DNA of 64,000 bases from Carcharhinus longimanus (taxonomy: Eukaryota). Of this stretch, positions 1-64,000 are shown piece after piece. The position numbers were made by a program, and so were the translations under genes. Every line of letters starts with the position of its first letter. Positions within the stretch are counted from its first letter, which is position 1. A model generated the notes under the pieces. That model did not search any database. It saw only the letters and a program-made list of their open reading frames with translations, and was not told the origin of the DNA. The DNA is taken from assembly GCA_030264375.1 (NCBI GenBank), contig JASCQW010000027.1, forward strand, positions 51,233,723-51,297,722, written 5' to 3'.

Positions 1-254
1 TGTGCCCATTTTCGGCGTGTCCTGATGGCACACATTTTTGGCCCTTGGTAAAGGGGGAACAGGCGCAGGGGCAGATGCAGATTGCACTTCCCGCCTCACA
101 CTCCACTCCACCAAGTTTTCGCACCTGAAAACAGGCACAACTTGATGGTAAAATTGGACCCAGCATCTGATTCCTGGCTTTGGTCATACCTGATTCTCAG
201 ATTGGATTGAACTTGATCATTATACGACTGGGGCAGAATTTTGAAGTTCCCTGC

Positions 255-460
255 GGCAGTTTTGCCGTGAAGAGGAATTCCAGGTGGTGATGATCCCATG
301 TGTCTGCTGCCCTTGTCCTTCTAGCTGGTAGCAGTCGTGGGTTTGGAAGGTGCAATCTAAGGAGCTTTGGTGAGTTCCTGCAGTGCATCTTACAGATGAA
401 TTGAACTCATTCTTTTTTATTCTTTCACGAGACATGGGCATCGCTGGCTGGCCATCCCTA
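255..460 (-). mobile_element. 3' fragment of an L2/CR1-group LINE (family ending ...gccagcgatgcccatgtc)
   Basis: Same sequence family as 28375-28820, 30630-31060, 33460-33810 and 43330-44070. Confidence 0.7.
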
Positions 461-561
461 GTTTAAATGTTCTATTCCTGCTTGTGTATTCTTCCAATCA
501 AAATGAATATTGCCTGTAATGACCTGTTGATAAAAACAGGGTCATGTTTTTTTAAGAACAG

Positions 562-689
562 GTAAGGAAGATTCTAAAACAAAGCTGGGTGTTGTGCTGA
601 CAGCAAGAGTGCACCCTGGGGAAACTCAAGCCAGCTGGATGATGAAAGGCATTCTGGATTTCCTGATATCTGAGGAGCCTACAGCAAAG
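562..689 (+). CDS. Cytosolic carboxypeptidase (AGBL2/3-like) exon A: (G)[42 protein letters not shown]
   Basis: M14 zinc-binding HxxE motif in the CCP-typical context ARVHPGE..SWMMKG. Donor AAG|gtagag at 689/690. The acceptor is ambiguous (aag at 556 giving start 557, or cag at 561 giving start 562). Upstream exons are outside the window. Confidence 0.9.
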
Positions 690-775
690 GTAGAGATTAA
701 ACAAGATAACTATGTTTCTTAAATGTCGTATTTTCACTTCTACATTACAGCCATAAAAATGGAAGGGAGTTTTTA

Positions 776-1075
776 AAGTTACTTATTAGTGTTACAAATA
801 GGGTTACATTAATAGTGCAATGCAGTTACTGTGAAAATCCCCTAGTTGCCACACTCTGGCACCTTTCAGGTACACTGAGGGAGAATTTAGCATGGCCAAA
901 GCCATAACCAGCACATCTTTCAGACTGTGGAAGGAAACTGGGGCACTTGGAGGAAACCCACGCAGACACAGGGAGAACCTGCAAACTCCACACTGACAGT
1001 GACCCAAGCCAGGAATCAAACCTAGGTCCCTGGTTCTGTGAGGCAGCAGTGCTAACCACTGCGCTACCATGCCGG
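776..1075 (-). mobile_element. HE1-like tRNA-derived V-SINE (tail type 2)
   Basis: Minus-strand head gtagcgcagtggttagcactgctgcctcacag with B-box ggtttgattcc, and V-domain tgcgtgggtttcctcc. Confidence 0.9.
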
Positions 1076-1079
1076 GAGG

Positions 1080-2850
1080 GAGGAACTCAGGAAAATTGCT
1101 GTCACTAAGTGGTACCTAGTAAATTGTTGGAGCTGTGGGCTGATAAAAGCCTGAGTCCTGATGGACTTCTTTCCTAGGGTCATAAAATAGTTGTCTAGTG
1201 AGATCGCTGATTAATATAGTATAAAAGCAAAATACTGCAGATGCTGGAATCTGAAACAAAAATGGAAAATGCTGGAAAATTTCAGCAGGTCTGACAGCAT
1301 CAGTGGGGAAAGAATAGAACCGTTCAGATGTTGTCAGGGCTGCTGAGATTTTCCAGCATTTTCTGAGATAGCTGATTCATTTATTTTAATTTTCCAAACA
1401 TGCCTTCATTCAGGAAGAACTTATTAGATTGGAAGAAAGCAAACGTAATTCCATTATTCAAAAGGGAAGGGAGACAAAACAAGAAACCACAGGCCAGTTA
1501 ACTTAACATCTGTCACAGGGAAAATGTTAGAAGCTGTTCCTAATGAAGTTATGGCAGAACAGTTGAATAAGTTCAACGCAATCAGTCAGAATCAACCTGA
1601 TTTCTGTGAAAGGGGATCATGGTTGACCAACTTACTGGAATTCTTTGAGGAAGTAACTTGTGCTGTGGATAAAGGGGAACTGGTGGATTTTACTGTACTT
1701 AGATTTCCAGAAGGCATTTGATAAAGTGCCACATGAAAGGTTATTATGGAAATGAAAGCTCATGTTATATTGGTTAACACACTGGCGAGGATAGAAGATT
1801 GGCTGGCTAATAGGAAGCAGAGAGTAGGCATAAATGGGTCTTTTTCAGGTTGGTAAAATGTAATGAGTGGTGTGACACAGGGATCAATGCTGAGGCCTCA
1901 ATTGTTTACAATTCACATAAATGACTTAGATGAAGCAATTAAAGGGATGGTTGCTAAATGGGTTGATGAGACAAAGATAGACAGTAAGTTGTGAAGAGGA
2001 CACAAGGAGGCTACAAAAAGATATAAACAGGTTAAGAGAGTGGACAAAGATCTGGCAAATGGAGTGTTATGTGGGAAAATGTGGAATTGTACATTTTGGC
2101 AGAAAGAATAAAAAAGAAGCATATTATCTAAACGGTGAGTGATTGCAGAGGTCGGACGTGCAGAGGGATCTGGTTGTTCTAGTTCATGAATCACAATAAG
2201 CTCATATACAGGTACAGTAAGTAATTAGGAGAACTAATAGAATGATATCATTTATTGCACTGGGAATTGAATACAAGAGTAGGGAGATTACACTTCAGTT
2301 GTACAGGGCACTAGTGAAACCACATTTGGAGTACAGTATACAGTATTGGTTGCCTTATTTAAGAAAGGATGGAAATGCATTGGAAGCAGTTCTGATAAAG
2401 TTACCAGATTTTATCTGGAATGTGTGTGTTGTCTTGTGAGGAAAGGTTGGACAGATGGGGCTTGTATCTATTGGAATTCAGAAGAGTAAGAGGTGACTTA
2501 ATTGAAACATATAAGATCCTGAGCGTTCGTGAAAAGGTGGATGTGAAGAGGATGTTTCCTCTTGTGGGAGAATCCAGAACTAGAGGTCACTGTTTAAAAA
2601 TAAGAAGTCGCCCATTTGAAATGGAGATAAGGTAATTTTTTTTTACTCAGAGGGTTGTGAATCTTTGGAACTCTCTGAAAAGGCAGTAGAAGCGCAGTCT
2701 TTGAATATTTTTAAGGCAGAGGTGGATATAAGAAAAGGAGTGATAGGGTATCAGGAGCAGGCTGGATACAGATTTGAGATTGCAATCAGATCAGCCATGA
2801 TCTTACTAAATGGCAGAGCAGGCTTCAGGGGCTGAATGGCTTACTCTTGC
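1080..2850 (+). mobile_element. CR1-type LINE, 5'-truncated and decayed RT plus 3' end
   Basis: Frameshifted RT peptides (SWLTNLLEFFEEVT, KAFDKVPH, LYRALVKPHLEY, RRVRGDLIETYKIL) and the 3' end ggctgaatggc..actc.tgctcct. Confidence 0.95.
1216..1363. mobile_element. Short Penelope-like (family B) insertion nested in the CR1
   Basis: aaaagcaaaatactgcagatgctggaatctgaaacaaaa family sequence with an internal inversion, flanked by an approximately 17-bp duplication. Confidence 0.7.
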
Positions 2851-5800
2851 TCCTTATTTGTATAAACAAATTTGGGTTTCTTGTGTTCCTTCTGTTGCAT
2901 CCATTTTACACTAGTTGGCATTGCTGGCTAGACCAGCATTTATCGCCCATCTCTAATNNNNNNNNNNNNNNNNNNNNNNNNNNNNNNACCTTCTTTAATT
3001 ACTGCAGCCCATGTGGTGTATGTGCACCTACAGTGCTTTTCAGAGAGCATTTGTTTATTTGAATACTTCCTTTTCAACCTTTATTGTGCCAATAAAACCA
3101 TTCAATCGATTCAGCCACTTCATTTCTGCAAGACACAAGACTCAGAAACATTCCTGCGCAATCCAGGGTTCTTGAACAGCAACTGAAATAATTTTGTGTG
3201 CTTTACAGAACATTTCTAGTTTGGCTTTAGACACCAAATATAAACCATTGCCATTAAAAGCTGGAAAGAATAAGAATTAAATTATAATAAGTCAATTGAG
3301 GCAGTAAATTTAATGTAAGAAAATATGAAGAAAATGATGAAAATGGAACATATTTAGCTGAGCATTAAGGCCTTGCAGGGAAAATGATCTTACATTAGAA
3401 AGCCATTCTTTGACTGTAAATCCATAGCTTTTAGGCCAGCCAGCCGTTGCTGATTTGGTGCCAGTCCTAACCAATTACTTGCGTCGACCTTACAAACTTC
3501 ACCGCAGCTGTGGCTGAAAGCTGACACAGCTACTGCTCAGTGTGTTGTCGGACAGGTCACAGATCATATGTGCTGACAGCTGTACTGTGTGAGAAGCATA
3601 TTACAGGAAGCACCATTAGTCAGCCATCCCGAGAGTGAAATGCCATTAGTGCAAAGCAGTGAAGTGTGCTAATTAGAAAAAAGGGCAATGGTAGAAACAT
3701 AAACAGAACAATGAAAAACTAAACATTTCAAATGTTTTCTTTGATTATTATTTTTAGTGTTTCCTGCATGCTCTACATACCTGGGTGTGAATTCACAAAA
3801 ATAACAAATTAAAGCAAGTAGGGTATTTTCAGCTGAAGATTAAAAACTAGCAGCAACCATGGCATTCTGATATATACAAGCTAGGCAGCACCTAATCACT
3901 GTTTCTCTATCATCTTCTATTTCACTCTGTTTGACCTTTAGTAGCGTATTATTTTTGGGTTTTTTTACTCACTTTGATTTATCAATTTTAAAAAGCAGCT
4001 TGTTATAATCTGAGCATCATAAGTAAAGAAATTGCTGTGGTGCCTGACTATTTTCTTATCATACAATTCAATTCTTAATCATCTGATAGTATCTATTTAC
4101 TTTCTATCCAATATTCCCCATCACGAGTATCAAATTTCCTTAGAAAGTTCTACGTAGAGATGGAAGAGATCATCTTTTTGTTTCGTCTACCAAATAAAAA
4201 TTGCCAGATAGACTATTTTGCTCAAATTTCATGGAATCTGTCCCTCATAAAAGCAGTCAATGCTGGAAAAATGTAACAATGCTGGCAGTATCTGTGGAGA
4301 GAGAAACTGTGTTAACGATTCTCTCCCTGTTAGCTTTAGGAGTTATCAAGATTGCTCAAAATTTGAAGCGATTTGCAAACCTCTTTGTCATCAAATCAAC
4401 TGCTAACAGAGCCATTGAACACAATTTATACATGCTTTGGAAAGGGATTTACTTCATTGTAACAAAACTTCAGGCATGATTTTAACCCTAAATCTAGCCA
4501 GAAGTAGCTGACTGGGAAATTAAACTTATCTGCATTACTTCTTCATCCTTGTCATATCTAAATTCTGATGACCGAGATTTGCAGGCTTCCAGAAGAGTGG
4601 CTAAAGCATTATTCGAGCATTTAAATGTGCATATTTGGTTTCATTGACACGATGGACAATTGTAACTGAGGTATGGGCAGAGCATTAGCCATGGGTATAA
4701 ATTTGCAAGTCCTCTGGCAATGGGTTGACAAATGGGAAGATTAAAAAAATGGCATGGAAATGGCAACAGGGAGGCATACCCAATGTCGTCCCACTGCCAT
4801 GCCATTTTCCCAATGGCAAGATAGGTGGAAGATCAGCTATCCATCCAGAGCCCAATTTTGCCGCTGGGACCATTCAATGAAATAGCCAGCTTCCATGGGG
4901 CTCCTCCTCTTTGGGATACTCCAGGGCCCATCGATTAGCTCTCTGGCAACAATGGCCATCTCAGTAGTGTTGCCAGTTCCTTACAACAAATCCGCACCTG
5001 CTCACTGGGACTCGCCCATCTGACTGCAGCTTCCCCTCATACTTATCCCTGTTCAAGGTAGCCTCAGTCACTGAGGCACCGTCTGCTCACAGCAGCAGCT
5101 TCAAGTATGGCCAGTGGTAGTGGGCACTGCGTAGATTATTGATTTGCTAGTCCCCTGATTTAGGCTAGCAGCTGTTTGGGATGGGCTGCCACCCTCAACA
5201 GGGATGGTAGATTTGGCGCCAATCACAGAATTGGCCACCACTGGGACAATGCCTGTTTGGGTTCTGACCCCAGCGGCAGGATCTCAGACATTTTGGCAAA
5301 GTTCTGGTCATATCAGCAATAACAAAGAACAAAGAACAACCCAGCACGGGAAACAGGCCCTTCGGCCCAATGAGCCCACGCCGCCGCATCATCCTATACC
5401 TATTCTACCCTGTGTGTCTGCGAGTGGAACCCCTAACTTAGCCAGATTCAGGGGAGAATAGTGTCAATTTGGTAAACCAATCAGCCTAAGNNNNNNNNNN
5501 NNNNNNNNNNNNNNNNNNNNNNNNNNNNNNNNNNNNNNNNNNNNNNNNNNNNNNNNNNNNNNNNNNNNNNNNNNNNNNNNNNNNNNNNNNCCTTCTCACT
5601 CAGCTCCCACTCACTCCGCTGCCCGCTCCCGACGCTGCCCGCTGTATGCCGCTACCTCCTTTTTATAACCCCCGCTCCCCCTTCCCGACAATCCCCTCGC
5701 CTAACTTCTGGTACGGAAGTAAACCACACTCTCACAAACCCCGCGAACCGGAAATACAGTCACAAAGCGATTCCAGTAAATCAGGTACTCACCACAGCCA

Positions 5801-5864
5801 ATAAGAAGTGATTTTTTTTTGAAAACATTATTTATGGACTAATATTTTACCACTAATAATCTTA

Positions 5865-6195
5865 GAATGTCTACAGTGCAGAAGAAGGCCATTTGGCCCA
5901 TTGAGTTTACACCAACAATAATCCCACCTAGACCCTATCCCCATAACCCTACATATTTACCCCCCTATGCCCTCTAACCTACACATCCCAGAATACTAAG
6001 GGGCAATTTATCATGGCCAATGCACCTAACCCTCACATCTTTGGACTGTGGGAGGAAACCATAACACAAGAAGGAAACCCATGCAGCCACAGCGAGAATG
6101 TGCAGATTACACACACACAGTGACCCAAGCCGGGAATTGAACCCAGGTCCCTGGAGCTATGAGGCAGCAATGCTAACCACTGTGCCATCATGCCA
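5865..6195 (-). mobile_element. HE1-like V-SINE (CR1-type tail)
   Basis: tRNA head, V-domain and the CR1-like tail gggccaaatggcct..tgcactgtag. Confidence 0.9.
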
Positions 6196-6261
6196 TGCTT
6201 ATTTTACTGTAGTGTATTTTCAGTTATGTTCTAACCTTTACCAAATTTTGTTTTTCTACAG

Positions 6262-6335
6262 GAATTGCGACAAAGATGCATCTTTAAAATCATTCCCATG
6301 TTAAATCCAGATGGAGTGATAGTAGGAAATTATAG
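6262..6335 (+). CDS. CCP exon B: [24 protein letters not shown](R)
   Basis: Acceptor tttttctacag, donor AG|gtaaaa. Contains the M14 PMLNPDG motif. Phase 0 matches exon A. Confidence 0.95.
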
Positions 6336-6347
6336 GTAAAACATTCT

Positions 6348-6660
6348 TATAGAATCATAGAATCCTTACAGTACAGAGGGAGGCAATTCAGCTCATTGAG
6401 TCTGCACCACCTCTCTGACAGAGCATCTTACCCAGGCTCTCTCCCCGCACTATCCCTATAACCACACACATTTACCATGGCTAATCCACCTCACCAACAC
6501 ATCTTGGGACACTAAGGGGCAATTTTACCATTGTCAATCCACCTGCACATCTATTGGAGGAAACCCAATAGCAGGCACAGGGAGAAACTCCACACAAGCA
6601 AGGCTGGGATTGAACCTGAGTGCCTGGGCTAGCAATGCTAACCACAGTGACACCATGCCA
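6348..6660 (-). mobile_element. HE1-like V-SINE (decayed)
   Basis: Same family; terminal (gattctat)n repeat. Confidence 0.85.
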
Positions 6661-6987
6661 ACCTATTCTGAAGAATTACATTTAAAATAAATTAAAACTT
6701 TTCTGTTGAGTCCTTCAGTATTATAGATGGGGATATAGTGTACTGTCTGGCATCTTTCAGTTACCTTGTTTCTATTGTGAGATGGTATTTAGGGGCCGTA
6801 TGAGGCAATAGTTCCATATACAAGAGACAGTTTTCACACTGCCCATACTTAGAGAAAAACTCATCCCAAGATGTCTGCCCTCAAGCTGCCTCCAACCAAG
6901 AGGCAGCTCTTAATTGCAGACAGCGCCATTGAGAATGGTGGCTGCTGCTGGTAGTGCACTAAGGCATCGCTGCCAGATTGACCCTAA

Positions 6988-7741
6988 TGATGTAGAGATG
7001 CCGGCATTNNNNNNNNNNNNNNNNNNNNNNNNNNNNNNNNNNNNNNNNNNNNNNNNNNNNNNNNNNNNNNNNNNNNNNNNNNNNNNNNNNNNNNNNNNNN
7101 NNNNNNNNNNNNNNNNNNNNNNNNNNNNNNNNNNNNNNNNNNNNNNNNNNNNNNNNNNNNNNNNNNNNNNNNNNNNNNNNNNNNNNNNNNNNNNNNNNNN
7201 NNNNNNNNNNNNNNNNNNNNNNNNNNNNNNNNNNNNNNNNNNNNNNNNNNNNNNNNNNNNNNNNNNNNNNNNNNNNNNNNNNNNNNNNNNNNNNNNNNNN
7301 NNNNNNNNNNNNNNNNNNNNNNNNNNNNNNNNNNNNNNNNNNNNNNNNNNNNNNNNNNNNNNNNNNNNNNNNNNNNNNNNNNNNNNNNNNNNNNNNNNNN
7401 NNNNNNNNNNNNNNNNNNNNNNNNNNNNNNNNNNNNNNNNNNNNNNNNNNNNNNNNNNNNNNNNNNNNNNNNNNNNNNNNNNNNNNNNNNNNNNNNNNNN
7501 NNNNNNNNNNNNNNNNNNNNNNNNNNNNNNNNNNNNNNNNNNNNNNNNNNNNNNNNNNNNNNNNNNNNNNNNNNNNNNNNNNNNNNNNNNNNNNNNNNNN
7601 NNNNNNNNNNNNNNNNNNNNNNNNNNNNNNNNNTCTCACAACACCAGGTTTAAGTCCAACCAGTTTATTTGATAGTAATCCCACAAGCTTTTGGAAACGG
7701 TGTTCCTTCGTCAGGTACCTTCCACACACCTGACGAAGGAA
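6988..7741. mobile_element. Penelope-like (family A) terminal-repeat element, interrupted by a gap
   Basis: gatgtagagatgccggc...tctcacaacaccaggtttaagtccaac; ends in an inverted CTGACGA hammerhead-like motif. Confidence 0.6.
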
Positions 7742-7941
7742 ATAATCAATCGTTATTTAGTCAGAATAACATACTTAGTACTACAGAAGCCTTGTTAATT
7801 TGTAAGAGTCTTTAAATATTTCTAATTATTGTACTGCAGTTCTCATCAAATTTAAACCAGTAATTTGTAAAATTGAACTTGTCTGGCTAAGTAACAATAC
7901 AACATAACTTTTACTTACAGCATGTGTTTTGTGCCTTCCAG

Positions 7942-8056
7942 GTGCTCTCTTTCTGCTAGAGACCTCAATCGAAACTATCGGCATCCCAAGCGAAAACTAT
8001 TCCCTACAGTATGGCACACTAAAAAAATGGTGGAGGAGCTGCAGAAAAACCATTAT
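7942..8056 (+). CDS. CCP exon C: CSLSARDLNRNYRHPKRKLFPTVWHTKKMVEELQKNHY
   Basis: Acceptor ccttccag, donor TAT|gtgagt. DLNR substrate-binding motif. The phase 2 junction restores GNYR-CSL. Confidence 0.95.
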
Positions 8057-8469
8057 GTGAGTCAAAACAGTTGGAGCTGAGAGACCATACTTTCCTCACA
8101 GGCTTGACGGGCTAAAGGACCTGTTCCTGTGCTGTATTGCTTTTCGTTGTTTGTATAAATAGTTTTCAAAAACATATAAATGCTCATATGTTAGTGTGTT
8201 CTCTCCCCGACTATTTGACTTTCCACTTCTCCCACCTTTTTATCCCTACAATGGCATTCCCTGGGCAATTAGGTGGAAGGAAAAGCAGCTCCCTCGCCAT
8301 TGGTGCCTTATTTTCCAACTTCTCTCCTTTTTGGGGAAACGTCACAACTTCTCAGTTCTCCTAAACTGAAAACATGCTCTATTGAAAATTTTAAACATAA
8401 ATCTGTACCCTGAAAAGGAAGGAAAACTTACTATATGTCTGAAAAATATTTCAAATTACTATACTTACA

Positions 8470-11400
8470 AACATACAGATTTAGGACTAGGCCTTTCGGC
8501 CCCTTGAGCCTGTCCCGCCATTTAGTAAAGTTTGATTATGGCCTCAACTTCACATTCTGCTGACCCCAGATTACCTTTGACTCCTTTGTTAGTCAATAAT
8601 CTATCTATCTATCTCTGCCTTAAAGATAATCAATTTCTCTGTCTCTACTGTTCTCTAGGGAAGAGAGTTGCCTCTGAGAGAAATAAATTCTTCTTATCTA
8701 TCACAATGTACAATGCAACTTTAGATGCATGGTAAAGACATACTCTTGAATCTTCCCTTCGGCGTGCCAGTGGCCTGCTTGATTAATTATGGATAGGGTA
8801 GATAGGTAGCAAAAACCTTTAATCCTTAGTAGAAGGTCAATAACTACAGGATATAGATTTAAGGTAAGAAGCAGGAGATTTAGAGGGAATTTTTCACCCA
8901 GAAGAGGCAGGAACCCTCATAACATTTAAAGAGCATTTAGATGTACACCTGAAACACTATTGCATACATGGTTAGGATTCATACAACCATAAGAAATAGG
9001 AACTCCCCCAGGAGGGGAACCATCCTCTCAGCATTTACCCTATCAAGCCCCTTAAAAATCATATACGTTTCAACAAGACCACCTTTCATTCTTCTAAATT
9101 CCAATGACTAGATTCCCAACATCTTAAACCTTTCCTGATAAGACAATCCCTCCAAACTGGGGATCATCCTAGTGAATCTTTACTAAACTGCCTCCAACAA
9201 AATAATATCTTTCTTTAAATAAGGGGACCAAAAGTGCTCACAGTGCTCTGGATGTGGCCTCACCAGTACCTTGTACAGTTGCAGCAAGATTTCCCTACTC
9301 NNNNNNNNNNNNNNNNNNNNNNNNNNNNNNNNNNNNNNNNNNNNNNNNNNNNNNNNNNNNNNNNNNNNNNNNNNNNNNNNNNNNNNNNNNNNNNNNNNNN
9401 AAATATATTTAAGTCACGGGTAGATAGGTTTTTGGTAGGCAAGGGAATTAAGGGTTATGGGGAGAAAGTGGAACTGATCCTCTTCAGATCAGCCATGATC
9501 TTATTGAATGGCAGGGCAGGCTCAAAGAGCTAGATGGCCTACTCCTGCTCCTATTTCTTATGTTCTTATGTATTTGATGCAGACATATAACATGATGAAT
9601 ATATAAGCAATTTCCTTTTTAAATTCAAAACCTGTCTTTTGTAGCAGTAACGTAACTAAAATGTTGCATCTCCATACCTTGGAGGGCAATAGAATTAATA
9701 GTTTATAATACTCCTTAAACATTTACTGGCCTTCAGAGATAATCACAATTAGAAATTACATTTGAGAAAAATTGCATGAATTGTACCAGCATTTTAAACA
9801 TGCTGGGTCAGCATCAAAGGGCATCCATTATCAGCTAATTTGTCACAGTCATAGAGTCACACAGCACAGAAAATGGCCCTTGGCCCATTGTGTCTGCGCT
9901 AGCTATAAAGCACCCATCTATTCTAATCCCATTTTCCAGTACTTTGTCTTTAGACATGTATATTATGGTGTTTCAAGTGCCAATCTAAATGCTTCTTAAA
10001 TGATGAGGATTCCTGCCTCCACTGCCCTTTCAGTCAGTGAATTTCAGATTTCCAACACCCTCTGGGTGAAATGGTCTTTCCTCAAATCCCCTCTAAATCT
10101 CCTGCTCATTATCTTAATTCTATGTGCCCACACTAGTAAAGGGAAAAGTTTCTTCCTATCTATGTCTTCAAAATTAAGTTCCCCCTCACCATTCTCTGCT
10201 CTAAAGAGAGCAACCCCAGCCCAACCAGCCTCTCATTGCTGAAACGCCCCGGCCCAGTCAACATCCTGGTGAACTTTCTCTGCACCCATTCTGGTGTAAT
10301 CGCATCCATCCATATAGTGTGATGACCAGAACTTCATGCAGAACTCTAGCTATGGCCTAATTATTTTATCCAGCTCCCTGCTTTTATATTCTCTGCCTCA
10401 GCTAATAAAACCATAAGAAATAGGAACAGAAGTAGGCTGTTTGGCCCCTTGAGCCTGCTCCACCACTCAGTCGGATCGTGACTGATCTGACATTCCTTAC
10501 GTCCACTTTATTGCCCTTTCCCCATAACCCATGATCCTCTTACAGATCAAAAATTTATAAATCTCAGCCTTAAATATGCACAAGGACTCTGCCCCCACAG
10601 ATCCCTGTGACAAGGAGTTCCAGAGACTCATGATGCTCAGAAGAAATTCCTCTTCATCTCAGCCTTAAATTGGAGCCCCTTTATCCTGAGACTATGTCCG
10701 CTGATCCTAGACTTCCCCTGAGGGGAAACATCCTCTCAGCATTTATACTATCAGGCTCTTAAGCATCCTGTATGTTTCAATGAGATCACCTTTTGTTCTA
10801 AATTCCAATGAATAGAGTCCCAACCTGCTTGACCTTCACTCATAAGGCAATCCTGCCATACTGGGGATCATCCTAGTGAACCTTCCCTAAACTGCCTCCA
10901 ATGAAATAAGTGCTCTCAGCACTTCAGATGTGGTCTCACCAGTACCTTGTATAGTTGTGGGAAGAATTCCCTACTCCAACCCCCTTGAAATAAGGATCAA
11001 CGTTCCATTAGCCTTCCTGATTACTAGTTGCACCTATGTGCCAGCTTTCTGTTTATCATGCACAAGTCCCTTTGTGTTGCAGCTTTCTGCAGTTTTTCTC
11101 CATTTAAATAATACTCTATTCTTTCATTCTCACTTCCAAAATGAACAACTTCACATTTTCACGTATTAAACTTCACTTGCCAACTTTTTGCCCATTTACT
11201 TAACCTATCAATATGTCTTTGCAAACTGTTTGTATCCTTTCCACAATTTGCCTTTCCACCTATTTTTATGTCTCTGCAAATTTGGGTACAGTACACTCAC
11301 TTCCTTCCTCCAAGTCATTAATATATATTGTAAACAGATGTGGTCCCAGCACTGATCCCTGTGGAAACCCACTGGTTACAGATCACCAGTCTGAAAAATA

Positions 11401-11740
11401 ACTTTTTATTCTCTCTTGCTGTTTCCTGCCCAGTGGCCCATTCTCTGTCCATGCCAATATACTACTTACAACAAAATGAGCTCTTTGTTATGACTCTTTG
11501 CAAGGAACCTTGTAGAATGCCTTCTGGAAATGCAAATACAACACATCTATTGGTTCCCCTCCACCAACATTTGAGAGTGTCTGAATTACTCAGACACAAT
11601 TTCCCTTTCATGAAGCCATGCTAACTATGCTTGATTAGGTTATGTGCTTGGAAATGGAATTAAAGTAGATAGGTGCTTGATGGCTGGCACAGACACAATG
11701 GGCTGAAGGATGTTTTTCTGCGCTGTAAAATTCCATGACT
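8470..11740. mobile_element. Cluster of nested CR1-type LINE fragments (mostly minus strand; largest about 10410-11640)
   Basis: Several CR1 3' ends (cataagaaataggaac, tcatagagtca) and reverse-strand RT remnants. Confidence 0.85.
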
Positions 11741-12684
11741 CTGACTCTGCTCTAATTCAAAAGTAGAACAGATCTTTATTGTAGTGCCCCTTTATTTCTT
11801 TGCTGGTCCTTATCAGTGATGTTGGAAGTCACAGTATTATTGAATATGTATTGTCTCCAAGAAGTCAGAAATAACTTTGCACTCATTTCTGAAAGTGTGC
11901 AGCAAGATTATGATGCTGAAGAATGAATGAATCATGATGGTAAAAGAAATTGGCGTCAGGCACTTTGAATATCCAAATATACAAATTGAGGTCTGAATGT
12001 ATATTTTGCATCCAACGCAAATGTTTTGGGTCTTCAGTGAACAAACAAGTCATCCTTAAAGGTACTGCTGGCATGACCCACAAAAAGATTAGCTAACTTA
12101 TAAATTTCTTTGGAATTAGCTGTAGAAAAATACTCCTCCTGATGCCATCAAAACACCATAGGCTCCTGTCAGCCCAAGTTCAGCCCACGCCACATCATCT
12201 ACCCTTCCACCATCATTGTTAACACCTTGACCATTCCTTGTCCCTGCACCCCCATCCCAAACCCGGAACGACTTATGAGCTGGTTCAGTCGAAGTGGACA
12301 AAATTCCGAAGACCTTTACTGATAAGCTGAATTAGGGAGCCCAATTCTTGTTGATTTTGTATAAATGAGGCCCACAGCTCCCATTTGGAATGACCCTGGG
12401 GGCAATTTCTTCCAGACTCACATTTTCATTGCACCATTAATTTCTTACCAGGAACTGGTGCAAGTTTAGTTTCTGCCCTGTGTCTATAATTGTATGTAAA
12501 TTGGATATTAAAGGGAGTTAAATTATTTTCATGATTTGACACTGTGGCCACAAATGCAATCCACAGTTCCAAAAACGCATGGAAACCTAATGATCTGACA
12601 AAGTTAACAGTGCATTACCCTTCATCCAAATCCTGCATCTAGTCTATGTAACTGGGCATTCCTGCGTACAGTGCATCAATTAAA

Positions 12685-12972
12685 GTTTATTTATTAGCCA
12701 CAAGTAATCAAATTAACATTGCAATGAAGTTACTGGGAAAATTCCCTTGTCGCCACACTTCGGTGCCTGTTCAGGTACACGGAGAAAGAATTTAGCGTGG
12801 CCAGTGCACCTAACCAGCACGTCTTTGGACTGTGGAAGGAAACTGGAGCCCGTGGAGGAAACCCATGCAGACATGGGGAAAAAGCGCAGACTCCATACAG
12901 ACGATAACCCAAGCTGGGAATCAAACCCGCATCCGTAGTGTTGTGAGGCAGCAGTGCTAATCATTGTGCCAG
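12685..12972 (-). mobile_element. HE1-like V-SINE (tail type 2)
   Basis: Homologous to 776-1075. Confidence 0.9.
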
Positions 12973-13339
12973 CTTATTTGTTGTCCATAAGAACAGACAG
13001 CAAATTAATTCGCCTGGCAGAAGTCACCAGTTGCCCAGAAATATATTGCAGTAGGCCTCATCAGCTTGCTTACTGTCAAAATTCAAATAAGAAGGGTGAC
13101 TACAGGAATAGGATATTGGAGGTCTAATATCCTCAGATCTTTACTCATTGGGTCAGCACCTCTAGTAGAAAAAGAGGTTGGGGGATGCTGGGAGAATTGA
13201 GAAGTTTTGACTTTAACCATAAAATTTGTTAGTTAGCAGGCCTTGGTTTTGACTATCAGACTTGTTTAAGTTGATGGGCTTTCTTCTTCATTTTAAATTG
13301 TACACTTATATCTTCATTTTGTGTTTTACTTCACCACAG

Positions 13340-13483
13340 ATCCTCTTGTATGGTGACCTCCATGGCCACAGTCGAAAACCTAATGCTTTCATGTATGGCT
13401 GCAGCCAGACAGGATCCATGCGTCCATTTGAAATTCTTGACTACCTCAGAGAGAGAATATTTCCATGGCTGATCTCCCAGAGA
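13340..13483 (+). CDS. CCP exon D: ILLYGDLHGHSRKPNAFMYGCSQTGSMRPFEILDYLRERIFPWLISQR
   Basis: Acceptor ttcaccacag, donor AGA|gtaact. DxHGHSRK carries the third zinc ligand. 144 nt, phase 0-0. Confidence 0.95.
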
Positions 13484-13929
13484 GTAACTCAGAATGGATT
13501 CTTGCTGTTGTATTTTAACCTAATTGCAGGCGCTTTTATATTGGCCTCCTTTCATGTTTATTGGCAGGAGCCTGGTGTGTGTGAACAATGGCTCCCAGTA
13601 TATGTACTGTTAAACCTGTTTCGTACATCAACAGCAGGCTTTGTAAATTGAGTTATAAAATGGCCAGATGCTCTTGAGATTGTGTGTTCTGAAGCACAGG
13701 ACTGTGGTGGTCGGCTGAAATTCCCTGATAAACTCTTAAGGTTCATGAAAACTGGGAAAATCCTGCTTTAACAGGTCTTTCACGACATCATTCCCAGCAG
13801 CCTTCCACTGAGTTGCAGCTAGTCACAAGAGACCATTGTTTCAGAATCTAGCTTTGGGATCTGGAGTGTAAGCACTAGATTTGGAAACTGGAGTGTAAGA
13901 AGACCAAACTAAATGACCCCTTTCTCTCA

Positions 13930-14300
13930 TTTAGAGGTCTGCAAAATTATGAGAAGCATATATAGGGTGTATGGTCAGAGGCTTTTTCTCAGGATGGAAA
14001 GGTCAATTACAAGGGGGCACAGGTTCAAGGTGAGAGATAGTAAGTTTAGGGGAAATGTGTGGGGAAAAATTTTTCACACAGAGGGTGATGGGTGCTTGGA
14101 ACGCACTACCAGTGGAGGTGGTGGAAGCAGGCATGTTAACAATGTTCAAGGCATATCTTCCTAGACACATGGGCGGGAGAGAAACAAAGGGAAAAAACCG
14201 TGTTTGGGCAATAAGTAATGGGTCTAAATATGGATTCGGAATTGGCACAGCCTTAGTGGGCTGTGGGGTCTGTTCCTGTGCTGTATTGTTCTTTATTCTT
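13930..14300 (+). mobile_element. CR1-type LINE 3' fragment
   Basis: TRGHRFKVR..KF and FFTQRVMGAWNALP.EVVEAG peptides. Confidence 0.9.
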
Positions 14301-16448
14301 TCACCTCTAGAAATTACACTAGCTATTTATTCATTTGGTTAGGTAGATCATGGATCCCACATCCTTTTTTGCATCAATCTGTTTTAACATTAGTCAACAA
14401 CTGGGTCAACAGATGCTGCCTGACAGCTGCAAACTTCCAACATTTTCTTTTTGCTTGAGACCATCACCTGGCAAAAGATGGCCAAAAGAAATCACTTCAG
14501 ATTTGTATTGATCTCTACAAGAAGGGTGTTGGAATTCAGGTTATCATTGTCAATTAGCCCTTTAACTGCTTAATCCAAAATGATTTGAAATAATACACCT
14601 TATTGGTGATGGTGGTTCTATTTAATCCGTATAAGTAAGACTTGGCACATCTTGAGCAGTAACATCAAAGCTCAACTGTGTTGCCAATAAGGTCTAGATA
14701 GAGGTGTCATTTCTATGTCCCCAGTCAACAGTTTTTACTGTTTGGTCAACGAAGGCCCAAACCACAATTCCCGTATACTATTGCATCAGTCAATGTTGCA
14801 CATCTCTACAATTTCTGTGCTCAGGGAACCTCATGTTATACTTCCGTTACACAGCAAAGCCTATGGAGACTGATTAAACCCAATATTACTTGAACGACCA
14901 ATTACAAAAGATGTCATTTTTCCATCTACCCACTCAGGGCAGGTCAATGTCTCATGATTCCCAACCTCATTTGTTTTTTCCTACTCTCAGAGCCTTATCA
15001 GCACCTTTACACTCCAATGCCAAATTTGGCTAAAGCAAAAAAAGAAAACAGCCTTGGCTACTTGGTTATTTTGTCTCCAATTTATCCATATCTGAGCCTC
15101 TGAGACTCTGTTAAGGCGTTTATCTTTTCATACTCACACAGCGTTCTGTCTGTTTCCATGTTCTGTTAGATTTCACTTGAAGCCTACATTTTTACTGTTT
15201 GGTCAACGAAGATCCAAACACATAATTCCCATCTCATCTCTCATCTGCCCTAACCCAGGGAGTATCATGAGCAATAATTAAAAAACAAGAGTTCAATAGA
15301 AAAGGATGAGAAAAGGAGCATGGATAGAGAGATGATGGAAGAGGAGGGAAAAGGTGAAAGGAGGAGGGAATGGCAAAGGGGAAATTGGATAGGAAAGGAA
15401 GGATCAAAGATAGGGAAACTATTGCAGTGAGAGAAGGACAAGGCAACAAATTCTCAGCAGGAGGGAAGTCTAAGTGAACAATCCTTCTCTTTGACAAACA
15501 ATGAGTGATCTCCCTTGCATCCTGTAGGTCACAATTTATCTTATGATTCATCCAAGCTTATAATGGGGAATAACTAGGTAACTCGGGCAGATCTCCACCA
15601 ATTATTCCAGGTATTTCTCTCTCAGTATCCATTATCTGCCCATTTACACTCAGAGACCAAATTTGGCCCTACAAATCAAAATAGAGATTGGATAGCCAGA
15701 GATAATGGAATGAGTCTGCTCATGAGAAGATGTGGAGAGGAGGAAGTGTCTGTGTAGTTCTGGGACCGACAGGGTCACCTTGGGAAAGAGAATTAGGACC
15801 AGAAGAAGTCCATACATGCCTGGGTAAATAAAGGGTACATGAGGACAGGATTAGCTGCCTCACTCTGCTTAGAAAAATTGTTTTAAACATGGGGAAGTGG
15901 TACAAATTGCTCAATTGGAAAGTATTTTGGCAGCCTTCGATATTGAACAAAGGCTGACCTTGAGGTACTGTGAGGTTAATTAAATTTCCTACAGTGCTCT
16001 TGAAGCATGTTTTGTATAATTAAGAGCAGTTGCAGATCTGTCATCTTTGGCCAGAGTTNNNNNNNNTTTTGCAAGATCACATCCATGATGTAAAATAAGT
16101 TCGCAGCAGATTTGAAGAGCATTTTTGGAACATTTAATAGTGGCCTTTATTGAAAAAATGTCTTACAGGGAGCATCAAGCTTTTAAAACTGATCAAACAA
16201 TTGCATTAATCTTGAACAGCCCAGAGCTTTCTATATAATGTTTAATTAACACTTATGAGTTTCCAGAACCTAAGGCCAAATTAAGTTTGCAAATGTTCTT
16301 TATAATTTGGTTTAATCCAAATCCCCTCACTAAAGCATGACACATCTTTTAAATTAAATATTATTTAACAATGAAAAGTTGAATGTTTTTTTTCATTTTT
16401 GCTTTATATTGGGGACTAAACATTTTTTGTTGCATTTGGCGTTTTGAG

Positions 16449-16594
16449 GATCCAGAGAGATATGATTGGAACAGCTGCAAGTTTCATATCCATAAATGCA
16501 AAGAATCAACAGGACGTGTGGTGATGTATAGGCAACTAGGCCTCAATGACTCCTTCACCTTAGAAGCCTCATTCTCCGGAGCAGTGAAAGGACG
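16449..16594 (+). CDS. CCP exon E: DPERYDWNSCKFHIHKCKESTGRVVMYRQLGLNDSFTLEASFSGAVKG(R)
   Basis: KCKE.TGRVVM and SFTLEAS (catalytic Glu270 equivalent). Donor CG|gtaaga. The acceptor is an uncommon ttttgag. Confidence 0.93.
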
Positions 16595-17003
16595 GTAAGA
16601 TAGTCACAGTGCCATGCATGGATCGCACATTTCTAAATATAACAGTACATATAATTATTATATATATATATATAAATTTTAAAAACACAGGAGGGTAAAT
16701 TCAGTGATCACAGGAAGTTCAGGACAGAAAGCTAGATGACAACTTTGCAAACATGAGCTTCTGCTAAGAGCACAGGGGGATAGATGACTTCACCCTTGAG
16801 TAACAAAGTGAAGTATCGCACCAGAGCACATTGGTAGGCCAGTGTAATAGTCTGCTGAAGAAGGATGTTTATACAGCCCCTGGAGGCTAAGATCTGTCCT
16901 CCAGGGCAGGAAGAAGAATTGGAGGACTTAACACAGTAAGTTAATCAACAGATAGTTGGCAAAGGAGTGGGGCCAGGGCTTCTTGCCTGAGCTCTTTGCA
17001 AGT

Positions 17004-17095
17004 CATGATGTGGGTATGCCGGCGTTGGACTGGCGTAAACACAGTAAAAAGTAAAAAAAAACACAGTAAAACCTGGTGTTGTCAGACTTTTTACT
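17004..17095. mobile_element. 92-bp Penelope-like (family A) insertion with 12-bp target duplication
   Basis: ctctttgcaagt at 16992-17003 and 17096-17107; the insert is homologous to 34628-34705. Confidence 0.8.
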
Positions 17096-18015
17096 CTCTT
17101 TGCAAGTGCCATAGAGGTTTAAATTAAGTGAGGTTTATTTCAGCTACTTTTCAATACATTTTTTCAATACCCAGCTACTTTTAGTCTCGCAGGGCTAATA
17201 CATTCTTCCATCAATCCTTTCTGGAGAAGGATTCCTTTTGTGCTTAAGTATTGCATTCTTGGGCTGCTAATTTGGAACCTGTCCAATGAAAAACTAGTTA
17301 GACTTTTAAAGTTTCCAATCTCAAAATGGCAGACAAAGAGGTGATGTTCCAGGCTGCAAAATGAAACTTAACTCCAGTCCTTTGCCCCTCCACGACCCAC
17401 AGGACTGACATTTGTTTGTATAGATTTTGAATGGTTAGAAAGTGGTAGTAATCAATTTTGATTAATTCTCCAGAAAATCTTGACGCTTTCATTATTTTAC
17501 AGGAGGAAAGGAGAGGTAAAGAGGCCAGAGTAGATGGACTGAAAAAGTGATGGAGAGTAAGGAAGAAACTGGAATACAGGGCCTCTTGATTTTTTTTGTT
17601 TATACGGACAGGATCTAATTTCTTGTGCTGTTTTGTGTAAATATAGGACCTCCTTGGCAGGAGTCTTATTGTTATGTGTCAGAGTACCTCATTTTCTTGT
17701 GGAAGGCGGTGGGTGGACCCTTTTTTTGTCTGTGTGGAGCTACCCACACTTTTTGCATATGGGATGGGGGTTTATTTATGTGGGCTAGATCTATGTGTCA
17801 TTATATGATTTGGGGAAGGATATCCTGGCCCATAATTTCAAATGGTTAGACATCTCTCACCCAGAGGAGAAGGAAGAAGATCATGGAGACATCGTGGCTC
17901 TGCGAAGGGGGGCGGTTGAAAATCTCAACGCAATCTGCCACCACGCTCATATGACTTATAGGAAAACTCTCACATTGCAATTTCCATTTCTGACATGTGT
18001 TTCTTGTTTCTTCAG

Positions 18016-18114
18016 ACTTGCTGTGCGCCATTTCAATATAAACGATTATATGTCAATTGGAAAAACATTCTGTGAGGGCATTATGGACTATATCAGTCTG
18101 GAAGAAAATCCCTT
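18016..18114 (+). CDS. CCP exon F: LAVRHFNINDYMSIGKTFCEGIMDYISLEENP(L)
   Basis: Acceptor tttcttcag, donor TT|gtaagt. HF...D..S.G...C...D matches the last helix of the CCP2/3 catalytic domain. Phase 2-2. Confidence 0.92.
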
Positions 18115-18209
18115 GTAAGTTCTAGAATTTATAACTGGTTTTAACTCACTACAAAAATGTAGAGGTCAAAGGGCAGATTTTCTTACCCCAGCCCTTGCCA
18201 TAATGCTGG

Positions 18210-18350
18210 ATATCCATGAATGCAAAGAATCAACATGGCATGTGGCATGAGACAGCTAGGCCCCAATGATTCCTTCACCTAAGAAGCTTCATTCTCAGGA
18301 GTAGTAAAAGCGTAAGATCATCACTGTGCCTTTAATGGACCTCACTGTTT
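18210..18350 (+). pseudogene. Decayed intronic duplicate of the 3' part of CCP exon E plus its donor site
   Basis: Aligns by eye with about 16486-16632 (tatccat.aatgcaaagaatcaaca...ctaggcc.caatga.tccttcacct.agaagc.tcattctc.ggag.agt.aaag...gtaagat). Contains indels and a TTA>TAA change. Confidence 0.85.
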
Positions 18351-18914
18351 TTCCCCAAACTCAAGTGCACCAAACTCAACACTCCCCTGGACCATGTACA
18401 TAGCTTCCTCAGCTAAAGAAGGCCCTAGCAGCTGAGGATCAAGAAAAGAAAGAATGGCAGATCTCTTGAACCAGCAATTGCATATTGGGCTTCAACAGTG
18501 AAAAGTTCTTAAATAAATTTTAACGCCTTGAAGCTTGGTGGCATTGCAGGAGGTGAGGATATGGGGATTGCAAAGAGGTGTAGGAATTTACAGAAGTTCA
18601 CTGATCTGGAAATCTTCAGTCTACCCCTGAGGAAAAGCTGGTTAGTTAAATTCTGGCGGTAGACTATGACATCATGCTGTTTGGGTGCATTTGCACTGCC
18701 CTACAGGCAGTAATGTAGGGAACTGAGAAATGAGGGCTGGAACACCAGCTTCCATCTCATTAACATACATCCATTAATGAACCTACACTCACTATTGGTG
18801 CAAGCCAAAATCAGACTGTCACCAGCCAAGAAAGCCCAACTAATCACTGTGCCAATGTAAAACAGTTCAGGCATTGATGGGGGGAGCGCTGCTGGAAAGC
18901 TGAATTCTAATGTC

Positions 18915-18915
18915 G

Positions 18916-18957
<42 letters not shown>

Positions 18958-19160
18958 CTCTCTCTCTCTCTTACACACACGTTTCCCTCTCTCACACACA
19001 GGCCACACTCTCTCCTACACCCACTCACCTCTCTCTTATGCACACACTAATCCTGCTTGCATGAATGGGGGGCAAGCTAATTTGGGGTAATCCAATCACC
19101 TTTCTCTCTCTTACACGCACACACGTCCTCTCTTAAACGCACAAACCCTTATCCCTCTCT
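18915..19160. repeat. Compound (CA)n/(CT)n microsatellite
   Basis: Directly visible. Confidence 0.95.
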
Positions 19161-19299
19161 TCCAAATGCCAGTGATTCCTGTTCACTCTGCTTTCCTCCT
19201 TTCCATCTTCTCACTCCTACCATCTGATGGCTGTTTTCCCTGTCACTTCTGTGCGTGCTTCTCATCATTCTGTTCTCCAATCTCGCTGTCACAGTTGTT

Positions 19300-19460
19300 G
19301 GCACCCCCGATCACTCCACTAGCCCAACCACTCCACACTCCGCTGTCCCCATCACTCCACTCTCCACTTTTCCTGTCACTCTGCTGTCCATTCTCCCCAT
19401 CACTCTATTCTCCCTGTCATTCCATTCTCCCCATCTCTGCACTCTCCCCATTCATTGTAT
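19300..19460. repeat. Degenerate pyrimidine-rich minisatellite (ccccatcactccact / cctgtcact units)
   Basis: Repeated units are visible. Confidence 0.6.
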
Positions 19461-19718
19461 TGTCAGCTTTCATTTTATTTTTTTTGAGCTGCATTCTTCC
19501 TTGTTATAGAGATGAGAAATGTTACTGTCACGTTAATGTCTTTTAATTCCAGTTATAATATAAATATTATATTATTGCTAAATAACATATTTTCCAATTA
19601 TGCATAAATATTTCCTGGCAGACTTGCAACTTTGAGACAAGGCCATAATTCTCTGTCATGATGAACTGCTAATATGTTAATAGTCAAGATTTAATCCTCT
19701 GCTAATTTGTTTTTGTAG

Positions 19719-19864
19719 GAAACTTAATGAAGTAATTCTGAATTTGACGAATTCGATAACAAGAAATCAAAGAAGGGACAGCACTCCTACAGTCAATTCA
19801 GACTTCAGTTTGTTTGCAGAAGAAGATAAAGGACAGAAATATGGATCAACTAGTTCAGATTCTG
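19719..19864 (+). CDS. CCP exon G (C-terminal tail): KLNEVILNLTNSITRNQRRDSTPTVNSDFSLFAEEDKGQKYGSTSSDS
   Basis: Acceptor tttttgtag, donor G|gtaaat. Open in the phase required by exon F. Confidence 0.8.
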
Positions 19865-20612
19865 GTAAATTATAGAACAATAGTGTATTAAATACACTCC
19901 AGTTGTAGTCATGCTTAAGCAATTTCTTTACTTTTGGATTTAATAGAACTACAGGTGTTAGACATGGTTGAGAACTAGGAATACTTGTACAGAAATAATA
20001 GAAGTGGCTGTAAAATACTTCTATATCTCATCACAATTTCTATGTACAAAGGTGAAATATTACAAACGTTGAAAATCTGAAATCAAAACACAAAAATCTG
20101 GAAATACTCAGCTGTTCTGGCAACTTCAATGGAGAGAGGAACAGGTTTAGCTTTTCAGATTGATGATCTTTTTATTGAGTACTTCCAGCAGAAACCTTAG
20201 GGATGATTCTCTGAGCCCATACTGCTCTGCTAGATCGACGCTGGCATATCGGCACATGTGCAGTGGGAAAAGGCCCTGCTCACTGATTTTCAGTGTGAAT
20301 CTTGCTAGGGCACTCTGCAGTGCTCAGAGTGTGGGAGATTCATTTTGAAAATAACTTTGAGATTCATTTGAAAATATCGCCGGGATTTAATCCAGTTTTC
20401 ACACAAATTCAGCACTTACAATTTTTTTGGGAAAGTTGTCCCCCCCTTTTCTATTTATTTCAATTTGTTCTCGCTTGCCTTATTTTTGGTCTATTAAACT
20501 TCAGTTGTATTTAAATAGCTCCTTTTTATATACAAACTGTTAACATATAGCAACAGCCTTTTTATGCAGGCTGGACATTGTACATTTTAAAGAGATTCTT
20601 CCATGTCTTGAG

Positions 20613-21656
20613 TACCTGATCTCAAAAATGACTTCTTCTGCACTCTTCCCTATGGCAATGAGAAACACATTAGCTTGCGTTGAGGTAGAAATGCTCATTT
20701 TATTACAATTATTAAGTTTTTTAAGTTTGTTAGATTATAGAACTGTGCCTTTAAATTTAAGGTTAAAAATGAAGGGGGTCATGTGATCAGCTCTGAAGCT
20801 TGCTTCACATGGGCCTGGGACAGTTCAGGATCAAAGAGAGAAGATGATGCAAAGTATTCAGGATTGGAGACAATACATTTGTCTCTGAATTCATAAAAGG
20901 TAGACTCTGAGGGCTAATTCTCCCATCTGGGTTCAGGCCCGGGGGCATGGTCGAGTACAGGGAGTGTTTCTCACTACGGAGGGCCACGGGAAACCATTCC
21001 ATATATTCCGTCCCTGACATAATTCATTTTGCATCCTCTTCTGTGGTAGGGCAGGGAGGTTGGGACAAATCCTGCCTTTAGACCTAGGTTCCATATTGAT
21101 CCATATCACTGACCACCATTGAAGAAAGAAGATGGACTTCCAGGAACATTCTGAAGCTGGAAGATGGATCTCCTCAAAGACACTGAAGCTGGAAGATCCA
21201 ACTGAAAGATGCTTCCCCCAACTATTGATGTGATGCTCCAGGGTTCAGGCTTATTGGTGGCCTTGGTCTTAAACTCCAAAGGCAGCTGTTGGCCTTCTTC
21301 AGATGATTTCTAACTTTACCACACCATGTTGGTTCAGACATCAGAAGATCGCACTGTAAATTCATGCAGGTGTGAAACCAATCCTTGGACCTCCTGCTAA
21401 GTTCTCCTCCCCTGCACCCCCTCCTCCTCCAGAATGAACCCACTTGCAGAGGCATGGGAGAATTCTGACCTGAGTCTCCCAAAGTTTCAGGAAGGTGTTG
21501 AAAGTATCATGCATTAAATGACTATCTATTTACTTCCAAGATGGAAAAGGGTTGGGGCTAAGAATAGATAATGAGCATTTCTACCTCAATGCAAGCTAAT
21601 GTGTTTCTCATTGCCATAGGGAAGAGTGCAGGAGAAGTCATTTTTGAGATCAGGTA
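20613..21656. repeat. 87-bp inverted repeat (arms 20613-20699 and 21570-21656)
   Basis: The arms are reverse complements with 2 mismatches by manual comparison. Confidence 0.9.
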
Positions 21657-21849
21657 ACAGGCTTCCCTATTAATCAAAGAATACCACAGCCAGATAGCAA
21701 TTATGTGTGGTCAGCAGAGAGAAGAGGCTGCATGGCTTTGCAAACTACTTTCGCCAGATATGGGAGGCAAATGAACTCTAGTTGAAGAGATGCATCCCAT
21801 AACAGTCTAAATATTCAAAGAGATGTGCTCTGTTCAGGACAGATTAGAG

Positions 21850-22120
21850 AGGCAAGGTAGCACAGTGGTTAGCACTGCTGCTTCACAACACCAGGGACTC
21901 AGATTCAATTCCCCTCTTGGGTCACTGTCAGTGTAGAGTTTGCATGTTCTCCCTGTGTCTATGTGGATTTCCTCTGGGTGCTCCAGTTTCCTCCTACATT
22001 CTGAAAGATGTACTGGTTAGATGCATTGGCCTGAACAGGCGCCAGAATGTGGCAACTATGGGAATTTCACGGTAACTTCATTGCAGTGTTAATGTAAGCA
22101 TTACTTGTGACTAATAAAAA
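21850..22120 (+). mobile_element. HE1-like V-SINE (tail type 2)
   Basis: ggtagcacagtggttagcactgctgc head and V-domain. Confidence 0.9.
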
Positions 22121-23524
22121 AAATGTAATGANNNNNNNNNNNNNNNNNNNNNNNNNNNNNNNNNNNNNNNNNNNNNNNNNNNNNNNNNNNNNNNNNNNNN
22201 NNNNNNNNNNNNNNNNNNNNNNNNNNNNNNNGTGTTAATGTAAGCATTACTTGTGACTAATAAAAAAAATGTAATGATCGTGATGAGCTTTACTTTTAGT
22301 CAGTTTAGGAAATCAAAAAACTAAGGAAAGTCCCTGAAAGTGGTCACTGGGAGTTATTGCCTAGCAAAATGGGGAAATACAACCTCATTGGAAACTGGTA
22401 GAAACTGTGGACTGGTTGTAATAAGAACTCTAATTGCATGGAGAGTGGGTGATAAGTATAAAAGAGGGCATTCCTTTTCATAGTTTAAAATATAAGTTGC
22501 CCACAAAGGAAAAGTAGTGTTTGGTCGATAATGTTTTTAGTCATTTATTACAGTAAAATTCTGAAAGCATGATATCAAGTGTCATCCTTTTCAAATATGT
22601 ACTGGAAGTTCAAATGCCTTTTCAAATGTTATCAGTCTCTATGGGATCATAACAGCTTTAAAAGATTCAACATTATGATTCTTTCCACTTTATTCTTAGA
22701 TCATGTTCTTCAAGAATCTTTTCTATACTTTGTAAGAAATAAAGAGCTGGCAACTAATGATCAGTCCATAATGATTCAGCTTAAGAGACTGCTACTATCA
22801 AGCTGGATTCAAGAAATATAACTGATGGTAGTTGAAAGATTGGGGAATTGAGAACAATCAGTAGCAGCACAAGCTTTGAAATGTTGGTCAAGAATGTTCT
22901 AACCGCCAAAAATGACATTTTCATCAATGGTTACATCAAGAAGTGACAGGGAAAACCATTTGTTGTTGATCAGAGAAATGATCAGCAGAAGCAAGTTCCA
23001 TTTTTATCAGAATGATATTGCCCTCTAGAGGACATTGGTAGACTTTGATGCAGTTTTCATCGTTAGAATCTGGGCTAACAAAAACAAAAGTTTGTCAAAA
23101 TGTTTTTTTTCCATACTGACAGTGTCAGTGTAATTGTTTTTGGCAGTTTCTGCAAGCTCTAGGCTTATTCACTGACCTGTGAATGACAACCTAAATCACT
23201 CCATTCCTGCTGTTCATAAAATGAACAGCAAGAACTGAGAGAAAGATGAAAACTATAGGGTGCTTGATGGTAGATTTAGGCTTATTTTGAACTAAATTTA
23301 GCTACAGGCATTTCTGTACTGTGAATATTGATGAGCAAAGTGATATCAAACAGCAAGTTCCTTCCCACATAACTATGCGTTTTGTTAGCAATTATTCCAT
23401 GGGTGGGCCGTCTTTCTTTTCAGCAGGGATCTGGTGTTCATTTGAAAATGCACACAATTCAAAACTGTGAAATTTTTCTACATTTAAACATCTGAAGTAT
23501 CTGAATTAGAATTCTCTGAGTCTC

Positions 23525-24070
23525 AGCCATGACTCAGTTGGTTGCATTCTCACATTTTGAGTCACAAGGTTCTGGGTTAAGTCCGACTGCAGGACTTGAG
23601 TGTAAACATCAAGGTTAATATCCTTCTGTTGTGCTATGAAAGAGTGCTGCACAGTCGGGGGTGCTGTCTTTTGGAATAGCTGTTAAATCTAGGACCCATC
23701 TGCCTGACTGGATGAACGTATGGAACGATATTGAAGATTTGGCTTGTTATCCCCGGTGCCCTGGCCATTATCCTTCAATCAAGAAAAACCAGCTCTGACC
23801 AAGGGTCATGCTAACTTGAAACATTAGCTCTGTTCACTCTCCACAGATTCTGTCAAACCTACTGAAATTTTTCAGCATTTTCTGTTTTTGTTTCAGATTC
23901 CAGCACCCACAGCATTGTGCCTTTATCACAAAAATGGATTATCTGGTCATCACCACATTGTCGTTTGTGGGAGTTTACATTGTGCAAATTAGCTGTCAAG
24001 TTTTTTAACATTACAACAAGGCCTGTACTTCACAAATATTTCACTGGCTGTAAAGTGTTTTGAGCAGCCT
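23525..24070 (+). mobile_element. Deu-domain SINE (SacSINE1/AmnSINE1-like) with a nested family B insertion at about 23791-23925
   Basis: tRNA-like head, then gagtgctgcacagtcgggggtgctgtcttttgga...gttaaa Deu-like core. A second copy lies at about 48868-49360. Confidence 0.7.
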
Positions 24071-25147
24071 AATGGTTATATAACGCATGTTTTTTTTCTT
24101 TTTCCACATTCGGCCCCAGAATGTGATTTCACTCTGGCTGGCATGTTAACATGCAGCCAACCTGTAACGAGTGCTGGGAAAGGCTCCGCATGGCTGGGGA
24201 GGGTAGGAAGAGGGCGGATGCTGAGAAAAGGGAGGGTGCAGACTGGCTCTTCAAATGTGCTCCTTCAGGGGAGCCGCCGCCGTGAAATGGTGTCAGGGAG
24301 ATGCAGACCTGTAAACATTACATTGCCATGGAAAAAACTACGCAAATGTGTGTAGGCAGCACATCCAAACACAAAACTCAGTCCCCAGACACCTTTAAAA
24401 ATTTTATTGCAGCCCTGACATTTCATCCAACGCTGGGTGGAGGTTGAATCTAAAATGTAAACACCGCCTGACCCGCCAACTATAAAAGCAGATGGGCCAG
24501 ATAAGATTGTGTTCAACTGGTACTTTAATGGGCTTAATTGCCCACTTGCTTGTTGACAGGCTCACTTCTGATATTTGCACATGCCCCTTGACCAAAATAT
24601 TGCCCGAATGCATGATGTTGTCGGGAAGTGCACTCAACAACTTCTCACGCACACCTGCCTGAGCAATGTAAAATTGTGGCTACTGTGTCTTTCTTCTTCA
24701 TTGTAAATTGTAGCATAATTAATGGATTATTCATAACCTGTTTTCTCCCTTCCTTTACTTTTATTATCAGCCAGGCCACACAGCATGCCACAGCCAAGTG
24801 TAACTGACCTGGTCCTGGGCTTCTGGGAGTCACAACTATAAATCAAGATACATGAATGAGGATTCTGGAGTCTCCCCACTTGTGTTTCTGTCCTTTGCAA
24901 AGCAGATTGTCTGTTTAGTATATCTCACCTGAGATTCGGAGGTAGTGTTTTGGAGATACGCATTATATGGGTGAATCTCTGACCATAGGTGGTGGTCCTC
25001 CCAACATGATATTTTTTCTATTAAATGAGGATGAAGCACTGGAGTTTCTGGGGTGACACAAAACTGACGATACTGGGGAAGAAAAGGTAGAAGGGCCAGT
25101 CCCAGTGGTTGGTATGTCCTGAGCATCTGTACCTTCCCTGTTTCCTT

Positions 25148-25243
25148 CATGATGTGGAGTTGCCATCATTGGACTGGGTGTGCACCTGAAAAAACAGTGC
25201 TCTGAAAGCTCATGCTATCAAATAAACCTGTTGGACTTGAACC
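25148..25243. mobile_element. Penelope-like (family A) fragment with internal inversion
   Basis: gatgtggagttgcc..ttggactggg is followed by the inverted cacctga...gaaagctc...aataaacctgttggact. Confidence 0.65.
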
Positions 25244-26117
25244 NNNNNNNNNNNNNNNNNNNNNNNNNNNNNNNNNNNNNNNNNNNNNNNNNNNNNNNNN
25301 NNNNNNNNNNNNNNNNNNNNNNNNNNNNNNNNNNNNNNNNNNNTATCTTCTCTTCCTCTGGATGAAATACCTCCAGATGTTGCCGAGGAGGAAGTAAGTG
25401 GACAAGTAACTCAAGCATCTATAAAGCTCACTGCCGTGGCTCCAAAATACATTCATCAATCGATGAGATCCATAGAGAAGACATTAACTACAGATCTCAG
25501 ACCCCATGGGAACTTATGGGGGGCCTGATTTCAACCACATCCTGTGATCTGTGGTGGGCAGGAGGGTGCAGGTCAATCTTGAATACCCTTTGACATCAAA
25601 ATGCATTTCTCACTTTGGATGGCAGCAAAGGTGAGCACTGCTTCCAGGATTCTTCTGCTGGGCTAGTGAACACCTAGCCTGGGAGTTAACAACCTGGCCA
25701 GCCTCTCTGTGTGTCACTGACTCAAGAATCTACTGAACATTTCTTTATCTGGGTGTAAGGGAGTTGAAATATTTCACAGACCTATTCTTAGAACAAATGT
25801 GTTCTTACAGCTTTTAGTTGGCTTGACTTGTTCTTTTCCATTGGTTACACATCCACCTGGATATCTAAGGAATGAAATATTTTGGAACTGCAAAAATTAA
25901 AAAAGGGATGAGTACCTGTTTGTTATTGTCATTAGAATCCCCAGCAAAGCAAGCAGCAGCAAAAAATAATACTTTCTGGTTATTGGGAGGACACACAAAA
26001 ATTGATGAATGGTTGATCAGAAAGTATTTCAGTTATCTAACATCCAGCAATGGAGAGAAAATTGATTAATGTTGTTAAAATCCTTCGTATATCCAGCACT
26101 TTCTGTTTTTATTTCAG

Positions 26118-26233
26118 ATTCCGAATCTAACTTGACTCAACTGGATGAGGTGAAGGGAAAAGTAAAAATAAACAGTGATAATGAAGAAGTGAGGCACCTG
26201 AACAAAGCTCTCCTGCTCTGTCAATCTAAACAG
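26118..26233 (+). CDS. CCP exon H: (D)SESNLTQLDEVKGKVKINSDNEEVRHLNKALLLCQSKQ
   Basis: Acceptor tttttatttcag, donor CAG|gtatat. Phase 1 in, phase 0 out, compatible with both neighbours. Confidence 0.7.
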
Positions 26234-26371
26234 GTATATTTCAGTGTTGGTGAGATCACTGCAAATGCAGATCCTGTTCCCTGCTAAATGTATAACAGAA
26301 TTTAGTGACACAATGTCCTAATAATTAATGCTGCTAAACTTATTGTGTTAAAACATTGTCATCCAGAACTG

Positions 26372-26630
26372 AATAGAATCATAGAATCTCTACAAAGCAG
26401 GAGACCATTCAGCCCATCAATCTGCACTGACTCTCTGAAGAGTCATCTTATCCAAGTCCCCATGCTCACGTTATTCCCATACTCCATGCATTAACACCAT
26501 TTATCCATCTAACCTATACATTTTTGGACACTGAAAGGGCAATTTAGCATAGCCAATCAACCTAACCTTCATATCTTTGGACTGTGGGGGCAAACTGAAG
26601 TTCCCAGAGGAAACCCATACAGGCACAATG
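26372..26630 (-). mobile_element. HE1-like V-SINE, 5'-truncated
   Basis: V-domain and CR1-type tail. Confidence 0.85.
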
Positions 26631-26639
26631 TGTGCATAC

Positions 26640-26696
26640 TCAAAAGAGAGGGTGTTTGTGTGAGAGAGGGCGTGTGTGCAGGAGTGTTTCAGAGAC

Positions 26697-26727
<31 letters not shown>

Positions 26728-27660
26728 ACGGGGATGGTGATTTCCTTAGCCTTAGACGGTGGCCCCAACCCCGACTCCAGGCAATGACCTCATACTTGAC
26801 CTCAGACGACCTCAAATTTACATTCACTAGTGAGTGGAATTGGACAGGGAAAGTGATTGAGTATCTGATCTGGGGTAGAAACCAGATGCTAAGGAGGAGG
26901 GTGACAATGATATGGGGAGAGAGGAAATGGCTGCTGGTGTGTGCTTGCACAAGAGAGAAGGTGTTTGCATGAGAGAGACAGTAAGTGTGCAAGAGAGAGA
27001 ATCTGTCTGGAGAGAGAAAGAGAGAGGGTGTGTGAGAGAGAGAGGGGGAGAGGGTGTGTGAGAAAGAGGGAGAGGGTGTGTGAGAGAGAGGGCGTGTGAA
27101 AGAGAGAGGGAAAGTGTATGTGCGAGAGAGAGTGTGTGTGCGAGAGTGTGTGTGTGTGTGTGCGAGAGTGTGCGTATGTGCGAGAGTGTGCGTGTGTGCG
27201 AGAGTGTGTGAGAGTGTGTGTGTGAGAGAGAGTGTGTGCGAGAGAGAGTGCATGTGCGAGAGGTTGTGCGTGTGAGAGTGTGTGTGAGAGAGAGCATGTT
27301 TGTGAGAGAGAGAGAATGTGTGCGAGAGAGACAGTGTGCATGCGAGCGAGGGAATGTGTGTGTGCGAAACAGAGAGTGGACAGAATTCTCTGCACTTTCA
27401 CACTTTCACGCCAGTGGGATTCTCTGGTCCTATGGTAGTGAACAAAGATTTGGCTGAGCACCAAAGTCTCCAAGCTTACTGCCAGGAGCAATGGCGTAAA
27501 CAGCCGGAGAATTCTGCCAGTGTGTGCGCAAGAGAGCAAGAGTACATGTGCGAGAGAGAGCGAGACAACATGCCCACGTGAGGGAGTAGACAGCATACAA
27601 AAGAGAAAGACGGTGTGCATGCATAGATGAGAGAATGTGTGAGAGAGACAGTGAGAGAGC
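26640..27660. repeat. Long compound (TG)n/(GA)n microsatellite array with an embedded MITE-like element (about 27378-27520)
   Basis: Directly visible; it is the source of the spurious HT/LS/CV-rich ORFs. Confidence 0.95.
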
Positions 27661-28374
27661 CTACTGAGTGCTCAGAGTTGGAGCAAGTGCTGTTACCTGC
27701 TCACAGCTGGTGGGCTAGGTGGGTGCATGTCAGATGGGAGACGGAAAGTGCTGTTTGGTGCTCAGAACTATGTCCTTCCCAGATTTCTATTGGTGAGAGG
27801 CAGTGTGAAATTCTGGATGAGTGTGCAGGGTGAGTATAAAACACTGAGAGTGGGAATTTACAGCCTCACTCATCCCGAAACCATAAAATCCCACCTGAGG
27901 TCAACAGACCTTTCCATGGTCCACCCTTCACCTGCTCCGTTTGCATAAATTCCTAGGGTGGGCTAAATTCTGGCTCAAGTATGACGAGATTCTGTCTTAT
28001 GCCCAACCTCAGTTTTTCTCACTCACCACCACACACCAGCACATACACACGCACCCACTTCCACTCATTCAGCCACTCACATACACTGACCCTCTGTCAT
28101 CCTCTGGATTTTTATTACTTACTCTTTTTCAACTTAATTTTTCTGCTGTGGCATTGCTGTACTCTTGCTCAGTAATTATTTATCTCCTTAAATCCTCAAC
28201 TTGTTTCTTAAATTTCAATTTATTATTGTGCCAAACGTTATGATTCTGAAACTTGCTCATCGGCGCCTTGAGTGAGAAAAATGTATAATTGTAGATCCCG
28301 AAGAAAAAACGTTAGACAACATTGAATCAACAGTTCTTCTTTTTCTTTAATTAATTTATGGGATTTTATTGACT

Positions 28375-28820
28375 AGGTCAGCATTTATTGTCCATTCTAA
28401 TTGCCCTTGTGAAGGTGGTGGTGAGCTGCCTTCTTGAACTGCTACAGCACATGCAGTGTAGATACATCCAAAGTGCTGTTAGCAAGAGAGTTCCTGGATT
28501 TTGACCCAGCGACAGTGAAGGAACAGCAATATATTTCCATGTCAGGATGGTGAGTGGCTTGGAGGGCAACTTCCAGGTGGGGGTGTTCCCAGGTATCTGT
28601 TGTACTTGTTTATCTAAATGTTAATGGTCGTGGTTTTGGAAGGTGCTGCCTAAGGAGCCTTGATGAGTTTCTGCAGTGCATCTTATAAATGGTACACACT
28701 ACTGCCACTGTTTGTCAGTGGTGGAGGGAGTGAATGGAAGGGGTGCCTATCAAACTGCTTTGCCTTGAATGGTGTCAAGCTTCTTGAGCGTAGCTGGATC
28801 TGCACCCATCCAGGCAAGAA
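28375..28820 (-). mobile_element. L2/CR1-group LINE 3' fragment
   Basis: gcatttattg.cca..cta.ttgccctt..gaaggtggtggtgagc family, multiple copies in the window. Confidence 0.8.
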
Positions 28821-29511
28821 TTACATCCAAATTACCTGAAGATAGACAGAAACTGGACTCTCTTCATTACTGTTTGTTGGTCTGTCGTTCTTTTTGTCTG
28901 TGAACAATAATCTAAAAACTAATGTATGATTTTCAGTGGAACTTGGTAGACAGATAGGATATGGCCCAAGGAAGAACTGATTATTTTGTGATGAGGATCT
29001 GGAAATTTGTAAAGGATCCATTAATTTTGGGATTATGGGTGATCTGACTATTTTTTAGAATGTTCTGGATTGTCTCAGCTGCTGTGGTAGATTTTGTCAT
29101 GGCTATCAAAATGTGAGCAGAGTTTTCAGAGTAAGATTTTAGATGTGGATTGACCTGAAGCCTCCTCAGTGAGATGGATGCTGTTAATAAAAATGTATTT
29201 TTTAACTTTGTAGTAAGGAAAACATCAACCAGTTAAGGAAAGGCCTCAAGGAAAAGGTGCATAATTGTAATAGCACTGAGTTAACACACTGATGGAGGAA
29301 TGCAGTCTATCAAGTGCCCTTTTCACTGTTCCAAACTGATTTTGAAGTACCTTTTGAATTAAATGACACCATTTTGATTCATTTGCAAAATTACAGATGT
29401 TAGCTTAATTTAGAAGGTAATGATCAAATATACTACATGTGTCAAGTTATTTTATTTTTGTTTCATAAAATACGGGTCTAATTAAATGACTTGGATGATT
29501 TTAGCTTTGTT

Positions 29512-29840
29512 TTCATAGAAATCACAGAACCTTACAGTGCAAAAGGAGGTTATTTGACTCATTGAGTCTGCATTGACAAAAATCCCACCCAGGCCCTATC
29601 CCCGTAATCCACATATTTACCCTGCTAATCCCCCTGACACGAAGGGGCAATTTTTCATGGCCAATCCACCTACCCCACACATCTTTGGACTGTGGGAGGA
29701 GACTGAAGCACCCGGACGAAACCCATGCATACTTGGGGAGAATATGCAAACTTCACACAGAAAGTCACCTGAGGCCAGAATTGAACCTTTGTCCCTAGTG
29801 CTGTGAGGCAGCAATGCTAACCACTGTGCCACTACGCCAC
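29512..29840 (-). mobile_element. HE1-like V-SINE (CR1-type tail)
   Basis: Full head, V-domain and tail. Confidence 0.9.
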
Positions 29841-30293
29841 CATTTACTTCAATGTAATCAGCGTAAGAGGTCTTGTGTCACAGTAGTAAAGTCTCCACCT
29901 TTAGACTAGAAAGCCAATGTTCAAGTCCAATGCTAGGACTTGTTGGCCATGGAAGTAACGTACATAATGTGGTTCAATGGGCTAATAATCAGATTGGGGA
30001 TCCTCCTGCTATCCTCCAAAGGGAAAAAGAGTGTATGAGTGAAGATATGCTTCAAAATAAAATTAAATCAGTTTAAGGACTTTCAATTCTAGATGTCTGT
30101 TTTCTTAATTGTCTCGGGTACATTTTTAATCTAAGATACCTAGTTCAGGATTTATAAACCCAGTTAGATAACAAACTGCTGAAATTTCAGATATTCTGAA
30201 AATTAGACATTCAAGCCTATGACTAATATTGTCAAATGAATATCTCAACAGATTCATGCAGCTATTATCATAATCATATTACATTTCTCATAG

Positions 30294-30433
30294 AATGACT
30301 TGACAAATCAGCTAAAACATCAACAAGCAAAGAATTTTCTTCAATTAGAAGACAAGATGTCACTGGAGTCAATAAAGCAATGCTACGCAATGCTAAACCA
30401 GATGAACTTGTCTAAGTCAGTGCTCGAATCAGA
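30294..30433 (+). CDS. CCP exon I: NDLTNQLKHQQAKNFLQLEDKMSLESIKQCYAMLNQMNLSKSVLES(E)
   Basis: Acceptor tttctcatag, donor GA|gtaagt. Open, phase 0 to 2. Confidence 0.75.
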
Positions 30434-30629
30434 GTAAGTATTCAGTTCACTGTAAGAATTCAATACACACTGAAGTTGCAAAAAAAGTGTAAAAAGACTA
30501 AGATTTATAATTTTTTTTACATAAGTTGTATGTATCTGTATATAGAATGCAGCCCTCCCAGTAAATGTCCAGAATAGGTACGGTCAGGACTGAAGTGGTC
30601 CAGCAGAAGGGTCCCGTATTAAGTCAAGA

Positions 30630-31065
30630 CCCAGCTATAACCTGCTGAGAACTCTTCAATTTCATTCAAAACTCATCAAGGCTTCTTCCACAGCACCTTC
30701 CAAATTCATGATGTCTACCACGTGAAGAAACAAGAATAACAGGCACATGGAAACATTGTCGCCTCCTAGTTCATCTCCAAGTCACAGACCATCCTGATTT
30801 GGAGCTAAGTCACCATTCTTTCACTGTCTCTTGGTTAAATCCCTGGAACTCCCTCCCTGACAGCACTATGGGTGTACCTACATCACTTAGATTGCAGCAG
30901 TTCAGAAAGGTGGCTCACTATGTTTAAGTTTATATATTGGTATCACAAGCAGGCTTACATTAACACTGCAGTGAAGTTACTGTGAAAATCTCCTAGCTCA
31001 ACACCACTGTACAAGCGCAGTTAGGGAGAGGCAAGAAATGATGCCCACATCCCATGAATGTACAA
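30630..31065 (+). mobile_element. L2/CR1-group LINE 3' fragment with an inserted SINE-tail piece (about 30922-31000)
   Basis: Reverse complement of the 28375 family. Confidence 0.75.
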
Positions 31066-31937
31066 AAAGAAATTCACTGCGCAGATCATTCCAGGTTTAG
31101 ATTTTTTTTCAATCATGCTTTGGACCTTCTAAGATGGGGGTAATTTTGCGATGACATTTTGACATCACCATTATAGGTTGGGGGAATGGCAAATTGTGCG
31201 GAGGGTGTGGAGAGTCTACAGAAGGATCTAGATAGGCTGGGCGAATGGGCCAGGNNNNNNNNNNNNNNNNNNNNNNNNNNNNNNNNNNNNNNNNNNNNNN
31301 NNNNNNNNNNNNNNNNNNNNNNNNNNNNNNNNNNNNNNNNNNNNNNNNNNNNNNAATGGCGGGGCAGGCTCGAAGGGCTAGATGGCCTACTCCTGCTCCT
31401 ATTTCTTATGTTCTTATGTTCTTATTATAAAGGAACAAGGGTTAGTTCTGTCTGCTTGTTAGGAAGTCGGCTTTCTCCTGCACCTAGCCTCCTGTGCCAG
31501 GTTTTGTATATTTAGAGCTGGCAGGCATCACAGAAAGGTTCCAGAGGTGAACAACCTGACTATTGTCACTGTAATATTGTCATGGCAGTCATTGCTAGCC
31601 CCCTTGGATTTTTAGTCCCAATGGTCATTAGTTTGTTCCTTCAGCTTTATCTCAGTAACATTTTGTACATTGGTATACATGATATTTAATCATCACTATT
31701 TCACTGGTATCCCCTTGAGCCAGTGAGAAGCGTTGAATTGCATTTGTCATAAATTATGCCAACCTTTGAGGCTGATAAAATTTTATAAATGGGCTTAACT
31801 TATTGCACCGCCAGTGTTTCAACACCAGATGGCACAATTTAGGAGGCTTGCTACTGACCTGAAGTGGAAGAAAAACATGTCAATTCTCCTCATTAAATGG
31901 ATTAACATCTGAATGAAAATGTATCTAAATTTTTCAG

Positions 31938-32085
31938 GACAAGTGAAGACAGCAACAGTGAGTTTGAATCCGAGGTAACATTTTATTCCAAGGCAAGGAA
32001 GAAAAAAGTACAAAGACCCTCAAAAGCCAGGTCTGCTCTCCCTGCCCTCTCCATCCGTCAGATGGGCAAGCACAGGACTAAGCAG
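31938..32085 (+). CDS. CCP exon J: TSEDSNSEFESEVTFYSKARKKKVQRPSKARSALPALSIRQMGKHRTKQ
   Basis: Acceptor tttttcag, donor CAG|gtaaat. Phase 2 to 0. An acidic serine patch followed by a basic cluster, as in CCP2/3 tails. Confidence 0.75.
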
Positions 32086-32639
32086 GTAAATGCTATCATC
32101 TTTTATCAAGTTTGTCACCGAAAGTTGCAGGAGATTTGGCTGCAATTAGAATATCTGGTGAGATGCAAAGCTGTGGTCGTTCTATTGGCTAATAATAGTG
32201 AGGTCTGAACGCATTTTTCTCAAGTATTAATTTTGCCAAAATATGTTGAACAATTTCTGTGGTGTCTCAATATTTTCTGAGGGTGGGATTAGGACCCCCA
32301 ACACCTCCTCTGGACATAGCAAGCATTGCCATATTATGTTATATTCTCTGGGCAGGTGCCATGAATGCAGTCCTGGTGGCATAGCACCTGCTTTTCATGT
32401 GTAAATAAACAGACCACTTCCTGACCACACAGGCTTTATTGAGATCAATGCTGGCAGGCACATTTCTGGAACTCATTTCAAGAAGTGGCTGCCACAGACT
32501 TGTCACGCCAATGTCTTTAAGCACATTTCTACAATCCAATAAAGTGAATTTTCAGAACGTATGTTGCCAAATGAAATAAATGTGAATAACTAAATGAGGA
32601 TTTTACTGTAAAATAAACAAGCCGATTGACAAGTTACAG

Positions 32640-32753
32640 ATGAATCTGATGGCACTGAAGAGCTACACACCATTTGTGAACCAATATGCCAATCGCAGCA
32701 ATGGAGGAATCCCAATGTTTGCTCAGGAACGTCTAATGGAAAGAACTGCAAAG
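32640..32753 (+). CDS. CCP exon K: MNLMALKSYTPFVNQYANRSNGGIPMFAQERLMERTAK
   Basis: Donor AAG|gtaaag, open frame, phase 0-0. The acceptor is weak (ttacag giving start 32640, or the in-frame aag giving start 32622). Confidence 0.7.
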
Positions 32754-33454
32754 GTAAAGCTCAGGGCTCTTGTTGAAATGAAATAGGCTAAACTCTAAAT
32801 TTGAATTTCTCTCTGTACTTCCTTTCTACAAACACACACTGTTTAGAAATGGCAATGTGATGCTGTAACTTTGTATTTCTGGCAGATATGCATGTTTGTA
32901 ATTTTAAAATAATCCTGAGAGGGCTATTTGGTATGAGCAGATCAAATATACCAGTGAATTGCATTGTGTTTTCTCTTCATTCAGCGTCATGACCTGGTGT
33001 TATGTGGTTTTAATAGACGAGGGAAAGTCAACTTACAAATTGGCTTCCGCCAGCTGTCTTCAGAAGGTCCAGAGGATCCAGAAGTCTCTTTGTACTGTCT
33101 GGTGATCAATACATGTTAAGATACAGTTGGACCTAATCAAGGTATTCAGTGGGAAATATCTCATCTAACAGTATCAGCTGGAGCTTATCACTAGCTTATG
33201 CTGTGTTTGAGTGTTGTGATTTCCTTTTACTGATCTACCTTCAAATGTAATGTCCTCTAATACCATGCATCAGCCAGCTAAATCAGCAGGATGCAAACAT
33301 TACCAAGATGAGATAGGTTTGTTTGCTGTGATAGATGCCTGTTCACATTTTGATTATTAGGGCAAACTTTTCAAAAGAATTCCTTTTACCTTAAGGAACG
33401 TGCATTTATACAATGTAGGGGTGCTGGAAATGGATGTTTATTTTATATTTTGGG

Positions 33455-34750
33455 GCCTTGTTGGCTAGGCCACCATTTATTGTCCATGCCTAATTGTCCA
33501 TGAGAACGTCAGAGTGAGTTATCTTCTTGAACTACTACAGTCAATGTGGTGTAGATACTCCCACAGATAGGAAGGGAGTTACAGGATTTTGATCCCACAA
33601 GAGTAAAGGAACAGCAATACAGTTCCAAGTCAAGGGGGAAATTTGAATATGACAATGTTCCCATGCAGCTAGCAGCCTTGTCCTTCTCGGTGATAGAGAT
33701 CACAGGTTTGGAATGTATTGTTGAAGGACTCTCAGTGAGTTACTGCAGTGAATCTTGTAGATGGTATACACTGCTGCCACTGTCCACCAGTTTTAGCGGG
33801 AGTGAATGTTTAAGAACATAAGAAATAGGAGCAGGAGTAGGCCATCTAGCCCTTTGAGCCTGCCCTGCCATTCAATAAGATCATGNNNNNNNNNNNNNNN
33901 NNNNNNNNNNNNNNNNNNNNNNNNNNNNNNNNNNNNNNNNNNNNNNNNNNNNNNNNNNNNNNNNNNNNNNNNNNNNNNNNNNNNNNNNNNNNNNNNNNNN
34001 NNNNNNNNNNNNNNNNNNNNNNNNNNNNNNNNNNNNNNNNNNNNNNNNNNNNNNNNNNNNNNNNNNNNNNNNNNNNNNNNNNNNNNNNNNNNNNNNNNNN
34101 NNNNNNNNNNNNNNNNNNNNNNNNNNNNNNNNNNNNNNNNNNNNNNNNNNNNNNNNNNNNNNNNNNNNNNNNNNNNNNNNNNNNNNNNNNNNNNNNNNNN
34201 NNNNNNNNNNNNNNNNNNNNNNNNNNNNNNNNNNNNNNNNNNNNNNNNNNNNNNNNNNNNNNNNNNNNNNNNNNNNNNNNNNNNNNNNNNNNNNNNNNNN
34301 NNNNNNNNNNNNNNNNNNNNNNNNNNNNNNNNNNNNNNNNNNNNNNNNNNNNNNNNNNNNNNNNNNNNNNNNNNNNNNNNNNNNNNNNNNNNNNNNNNNN
34401 NNNNNNNNNNNNNNNNNNNNNNNNNNNNNNNNNNNNNNNNNNNNNNNNNNNNNNNNNNNNNNNNNNNNNNNNNNNNNNNNNNNNNNNNNNNNNNNNNNNN
34501 NNNNNNNNNNNNNNNNNNNNNNNNNNNNNNNNNNNNNNNNNNNNNNNNNNNNNNNNNNNNNNNNNNNNNNNNNNNNNNNNNNNNNNNNNNNNNNNNNNNN
34601 NNNNNNNNNNNNNNNNNNNNNNNNNNNTAAATCGGTTGGACTAAAACCTGGTGTTGTCAGACTTTTTACTGTGTTTACGCCAGTCCAACGCCGGCATACC
34701 CACACAATAAATGCTGGCCAGCCAGTGACGCCCATGTCTGATGAACAAAC
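33455..34750. mobile_element. LINE fragment, CR1 3' end, gap, and Penelope-like family A end (34628-34705)
   Basis: Family homology to the other copies in the window. Confidence 0.7.
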
Positions 34751-35475
34751 AAAAAAAGAATATAAGTTGTATTCTTTAATGTTTTAACTCCTTGAAAATG
34801 TTTAAGGTTAAAATGGGATTTGGATTTTTAAAGAATTTGCTAAATTTTGATTGAAACATGATGATTTGTGCGCTTACCAAATCATAGAACTCTCTGCACC
34901 AAGGAAACTAAAAAACATGTGTAACAAATCATGAAGTGTATGATGCAAAGTATAGAAAGATCACCCAGATGATAGTACTGGATAATACTGTAATATCTGG
35001 GTGAATTTATATTTGGTGTTCTTTGAGTTAATTTAGCATGTTCTTAAATATTTGGAGAAGTTCTCCTGCATTGAACTTACCCAGTGCCCACCACCAGCCT
35101 CAGTTAAGTGGGATCAACCTGATAATCTCCCTGCTGCTCTTAGCACACCTCAGTGCATACACACTCCCCAAGATCAGCCAGACAGCTCAATTTGCATTCC
35201 ATATATGATGGTCACACTCACTCACTTGGAAAATCCCTAAGAACTCGTCAGGTATTGATTTGAGAAGCACTGAAATAGATAAATAATTAAGAGCTCCATC
35301 TGAATTACCTGAAGACAGAGAGAAACTAAAATCTTTCCTTGAGATATTACAGAGGTCAGATCCCTGGACTTCCATGCTCTGCAAAAGAAACAGATTTAAT
35401 GAACTAAATAGTCTTTACTTATTCTATTCTTTCTTACATTCTTCACTTAATGACTGAACAACTGATATTTTACAG

Positions 35476-35529
35476 CGAGTGAAAGAAATGGAAAATGCTG
35501 AAAAATTCCAAGAAAAATCAATTTCTCGT
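35476..35529 (+). CDS. CCP exon L: RVKEMENAEKFQEKSISR
   Basis: Acceptor ttttacag, strong donor CGT|gtaagt. 54 nt, phase 0-0; continues the helical ERTAK-RVKEME. Confidence 0.75.
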
Positions 35530-36377
35530 GTAAGTATCTCCAGCATCTTACAAGTCATGTTGAGTAAAATATTTTCCAAATTTTAGAATTTTACACCAAG
35601 TCAGGCTGAGCCCTTCAATGATAATGATAGTGGCCAATTTTGTACTAGTCTGAACAGAGTGAACTTGATGAATCCTATTTTTCCAAAGCAATTTTAAACT
35701 CCAGCTTTATCTACTTACTGGTTTGCAACTGCCAGCCAACAATTCCCTTCTATGAGGGAGAATGTGGGACATGCTCTCAGGACTTTGCCAATGTCACATT
35801 GCAAGGAATGTGAGCATGTCCTGTGTTCAACCTTAGATTGGTCACTTTATTCACAAAGGCTCCATCTTTGTGCTGTAGATCTTGTATGGTGAGGATGAGG
35901 AAAATTTCTAGATGTATTGTGATCAAATATGAGTTAGAAGGAACTAGATTTAATTTGATTGATCTATTATCCTGGGTGGTCCAGCAATCTTCTGTGTTCT
36001 CTGTTTTAGATCCCTCACTGTTCTACTGACACTGTTAACTTCTCCTAATACGGCAACATGGTGGCACAGTGGTCAGCATGGATTAGCTATAGGAAATGTG
36101 TGCAGTTACATTGATAGGGTGGGGTAGAGGGATACTCTGTCAGAGAGTCAGTCAGTGCAGACCCAATGGGCCAAATGGCCTCATCTGCACTGTTGGGATT
36201 CTGTGATTCAAGTAAGTTCATCTGTTATTCACTATTTAAAGTAAAATATTTGAAGGCCCCCATCTGGCATGGGATAAAACTAAAAATATTTAAAACCGAT
36301 CAGATTTCTTCATGGGATTTTTGCTTTAAAATGGGTAATTATCTAAGGACAATCAAATTGTGTGATTTTTCTTTCAG

Positions 36378-36537
36378 TTACTGAGAAAGAAAGACGATGT
36401 CAGTCATGTTCCTGTTAAGAATCACATGTTTTCCTTTTCCACTGACAACCAGAATAATAAAGGATTCAATGGATGTGTAACAAGAATTAAAAAGGAAGCA
36501 GTATTTTCACAATGCAAGGACAACTACAGGAATATTG
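36378..36537 (+). CDS. CCP exon M: LLRKKDDVSHVPVKNHMFSFSTDNQNNKGFNGCVTRIKKEAVFSQCKDNYRNI
   Basis: Strong acceptor tttttctttcag, donor G|gtaaag. Open 53 codons, phase 0 to 1. Confidence 0.6.
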
Positions 36538-36611
36538 GTAAAGAAAGCACAAGTCCAAGCACTGGTTCTGTGTTGTTGGAATGTCAATAACTTCCAATTT
36601 TCACTGCAGTA

Positions 36612-36927
36612 TCACGGTGATACAGTGGTTAGAACTGCTGCCTTACAGCGCCGGGGACTTGGGTTCATTTCCAGCCTCAGGTCACTGTCTGTGTGGAGCC
36701 TGCACATTCTCTCTGTGTCTGTGTGAACTTCCTGCGGGTGCTCCAGTTTCCTCCCACAGTCCAAAGATGTGCAGGTTGGGTTAATTGGCCATGCTGAATT
36801 GAGCCTAGTGTCAGGGGGATTGGCAGAGTAAATTTTGAGATTGTGAGAATAGGGCCTGGGTGGGATTGTGTTCGGCACAGACTTGATGGGCTGAATGGTC
36901 TCCTTCTGTACTGTAGGGATTCTATGA
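36612..36927 (+). mobile_element. HE1-like V-SINE (CR1-type tail)
   Basis: Head, V-domain and the tail gggctgaatggtctccttctgtactgtagggattctatg. Confidence 0.9.
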
Positions 36928-37674
36928 ACATTCAGAAGCATAAGCCCAATGAATCAGTTTTAATTAGTCAAACTGCAGACCTGACTAGGTCTGGAAGAAT
37001 GTTGTTATCTCTCTGCTCTGTGAATGGTCTAAAGTACTTTGTTTTGAAAGAATGACTGGTCCAATATGAATAAATCATTGAAATTAATGGAGGTGTCTAT
37101 CATCGCCATTCAACTCCACTGTCCCACCCTCCACCTACCCTGACAGCTTGAATCAGGATTCCAGCTTTGGAGCAGGTTGAAGTTGCACCACATCAAAACT
37201 GAGCATCAAATGTACAATAGTAGAAAATCAAAGACATTATGTATAATATATTTATATATTAATAGATGTCTACCAAAGTTAAAGATGGTTTATTATAAAA
37301 ACATTGCTTCCCATTAAGTATATGTGACAAATGTTAACTATTTCCATCCATAATAATTTACCCATTGCCTTCATTATTGTTGGCTGCAATATACATAGTG
37401 AACCTTGGCTGGTGTTTCTGCCAGGAGCAGCATTGTATGTTGTGGTCAATCAATGAATATAGCAATTGTTTCAATGGCCAAGCTTTCCATTTGAGATTTC
37501 TGAATCACAGATGGTTCCCGGCTTGTCTCTCAAGAAAATGTCTGGAGATGGAGCTTATTCCCTGTTTCTTTCCATCGATGACTCAGCCTGACTGAAGTTC
37601 TAGTGGTGGTGTTGTCAATGGATTTTGTCCAAGTCATATTACAATGGAATATTATACCCAGGAACTTTTTTAAA

Positions 37675-37938
37675 AAGTTTATTTATGAGTGTCACAAATA
37701 GGCTTACATTAATGCTGCAATGAAGTTACTGCAAAAATCCCCTAGTCGTCACACTCTGGTGCCTGTTCATATACGCTGAAGGAGAATTTAGCATGGCCAA
37801 TCTTTCAGACTGTGGGAGGGAACTGGTGCAGCCGGAAGAAACCCACGCAGACTTGGGGAGAATGTACAGACTCCACACAGAAGTGACCCAAACCGGGAAT
37901 CGAACCTAAGTCCCTGGCGTTGTAAAGCACAGTGCCAC
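37675..37938 (-). mobile_element. HE1-like V-SINE (tail type 2)
   Basis: Homologous to 776-1075. Confidence 0.9.
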
Positions 37939-38417
37939 AGTTCTGGAATCTTCTCTGCATTGGCCTTGATTGGTTTTGACAACAGCTTAATTCTCACACC
38001 CTATTTCTTGTGCGTACTTCTTTTGGGTAATAGCTGAAATGTAGTTTCTGGGAGCAAATCAGAACTTATCACTGAGATATTGGTTTCTCTGGCTCATCCA
38101 GACATCAATTAGGCTTTCCTGACACTATTCTGGAGCTCATGGGGGATATTCAAATGGTGATGTCCTCAAAAGCTTCTGAGTAAGTGTTGATATTTCACTG
38201 GCATAAATGGGGAACAGGAGTGGGCTGAAGACCCAGCCCTGGACAAATCCTGGTGGAAGCTGCTGTTCCCCCTCTCTGGCACTACTCTTGAACCCTTCTA
38301 GGGGATTCTGTATCCATTGAATCCATTTGCGGGTGATCAAAAGCTCAAAATTTCAGGCTATGATATATTTTGTTTATGGTACCAGTTAAAAATTAAGAAA
38401 TGTATCTTATTTTGCAG

Positions 38418-38511
38418 AAGCAACATGTGCTTTGAAAGGTGCCTGTGCGGTGGATTTAATTCAAGACCAAAGGAGTTCAAAATGTAATTCACCTCTGGCA
38501 AGCAATGAAAG
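38418..38511 (+). CDS. CCP exon N: (E)ATCALKGACAVDLIQDQRSSKCNSPLASNE
   Basis: Acceptor ttattttgcag, donor AG|gtaaag. Phase 1 to 2, compatible with exon M. Confidence 0.6.
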
Positions 38512-39234
38512 GTAAAGAAAGAGAACACAGTGGTTGAAAGTGCAGGGTTCAGTGTAAAATGCAGTCAATCTTAGTTATGAGAATAGTGTCATTTTTTGTT
38601 TCACGTTTCCCTTCACCTGTGTTCAATAACTGTTTAATCAGTTCCTTCTTTAAGCTGCTTTTTATTTGTGTCTGATAATGAATGCAGTACAAACTTGCTG
38701 ATATGATTGCTTTGACAAGATCCTGTAAAATAACTCAGTGAGCTATTGTGATCTGCACAGAGCAACCAATGAAAACAACAAAATTTAAATATGATTTGAA
38801 AAAGTCCATTGTCGTACCCTTTTAAAAGTGATGGGAAGTAACATTCTTGACACTGCAGATTGTGAATTCAGACTTGAAGCAATTATTTGGATTTTTAGAA
38901 TTTCAAATAGGGCAATGTGTTATTTAATACATATTTGTTTATTAGCATTTTAATATTGATGGTGCATCATATTGTATGAGTGCATAGTGCTATAATATGA
39001 TTTCCAATCTTGATTCCCAACACAACAATTTGCCAATCAAATTATTGGATTTGAGCTGGGATTAGCCTGGTTGTCTTTCCTTTTGGTTGGGTTTACTACA
39101 TAATGAAGATAGACTTGAGATGAAAGAAAGTTTAACAGAAAGAATTGTTTACATTCTTTGCTATCTACTGTTAAGGCACTAACCTTGAACAGATAGCAAG
39201 CTGAAAATAAATCGAAAAAGAAAATGGTGACAAA

Positions 39235-39715
39235 TTGGTAATGTCATTGGACTAGTAATCCAGAGGCCCATGTCCTGGGAAAACAGGTTCAAATTCCCAC
39301 GGCTGGTGGAATTTAAATTCAGTTAATGAATTGAAACCTAATCTCAATAATGGTGCCATGGAAACTATCAATTGTCATAAAAACCCTGTCTGGTTCACTA
39401 ATGGCTGTTAGGGAAGGAAATCTGGCTCTGACAAAGGGCCACCTAGACTTGAATCATTAGCTTTGTTCTTTCTTCACAGATGCAGTCACACCTTCTGAGA
39501 TTTTTCCAGCAATTTCTGCTTTTGTTTCAGGTTCCAGCATCCGCAGTAATTTGCTTTAATCTGCCCTATACGTGACTTCAGACCCACAGCAATGTGGCTG
39601 GCTCTTAATTGCCCTCTGAAATGGCCTAGCAAACTGCTCTGTTCATGGACGATTAGGGATGGTCAACAACACATGTTGGTCTTGTCAGCAACGCCCAGAT
39701 CCCAAAAGGAATTTA
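39235..39715 (+). mobile_element. tRNA-derived SINE sharing its 3' tail with the L2/CR1-group LINE; nested family B insertion at about 39425-39560
   Basis: ggtaatgtcattggactagtaatccagagg head and ctggttcactaatg....tagggaaggaaatctg core. Related copies at 40665-40840 (+) and 41600-41990 (-). Confidence 0.75.
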
Positions 39716-40928
39716 TAAACCTGTCAATTCTGGAAGTCTGGAATAAAACCAGAAATTGATGGAAACAGAATAGATCCAACAATGTTGACAGTCTTGCTGT
39801 GTATTTTTAGTTTAGAGTAGGATAGGCATTGAATCCAGCTCCTCATTCACTATGTGGCAAGTTCATGGTTTAGCTATTTACTTAGAGTGGAAGCCAAGTA
39901 ATGGCTCAATACTTTCCATAGAAAAGACAGCAATTTAGTGGTCCAGATGCAGAGCTTTGTGTGGCAGGAAATAACGTTGAATTAATGTATGTTACAAACA
40001 GGTCTATGCTTCTGTATTTTAAATAGGTATTGATCTCCTAGTTGGCTATAGCACAACAAATGATGGTTCTTTCTCTTTTAAAGAGGACACAAAAACAATA
40101 TGTCAAAATCCTCACACCACCAGCTACAAGACAGGACATGTAACAATAAAGAAGATCATGTATGCTCTGACAAAAGGTCATCCAGACTCGAAACATTGGT
40201 TCTATTCTCTTTCCACAGATGCTGTCAGACTGGCTGAAATTTTCCAGCAATTTCTGTGTTTGTGTCATGTACACTTAGTCACATGAATTAAGTCTGGCAT
40301 ACTGTCATAATCAACAGTGAATTATCTCATTGCTTTTTTCATGAATGATGTTTGGAAATAAAAACTTTGTTAAACTTGAAAATTATAAAGTTATTAATTC
40401 TGACTTTAATAAATTGGATTCTGATGGCTGTTTTTATCTACTTCAAAAAATCCTTATTTTAGTGATCTGTTATTATTAAAATAAATCGATTTCCATTAAT
40501 CCTATTTTTTAACGACATCAAATTATAAAAAAAAATGCCATGCACATTTTCACCCAAGCTGTTGCAGTGGTCATTTCATTTAGAGTGAAGGATCTACACA
40601 GATCAGAGGGGTAGGGAGAGGGGAGGAGATACATTTTTGCTACTTTCAACTATGAACTTCTATCTGGATGGTGTTCAGTAATGTCCTTTAGGGGAAAAAA
40701 TCTGTTGTCCTCGCCTGGTCTGACCTGCATGTGATTTCAGGGTCACAGCAATGCGGTTGGCTCTCAACTGCCCTCCAAGGGCAATTAGGGAAGGGCAATA
40801 AATGCTGGCCAGCCAGTGGCGCCCATGAATGAATAAAAAAAAGTACGAGATTTGTATTAACAAGAAAATAGAATTTTAGATAAGTCCCTCCCATTAAAAA
40901 ATTCCATTTGCCTTTATATTGTTCACAG

Positions 40929-41043
40929 TACTCAGAAACTATGGTGCCAGGCATCACCATTTCTACAAAGGCTAAGAACCAAGATTCAAGAATCCCCTTT
41001 GGTAGCTATCCACAAAGAACAATCCCACAAGACTCTATTGTAG
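40929..41043 (+). CDS. CCP exon O, probable last coding segment: (S)TQKLWCQASPFLQRLRTKIQESPLVAIHKEQSHKTLL*
   Basis: Acceptor ttgttcacag. The phase 2 frame is open to TAG at 41041-41043. The exon continues to donor CAG|gtaaat at 41061. Confidence 0.5.
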
Positions 41044-41283
41044 ACTAATACAGCCAAGCAGGTAAATGTACTATTGTATAATCAATTCCATGTTACAGTC
41101 CTAGGTAAGCATGTAATGAGTCTGGATGCTCTCGATAGCACATTAATTAGCATTGTCATCAACTCTGAGAGAATTTTTGTCACATTGATAATATTGCAAA
41201 GCTATCTTTTCTGAAATTACTCAAAATAGTCTTTGTACTGCATTTGATCTCCATTGGCAATTAATGTTATTATATCCTTCCAG

Positions 41284-41464
41284 ATGGTTGCTAATGTAAA
41301 GTGTTGCGAAAACATCAGGAACACCCTGGAGCTCTACTTACACAAGTTCCTCTGCACACGCCTTAACCTGTATGACACAGTCTATCTTCAATGGCAACAA
41401 AGCTTCATGACCTCTGCAAATGCATTTAAAGAATGCCAGCACATATCACAATATATGTAATAAA
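41284..41464 (+). other. Probable terminal exon of the CCP gene with polyadenylation signal
   Basis: Acceptor tccttccag at 41283. A 58-codon open frame ends at TAA (41458-41460), which overlaps AATAAA (41459-41464). Confidence 0.45.
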
Positions 41465-43324
41465 TAATTATGGAAGAAGATCTTTAAAAAATCAGAAGTA
41501 CTAGTGACGACTTTGTTAATAGAATATTAGTAGAATATTATAATGTCTGGGTCAATTATTATGCTCCCATTTTATCATATTGACAAGAGAGGATTTTTAA
41601 AAAATTCATTTGTAGGATATGGGTGTTGCTGGCTGGCCAGCATTTATTGCCCTTCCTTAGTTACCCTTGAAATGAATAGCTTGTAGGGCCATTTCGAGGG
41701 CAGTGCAGAGTCAACCACATTACTGTGGCTCTGAGTCACATATAGGCTAAGCCAGCTAAGGATGGCAGATTTCCCTCCCTAAAGGACATTAAGTGAACCA
41801 GATGGAATTTTTCCAACAATTGACAAAGGTTTTGTGGTTGTTAGTAGATTTTAATTCCAGGTATTTATTTTTAATTGAATTTAAATTCCATCATCTGCTA
41901 TGGCAGGATTTGAACACAGGTCCCCAGAACATTTGCTGAGTTTCTGGATTAATAGTCTACTGATAATACCACAACACCATTGCCTCCCCTTCATGATCAG
42001 ATTATGAAGACCTTTTAACAGATTTGATCTCTTTATTTAAGAATGCCAACCAAGTACACCATCCAGTTACTTTGCCAAATGAATCTAGTGCCTTAGCTTT
42101 GCTACATCTTTACAATGTAGTCCAGCTATTTATCACTCTAAATAAAGGATTACCTTTTGATATTTGCTCTATATTTTTGTTCTCTTGCTTGATGCCTTAA
42201 AGAATTGTTTCAATTTTTCTTAAATGCCATTTTGAAGTCTGCAGGTAATTGTTTTTGAGCTTTTGTCAGTAACTAGATGTCTGGCCTACTACTTAGCCTA
42301 GATCAAACGTTGTGGGTATACCGTGTATAATGTTGCAAGTAAAATTGTGGGTAGTTGGCCGACAATTTTATGACGTGCTCACAGCAGTCAAGGCTGCTGC
42401 CAAAGATTATCTACCCTATAAACTCCAGTGCTGCCCATAGTTATCCAAGGCTTTCTGAAACCAGACCAAACATTGTTCTTACCATAGGATAATTTCAGCA
42501 TGCATCAGGAACTCCGTGAAAATTTAGTCACTCAGCTTTGGTCTCTCATACAGCTGCAGACTTGATGTGGATGTACTGAACAAAAATTTAACAGCCTCAA
42601 GTTGCTGAAGTTTTCTTTGTTCATGTTTCCCACTTAAGATTGGTATGAAGTAATATCTGGATTTGCCTCCTGTGGATCTCCACCTTGATGTGTGGTGAGG
42701 AGTGTGTGCTCCAACTATCTCTTATGAGATGCTATTGGAAGCTCTCTGCTCCCAGTAGAGCCACCTGTGCTATCAAGATCAGGGAGAGGTGCCAAAGTGC
42801 TGGCAAAAGATTTCTCAACCGCAGAGCTGGCAAATACTTCAGCTTTCACTGGCTGCAAAGGTGAAAGAAGGCTGCAGAGGCAAGACAGTCCCACTCATCA
42901 TGGTTTGATACATAAACTAAATCTGACCATCAACTCATCAAGATCATTTGGAAGATGCCAGCATCCCAAGGTCTACACGTTAAACAAAATCACACACAGG
43001 CTTCTATTTGCCAATCCATTGGTAATGGATAATTGATGATGGGGATAGGGCTGTGAACCCAGGAATCCCTAGTCAAGAATCTGCACTCGGTGATAGATTA
43101 ATTAAGGTTGTTGGACAGCAGTGTTGGGACAATGGCATCTTTGGTGGTGTCTTTGGGCAGCAGCATCTGTGACTGAGCAATATCTTCATGATACTCTCCG
43201 CTCATCCAAAATGAGGAAGGAGCTAGAAAAGGTGCCTTGAAAAGTGGCTGTCGCACTCACACCTAGTTGGAGAATCACACCTTGCAGATTTGCCGCCTTC
43301 ACGGTCAAAGAAAGCTTCAATTTT

Positions 43325-44365
43325 TAAATTCATTTATGGGATGTGGGCATCGTAGGCTATGCCAGCATTTATTGCCCACCTGTTGTTGCCCGTCAGAGGT
43401 GATGGTGAGCTACTTCTCTAAACTGCTGTAGTCCCTGAGATGTAGGTACACCTACAGTGCTGTTAGGGAGGAAATTCCAGGATTTTGACCCAGCAGCAGT
43501 GAAGGAACAGTGATATATTTCCAGGTCAAGAAGTTGAGTGACTTGAAGGGGAGCCTGGTGATGGTGTTCCCAGGCATCTACTCTCATACCCTTCTGGATG
43601 ATAGTGGTTGTGTGTTTGGAAGGTGCTGCTGAAGGAACTTTGGTGAGTTCCTGCAGTGCATCTTGTAGATGGTACACACTGCTTCCGCTGTGCATCGATG
43701 ATGGAAGGATTGGATGTATGTGGAAGAGATGGCAATCAAGTGGGCTGCTTCGTCTTGGATAGTTTAGGTGGATCAGCTCTAGTGAAGAGTCAGACTCGAA
43801 ATATTGGCTCTATTCTCTCTCCAAGATACTGAGATTTTCCAGCATTTTCTGTTTTTGTTTCATATTCCAGCATTTGCAGTATTTTGCCTTTATCCTGCAT
43901 GATGTTCAAGTGTTTTTGGACTTGCACTCATCCAGGTGATTGGAAAGTATTCCATTACAATCCCGACTTGTGCCTTGTAGATGGTGAACAGACTTTGTGG
44001 GGTCAGGAGGCAAGTTACTTGCCGTGGGATCATTAGCCTTTGACCTGCTCTGGGAACCACAGTATTTATATAGAACCATAGAACATTACAGCATAGAAAC
44101 AAGTCTTTTGGCCCTTCTTGGCTGTGCCAAACCATTTTTCTGCCCAGTCCCACTAACCTGCACCTGGACCATATCCCTCCACACCCCTCTCATCCATGTA
44201 CCTGTCCCAAGTTTTTCTTAAATGTTAAAAGTGAGCCCACATTTACCACTTCATATGATTAACCCAGTTCAATTTCTGATCAGTGGTAACACCCCCAGGA
44301 TGTTGATAGTGGGGGGGAATTCAGCAATGGTAATGTTACTGAACATCCAAGTAATGATGATTAGA
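43325..44365 (-). mobile_element. L2/CR1-group LINE fragment with nested family B (43777-43890) and CR1 (44072-44250) insertions
   Basis: RT C-terminal peptide TIYKAQV..VMEY.P..WMSAS in ORF 43890..44153. Confidence 0.8.
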
Positions 44366-46614
44366 TCCTTTCTTTTGATCAAAATCAAGGAGTCTTNNNN
44401 NNNNNNAACAAATCTGGAAGAGAAAGTCCATGAGATCTAACGATATGCTGACCATCATGTAATGCAAAGTTTTTTTTTGGAATCCATCTATAAACAAAGA
44501 TCAAATAGGCCAAATTTCCTTTGCTCACAGGTTTGTATTTCTCCTCTTAAGGATGACAATGTCCTCAATGTTGGAAAAAGCACTTTCAACAACTCTCCAA
44601 TTGTGAATCCACAATGGTAGCTGAAACATTCCAGGCTGCCCCCTAGTCCCTCCCTATCATTGACTCCATGGCTGAGTCCCCATTGATAGGATATATTCAA
44701 CAAGCAATCAAACAGAGGGAAAGTAACTACAGCTTGATGGTATTCCAGCTGAAGTCTTCAAAGCTGTTGGGCTTTCACTCGCAAGACCCCATGCACACAG
44801 ATTTAGGAGGAAGAAGATCTCTCTGTCCCCTCGACTTCAGGAATATAACAATTAAAACTACCTTTATGGAGGGAGATAAATCATACTGTGGAAACAAATC
44901 AAGGTATTTTTTCTTATCTTGTCCATAGCAGGGAACTCCTGACATTCACCTGAATCACCTACTTTATGTGGCTGAGGAAATCCCCTCAAAGACGATGAGA
45001 CTTTATATCTTACAAATGGACCTCTGACTGGTTTTTGTTGCTAGTGAAGTCTAAGAAAAGTCAACACCAGGAATATTTACTGACCTCACCAAATTTGACT
45101 CAGTAAATATCTGAACGAGACAACTGTTCTTCCATGATGTGAAAAGTTGCCAACAATAGCACTTGACAGCCAGAGTCAGAGGATGGGCGTTTGTAACTTT
45201 GAATGGGGTTATTTCAGTGTTGTGGATGGGACAAAGCTGATCAGACTCAAAACATGGGAGTTGCTGGAAAGGTAGGAACAGAATGCCATAGTGGAGCATG
45301 TGATAAATTGCAGATAGCTGTGTTGAGCTTTTTTGTCTCCTAGAAAGAAACAACAGTGATTTTGGATGGGGGAATGAGTGACAGTAATTGACAGAGAATG
45401 GGGGTCAAGAGAGGAGGAGGAAAATTGTATAGATATATGCTTACAGTGCATGGGGGGGGCACGTGGAATTTAGAAGGAAATCTGCAGAAAGCAGTGGGGT
45501 TAGGGTTCAAGAATGTTGAAGGACAATTTGACTTTAATAGGCAAACAGATGTTTCATTGTAAAACCAAGCACCTGACAATACTTCGAGAGTAAATGTGAA
45601 GAAGATAGGGCCTGAAGAGTCTGCAGGTATACTTATAAATCACTGAATACAATCTTGTAGTGGAGCAAAGATGGTGTGGTTTTCATACAATCTCTAGTGC
45701 AGATGGAGGCCATTGGCACATCAGTTTTCTTTGTCCTCTGATGATCCTGTAAGGTGGTTTTGGTAGAGAAATCGGAAACCGAACTCATGCCATCTAGACA
45801 GATGTGATTTTGGATGGCTAACCTACTTGTGTGCCAAAATTGTTCAAGGCTATACCCCTTAAGACTAACAGGGTCATACATGGGGATAAATCAGGCAGCG
45901 AGCAAAACATTTATTGGGACAAGATCAAAAACGAAGTGGCCAACTGGTCAACAGCTGAACAAATATTGTGGTGGCAAAACAGCATTTAAAAATTTCAAAG
46001 AACGTAAAGAGGGAAATTGGATTGGGCAGAGCAAGTGTCTTGAGCAATATGAGCAAGTGATTGGAATTGACCGTTATGCCAGGGAGGAACACAAAATGCA
46101 AGATTGACGAGTACCTAGAAATATGGATAGGAAGATTACATGGAGGGACAAGTTTAGGGAGATAGGAAATCATGAAAAGTCAGATCAGAGAGAGGGAAGG
46201 TAAATTGAGATTCAAATTGTATTCAGTGATTTATTTATTAGTACAATTGCAGACTCTAAGGCTGCAATTTTACTGTCCCGCCTGCCATGGGAATCGTACT
46301 GGGCGAGGGGCAGACCATGGAAACGTCAGTTGAACTTGGGCGTAAGTTTACAATTTCAGGACAGGCAAAGCTGGAAAATCCTATTCTAAGTTTTCACTGG
46401 GGAAGGGAATTCTAGCTTTGGATAGGCTCCACAACTGGAAACATCTTTCTACATGTCTTTTAAGGAACAGGCTAATGTACAAATATACAATGATGGCACT
46501 GGCCAACGACAAAAGCTTACTCCTTGGTTTTGATTTCTGATACACATACAAGTATCTTGCACCGTGACCATGCACAAGCCAGTGCCCTATTTTCCCCAAA
46601 GCACTGCAATCATT

Positions 46615-47165
46615 TCATAGATGTTTACATCACAGGAAGCCATTTAGCGCATTCTATCCGTGCCAGTCAACAAAGATCTGATTGCACTAATCCCATTTTC
46701 TAGTGCTTGGTCCATTGTCCTGGAGGTTATGGTATTACAAGTGAATATCTAAATACTACTTAAATCTGAGTTTTTGACTCAAAATACCCTTTCAGGCAGT
46801 GAATTCCTGACTCCTACCAGCCTCTGGGTGAAGTTTTTTCCCTCAATGCACCTCTTTGCTTACATCTATGCCCCCTAGTTACATTCCTCTACTAACTGAA
46901 AAAGTACCTTTCTGTTCACCCTATGTGTGTTCCTCAATCTTATAAACTTCTATCAGGTCCCCCTCAAACTTTGCTGCTCCAAGGAAAACAGTCCCAGTCT
47001 ATCCCATACTTTCTCTCAGCTCAGACCTTCCAGCCCAGGCAGAATCTTAATAAATCTCCTCTGTACCTTCTCCAGTGCAATCAAATCCTTCATATGTGGT
47101 GACCGTAACTGCAAGCAGTACTCCAACTGTGGCCTAACTAGCATTTTATACAGTTCCAGCATGAA
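46615..47165 (-). mobile_element. CR1-type LINE 3' fragment
   Basis: Reverse-strand YKMLVRPQLEYCLQLRSP remnant and CR1 3' end. Confidence 0.85.
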
Positions 47166-47519
47166 CCTGGGTCAAACAAAATAATTTGAACAAAACCTGT
47201 AAAGACAAGAATCATCTAACTCTTGTGAATACTTATCCTGTGCTTAACTATGAATTAAATGTGGCCACTGAGCTTTCAAGGTACAGCTTATAAAAATATA
47301 TGTTCTATGAATCACAAATCAAGGCTCACTGAATATTTGAAAATCAATTCAAACAATCTTACAGTACTCAAAATCCAGAGCATTGTTTTCCCCAGTCTGG
47401 AATAAGATTTTCTAATAATTTACTCAGTCCATGAAAAATGGTGAGCTTTTAAAAAACATCTGGGAATGCAAATAGTGGAGGAAAGCAAAAAAAAACCACA
47501 CCTAAATAAAAGAATTCAC

Positions 47520-48474
47520 ACATGGGTTTTTCAGATGTTTATTATTTTCATGTGTTCTGGGTAAGGTTCAACAGCTCAAAAACAAAGTTTACAGTATGTC
47601 TTAACATGAGGTTACACCAGAATGTACAAAATGCATCTTACTGCCTACACAGGCAGTATCACCAAGATCCAAATGACACATCTAGTTTAGAGGGGAAAAG
47701 AGACAGATCAAATGTATTACACAGAGTTGGAAATCCTAGCTCAAAAAAAAACATATCCAGGGGAAATATCCAGTGGGTATCTCATAATATTAGTCAACCA
47801 CAATCCTAAAGCAAGGAATTAGACAAATTATAATTTTGTATGAAAACATGTGGGAAAATGATAGAAAGACATCAGGTCAATCAGCATCTCTAAAGCAAAT
47901 ATGGGCCAATATTTCAGCTACAGGACTCATTCACACTTTAGTTTCAAGTATTCCTATTTAATTACTTTCTAATCATACACATTTACGGTGCATTCATACT
48001 GCAGTTTTATGCCAATGCCATGTGGTTTCAATACAAATGTAACAGTATAATTTAGAGTGAGTTGCTGATTTGATTTTTAAACAAATTACACTGCTCAAAA
48101 CTTTGCCACTTGCAACATAAACTAGAAAATCGAGAATACCCAAATAAATCTACATATTTTTGTATCAGACGTTATTGTAATACTCTAGAACAGGCGTTTT
48201 AAAAATTCCGGTGATAATCTAGCAATAAATCATTCTCTCAAACAAGCATCCATGCGAAGCTAGAATCAAAATTACATTTTCAGGTTCGAATTTCAAATCA
48301 AATGGAGAAAAGTTTACAAATGTCATTTTCCACTTGTTTGATTACAGGGAAGACAGAAATAGTGTAACTCAATGCCACTGGTCCAGCAACAAATTGTAGT
48401 CAAAAGCCGAAAGTATTTTTTGGCAGGCCTGCACCTCCATTTCAAAATGTCTATGGCTTAACATTCGGTGGATT
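47520..48474 (-). other. CCDC25: Probable CCDC25 3' UTR
   Basis: Repeat-free AT-rich sequence after the stop codon, with a candidate minus-strand AATAAA near 47538-47543. The true end is uncertain. Confidence 0.45.
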
Positions 48475-48507
48475 TCACATAAAATCATCAGAGTCATAAC
48501 CACAATC
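48475..48507 (-). CDS. CCDC25: CCDC25 last coding exon: DCGYDSDDFM*
   Basis: Conserved C-terminal D(E/D)FM followed by TGA; acceptor tttgtttag. Confidence 0.95.
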   Translation of the reverse strand, partial: DCGYDSDDFM

Positions 48508-49105
48508 CTAAACAAAGACAAAAAAAAAGGAATTAGACAAATGATAACATTCCACAAGCACATGCTGGATGACAGTTCCAGAGTCAAATGGCAGAAATGG
48601 AGGTGGCAATAGGGATAGGGATCGAGAAATACAACTCAGTTTTCCAAAAACTATAGCAAATGATACTTCTAGTGTACTAGGGAATACACAGTGAAACAAA
48701 AACGGTCTGGAATTAATAAATACAGCACCACATCAATGTAAAAGTTGTGGAACTGCTGCTGTGTTGAAACAGAGGCAAGATGAAGGGATGCTTATAAAAG
48801 ATAACCTAGATAATTTTCATTCCTAAATAAGCATTCATCTCAGTAGATATAACTTTTAGTTACTAATCGTGGCTCAATGGTAGTGTTTACCTCCAAGGCA
48901 GAAGTTTTTGATTTGAGTCTTAAGCACAAAAGCTAGGCTGACACTTCAGTATGTGGTATTAGTGACATTGTCTTTTGAGTGAGATGCTAAACTGCCTTTG
49001 TCCTCTCAGACTGACAAAGATCTGTAACGTTATTTAAAGAACAGCAGGGAAGTTCTTTCAGGTGTCTTGGTCAACATTTATCCCTCAATTAACATCACTA
49101 AAATA

Positions 49106-49255
49106 TGATGTGGCAATGCCAACATTGGACTGGGGTGGGCACAATAAGAAGTCTCAGAACACCAAGTCCAACAGGTTTATTTGGTAGCACAAGCTTTCAG
49201 AGTGCTGCTTCTTCATCAGGTGAGTGGAGAGTTGGGTTCACAAATAGGGCATATG
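49106..49255 (-). mobile_element. Penelope-like (family A) terminal repeat with a minimal type I hammerhead motif (49188-49222)
   Basis: The minus strand reads CAC-CTGATGA-AGAAGCAGCACTCT-GAAA-GCTT-GTG, followed by AATAAA. Confidence 0.7.
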
Positions 49256-50686
49256 ACTAAAATAGGTTACCTGACCATTATCATATTGCTTTTGTGGGAC
49301 CTTGTTACATACAAATTTCTGACACATTACACTTCAAAAGGTCACACTTTAAGTGGTTATAAATCAATGCAGCAGCAGTCTTTCACCCTGAAAATTGTTG
49401 ATGTGATGTTACATTTGTCAATTTTATCCTAGGGAAATAATATTTTGACACCCATTCTATCAAGGATCGAGTTGCACTTCAAAAAGGAAATAGATCAAAG
49501 TCATCTTCAGAATAAAAAANNNNNNNNNNNNNNNNNNNTTGTCCCTAAATTAGTCTCCCCTCAATCTGGTTTCCAATGTGGAGTGCCATAAACGTAGACA
49601 AGGGTCATGGGTAGAGGAGGGCACTCACAATGTTAAAATGGCAGCGCGGGCTCGTTGGGCCAAAAGGCCTGTTTCCCGTGCTGTGTTCTTCTTTGTCCTT
49701 TGTCTTTGACTAATGGCCTCAGTGATGGCTGTAAGAATATGGGCTTGCATTTTTTTTTCTTTGTACTATGAAATTTAGGTACTGTTCTTCATAAATGTTT
49801 GCATGGGCTTCTGGTAAGCAAAGATATCCTTAATCATTGCATCTTTATTTCCATCCAACTTAAATTAATGCAAACAGTTTTTCAAATAGCAGCAATTGAT
49901 TGAATGAAGCTAGACACTTAGAAATGGCAAGTTAGAACATTTCGGAATGATTAAATGGAACTAAAAAAGTTTAAAATGATTATTAAATTGTACATTTTAA
50001 TCAAAAGACAGGAAAAGAGTTTGATTGCTTTGCTAAATTCTTCTTGTAACTGCATTATTAAAGGTTTAACAAAGAATAATTTAAATTAAAAATCATCTGC
50101 ATGCCTTGTAGGTCAGGATGTAGTTATTGTGTATCAATGGTCTATTGATGTAACTGTGAGCGGTGTATCAATCATATTGTGCTACGAAGTGGATGCAGTA
50201 ACCTGCATCTTGGTTGCTCGGGAGAGTAAAGATGTTGTGTGACTTAAGTATTGTATTAATTAATAAATCCTCTTAATTTATTACATTAAAACCACTGTCT
50301 GCCAACTTTTTGTATAGTCAAGTAATTTACAGAATTTTAAATCATACTGGGCATTGGAAGTCAGCTTAGCTCCTGTACTGTTCAGTAATCCTGCTGGAAA
50401 GAGTACAGGGATTCACATGTGTTGGATATGGACAAGATTGTGTGTATTGGCTGAATAGTTCACCAATTAGAACAATCTGGATTCAAATGAAGAATAACCA
50501 TTTGGGAACATGTATCAGACGTGTATGTCTACTGAACTGTAATTCTGTATTTCTGTCTTCTGAAAGAGGACAGGAAAATGTTGGAGAAACACATCTTCTG
50601 ACCAAATTAACAGCAAGCAATAGAGGAACAGGATTTTTGGGCCATGGTGATTGACACTGTAGTCAATTGTAATTATATTTCCTTAC

Positions 50687-50732
50687 CTGATTGCTGCTCA
50701 TGTTTTCAGACTTCATAAGTGCAGAATAGCAC
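50687..50732 (-). CDS. CCDC25: CCDC25 exon 8: CYSALMKSENMSSNQ
   Basis: Matches the CCDC25 YSSLMK.ENMSSNQ segment; acceptor ctccttag, donor gtaagg. Confidence 0.95.
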
Positions 50733-51439
50733 CTAAGGAGTTAATACAAACAAGTTAAACTTGGTTGGATGCCTTCCAACATTACAGAATGTTGCCTTTT
50801 TCACAGTCTAGCACCTTATCCTCTGCTGAAGTGGTTAGTTCCACGACTTTTCTCCAACTCAGTTATGTGTTCCATTTCATATCCCAGAATGTAATCAGAA
50901 AACATTATCCTGTTGGACCATGAATGTAATGACTCAGAGCATTTTCAACTATGATCACATACAATGACTTTTATTCCAGCTTATCTCCAGATAGTTCAAG
51001 CTACCCATTCTTATCGCCCTGCTTTCTTGAGCTGTCTATAAAATCTCTCAACCAACCATTTAGAATTATTCAATTTGTATTGCAAACCAACTATTTCACT
51101 TTTTGTTCCTCAACTTAATTATAATTGTATACATGTATAACATATAATATAGTATCCTTTATAGTCATTACTGCTTTTAACTTAATTTTATTCACTTCCA
51201 TTTGGTATTTTATTTCTGTCTTAGCCTTCCCCATCCTTTTCTTTCTTTCTCCATATTATTTTCTTCAACATTAGTTTAAACCTCACCCAACAGTATTAGT
51301 TACTCTCCCAGTAAAGATATTGTTTTGAATTATTTTCCCAGAAGAAACCATAGTTAATAACATTTAGTCTGAAATCAAGAATGGTAAGCTTAGTATGCAC
51401 TACAAGTTCTTTCATACATGAAATAAATTGATTCTTCAC

Positions 51440-52320
51440 AAGCACAACAACTTGCATTTATATAGGGCCTTTAATATAGCAAAACATCCCAAAGTGCTTC
51501 ACAGGGACATAAAGCAAAATGTGACACTGAACCATGAAAGAAGATTTTAGGACAGATGGCCAAAATCTTGGCTAAAGGAGGTGGTTTAAGGATCATCTTG
51601 AAGAAAGGAAAGGGAAGTAGAAAGGCAAAGAGGTTTAGCAAGGAAATTCCAGAGTTTAGAGCCATGGCAGTTGAAAGCAAGACTACAAATGGAAAAGATC
51701 TCAAAAGATTATGGGCTGAAGGAGATTACAAAAGATAGGAAGTGGTGACTCCATGTAGGGAGCCAATGTAGGCCAGCAAAACAGTGCTTTCAGATTGACA
51801 AGACTGGACGCTAGCAAGAGCAAGGCAAAGGTTTTAGACCTGAGGGAAGAAACTGGGAAGTTCACTAAGAGAATGTTGAAATAGACATGTGGATGAACTG
51901 AGGTAGGGGCAAAACTGGGCGACCTTACGAAAGTGGAAATAAACAATCTTAATGATGGGTGAATATATGTTGTCAGCACCGAGGTTGTGAATAGTCCAGT
52001 TCAATGTTAGCCTGTTATTGGGGGAGGGCTGAAGTTTTGGAGGAGAATCAAATACAATAAGCTTCCCAATATTTAACTGGGGGGAATTTCTGCTCATCCA
52101 GTATTGGATGTCAGTTAAACAGTCTGATAATTTAGAGACAGTGGAAGAATTGAAACAAATAGCGATGCGGTAGATCTGGGTATCATTGGTGTACATGTGA
52201 AAAGCCAACATTGCATTGGGGAATGGGTGGGCACCAAGGATTAGGAGATCAGAGGTAGCGAAACAATGCAGGAGATGAAAGAGAAGCCATTGTGGGTGAA
52301 ATACTGGCTAGAATTAGGTA
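51440..52320 (-). mobile_element. L2-type LINE fragment (decayed RT and 3' end)
   Basis: FHMYTNDTQIY (degenerate YADDTQLY) and LSDCLTDIQYWMSRN..QLNIGK. Confidence 0.85.
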
Positions 52321-53177
52321 GATCAGAATGAGTTTTGGGCGCCGCACCTGCGCAAAGATATTTTGGCCTTGGAGGGAGTGCAGAGGAGGTTTACTAGGCT
52401 GATACCGNNNNNNNNNNNNNNNNNNNNNNNNNNNNNNNNNNNNNNNNNNNNNNNNNNNNNNNNNNNNNNNNNNNNNNNNNNNNNNNNNNNNNNNNNNNNN
52501 NNNNNNNNNNNNNNNNNNNNNNNNNNNNNNNNNNNNNNNNNNNNNNNNNNNNNNNNNNNNNNNNNNNNNNNNNNNNNNNNNNNNNNNNNNNNNNNNNNNN
52601 NNNNNNNNNNNNNNNNNNNNNNNNNNNNNNNNNNNNNNNNNNNNNNNNNNNNNNNNNNNNNNNNNNNNNNNNNNNNNNNNNNNNNNNNNNNNNNNNNNNN
52701 NNNNNNNNNNNNNNNNNNNNNNNNNNNNNNNNNNNNNNNNNNNNNNNNNNNNNNNNNNNNNNNNNNNNNNNNNNNNNNNNNNNNNNNNNNNNNNNNNNNN
52801 NNNNNNNNNNNNNNNNNNNNNNNNNNNNNNNNNNNNNNNNNNNNNNNNNNNNNNNNNNNNNNNNNNNNNNNNNNNNNNNNNNNNNNNNNNNNNNNNNNNN
52901 NNNNNNNNNNNNNNNNNNNNNNNNNNNNNNNNNNNNNNNNNNNNNNNNNNNNNNNNNNNNNNNNNNNNNNNNNNNNNNNNNNNNNNNNNNNNNNNNNNNN
53001 NNNNNNNNNNNNNNNNNNNNNNNNNNNNNNNNNNNNNNNNNNNNNNNNNNNNNNNNNNNNNNNNNNNNNNNNNNNNNNNNNNNNNNNNNNNNNNNNNNNN
53101 NNNNNNNNNNNNNNNNNNNNNNNNNNNNNNNNNNNNNNNNNNNNNNNNNNNNNNNNNNNTATCATGCCCAGCCAAAC

Positions 53178-53380
53178 CTAAGATATTCAAGTTCTTTTCT
53201 CTTCTTCATTTCCTCCTTTTCCTTTCGCTTCATCTCTTGAATCTGCGCTTTTCTCTCATTCTGTTCTTCTCTGTTTCTGGATTCTTTTTCTGCTGCCAAA
53301 TCTGGGAATCGCTCGTCTTTGGTTTTCTCCAACCGGTTTAAAATTTCATTTATTTTTTTCTCTACTGTAATCATCTTCAC
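53178..53380 (-). CDS. CCDC25: CCDC25 exon 7 (coiled coil): [67 protein letters not shown](R)
   Basis: ORF 53162..53380; canonical splice sites; 203 nt. Confidence 0.97.
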
Positions 53381-53846
53381 CTAAAAAAGTGCAAATGACC
53401 AAAAATAGTAACTCCTCTGAAGATAACACCAAGTTGCTCCATACAGTCACCATTCATGGGCTATGCAATTATTAGGCAAGTGAACCTTCAACAGAGAATG
53501 CGATCTTTCCAACTATTCATGCCACACTCCTACTGGAGAGAGGTTGGAGAATTTGGCACCCAGTCAAATTTCCCTTCACTGCAGCGGGATGGGAAAATCC
53601 CGCCATATGAATGGTGGTAACAATCCAACCAAATTGTTCCTTTTAAACTCTATTTTATTTCAAGCCCATTGTACTTTAATTATTCAGTGCAGAATTCAAG
53701 ACCTCAAGTTTATAGATGGAATTTTTAAAAGGAAAAACTACATTTTCATTCAATGCCTCTCTTGACAATCTCCACCAACAGTTCAGTAGTAAACAAAAAA
53801 AACGAATGTTAGCTCCCATTGGTTCAGCAGCGAGTGTTGTATTTAC

Positions 53847-53950
53847 CTCTTTTTGTCGATGGAATCCTATTTGTCCTACGTCCATGTCACCAGTCTTCTT
53901 CAGGTTAGACCATGAAGTATACACAACATTTATGTTGTTCATTTTGCATC
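53847..53950 (-). CDS. CCDC25: CCDC25 exon 6: [34 protein letters not shown]
   Basis: Lies within ORF 53676..53957; highly conserved CCDC25 peptide; canonical splice sites. Confidence 0.97.
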
Positions 53951-55279
53951 CTATCAAATAGAAAATGTTATTGCTATAAGTATATGTAATTATGATACAT
54001 AACCATGCTTATTAATATTTTGAAGCAACAGCAATCTTCCTGGTAACTGGTCCCATTCTCAAGTTCAATAGTTTATAACAACCAAAAACTAGTCTCAAAC
54101 CAATAAGGGAGGAAATAAACAACCAAGTGTTAAAAAGAATAGCACATGATCCTTAATAAATTTTACTGCAGAAAATGTTTTAGCATGTGGCCTTAATCAA
54201 AGTGAATTGTGTGACAGACTGTTCAATTATTTCTGTCCCATTAACTACTTCACTAATCAATTCTTACAAGTTCGATGTGGTTTTTTTTTTGCAACTAAAG
54301 ACCTCCTGTTTATTAAGATGATGCAGCCGACATGTATATACATGTCTAAAAGGCATTTGACAAGTATTTCACATTATATATTCGTTGACAGTGCGGATAC
54401 AGAAGGGTATAATTTCTTTGCTTGCAGATGACGACACACAACTTCACAAGACTTCAGCAGGACACAAGACTAGGCAAATGGGCAGTGTTACAAATTCAAT
54501 TCATTGTGTTCCTGACAAAATTAACAATCTGTGGAGATTGTAACATTTAAATACAGGATGCTCCAATGCTCATTACACTGGTTTCTCACTTAGTAACAAG
54601 GCTTAACAAGCAACACATCCTGAGGCAGTCAGTTTCAGGAAGCAGGTCTGTGTCACAGAAATGAGAATGGGAGCAGGTCCCAGCTAAGTTTACAAATTAG
54701 AGGAAGGGTTGGGGAGGGCAGACTTTATGGAAAGAGTTGGGGTAAGGTGCCCCTTTGGAGTAGTGGTGTTCTGCGTGGTGTGGTCATAGATCTGGAAGTG
54801 TGTTTGTGAGCTAGTGTTTGAATGTACAAACCAGGGAGAAGGAATCTTGGGACGCAAGATCGAAACGCTGCAAAGTGGGCTGATGTTAAAGCAATCTGAG
54901 TGGGAGCAATTTTGGAGAGAATTCCAAGGAGAGATATTTGAATGTAAAGCTGGGAATCCCTTGCAAGAAAGTTTCAACAAGATTGTTTGATTTGGTGTTC
55001 ACTGACATCTGATTGGGTTCTTCAGAAATCCACGTATTGTGTCTTGGTTGTATCTGTCATTTACTCTGCAGTGTGGCATATCTGACCAGTTTTCACATGT
55101 CCCCACACTTAACTGGAATGTTAAGAGTATAAGATACATATTGTAAATTCTCTTTTTGTTTGTTCAAAACCTGTGGAATCTTGTGGCTTTGCTTCAAAAG
55201 CACGTGTCTTGAATCTCAATCTTTATCTACTTTAAGTGAAACATTATTGGTCATCCCAATGCCCTGGCCAAACATCTTA

Positions 55280-57080
55280 ACATGGCAGATTAAATCGAAT
55301 GCAGAAAAATGTGAACTGTTATATTTCAGCAAGAAGAATGAGAGTCAATGAGGATTAAGTTTAGGGAGTAGAGAGACCTGGGAGTTCACACACACAAATC
55401 ATTGAAGGTGGCAGAGTAAAATAGCCAGATTGTTAATGTTATAGAGCCCTGGGCTTTAGAAGTAGCTGTACACACACAAAAGCATGGAATTTATGCTAAT
55501 GATTCATTAAGTACATCATCTAATTCTGAACACCACACACTTTTAAAACAAAGTCAAGACCTTGATGAGCACAAAAAGACTTTAGAAAGGTACCAAAATG
55601 AAGTACTTCCTTACTGTGGAAAGACTAGCGAAGTTGGAGTGGTTCCCAGCAGAATTGGTGAATGTTAAGTTCATAAGATATAAGAGCAGAATTAGGCCAT
55701 TTGGCCCATCTAGTCTGCTCTGCCATTCGATCATGGCTGATATACTCCTCATCCCCATTTTCCTGACTTCTCCTCATAACACTTCAACCCATTACCAACT
55801 AAAAATCTGTCTAACTCCTCAAATTCACTCACTGTCCCAGCATCCACCACACTTCGGAGTAGCGAATTCCACAGATTCACAATCTCTGGGAGAAGTAGTT
55901 TCTCAACTCTGTTTTGAAATCTGCTACCCTTTATCCTAAGACTATGACTTCTCGTCCTAGAATGCCCCACCAGTGGAGGCATCTGCTCCACATGTACTTT
56001 ACCACACTTCTTATCCTCTTGAATACTTCAATTTGATCTCCCCTCATTCTAAATTTCAGAGGGTATAGGCCTAAACTGTTCAATCTCTCTTCATATAATA
56101 AACTCCTCGTCTCTGGGATCAATCTAGCAAACCTCCTTTGAACTGCCTCCAATGCCACATCTTTCCTCAAATATGGAAATCAAGGTCTGGCCTCACCAAT
56201 GCCTTGTATAGTTGCCACAATACTTCCTTACTTTTGTATTCTATTCCTTTAGCTACACGTGCACACATTCCATCCACTTTATTATTTGTTGTACCTGCAT
56301 GATAGCTTTTCGTGACTCATGAACAAGGACACTTAGATTCCTCTGCACCAGAACAGCTCGAAGTCTCTACCCATTTAGGTAACAAGTCACCTTTCCATTT
56401 TTGCGACCAAAATACATGGCTTCACTTATCCATGTTAAACTCTTACTGCCACATTTTGGCCCACTCTCCTAACCTTTCTATAGCCATTTGTAAGGTTCTT
56501 ATTTCCTCATTGCAACTTACTATCACATCTATTTTTGTGTCATCTGCAAATCTGGGTATAGAGCCTTCTTTCACTGTATCCAAATCATTAATATAGATTG
56601 TAAACAGCTAGGGCCCAAGGACCGAACCCTGTGACACCTCACTAATTACTTCTTGCCATCAAGAAAAAAAAGAGACATTTATCTCGATTCTGTCTTTTGT
56701 CCATCAGCCAGTCACCTATCCAAGCTAATAAATTACCCCTAATCCCATGTGATCTAACCTTCTGTGGCACCTTATCAAATGCCCAAACAAGGCAGATCTA
56801 ATGGAGGTGCTGATAAAACAAAGAGGAGAAATTGCATAATGTCAAGAGGAATAATCATAAAAGGCAGATTTTAAGATAATTGGCAAAAGAACAGGATGGC
56901 CAAATTAAAGTTCTTTCAATCCTGAATGCTCGACTTGAAAGGCGGTGGAAACAAATTCAATAGTAACTTTCAAAATGAAGTTGGATATATTCTGTACTTC
57001 AGAAGGAACAAAATAGGACTATGGAGAGTAGAACTAATTGGATAGTTCCTTCACCACCTTCTGTGGTGCATATGGTTTTA
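55280..57080. mobile_element. Old plus-strand CR1 fragment interrupted by a younger minus-strand CR1 (about 55675-56785)
   Basis: WQIK.NAEKCELL.F on the plus strand; ALEAVQRRFARLIP and RGDQIEVFK on the minus strand. Confidence 0.85.
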
Positions 57081-57288
57081 TCAATGCTGATAGTGAATTT
57101 CACACCATCTGTAAATATTTGCCTAAAATCTTGCGTGTAATCTTGTATCTTTGCTGTTTTGTTCAAGAGCCCACAATCATTGGCATCAGTATATTTCTAT
57201 TATGTACTCTGTCCCATCATACCCTACAATCCCCTCCTTTCTCTATCCCCTCCCTTCTCTAATGGGAACAGCTCCACATAATCATTAC

Positions 57289-57364
57289 CTTGAATGCTGT
57301 TAGCTTTTACAAGCTGTGCACAGTCTATTAGTACTTCCTTGGGGATGCAATCAATTGCCTGCCC
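57289..57364 (-). CDS. CCDC25: CCDC25 exon 5: [25 protein letters not shown](G)
   Basis: [13 protein letters not shown] motif; canonical splice sites. Confidence 0.97.
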
Positions 57365-57674
57365 CTAGAACGCAAGAATGAAATATATTAACACACTTTA
57401 TACACTTCAACACACTGGAGTAAATTTAATTTGTGATCAAATAAAACAAAATTGAAGCATCTCTCATGTATTGTTATACCTGTTGATCTTTCAAAAGCAC
57501 AATACAATTAATTATTTACAACTTTTTTTTATTAATGCACAATCTTTAGAACACACAAGATTTATACTTTTCTGGTAGCCGTTTCCCAATCTTTTTATTC
57601 TTCCAATTCCACTCCACCTGAAGATATCAATTCAGATGGCTCCATACATATCTGCTCCCTTATACAAGCATGCA

Positions 57675-60600
57675 AGTCAGGAACAGGAGTAGGCCACTTG
57701 GCTCCTCATGCCTGTTCCACCGCAAGAGTATAAAATTGGAGAAGTGTTGCAATTGTATAGGGTGCTGGTAAGATCACATCTGGAGTACTGGAGTCCAGTT
57801 TTGGTTTGCTTATTTGAAGCAGGATGTGGTGGCTTTGGAGGTGGTTCAGGGGATGAAAGGGTTGACATACAAGGAGTGATTAAACAGTATGGACTTGTAC
57901 TCGCTAGAGGTTAGAAGGATGAGAGGGGATCTGATCGAGGTATATAAAATACCAAAAAGAATTGACAAGATAAACATAGACCAAATATGTTTCCCCTTGT
58001 GAGGCAATCTAGAACAAGAGGTCACAGGTATAAGTTGAGAGGCGGATTTAAAACTGAGATTAAGACCTACATCTCGCAGAGTGGTGAATTAGTGGAACTT
58101 GCTGTCCCATAGTACGGTGGAGTCTGAATCATTAGATGGTTTCAAGAAAGAGATAGATATATTTCTGATAACAAACAGCTTAAAGGGATATGGGGAACAG
58201 ATAGGGGGGGCGGATTTGAGACAATGGGCAGATCAGTCATGATCTGAATGAATGGTGGAGCAGGGTTGAAGTACTGAATTGCCTACTTCTGCTCTTAATT
58301 CCTATGGTCAATATGATGGCCGATCTAATTAACCTTGCCTCCACCTGACAACATTTCAGCCCTTGGCGTATAGATATACTCTATACCCCAAGATATCCCC
58401 TAGCAGTATATCTACTTCTGCCTTAAAAGATGTCCAAAGACCCTGTCTCAACCACCTTTTGAGAAAGAGAATTCCAAAGTTTCACAACAAAAAAAAAATC
58501 CTCATCTGTTTTTAATGAGTGACCCCATATTTTTAAAATATTGATCCCTAGTTTGAGATTTTCTCACAAGGAAACTTACTCTCCACATCTGGCCTATCAA
58601 GTTTCTCCAGGATCTTATTCCAGCAAATAGAAGCCTAGCCTGTCCAGCCTTTCTGCACAAGAGAACCTGCTGATTCCAGGTATTAATCTAGTAAATCTTC
58701 TCTAAACTGCTTCCAAATCACTCACATTTCCTTAAATAAGGAAGCCAGTACTGTCCACAGTATTCCACATGTGGTCTCACCAATGTCCTGTATAACTGAA
58801 GCACAATCTCCCTACTCTTGTATTCAAATCCCTCACGATAAACATCAACATTCAATTAGCTTTGCTAATTACTTGTCTCACTTGCACACTAGGTTCATGC
58901 ACTAAGACACCCAGATCCCTTTGCATCTCAGAGCTCTGCAATCTCTCATCATTCAGATAATATGCTTTTTTAAAAATTTGTCAAAATGGACAATCTCACA
59001 TTTTCCCCACATTATAGTCCATTTGCTAGATCTTTGCCCGCTCACTTAACCTACTTAGCCTCCTTATGCCCTCTTTACAATTTAGCTTTCATACCTTTGT
59101 CATTAACAAAGGTAACAACCATACTATTGGGCCTTCATCCAAATCATTTCTACAAATTGTGAAGAGTTCAAGCCCCTTTGGCACACCATTAGTCACATCC
59201 TGCCAACCAATAAAAGACTACATTTATTCTACCGTGTTACCTCCTACACCACAATTTTTTATTTTTCCCCATTAACTTTTGGTAAGACATCAGATCAAAT
59301 GCCTTCTGAAAATTTAAGTACATCCACGGGTTCCCCTTTATCCACAGCACATGACCCCTTCAAGGAACTCTAATAAATGGGTTCAATACAATTTCCGATT
59401 ACACTGAATTATCTAAGTGCTATTAATACATCTTTAATAAATAAATTCTAACATTTTCCCTATGACAGATGTTAAGCTAACTAGCCTGTAGTTTCCTGCT
59501 TTATTTCTCTTCCCACGCTCAACACTGCCTTTTTGAATCAAGGAGTCACATTAGTAATTTTCCAATCTAATGGAAACTTTCCCAAACTTCGTGAACTTTG
59601 GAAAATTGAAACCAAANNNNNNNNNNNNNNNNNNNNNNNNNNNNNNNNNNNNNNNNNNNNNNNNNNNNNNNNNNNNNNNNNNNNNNNNNNNNNNNNNNNN
59701 NNNNNNNNNNNNNNNNTTGCAATATAAATGGTAGGACTCTGAAGAGTGCAGTAGAACAGAAGGATTTGGGAATACAGGTACGTGATTATCTAAAAGTGTC
59801 ATCACAGATCCCTATCTGTGTTTCAATATTGTTTTGATGGCAATGTTTATAGTAAAATCCAACTTGATTTTGTGATTTTGTGTCGTAAAGAGTTTTTGGT
59901 CCATTGGCCTTTATGAATCAACGCACTGAGTATAAGAATTGGAATGTTATAGTGATGTTGTATAAGACAATGGTGAGGCTGTATTTAGATTATTGTGTGA
60001 AGTTTTGGTCACCTAATTACAGGAAGGATATTAACACGGTTGAAAGGGTACAGAGAAGGTTTACAAGGATGTTGCCGGGACTTGAGAAACTGAGTCATAG
60101 AGAAAGGTTGAATAGGTTATGAAATAGGTTAGGAGTTTATTCCCTGGAGCATAGAAGAATGATGGGAAATTTGATAGAGGTGTATAAAATTATGATGGAT
60201 ATAGATAGAGTGAATGCGAGAAGGCTTTTTCCACTGAGGCTAGGAGAGAAAAAACTAGAGGACATGGGTTAAGGGTGAAGGGGGGAAAGTTTAAAGGGAA
60301 TATTAGGGGAGGCTTCTTCACGCAGAGAGTGATGGGAGTGTGGAATGAGCTGTCAGATGAACTGGTGAATGCGGATTCACTTTTAACATTTAAGAAAAAC
60401 TTGGACAGGTACATGGAAGAGAGGGGTGTGGAGGGATATGGTCCAGGTGCAGATCAATGGGACTAGGCAGAAAAATGATATGGCGCAGCCAAGAAGGGCC
60501 AAAAGGCCGGTTTCTGTGTTGTAATGTTCTATGGTTCTATCCTATGGATCAGGCGATGCCTGCCCATAGATCTTTGAAAGTTGCAGCGTCAGTTGAGAAG

Positions 60601-61900
60601 GCGGTGAAACATAAACTTGGGTTGTTTGCTCTTATAAATCGAGGTATTTGCACAAAGGCAAGAGCATTCTACTAATACTTCGCAAAATATGTATGTTCGG
60701 ACCCCAGTTGGAGTGACATGACAAAGTCTGCACAACATACTTCAGGAAAGATGCCAATGCTTTCGAAAAGGTGCTGAAGAAATTGACCAAAATGCTCCTA
60801 GTTGTGAAATACTTTAGTCATGTAGAAAGGCTATGGAGTACGCTTTAAAGAAGGCCATGTGGAAATTTAATAATCATATTCATAGCATTAATCTTGACAA
60901 GTTAGATTATTTCCAGTAGCAGAAGAGTTTATCAACTGAGGAAACAATCACAAGATAGTTGACAAGACAAAGATGAGGAACAGTAGGAAAAGCGATTGAT
61001 CTGGAATAAAATTCCTGGGAAACGTTTGAAGCAGGTTTAATAATAACTTTCAGGAGGTTATTCGATAGATAATTAAATGAATGAAATACAGAGCTATGTA
61101 GGAAGTGCAGAGAATTAGGACTCGTTTCCAAGCTCTTTACAAGATCCATCACAAGTGTAATTGATCAAGTAGACTCCTTCACTACTCTCATTCTCTGATT
61201 TTACGAGAGGCATATTTTACTCGCTTGCTAACTGAACGTTAAATGGTAGATGTTTCAGATTTAGAGGACGCAGTAGCAGATCTGTCATTATTTTCCCCAG
61301 TTAAATGGAGAGGATAGTCTGATGTGCCTGAAACACAAATTCGATTTAAGGGAATTGAAAACTATTAGGTCATTGAAGTTGTTTTTTTTTCCAGAAACGT
61401 AAGTACTCAGGGCAAAGATGGAAAAAAACGGCGAGACAGTACAGGCGGTAAAATATTTTAGGGAGTGTTGGAAAAGACAGATCTGAAGGTCGACAGAGGG
61501 AATAAATGAATAGTGCAATATATGTCATCCCTGCATCGTGAGCTTTTATTTTCCGCAATGAACTTCCATGTGACATTTTATTCAAATGCCTTTTGGAAGT
61601 CTAAATATAGTACACCCTCCGATTTCCCCAGTTGTCCACAGCATCTGTTACTTCTTCAAAGGATTGTAATAATTAGATTGAACATGTTTCCCCATTTTTC
61701 AAAAAGGGGTTACATTCGCTATTTTTCAATCTAATCAGATTTTTTGCAGAATTTAGGGAATTTTGACAAATTAAAACGAACGCATCATCCATCTCACTAG
61801 CCACTTGACCCGATGCTGAAATCCATCAGGACCCAAGGATTTAATCAATCCGCAATTCCAAACAATTTTCTAAGTTCTTCTCTCCTTTCCAATTCCCGAC
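57675..61900. mobile_element. CR1-type LINE cluster (+ 57720-58290, - 58300-59615, + 59717-60540, older fragments to about 61900)
   Basis: Multiple CR1 ORF2 peptides (LYRVLVRSHLEY, VERVQRRFTRMLPGL, FFTQRVMGVWNEL). Confidence 0.85.
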
Positions 61901-62434
61901 TCAAATAATATTTGGATAAAATGATTGAGTGTAAAAAGCGTGTCAATAATTATTAAAATGTAGGAAGTCCCTGCAGTGCTTTCTGATTATACCTTTGCAC
62001 AAAGGCCACAATATGCCCTAGCTGTCATGAGTCATCAGGAACATGAATTCAAATGGACTTTTCTGTTACAATACCAAGTAGCACTCCCCCAATATCCAAA
62101 GCTGTGGTTGAGGTGAATGGCTTCAGTACTGAGTAGAAATGAAGCTTCCTGGTTGTCTCTCAGTAATCCATTCCCCCCACCATATCAAAATGTATTTTTA
62201 AAATATGAATCAGGAAACAATTCAGGATATAATTCATATCTTACACGTGGCACTTACTATAAGTTACCTACACATGATAAATATGCAAGTGATCAGACCA
62301 TCCTATTTGTGGGGCATAACCCGTGACTTTAAATTTATTACAAATTCAGCCTCAAAATTTGTTTCACATGCTACAGTTAATTTTAAAAGTGATTAAAGCC
62401 ACTTTAAAGGAAAGGGATCCAATTCAGACAATAC

Positions 62435-62486
62435 CTTGTATAGTCGAAGGTATACATGAGCGGAAGACAATTTATCCACGTGAAAC
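62435..62486 (-). CDS. CCDC25: CCDC25 exon 4: FHVDKLSSAHVYLRLYK
   Basis: NFACT-R (DUF814) motif WFHVDKLSSAHVYLRL; canonical splice sites. Confidence 0.97.
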
Positions 62487-62687
62487 CTAAAAAATAACAA
62501 TTCCAAGTATACATGTGATAAGCAAAACAAATAATGTATTATGCAGATTCAGAACTGCAAATTTTATCTGCACATTATTAACACAAAGGATCAACAGTAC
62601 CAAAATAGTGTTGAAAAGAACATTTAATTGTATGTAATTTGGATAAAAGTGCAGAGGACTAACAGAACTATATTAACTGTGACATAC

Positions 62688-62727
62688 CAAACATCTTCTG
62701 GCCACCCGTACTTTATTAGGTCTTCAT
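62688..62727 (-). CDS. CCDC25: CCDC25 exon 3: EDLIKYGWPEDV(W)
   Basis: Recognised CCDC25 peptide; canonical splice sites; phase-compatible. Confidence 0.95.
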
Positions 62728-63604
62728 CTGTTTTTAAAAAGAGAATAATAAGCTGAATATTTTAAATTTAGTCTGTTAGCCATCTAAATGATTTAATCCA
62801 AATCATTAAATACTACTTAATGTTTAAAAGATAGTGTTGAGTTGTTAATTGCTATTTGATAGATGAATTTCTAAATTCCAAGTCATTCATCACCCTCCCT
62901 GTTGGTCATGAAGCAATGAAGAAATCCCTGTTTAATCCTACGAAAGAAACCAGAAATGAGAGACTATTCCAAACAACAGCTGAAATTGTAAAGGAAAAAA
63001 ATCTCTCCCTGAAGAATGTCCTTAGTTCTGGACAGTACAGTGCAGCTAATCATTATTTTATCCAAAAACAGTGGGTCAAGATGTCAAAGTAACTCCATCC
63101 GCCAACTAAGTGTTTTACATGGCAATTATAGAGATTTCACTGACTCAAGGAACAAAGTAATAGGAACAGTTTACTGATGATACCAAAGGAAGGCATGGCA
63201 AATTCTGAGGAATAAACCAGGTAATTGTAGGCAAACATAGGCTAGCTGGGGATAGACATCAAAAATTACAGAAAATCCAAATCAGTGAATTAGTAGGGTA
63301 TGCAGTACACCTTTCTGATTTAGCAAATAACTGATTTGCTTCTCAAAATATGTACCCAATTTGATATGGCGAGCCAAGCTATTTGTCCTTATTTGTCTCC
63401 CGTGGCAAACTATTCCAAAACTTGATCAGTCTTGCAGTGATGAAACATTTTCTTACATTTTGACAAATTCCTACTCTTATGTACCAAATCTAGTTTGTTA
63501 AAATTATATACATAACTGATCCAGTTTTGTTTAAGATGAAAATGATTAAGTTACTATTTATAAACCATTTGTTGGAGAGTGGGGGAAAGAAAGTAGGCAC
63601 TTAC

Positions 63605-63652
63605 TTTCATATTTATCCTTTCCCATATATATTGTATATGGTGAAGAAACCA
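63605..63652 (-). CDS. CCDC25: CCDC25 coding exon 2: VSSPYTIYMGKDKYE(N)
   Basis: Matches the CCDC25 N-terminus (YTIYMGKDKYENEDLIK). Canonical ag/gt boundaries, 48 nt. Confidence 0.95.
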
Positions 63653-63719
63653 CTGCAATAAAATAGAAAATGTAACAGAAAATTAAACATTGAATTAGAC
63701 AGAATAAAAGGAACAAAAG

Positions 63720-64000
63720 GGAATCTGGTGAACTGGTGCTGCAACAATAATCTCAATGTCAACAAAATGAAGGAGATTGTCATCAACTTCAGGAAGACTA
63801 GAGGAGAACATGCCCCTGTCCACATCAATGGATGAAGTGGAAATGATCGAGAGAGCTTCAAGTTTTTAAGTGTCCAGATCACCAACAACCTGTCCTATTC
63901 CCTGCATGCTGACACTAGTTAAGAAAGCCCATCAACGCCTCTACTCTCTCAGAAGATTAAAGAAATTTAGCTTGTCAGCTACAACGCTCACCAATTTTTA
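63720..64000 (+). mobile_element. Rex1/Babar-type LINE RT C-terminal fragment
   Basis: NLVNWCCNNNLNVNKMKEIVINFRK, then ESFKFL and VKKAHQRLY.LRRLKKF peptides. Confidence 0.7.

Follow-up and report, generated by a model that had tools for sequence, protein, structure and literature searches.

A predicted cytosolic carboxypeptidase of Carcharhinus longimanus and its orthologs: a probable seventh animal subfamily, sister to AGBL2/AGBL3

In M14D carboxypeptidases Zn2+ is bound by His69, Glu72 and His196, and water is activated by Glu270. Arg127, Asn144 and Arg145 keep the substrate in place by its scissile carbonyl and terminal carboxylate, and the basic pocket formed by Lys250 and Arg255 selects an acidic last residue. 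The cytosolic carboxypeptidases (CCPs), as presented in excerpts of two papers, comprise six members in mammals, compared with four in zebrafish (PMC4230590, PMC4055263). The excerpt of PMC4230590 names Arg255 and Lys/Arg250 as determinants of acidic-residue specificity and describes CCP2 and CCP3 as expressed in ciliated tissue; a preference of CCP5 for branch-point glutamates is given in the excerpt of PMC4137062. Here we consider an additional CCP gene of the shark Carcharhinus longimanus. The best explanation, which we hold with good confidence, is that it is an intact spliced gene representing a seventh subfamily of animal CCPs, whose sister is the AGBL2/AGBL3 line. It would encode a tubulin deglutamylase that mammals and most bony fish have likely lost.

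The window is a stretch of 64,000 nucleotides of contig C27. The original prediction of an intact M14D domain encoded by phase-compatible exons was borne out, as HPGE, NPDG, DLNR, DLHGH and FTLE lie on the plus strand in separate small exons (Table 1). All 15 coding exons of the window are on this strand, have AG/GT ends and are in phase with three upstream exons, and GT-AG splicing of the 18 produces a stop-free frame of 747 aa. This frame of 747 codons has its sole stop at 41041-41043; the other two frames contain 58 and 52 stops. Several boundaries had to be revised. The first exon of the window starts at 562 rather than 557, the tail after FTLE comprises 389 aa instead of about 360, and coding stops at 41043, not at 41464. 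The region 41284-41464 is probably a 3' UTR exon, because it has no ortholog match and AATAAA is found at its end. The open reading frame at 41284-41457, having no ortholog match, was rejected as a coding exon. An apparent stop near 38512 lies beyond a splice donor, and HPGE at 10262 and FTLE at 16789 are chance matches outside exons.

The gene starts approximately 129 kb upstream of the window. The upstream exons contain the WYYF and YPY motifs of the N-terminal CCP domain, and FESGNL (PF18027) is present in shark orthologs. A segment of about 65 residues of the orthologs (residues 372-436 of P0001, including FESGNL) had no match in the readable assembly, where the interval partly reads N. 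Contigs from presumed RNA runs (none recorded as RNA, all from one study and possibly from a close relative) join core exons with 0-1 mismatches. The core exons are spliced. Pseudogene status was rejected given the open frame, the spliced contigs and a core 91% identical to that of a distant shark.

Table 1. Exons of the CCP gene and the adjoining gene; coordinates refer to the window unless C27 is given.
Feature	Position	Strand	Evidence
Intron at window start; gene runs on upstream	1..561	+	
Coding exon carrying HPGE (His69 and Glu72 as zinc ligands, CPA numbering)	562..689	+	Splice sites; on contig X3 record 16
Coding exon carrying NPDG and, at its end, GNYR; phase-2 intron splits Arg127	6262..6335	+	Length fits gap in contig X3 record 16
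Coding exon carrying DLNR (Asn144/Arg145)	7942..8056	+	Contig X4 record 24 spans 7940-8056
Coding exon carrying DLHGHSRK (His196 as zinc ligand, basic S1/S3 residues)	13340..13483	+	Contig X2 record 10 joins it to 16449
Coding exon carrying KESTGR (pocket for acidic residues, Lys250/Arg255) and FTLE (catalytic Glu270)	16449..16594	+	Contigs join both adjacent exons
Coding exon, end of carboxypeptidase domain	18016..18114	+	Splice sites; contig X4 record 29
Tail exon	19719..19864	+	Ortholog match and splice sites
Tail exon	26118..26188	+	Ortholog match and splice sites
Tail exon, beginning of clade-specific helix ahead of acidic Ser/Glu/Asp run	30294..30433	+	Splice, motif and structure-model comparison
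Tail exon, acidic run followed by basic stretch	31938..32085	+	Splice and motif comparison
Tail exon, clade-specific FVNxY..N.GIP..QER motif; one copy in genome	32640..32753	+	
Tail exon	35476..35529	+	Ortholog match and splice sites
Tail exon	36378..36537	+	Ortholog match and splice sites
Tail exon	38418..38511	+	Ortholog match and splice sites
Last coding exon, ends with TAG stop; splice donor 18 nt beyond	40929..41043	+	
Probable 3' UTR exon, ending at AATAAA (41459)	41284..41464	+	Inferred
N-terminal-domain exons upstream of window	C27:51220754-51220908, 51227712-51227866, 51229192-51229378	+	
Six further exons, back to ATG near C27:51104370	Upstream of window	+	
Adjoining gene, presumably CCDC25-like	48478..63752	-	One exon matches Pfam NFACT-R_1, E 9e-6, below curated cut-off

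The motifs HPGE, GNYR, DLNR, DLHGH and FTLE are all present in the shark gene and align to CCP5. They are retained in 153-162 of the 162 proteins of at least 600 aa, many being isoforms, in the clade formed by this gene and its orthologs. The basic S1' pocket (Lys/Arg250 and Arg255, numbered by spacing and alignment) corresponds to KESTGR in the window, with a matching motif in 162/162 clade proteins. Among solved structures, CCP5/AGBL5 (PDB 8v3m-8v3s) is the best match in both sequence and fold; it is also the best match to the structure model of the basking-shark ortholog (E 3.5e-24). The phase-2 intron splitting Arg127 is common to the shark gene and the CCP5-like locus of the same genome; identity to CCP5 is 27%. 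The predicted enzyme is most likely a zinc deglutamylase similar to CCP2 and CCP3.

CCP2/AGBL2 and CCP3/AGBL3 combine the N-terminal CCP domain PF18027 with the M14 domain PF00246, as does the lineage of the shark gene. They also have the catalytic and pocket residues of the shark gene, one intron in common with it and an acidic-then-basic stretch in the tail. The shark gene differs in its locus and in five introns inside their single large exon, and its lineage in roughly five extra residues inserted into the N-terminal domain, four motifs of its own outside the domain, and membership in a separate clade predating vertebrates. CCP1/AGTPBP1 and CCP4/AGBL1 share with the shark gene the fold, the catalytic residues and an identical NY^G phase 1 intron, but core identity is 36%, the other introns are offset and both fall outside the clade.

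Six other CCP loci were found in C. longimanus: one AGBL2-like, one AGBL3-like, two CCP1/4-like (C43 and C163, which we take to be CCP1/AGTPBP1 and CCP4/AGBL1), one CCP5-like and one further locus. The AGBL2 and AGBL3 of this genome are indeed separate genes. The AGBL2-like C72 is 94% identical to S. torazame CCP2 and nests in the vertebrate CCP2 clade, and the AGBL3-like C112 joins CCP3 at SH-aLRT 91 in the tree with metagenome CCPs, its position within CCP2/3 not being resolved in the other two trees. Each has one 783-nt core exon, with introns in common. A PF18027 profile search of the genome matched these two large-exon genes only, since small exons score too low. The expected difference in gene structure was confirmed, as only 1/10 core introns of the shark gene is common to the AGBL2/3 loci. 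Of the five introns within the stretch equal to the 783-nt exon, two are at positions of the CCP1-like or CCP5-like loci. This stretch is covered by six small exons, as had been claimed, but three of them lie upstream of the window.

Core identity of the shark protein is 47-48% to the AGBL2/3-like proteins of the same genome and 54-64% to proteins of sturgeon, lamprey, amphioxus, limpet and sea anemone. One possibility is that the gene is a vertebrate ohnolog or a shark-specific duplicate of AGBL2/AGBL3. Several orthologs do carry the database names 'cytosolic carboxypeptidase 2-like' or 'AGBL3' (others are 'uncharacterized'), and one intron position is common. However, this origin is hardly credible: the shark protein resembles mollusc, amphioxus and cnidarian proteins (54-59%) more than the AGBL2/3 of its own genome, a single vertebrate clade, as expected for a vertebrate-only origin, is rejected under that model by the AU test (p=1.6e-5), and the four clade motifs, shared from cnidarians to sharks, are missing from 117/117 CCP2/3 proteins.

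The clade was recovered in three trees, and in all of them it is monophyletic without AGBL2/3. In a tree of 74 rows it comprises 47/74 at SH-aLRT 96 and roughly tracks the animal species tree; in a tree of 35 rows it comprises 19/35 at 96/94, from cnidarians to sharks. When 68 metagenome CCPs were added (12 of 80 loci, shorter than 330 aa, being left out), support was 100 and none of the 68 fell inside. The scan of metagenome loci found compact CCP genes, 34-47% identical, none in the clade. Thus neither the trees nor the AU test place the shark protein within the vertebrate AGBL2 or AGBL3 clade, in agreement with the original prediction. The sister group is not resolved with CCP1-like and CCP5-like outgroups alone; in the tree with metagenome CCPs, a quick one with these as microbial outgroups, the clade is sister to CCP2/3 with support 98. 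The duplication probably predates the cnidarian-bilaterian split.

Another explanation is that the clade represents the original intron-rich animal CCP2/3 gene and that AGBL2/3 arose from inside it, e.g. as a partly processed copy, its invertebrate members being pro-orthologs. The five introns against the single 783-nt exon, two of them at CCP1-like/CCP5-like positions, fit intron loss in AGBL2/3, and both paralogs were shown in one invertebrate species only, Rotaria sordida (P0141 versus P0287/P0291 on the two sides of the split). We regard this scenario as very unlikely, since AGBL2/3 do not arise within the clade in any of the three trees, proteins of beetles and one of a rotifer fall on the AGBL2/3 side instead of inside the clade, and 63/68 metagenome CCPs make up two groups separate from the animal clade, most scoring higher against CCP2 than against the clade. 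With an early split into sister lines, the shark gene would have kept the many-exon structure, AGBL2/3 having one large core exon.

The lineage had been predicted as an ancient CCP2/3-related one retained in cartilaginous fish. It does form its own clade, but it is not restricted to that group: members were found in sharks, sterlet, paddlefish, two lampreys and many invertebrates back to cnidarians, including sea anemones, molluscs and sea urchins. Since members extend from cnidarians to sturgeons, this is a pan-animal subfamily. No tetrapod, teleost or ray member was found among the best 120 of 4786 matches (413-1315 aa). Loss of the gene is likely for mammals and for most bony fish; for mammals this follows from absence among the matches listed and from the six members of the published family. 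A search with the exons only gave no bony fish, and this result was set aside because the same search missed the sturgeon and lamprey members. Such absences can mislead. Motile cilia are present in teleosts and tetrapods, where the gene seems absent; therefore a simple link to motile cilia fails to explain the losses. A literature search found no description of this subfamily; the 2013 CCP family phylogeny was outside its scope.

The gene order on C27 is CLU-SCARA3-(CCP gene)-CCDC25-ESCO2-PBK. Human 8p21 presumably has the order CLU-SCARA3-CCDC25-ESCO2-PBK, without this gene, and we take human AGBL2 and AGBL3 to be at 11p11 and 7q33. The neighbourhood would differ from that of AGBL2/3, as predicted, in that the gene lies beside CCDC25. 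It is not a foreign one, being the CLU-SCARA3-CCDC25 block.

The predicted enzyme would trim C-terminal and side-chain glutamates off tubulin, shortening polyglutamate chains and producing delta2-tubulin. As in the case of CCP2/3, its place of action would probably be cells that bear motile cilia or flagella. The clade-specific N- and C-terminal motifs would set its location or restrain its activity. Alternatively, this could be a real separate paralog with a main job other than tubulin deglutamylation. It might act on a different acidic-tailed substrate, carry out deaspartylation or have a chiefly structural role via the conserved tail motifs. According to the excerpt of PMC4230590, CCP3 removes Asp as well and CCPs act on non-tubulin tails. 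The four extra-domain motifs, whose conservation spans cnidarians to sharks, matched no Pfam family and no Atlas cluster; an Atlas search with an ortholog yielded generic M14 clusters, and none usable for the tail motifs. Such a role seems unlikely, as known deglutamylases have the same specificity pocket and basic entrance residues, and the closest tested relatives, CCP2 and CCP3, act on tubulin (excerpt of PMC4230590).

More tentatively, and with considerable doubt, the ancestral animal tubulin code may have had a seventh eraser, whose own targeting modules (N-terminal helix, acidic helix and FVNxY..GIP..ER motif) would target it to one particular site, axonemal or centriolar, or to a particular substrate. 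It would have a non-redundant job in most animal phyla, and would have been overlooked because human, mouse and zebrafish, and probably also fly and worm, have all lost it. Within vertebrates the gene would have been lost several times independently, in rays, in most ray-finned fish and in lobe-finned fish.

A seventh subfamily, from cnidarians to sharks and sturgeons, would change the ancestral animal inventory of tubulin deglutamylases. Many invertebrate proteins named 'CCP2-like' or 'AGBL3' would then not be orthologs of human CCP2/3, which matters for work on cilia and sperm in sea urchin, molluscs, flatworms and Nematostella. The conserved unannotated motifs offer a direct route to testing CCP targeting, and the shark locus marks the SCARA3-CCDC25 interval as the place where a bony-vertebrate remnant should be sought.

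The motifs on which a cytosolic carboxypeptidase (M14D) gene had been predicted, HPGE, NPDG, DLNR, DLHGH and FTLE, all lie on the plus strand, each in a separate short open stretch. With shark orthologs as a guide, 15 coding exons were defined inside the window and three upstream of it. Each of the 17 introns is bounded by GT and AG, and the spliced sequence comprises 747 codons with a single stop; the other two frames contain 58 and 52 stops. A tail follows FTLE, as predicted, although it has 389 rather than about 360 residues. Six more exons trace back to a distant ATG. About 65 ortholog residues, including the FESGNL motif, were not found at the locus, where the interval partly reads N. In a sterlet isoform, P0241, this motif is partly missing and reads FESSGEF, perhaps because of a skipped or mis-annotated exon. 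Sharks show strong conservation of the first predicted exon (70-85%), and its sterlet counterpart is partly similar; its place in the transcript rests on database gene models. Splicing was checked over 400-18300 in part of the records of four runs from one study, presumed to be RNA and possibly from a close relative. Two exon junctions are each spanned by one contig, and the exon spacing in a third corresponds to two intervening exons (74 and 115 nt), with 0-1 mismatches.

Coordinates of the gene and related features (window positions unless stated otherwise)
Feature	Position	Remark
Window	C27:51233723-51297722	contig C27 of assembly G000, genome size 2.68 Gb; proteins most similar to shark proteins
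ATG	~129 kb upstream of window	
Intron of ~86 kb	C27, ~127 to 42 kb upstream of window	follows second predicted coding exon
Segments placed by third contig	558-687 and 13340-13483	
Junction	13483->16449	one presumed-RNA contig
Junction	16593->18015	one presumed-RNA contig
Decayed partial copy of catalytic exon 16449-16594	18210-18310	just behind next exon; 83% over 105 nt, contains stop
Stop codon	41041-41043	
Apparent 3' UTR exon	41284-41464	
DFHGH zinc-ligand exon, AGBL2-like gene	L080:5703-5862	piece of contig C72; in-frame TAG in assembly

Phylogenetic trees place the gene outside the vertebrate CCP2/3 clade, in a clade of its own. In a quick tree of 74 rows it falls inside a 47-row clade ranging from cnidarians to sharks (SH-aLRT 96), and vertebrate CCP2/3 form a separate 21-row clade with one rotifer protein (SH-aLRT 95). 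When 35 of the rows were put into a careful tree, the former clade had support 96/94. A single group of all 18 vertebrate rows was rejected (150 log-likelihood units worse, AU p=1.6e-5). In another quick tree, with 68 of 80 metagenome CCPs added and long branches flagged, a single group (98) unites the clade (100), CCP2/3 (99) and two beetle proteins and contains none of the 68. Rotaria sordida is the sole invertebrate shown with proteins in both clades. P0265, a long-branched JGI protein grouping with vertebrate clade members (99), is possibly from a tunicate. The core is 64% identical to that of sterlet, 59% to amphioxus, 58% to limpet, 55% to lamprey, 54% to Nematostella and 47% to a fast-evolving rotifer member; within the genome, identities are 48% (AGBL2-like), 47% (AGBL3-like), 36% (CCP1-like) and 27% (CCP5-like).

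The basking-shark ortholog yields 34 matches at seven loci of the C. longimanus genome. Separate AGBL2-like (C72, 94% identical to S. torazame CCP2) and AGBL3-like (C112, grouping with CCP3 in the tree) loci exist. A second locus on C27 matches the CCP5 sequence of PDB 8v3m. The loci on C43 and C163 resemble one another and are taken here to be CCP1/CCP4, and that on C81 is presumably CCP6. The predicted difference in gene structure is borne out by intron positions: C72 and C112 each have a 783-nt core exon and common introns, whereas the window gene has five introns within the span of that exon. It has one of its ten core introns in common with AGBL2/3; the CCP1-like and CCP5-like loci likewise share one each with it. 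The exon encoding the clade tail motif has one match only in the genome.

Two presumed-RNA contigs splice across the DFHGH exon of the AGBL2-like gene, each with three differences, of which only some are listed; the start of a DNA contig falls one base past the T of the in-frame TAG. An assembly error or an allele and a broken AGBL2 are thus equally likely.

Four blocks outside the catalytic domain are conserved from cnidarians to sharks. Of 148 long proteins of the clade, many of them isoforms, the block profiles (built from 21 representatives) match 111, 120, 148 and 135; of 117 CCP2/3 proteins they match none. The blocks match no Pfam family, and the two in the tail have no usable match in Atlas. 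The basking-shark ortholog was modelled from a shallow alignment (mean pLDDT 56). The model shows a carboxypeptidase core and a mostly disordered tail, where the tail motifs form two helices predicted with higher confidence; CCP5 and bacterial CCPs are the structures that match it best.

A 60-aa exon query matched 140 of 152 candidate proteins. The best 120 begin with 11 shark or chimaera entries (83-95%), followed at 58-67% by molluscs, amphioxus, a hemichordate, echinoderms, an annelid and a brachiopod. A set of 14 short database proteins, one of them annelid, points to a pre-vertebrate origin of these introns: nine have in common the 5' exon boundary where similarity begins, and 12 the 3' boundary where it stops. 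A 400-aa core query matched 4786 of 7017 candidates. The best 120 comprise eight sharks, then sterlet (65%), then amphioxus, molluscs, two lampreys, Saccoglossus, echinoderms, cnidarians, a nemertean, a bryozoan, a flatworm and rotifers; they also include two multi-domain outsiders (beetle, alga) and P0141, a rotifer protein on the AGBL2/3 side. A paddlefish protein clusters with the sterlet member. Thus retention in cartilaginous fish holds for sharks and chimaera, but the gene is not confined to them. Firefly models P0121, P0129 and P0161 have two or three tandem CCP domains, either a real architecture or fused annotation.

No member of 413-1315 aa from teleosts, tetrapods, gar, bichir, coelacanth, lungfish or rays occurs among the best 120 of 4786 matches, although the database has CCP2 proteins from each of them. 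The list ends at 443 bits. None of 114 vertebrate CCP2/3 proteins exceeds 420 bits, and the sturgeon and lamprey members reach 633 and 534; hence a member from any of these groups in this size range would probably have been listed. This is evidence, though not proof, of loss in these groups. For rays and skates there are CCP2 entries but, among the matches listed, no member of the clade, although sharks and a chimaera have one; a separate batoid loss is possible.

The neighbour order on C27 is SLC35F6-like (+), clusterin (-), SCARA3-like (+), the window gene (+), CCDC25-like (-), ESCO2-like (+), PBK-like (-). Clusterin was named by Pfam, and the SCARA3-like gene has coiled-coil and collagen exons; the names SLC35F6, SCARA3, CCDC25, ESCO2 and PBK are our assumption, and the ESCO2-like and PBK-like exons have no Pfam match. 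Human 8p21 presumably reads CLU-SCARA3-CCDC25-ESCO2-PBK and lacks a CCP gene, consistent with loss in place between SCARA3 and CCDC25. Of the original prediction of an extra CCP2/3-related paralog lost in mammals, the separate ancient clade stands; the loss is argued from absence among the matches listed and from the six-member family described for mammals, and the assumed order fits it.

The protein keeps the zinc ligands, Arg127, Asn144/Arg145, Glu270 and the Lys250/Arg255 pocket. According to Tort et al. 2014 (PMC4230590), the preference of all six CCPs for acidic residues is modelled as due to Arg255 and Lys/Arg250. In the same study CCP2/3 act as deglutamylases, are enriched in testis, trachea and lung, and gain activity when their non-conserved ends are trimmed. 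Together, these data lead one to expect a zinc deglutamylase. As a zinc exopeptidase, it would shorten polyglutamate chains and make delta2-tubulin, probably in ciliated cells, and its flanking motifs may control place or activity.

Six CCPs are described in mammals (PMC4230590, PMC13279043, PMC4137062) and four in zebrafish (PMC4055263). In a literature including few subscription papers, neither a description of another animal CCP clade nor 'CCP7' as a cytosolic carboxypeptidase name was found; the phylogeny of Rodriguez de la Vega Otazo 2013 may already draw the invertebrate clade. RefSeq holds the orthologs as automatic models ('CCP2-like', 'AGBL3' or 'uncharacterized'). The window gene is thus real and well supported as a member of a seventh subfamily, apparently unnamed, within a known enzyme family, with tubulin deglutamylation as its predicted function.
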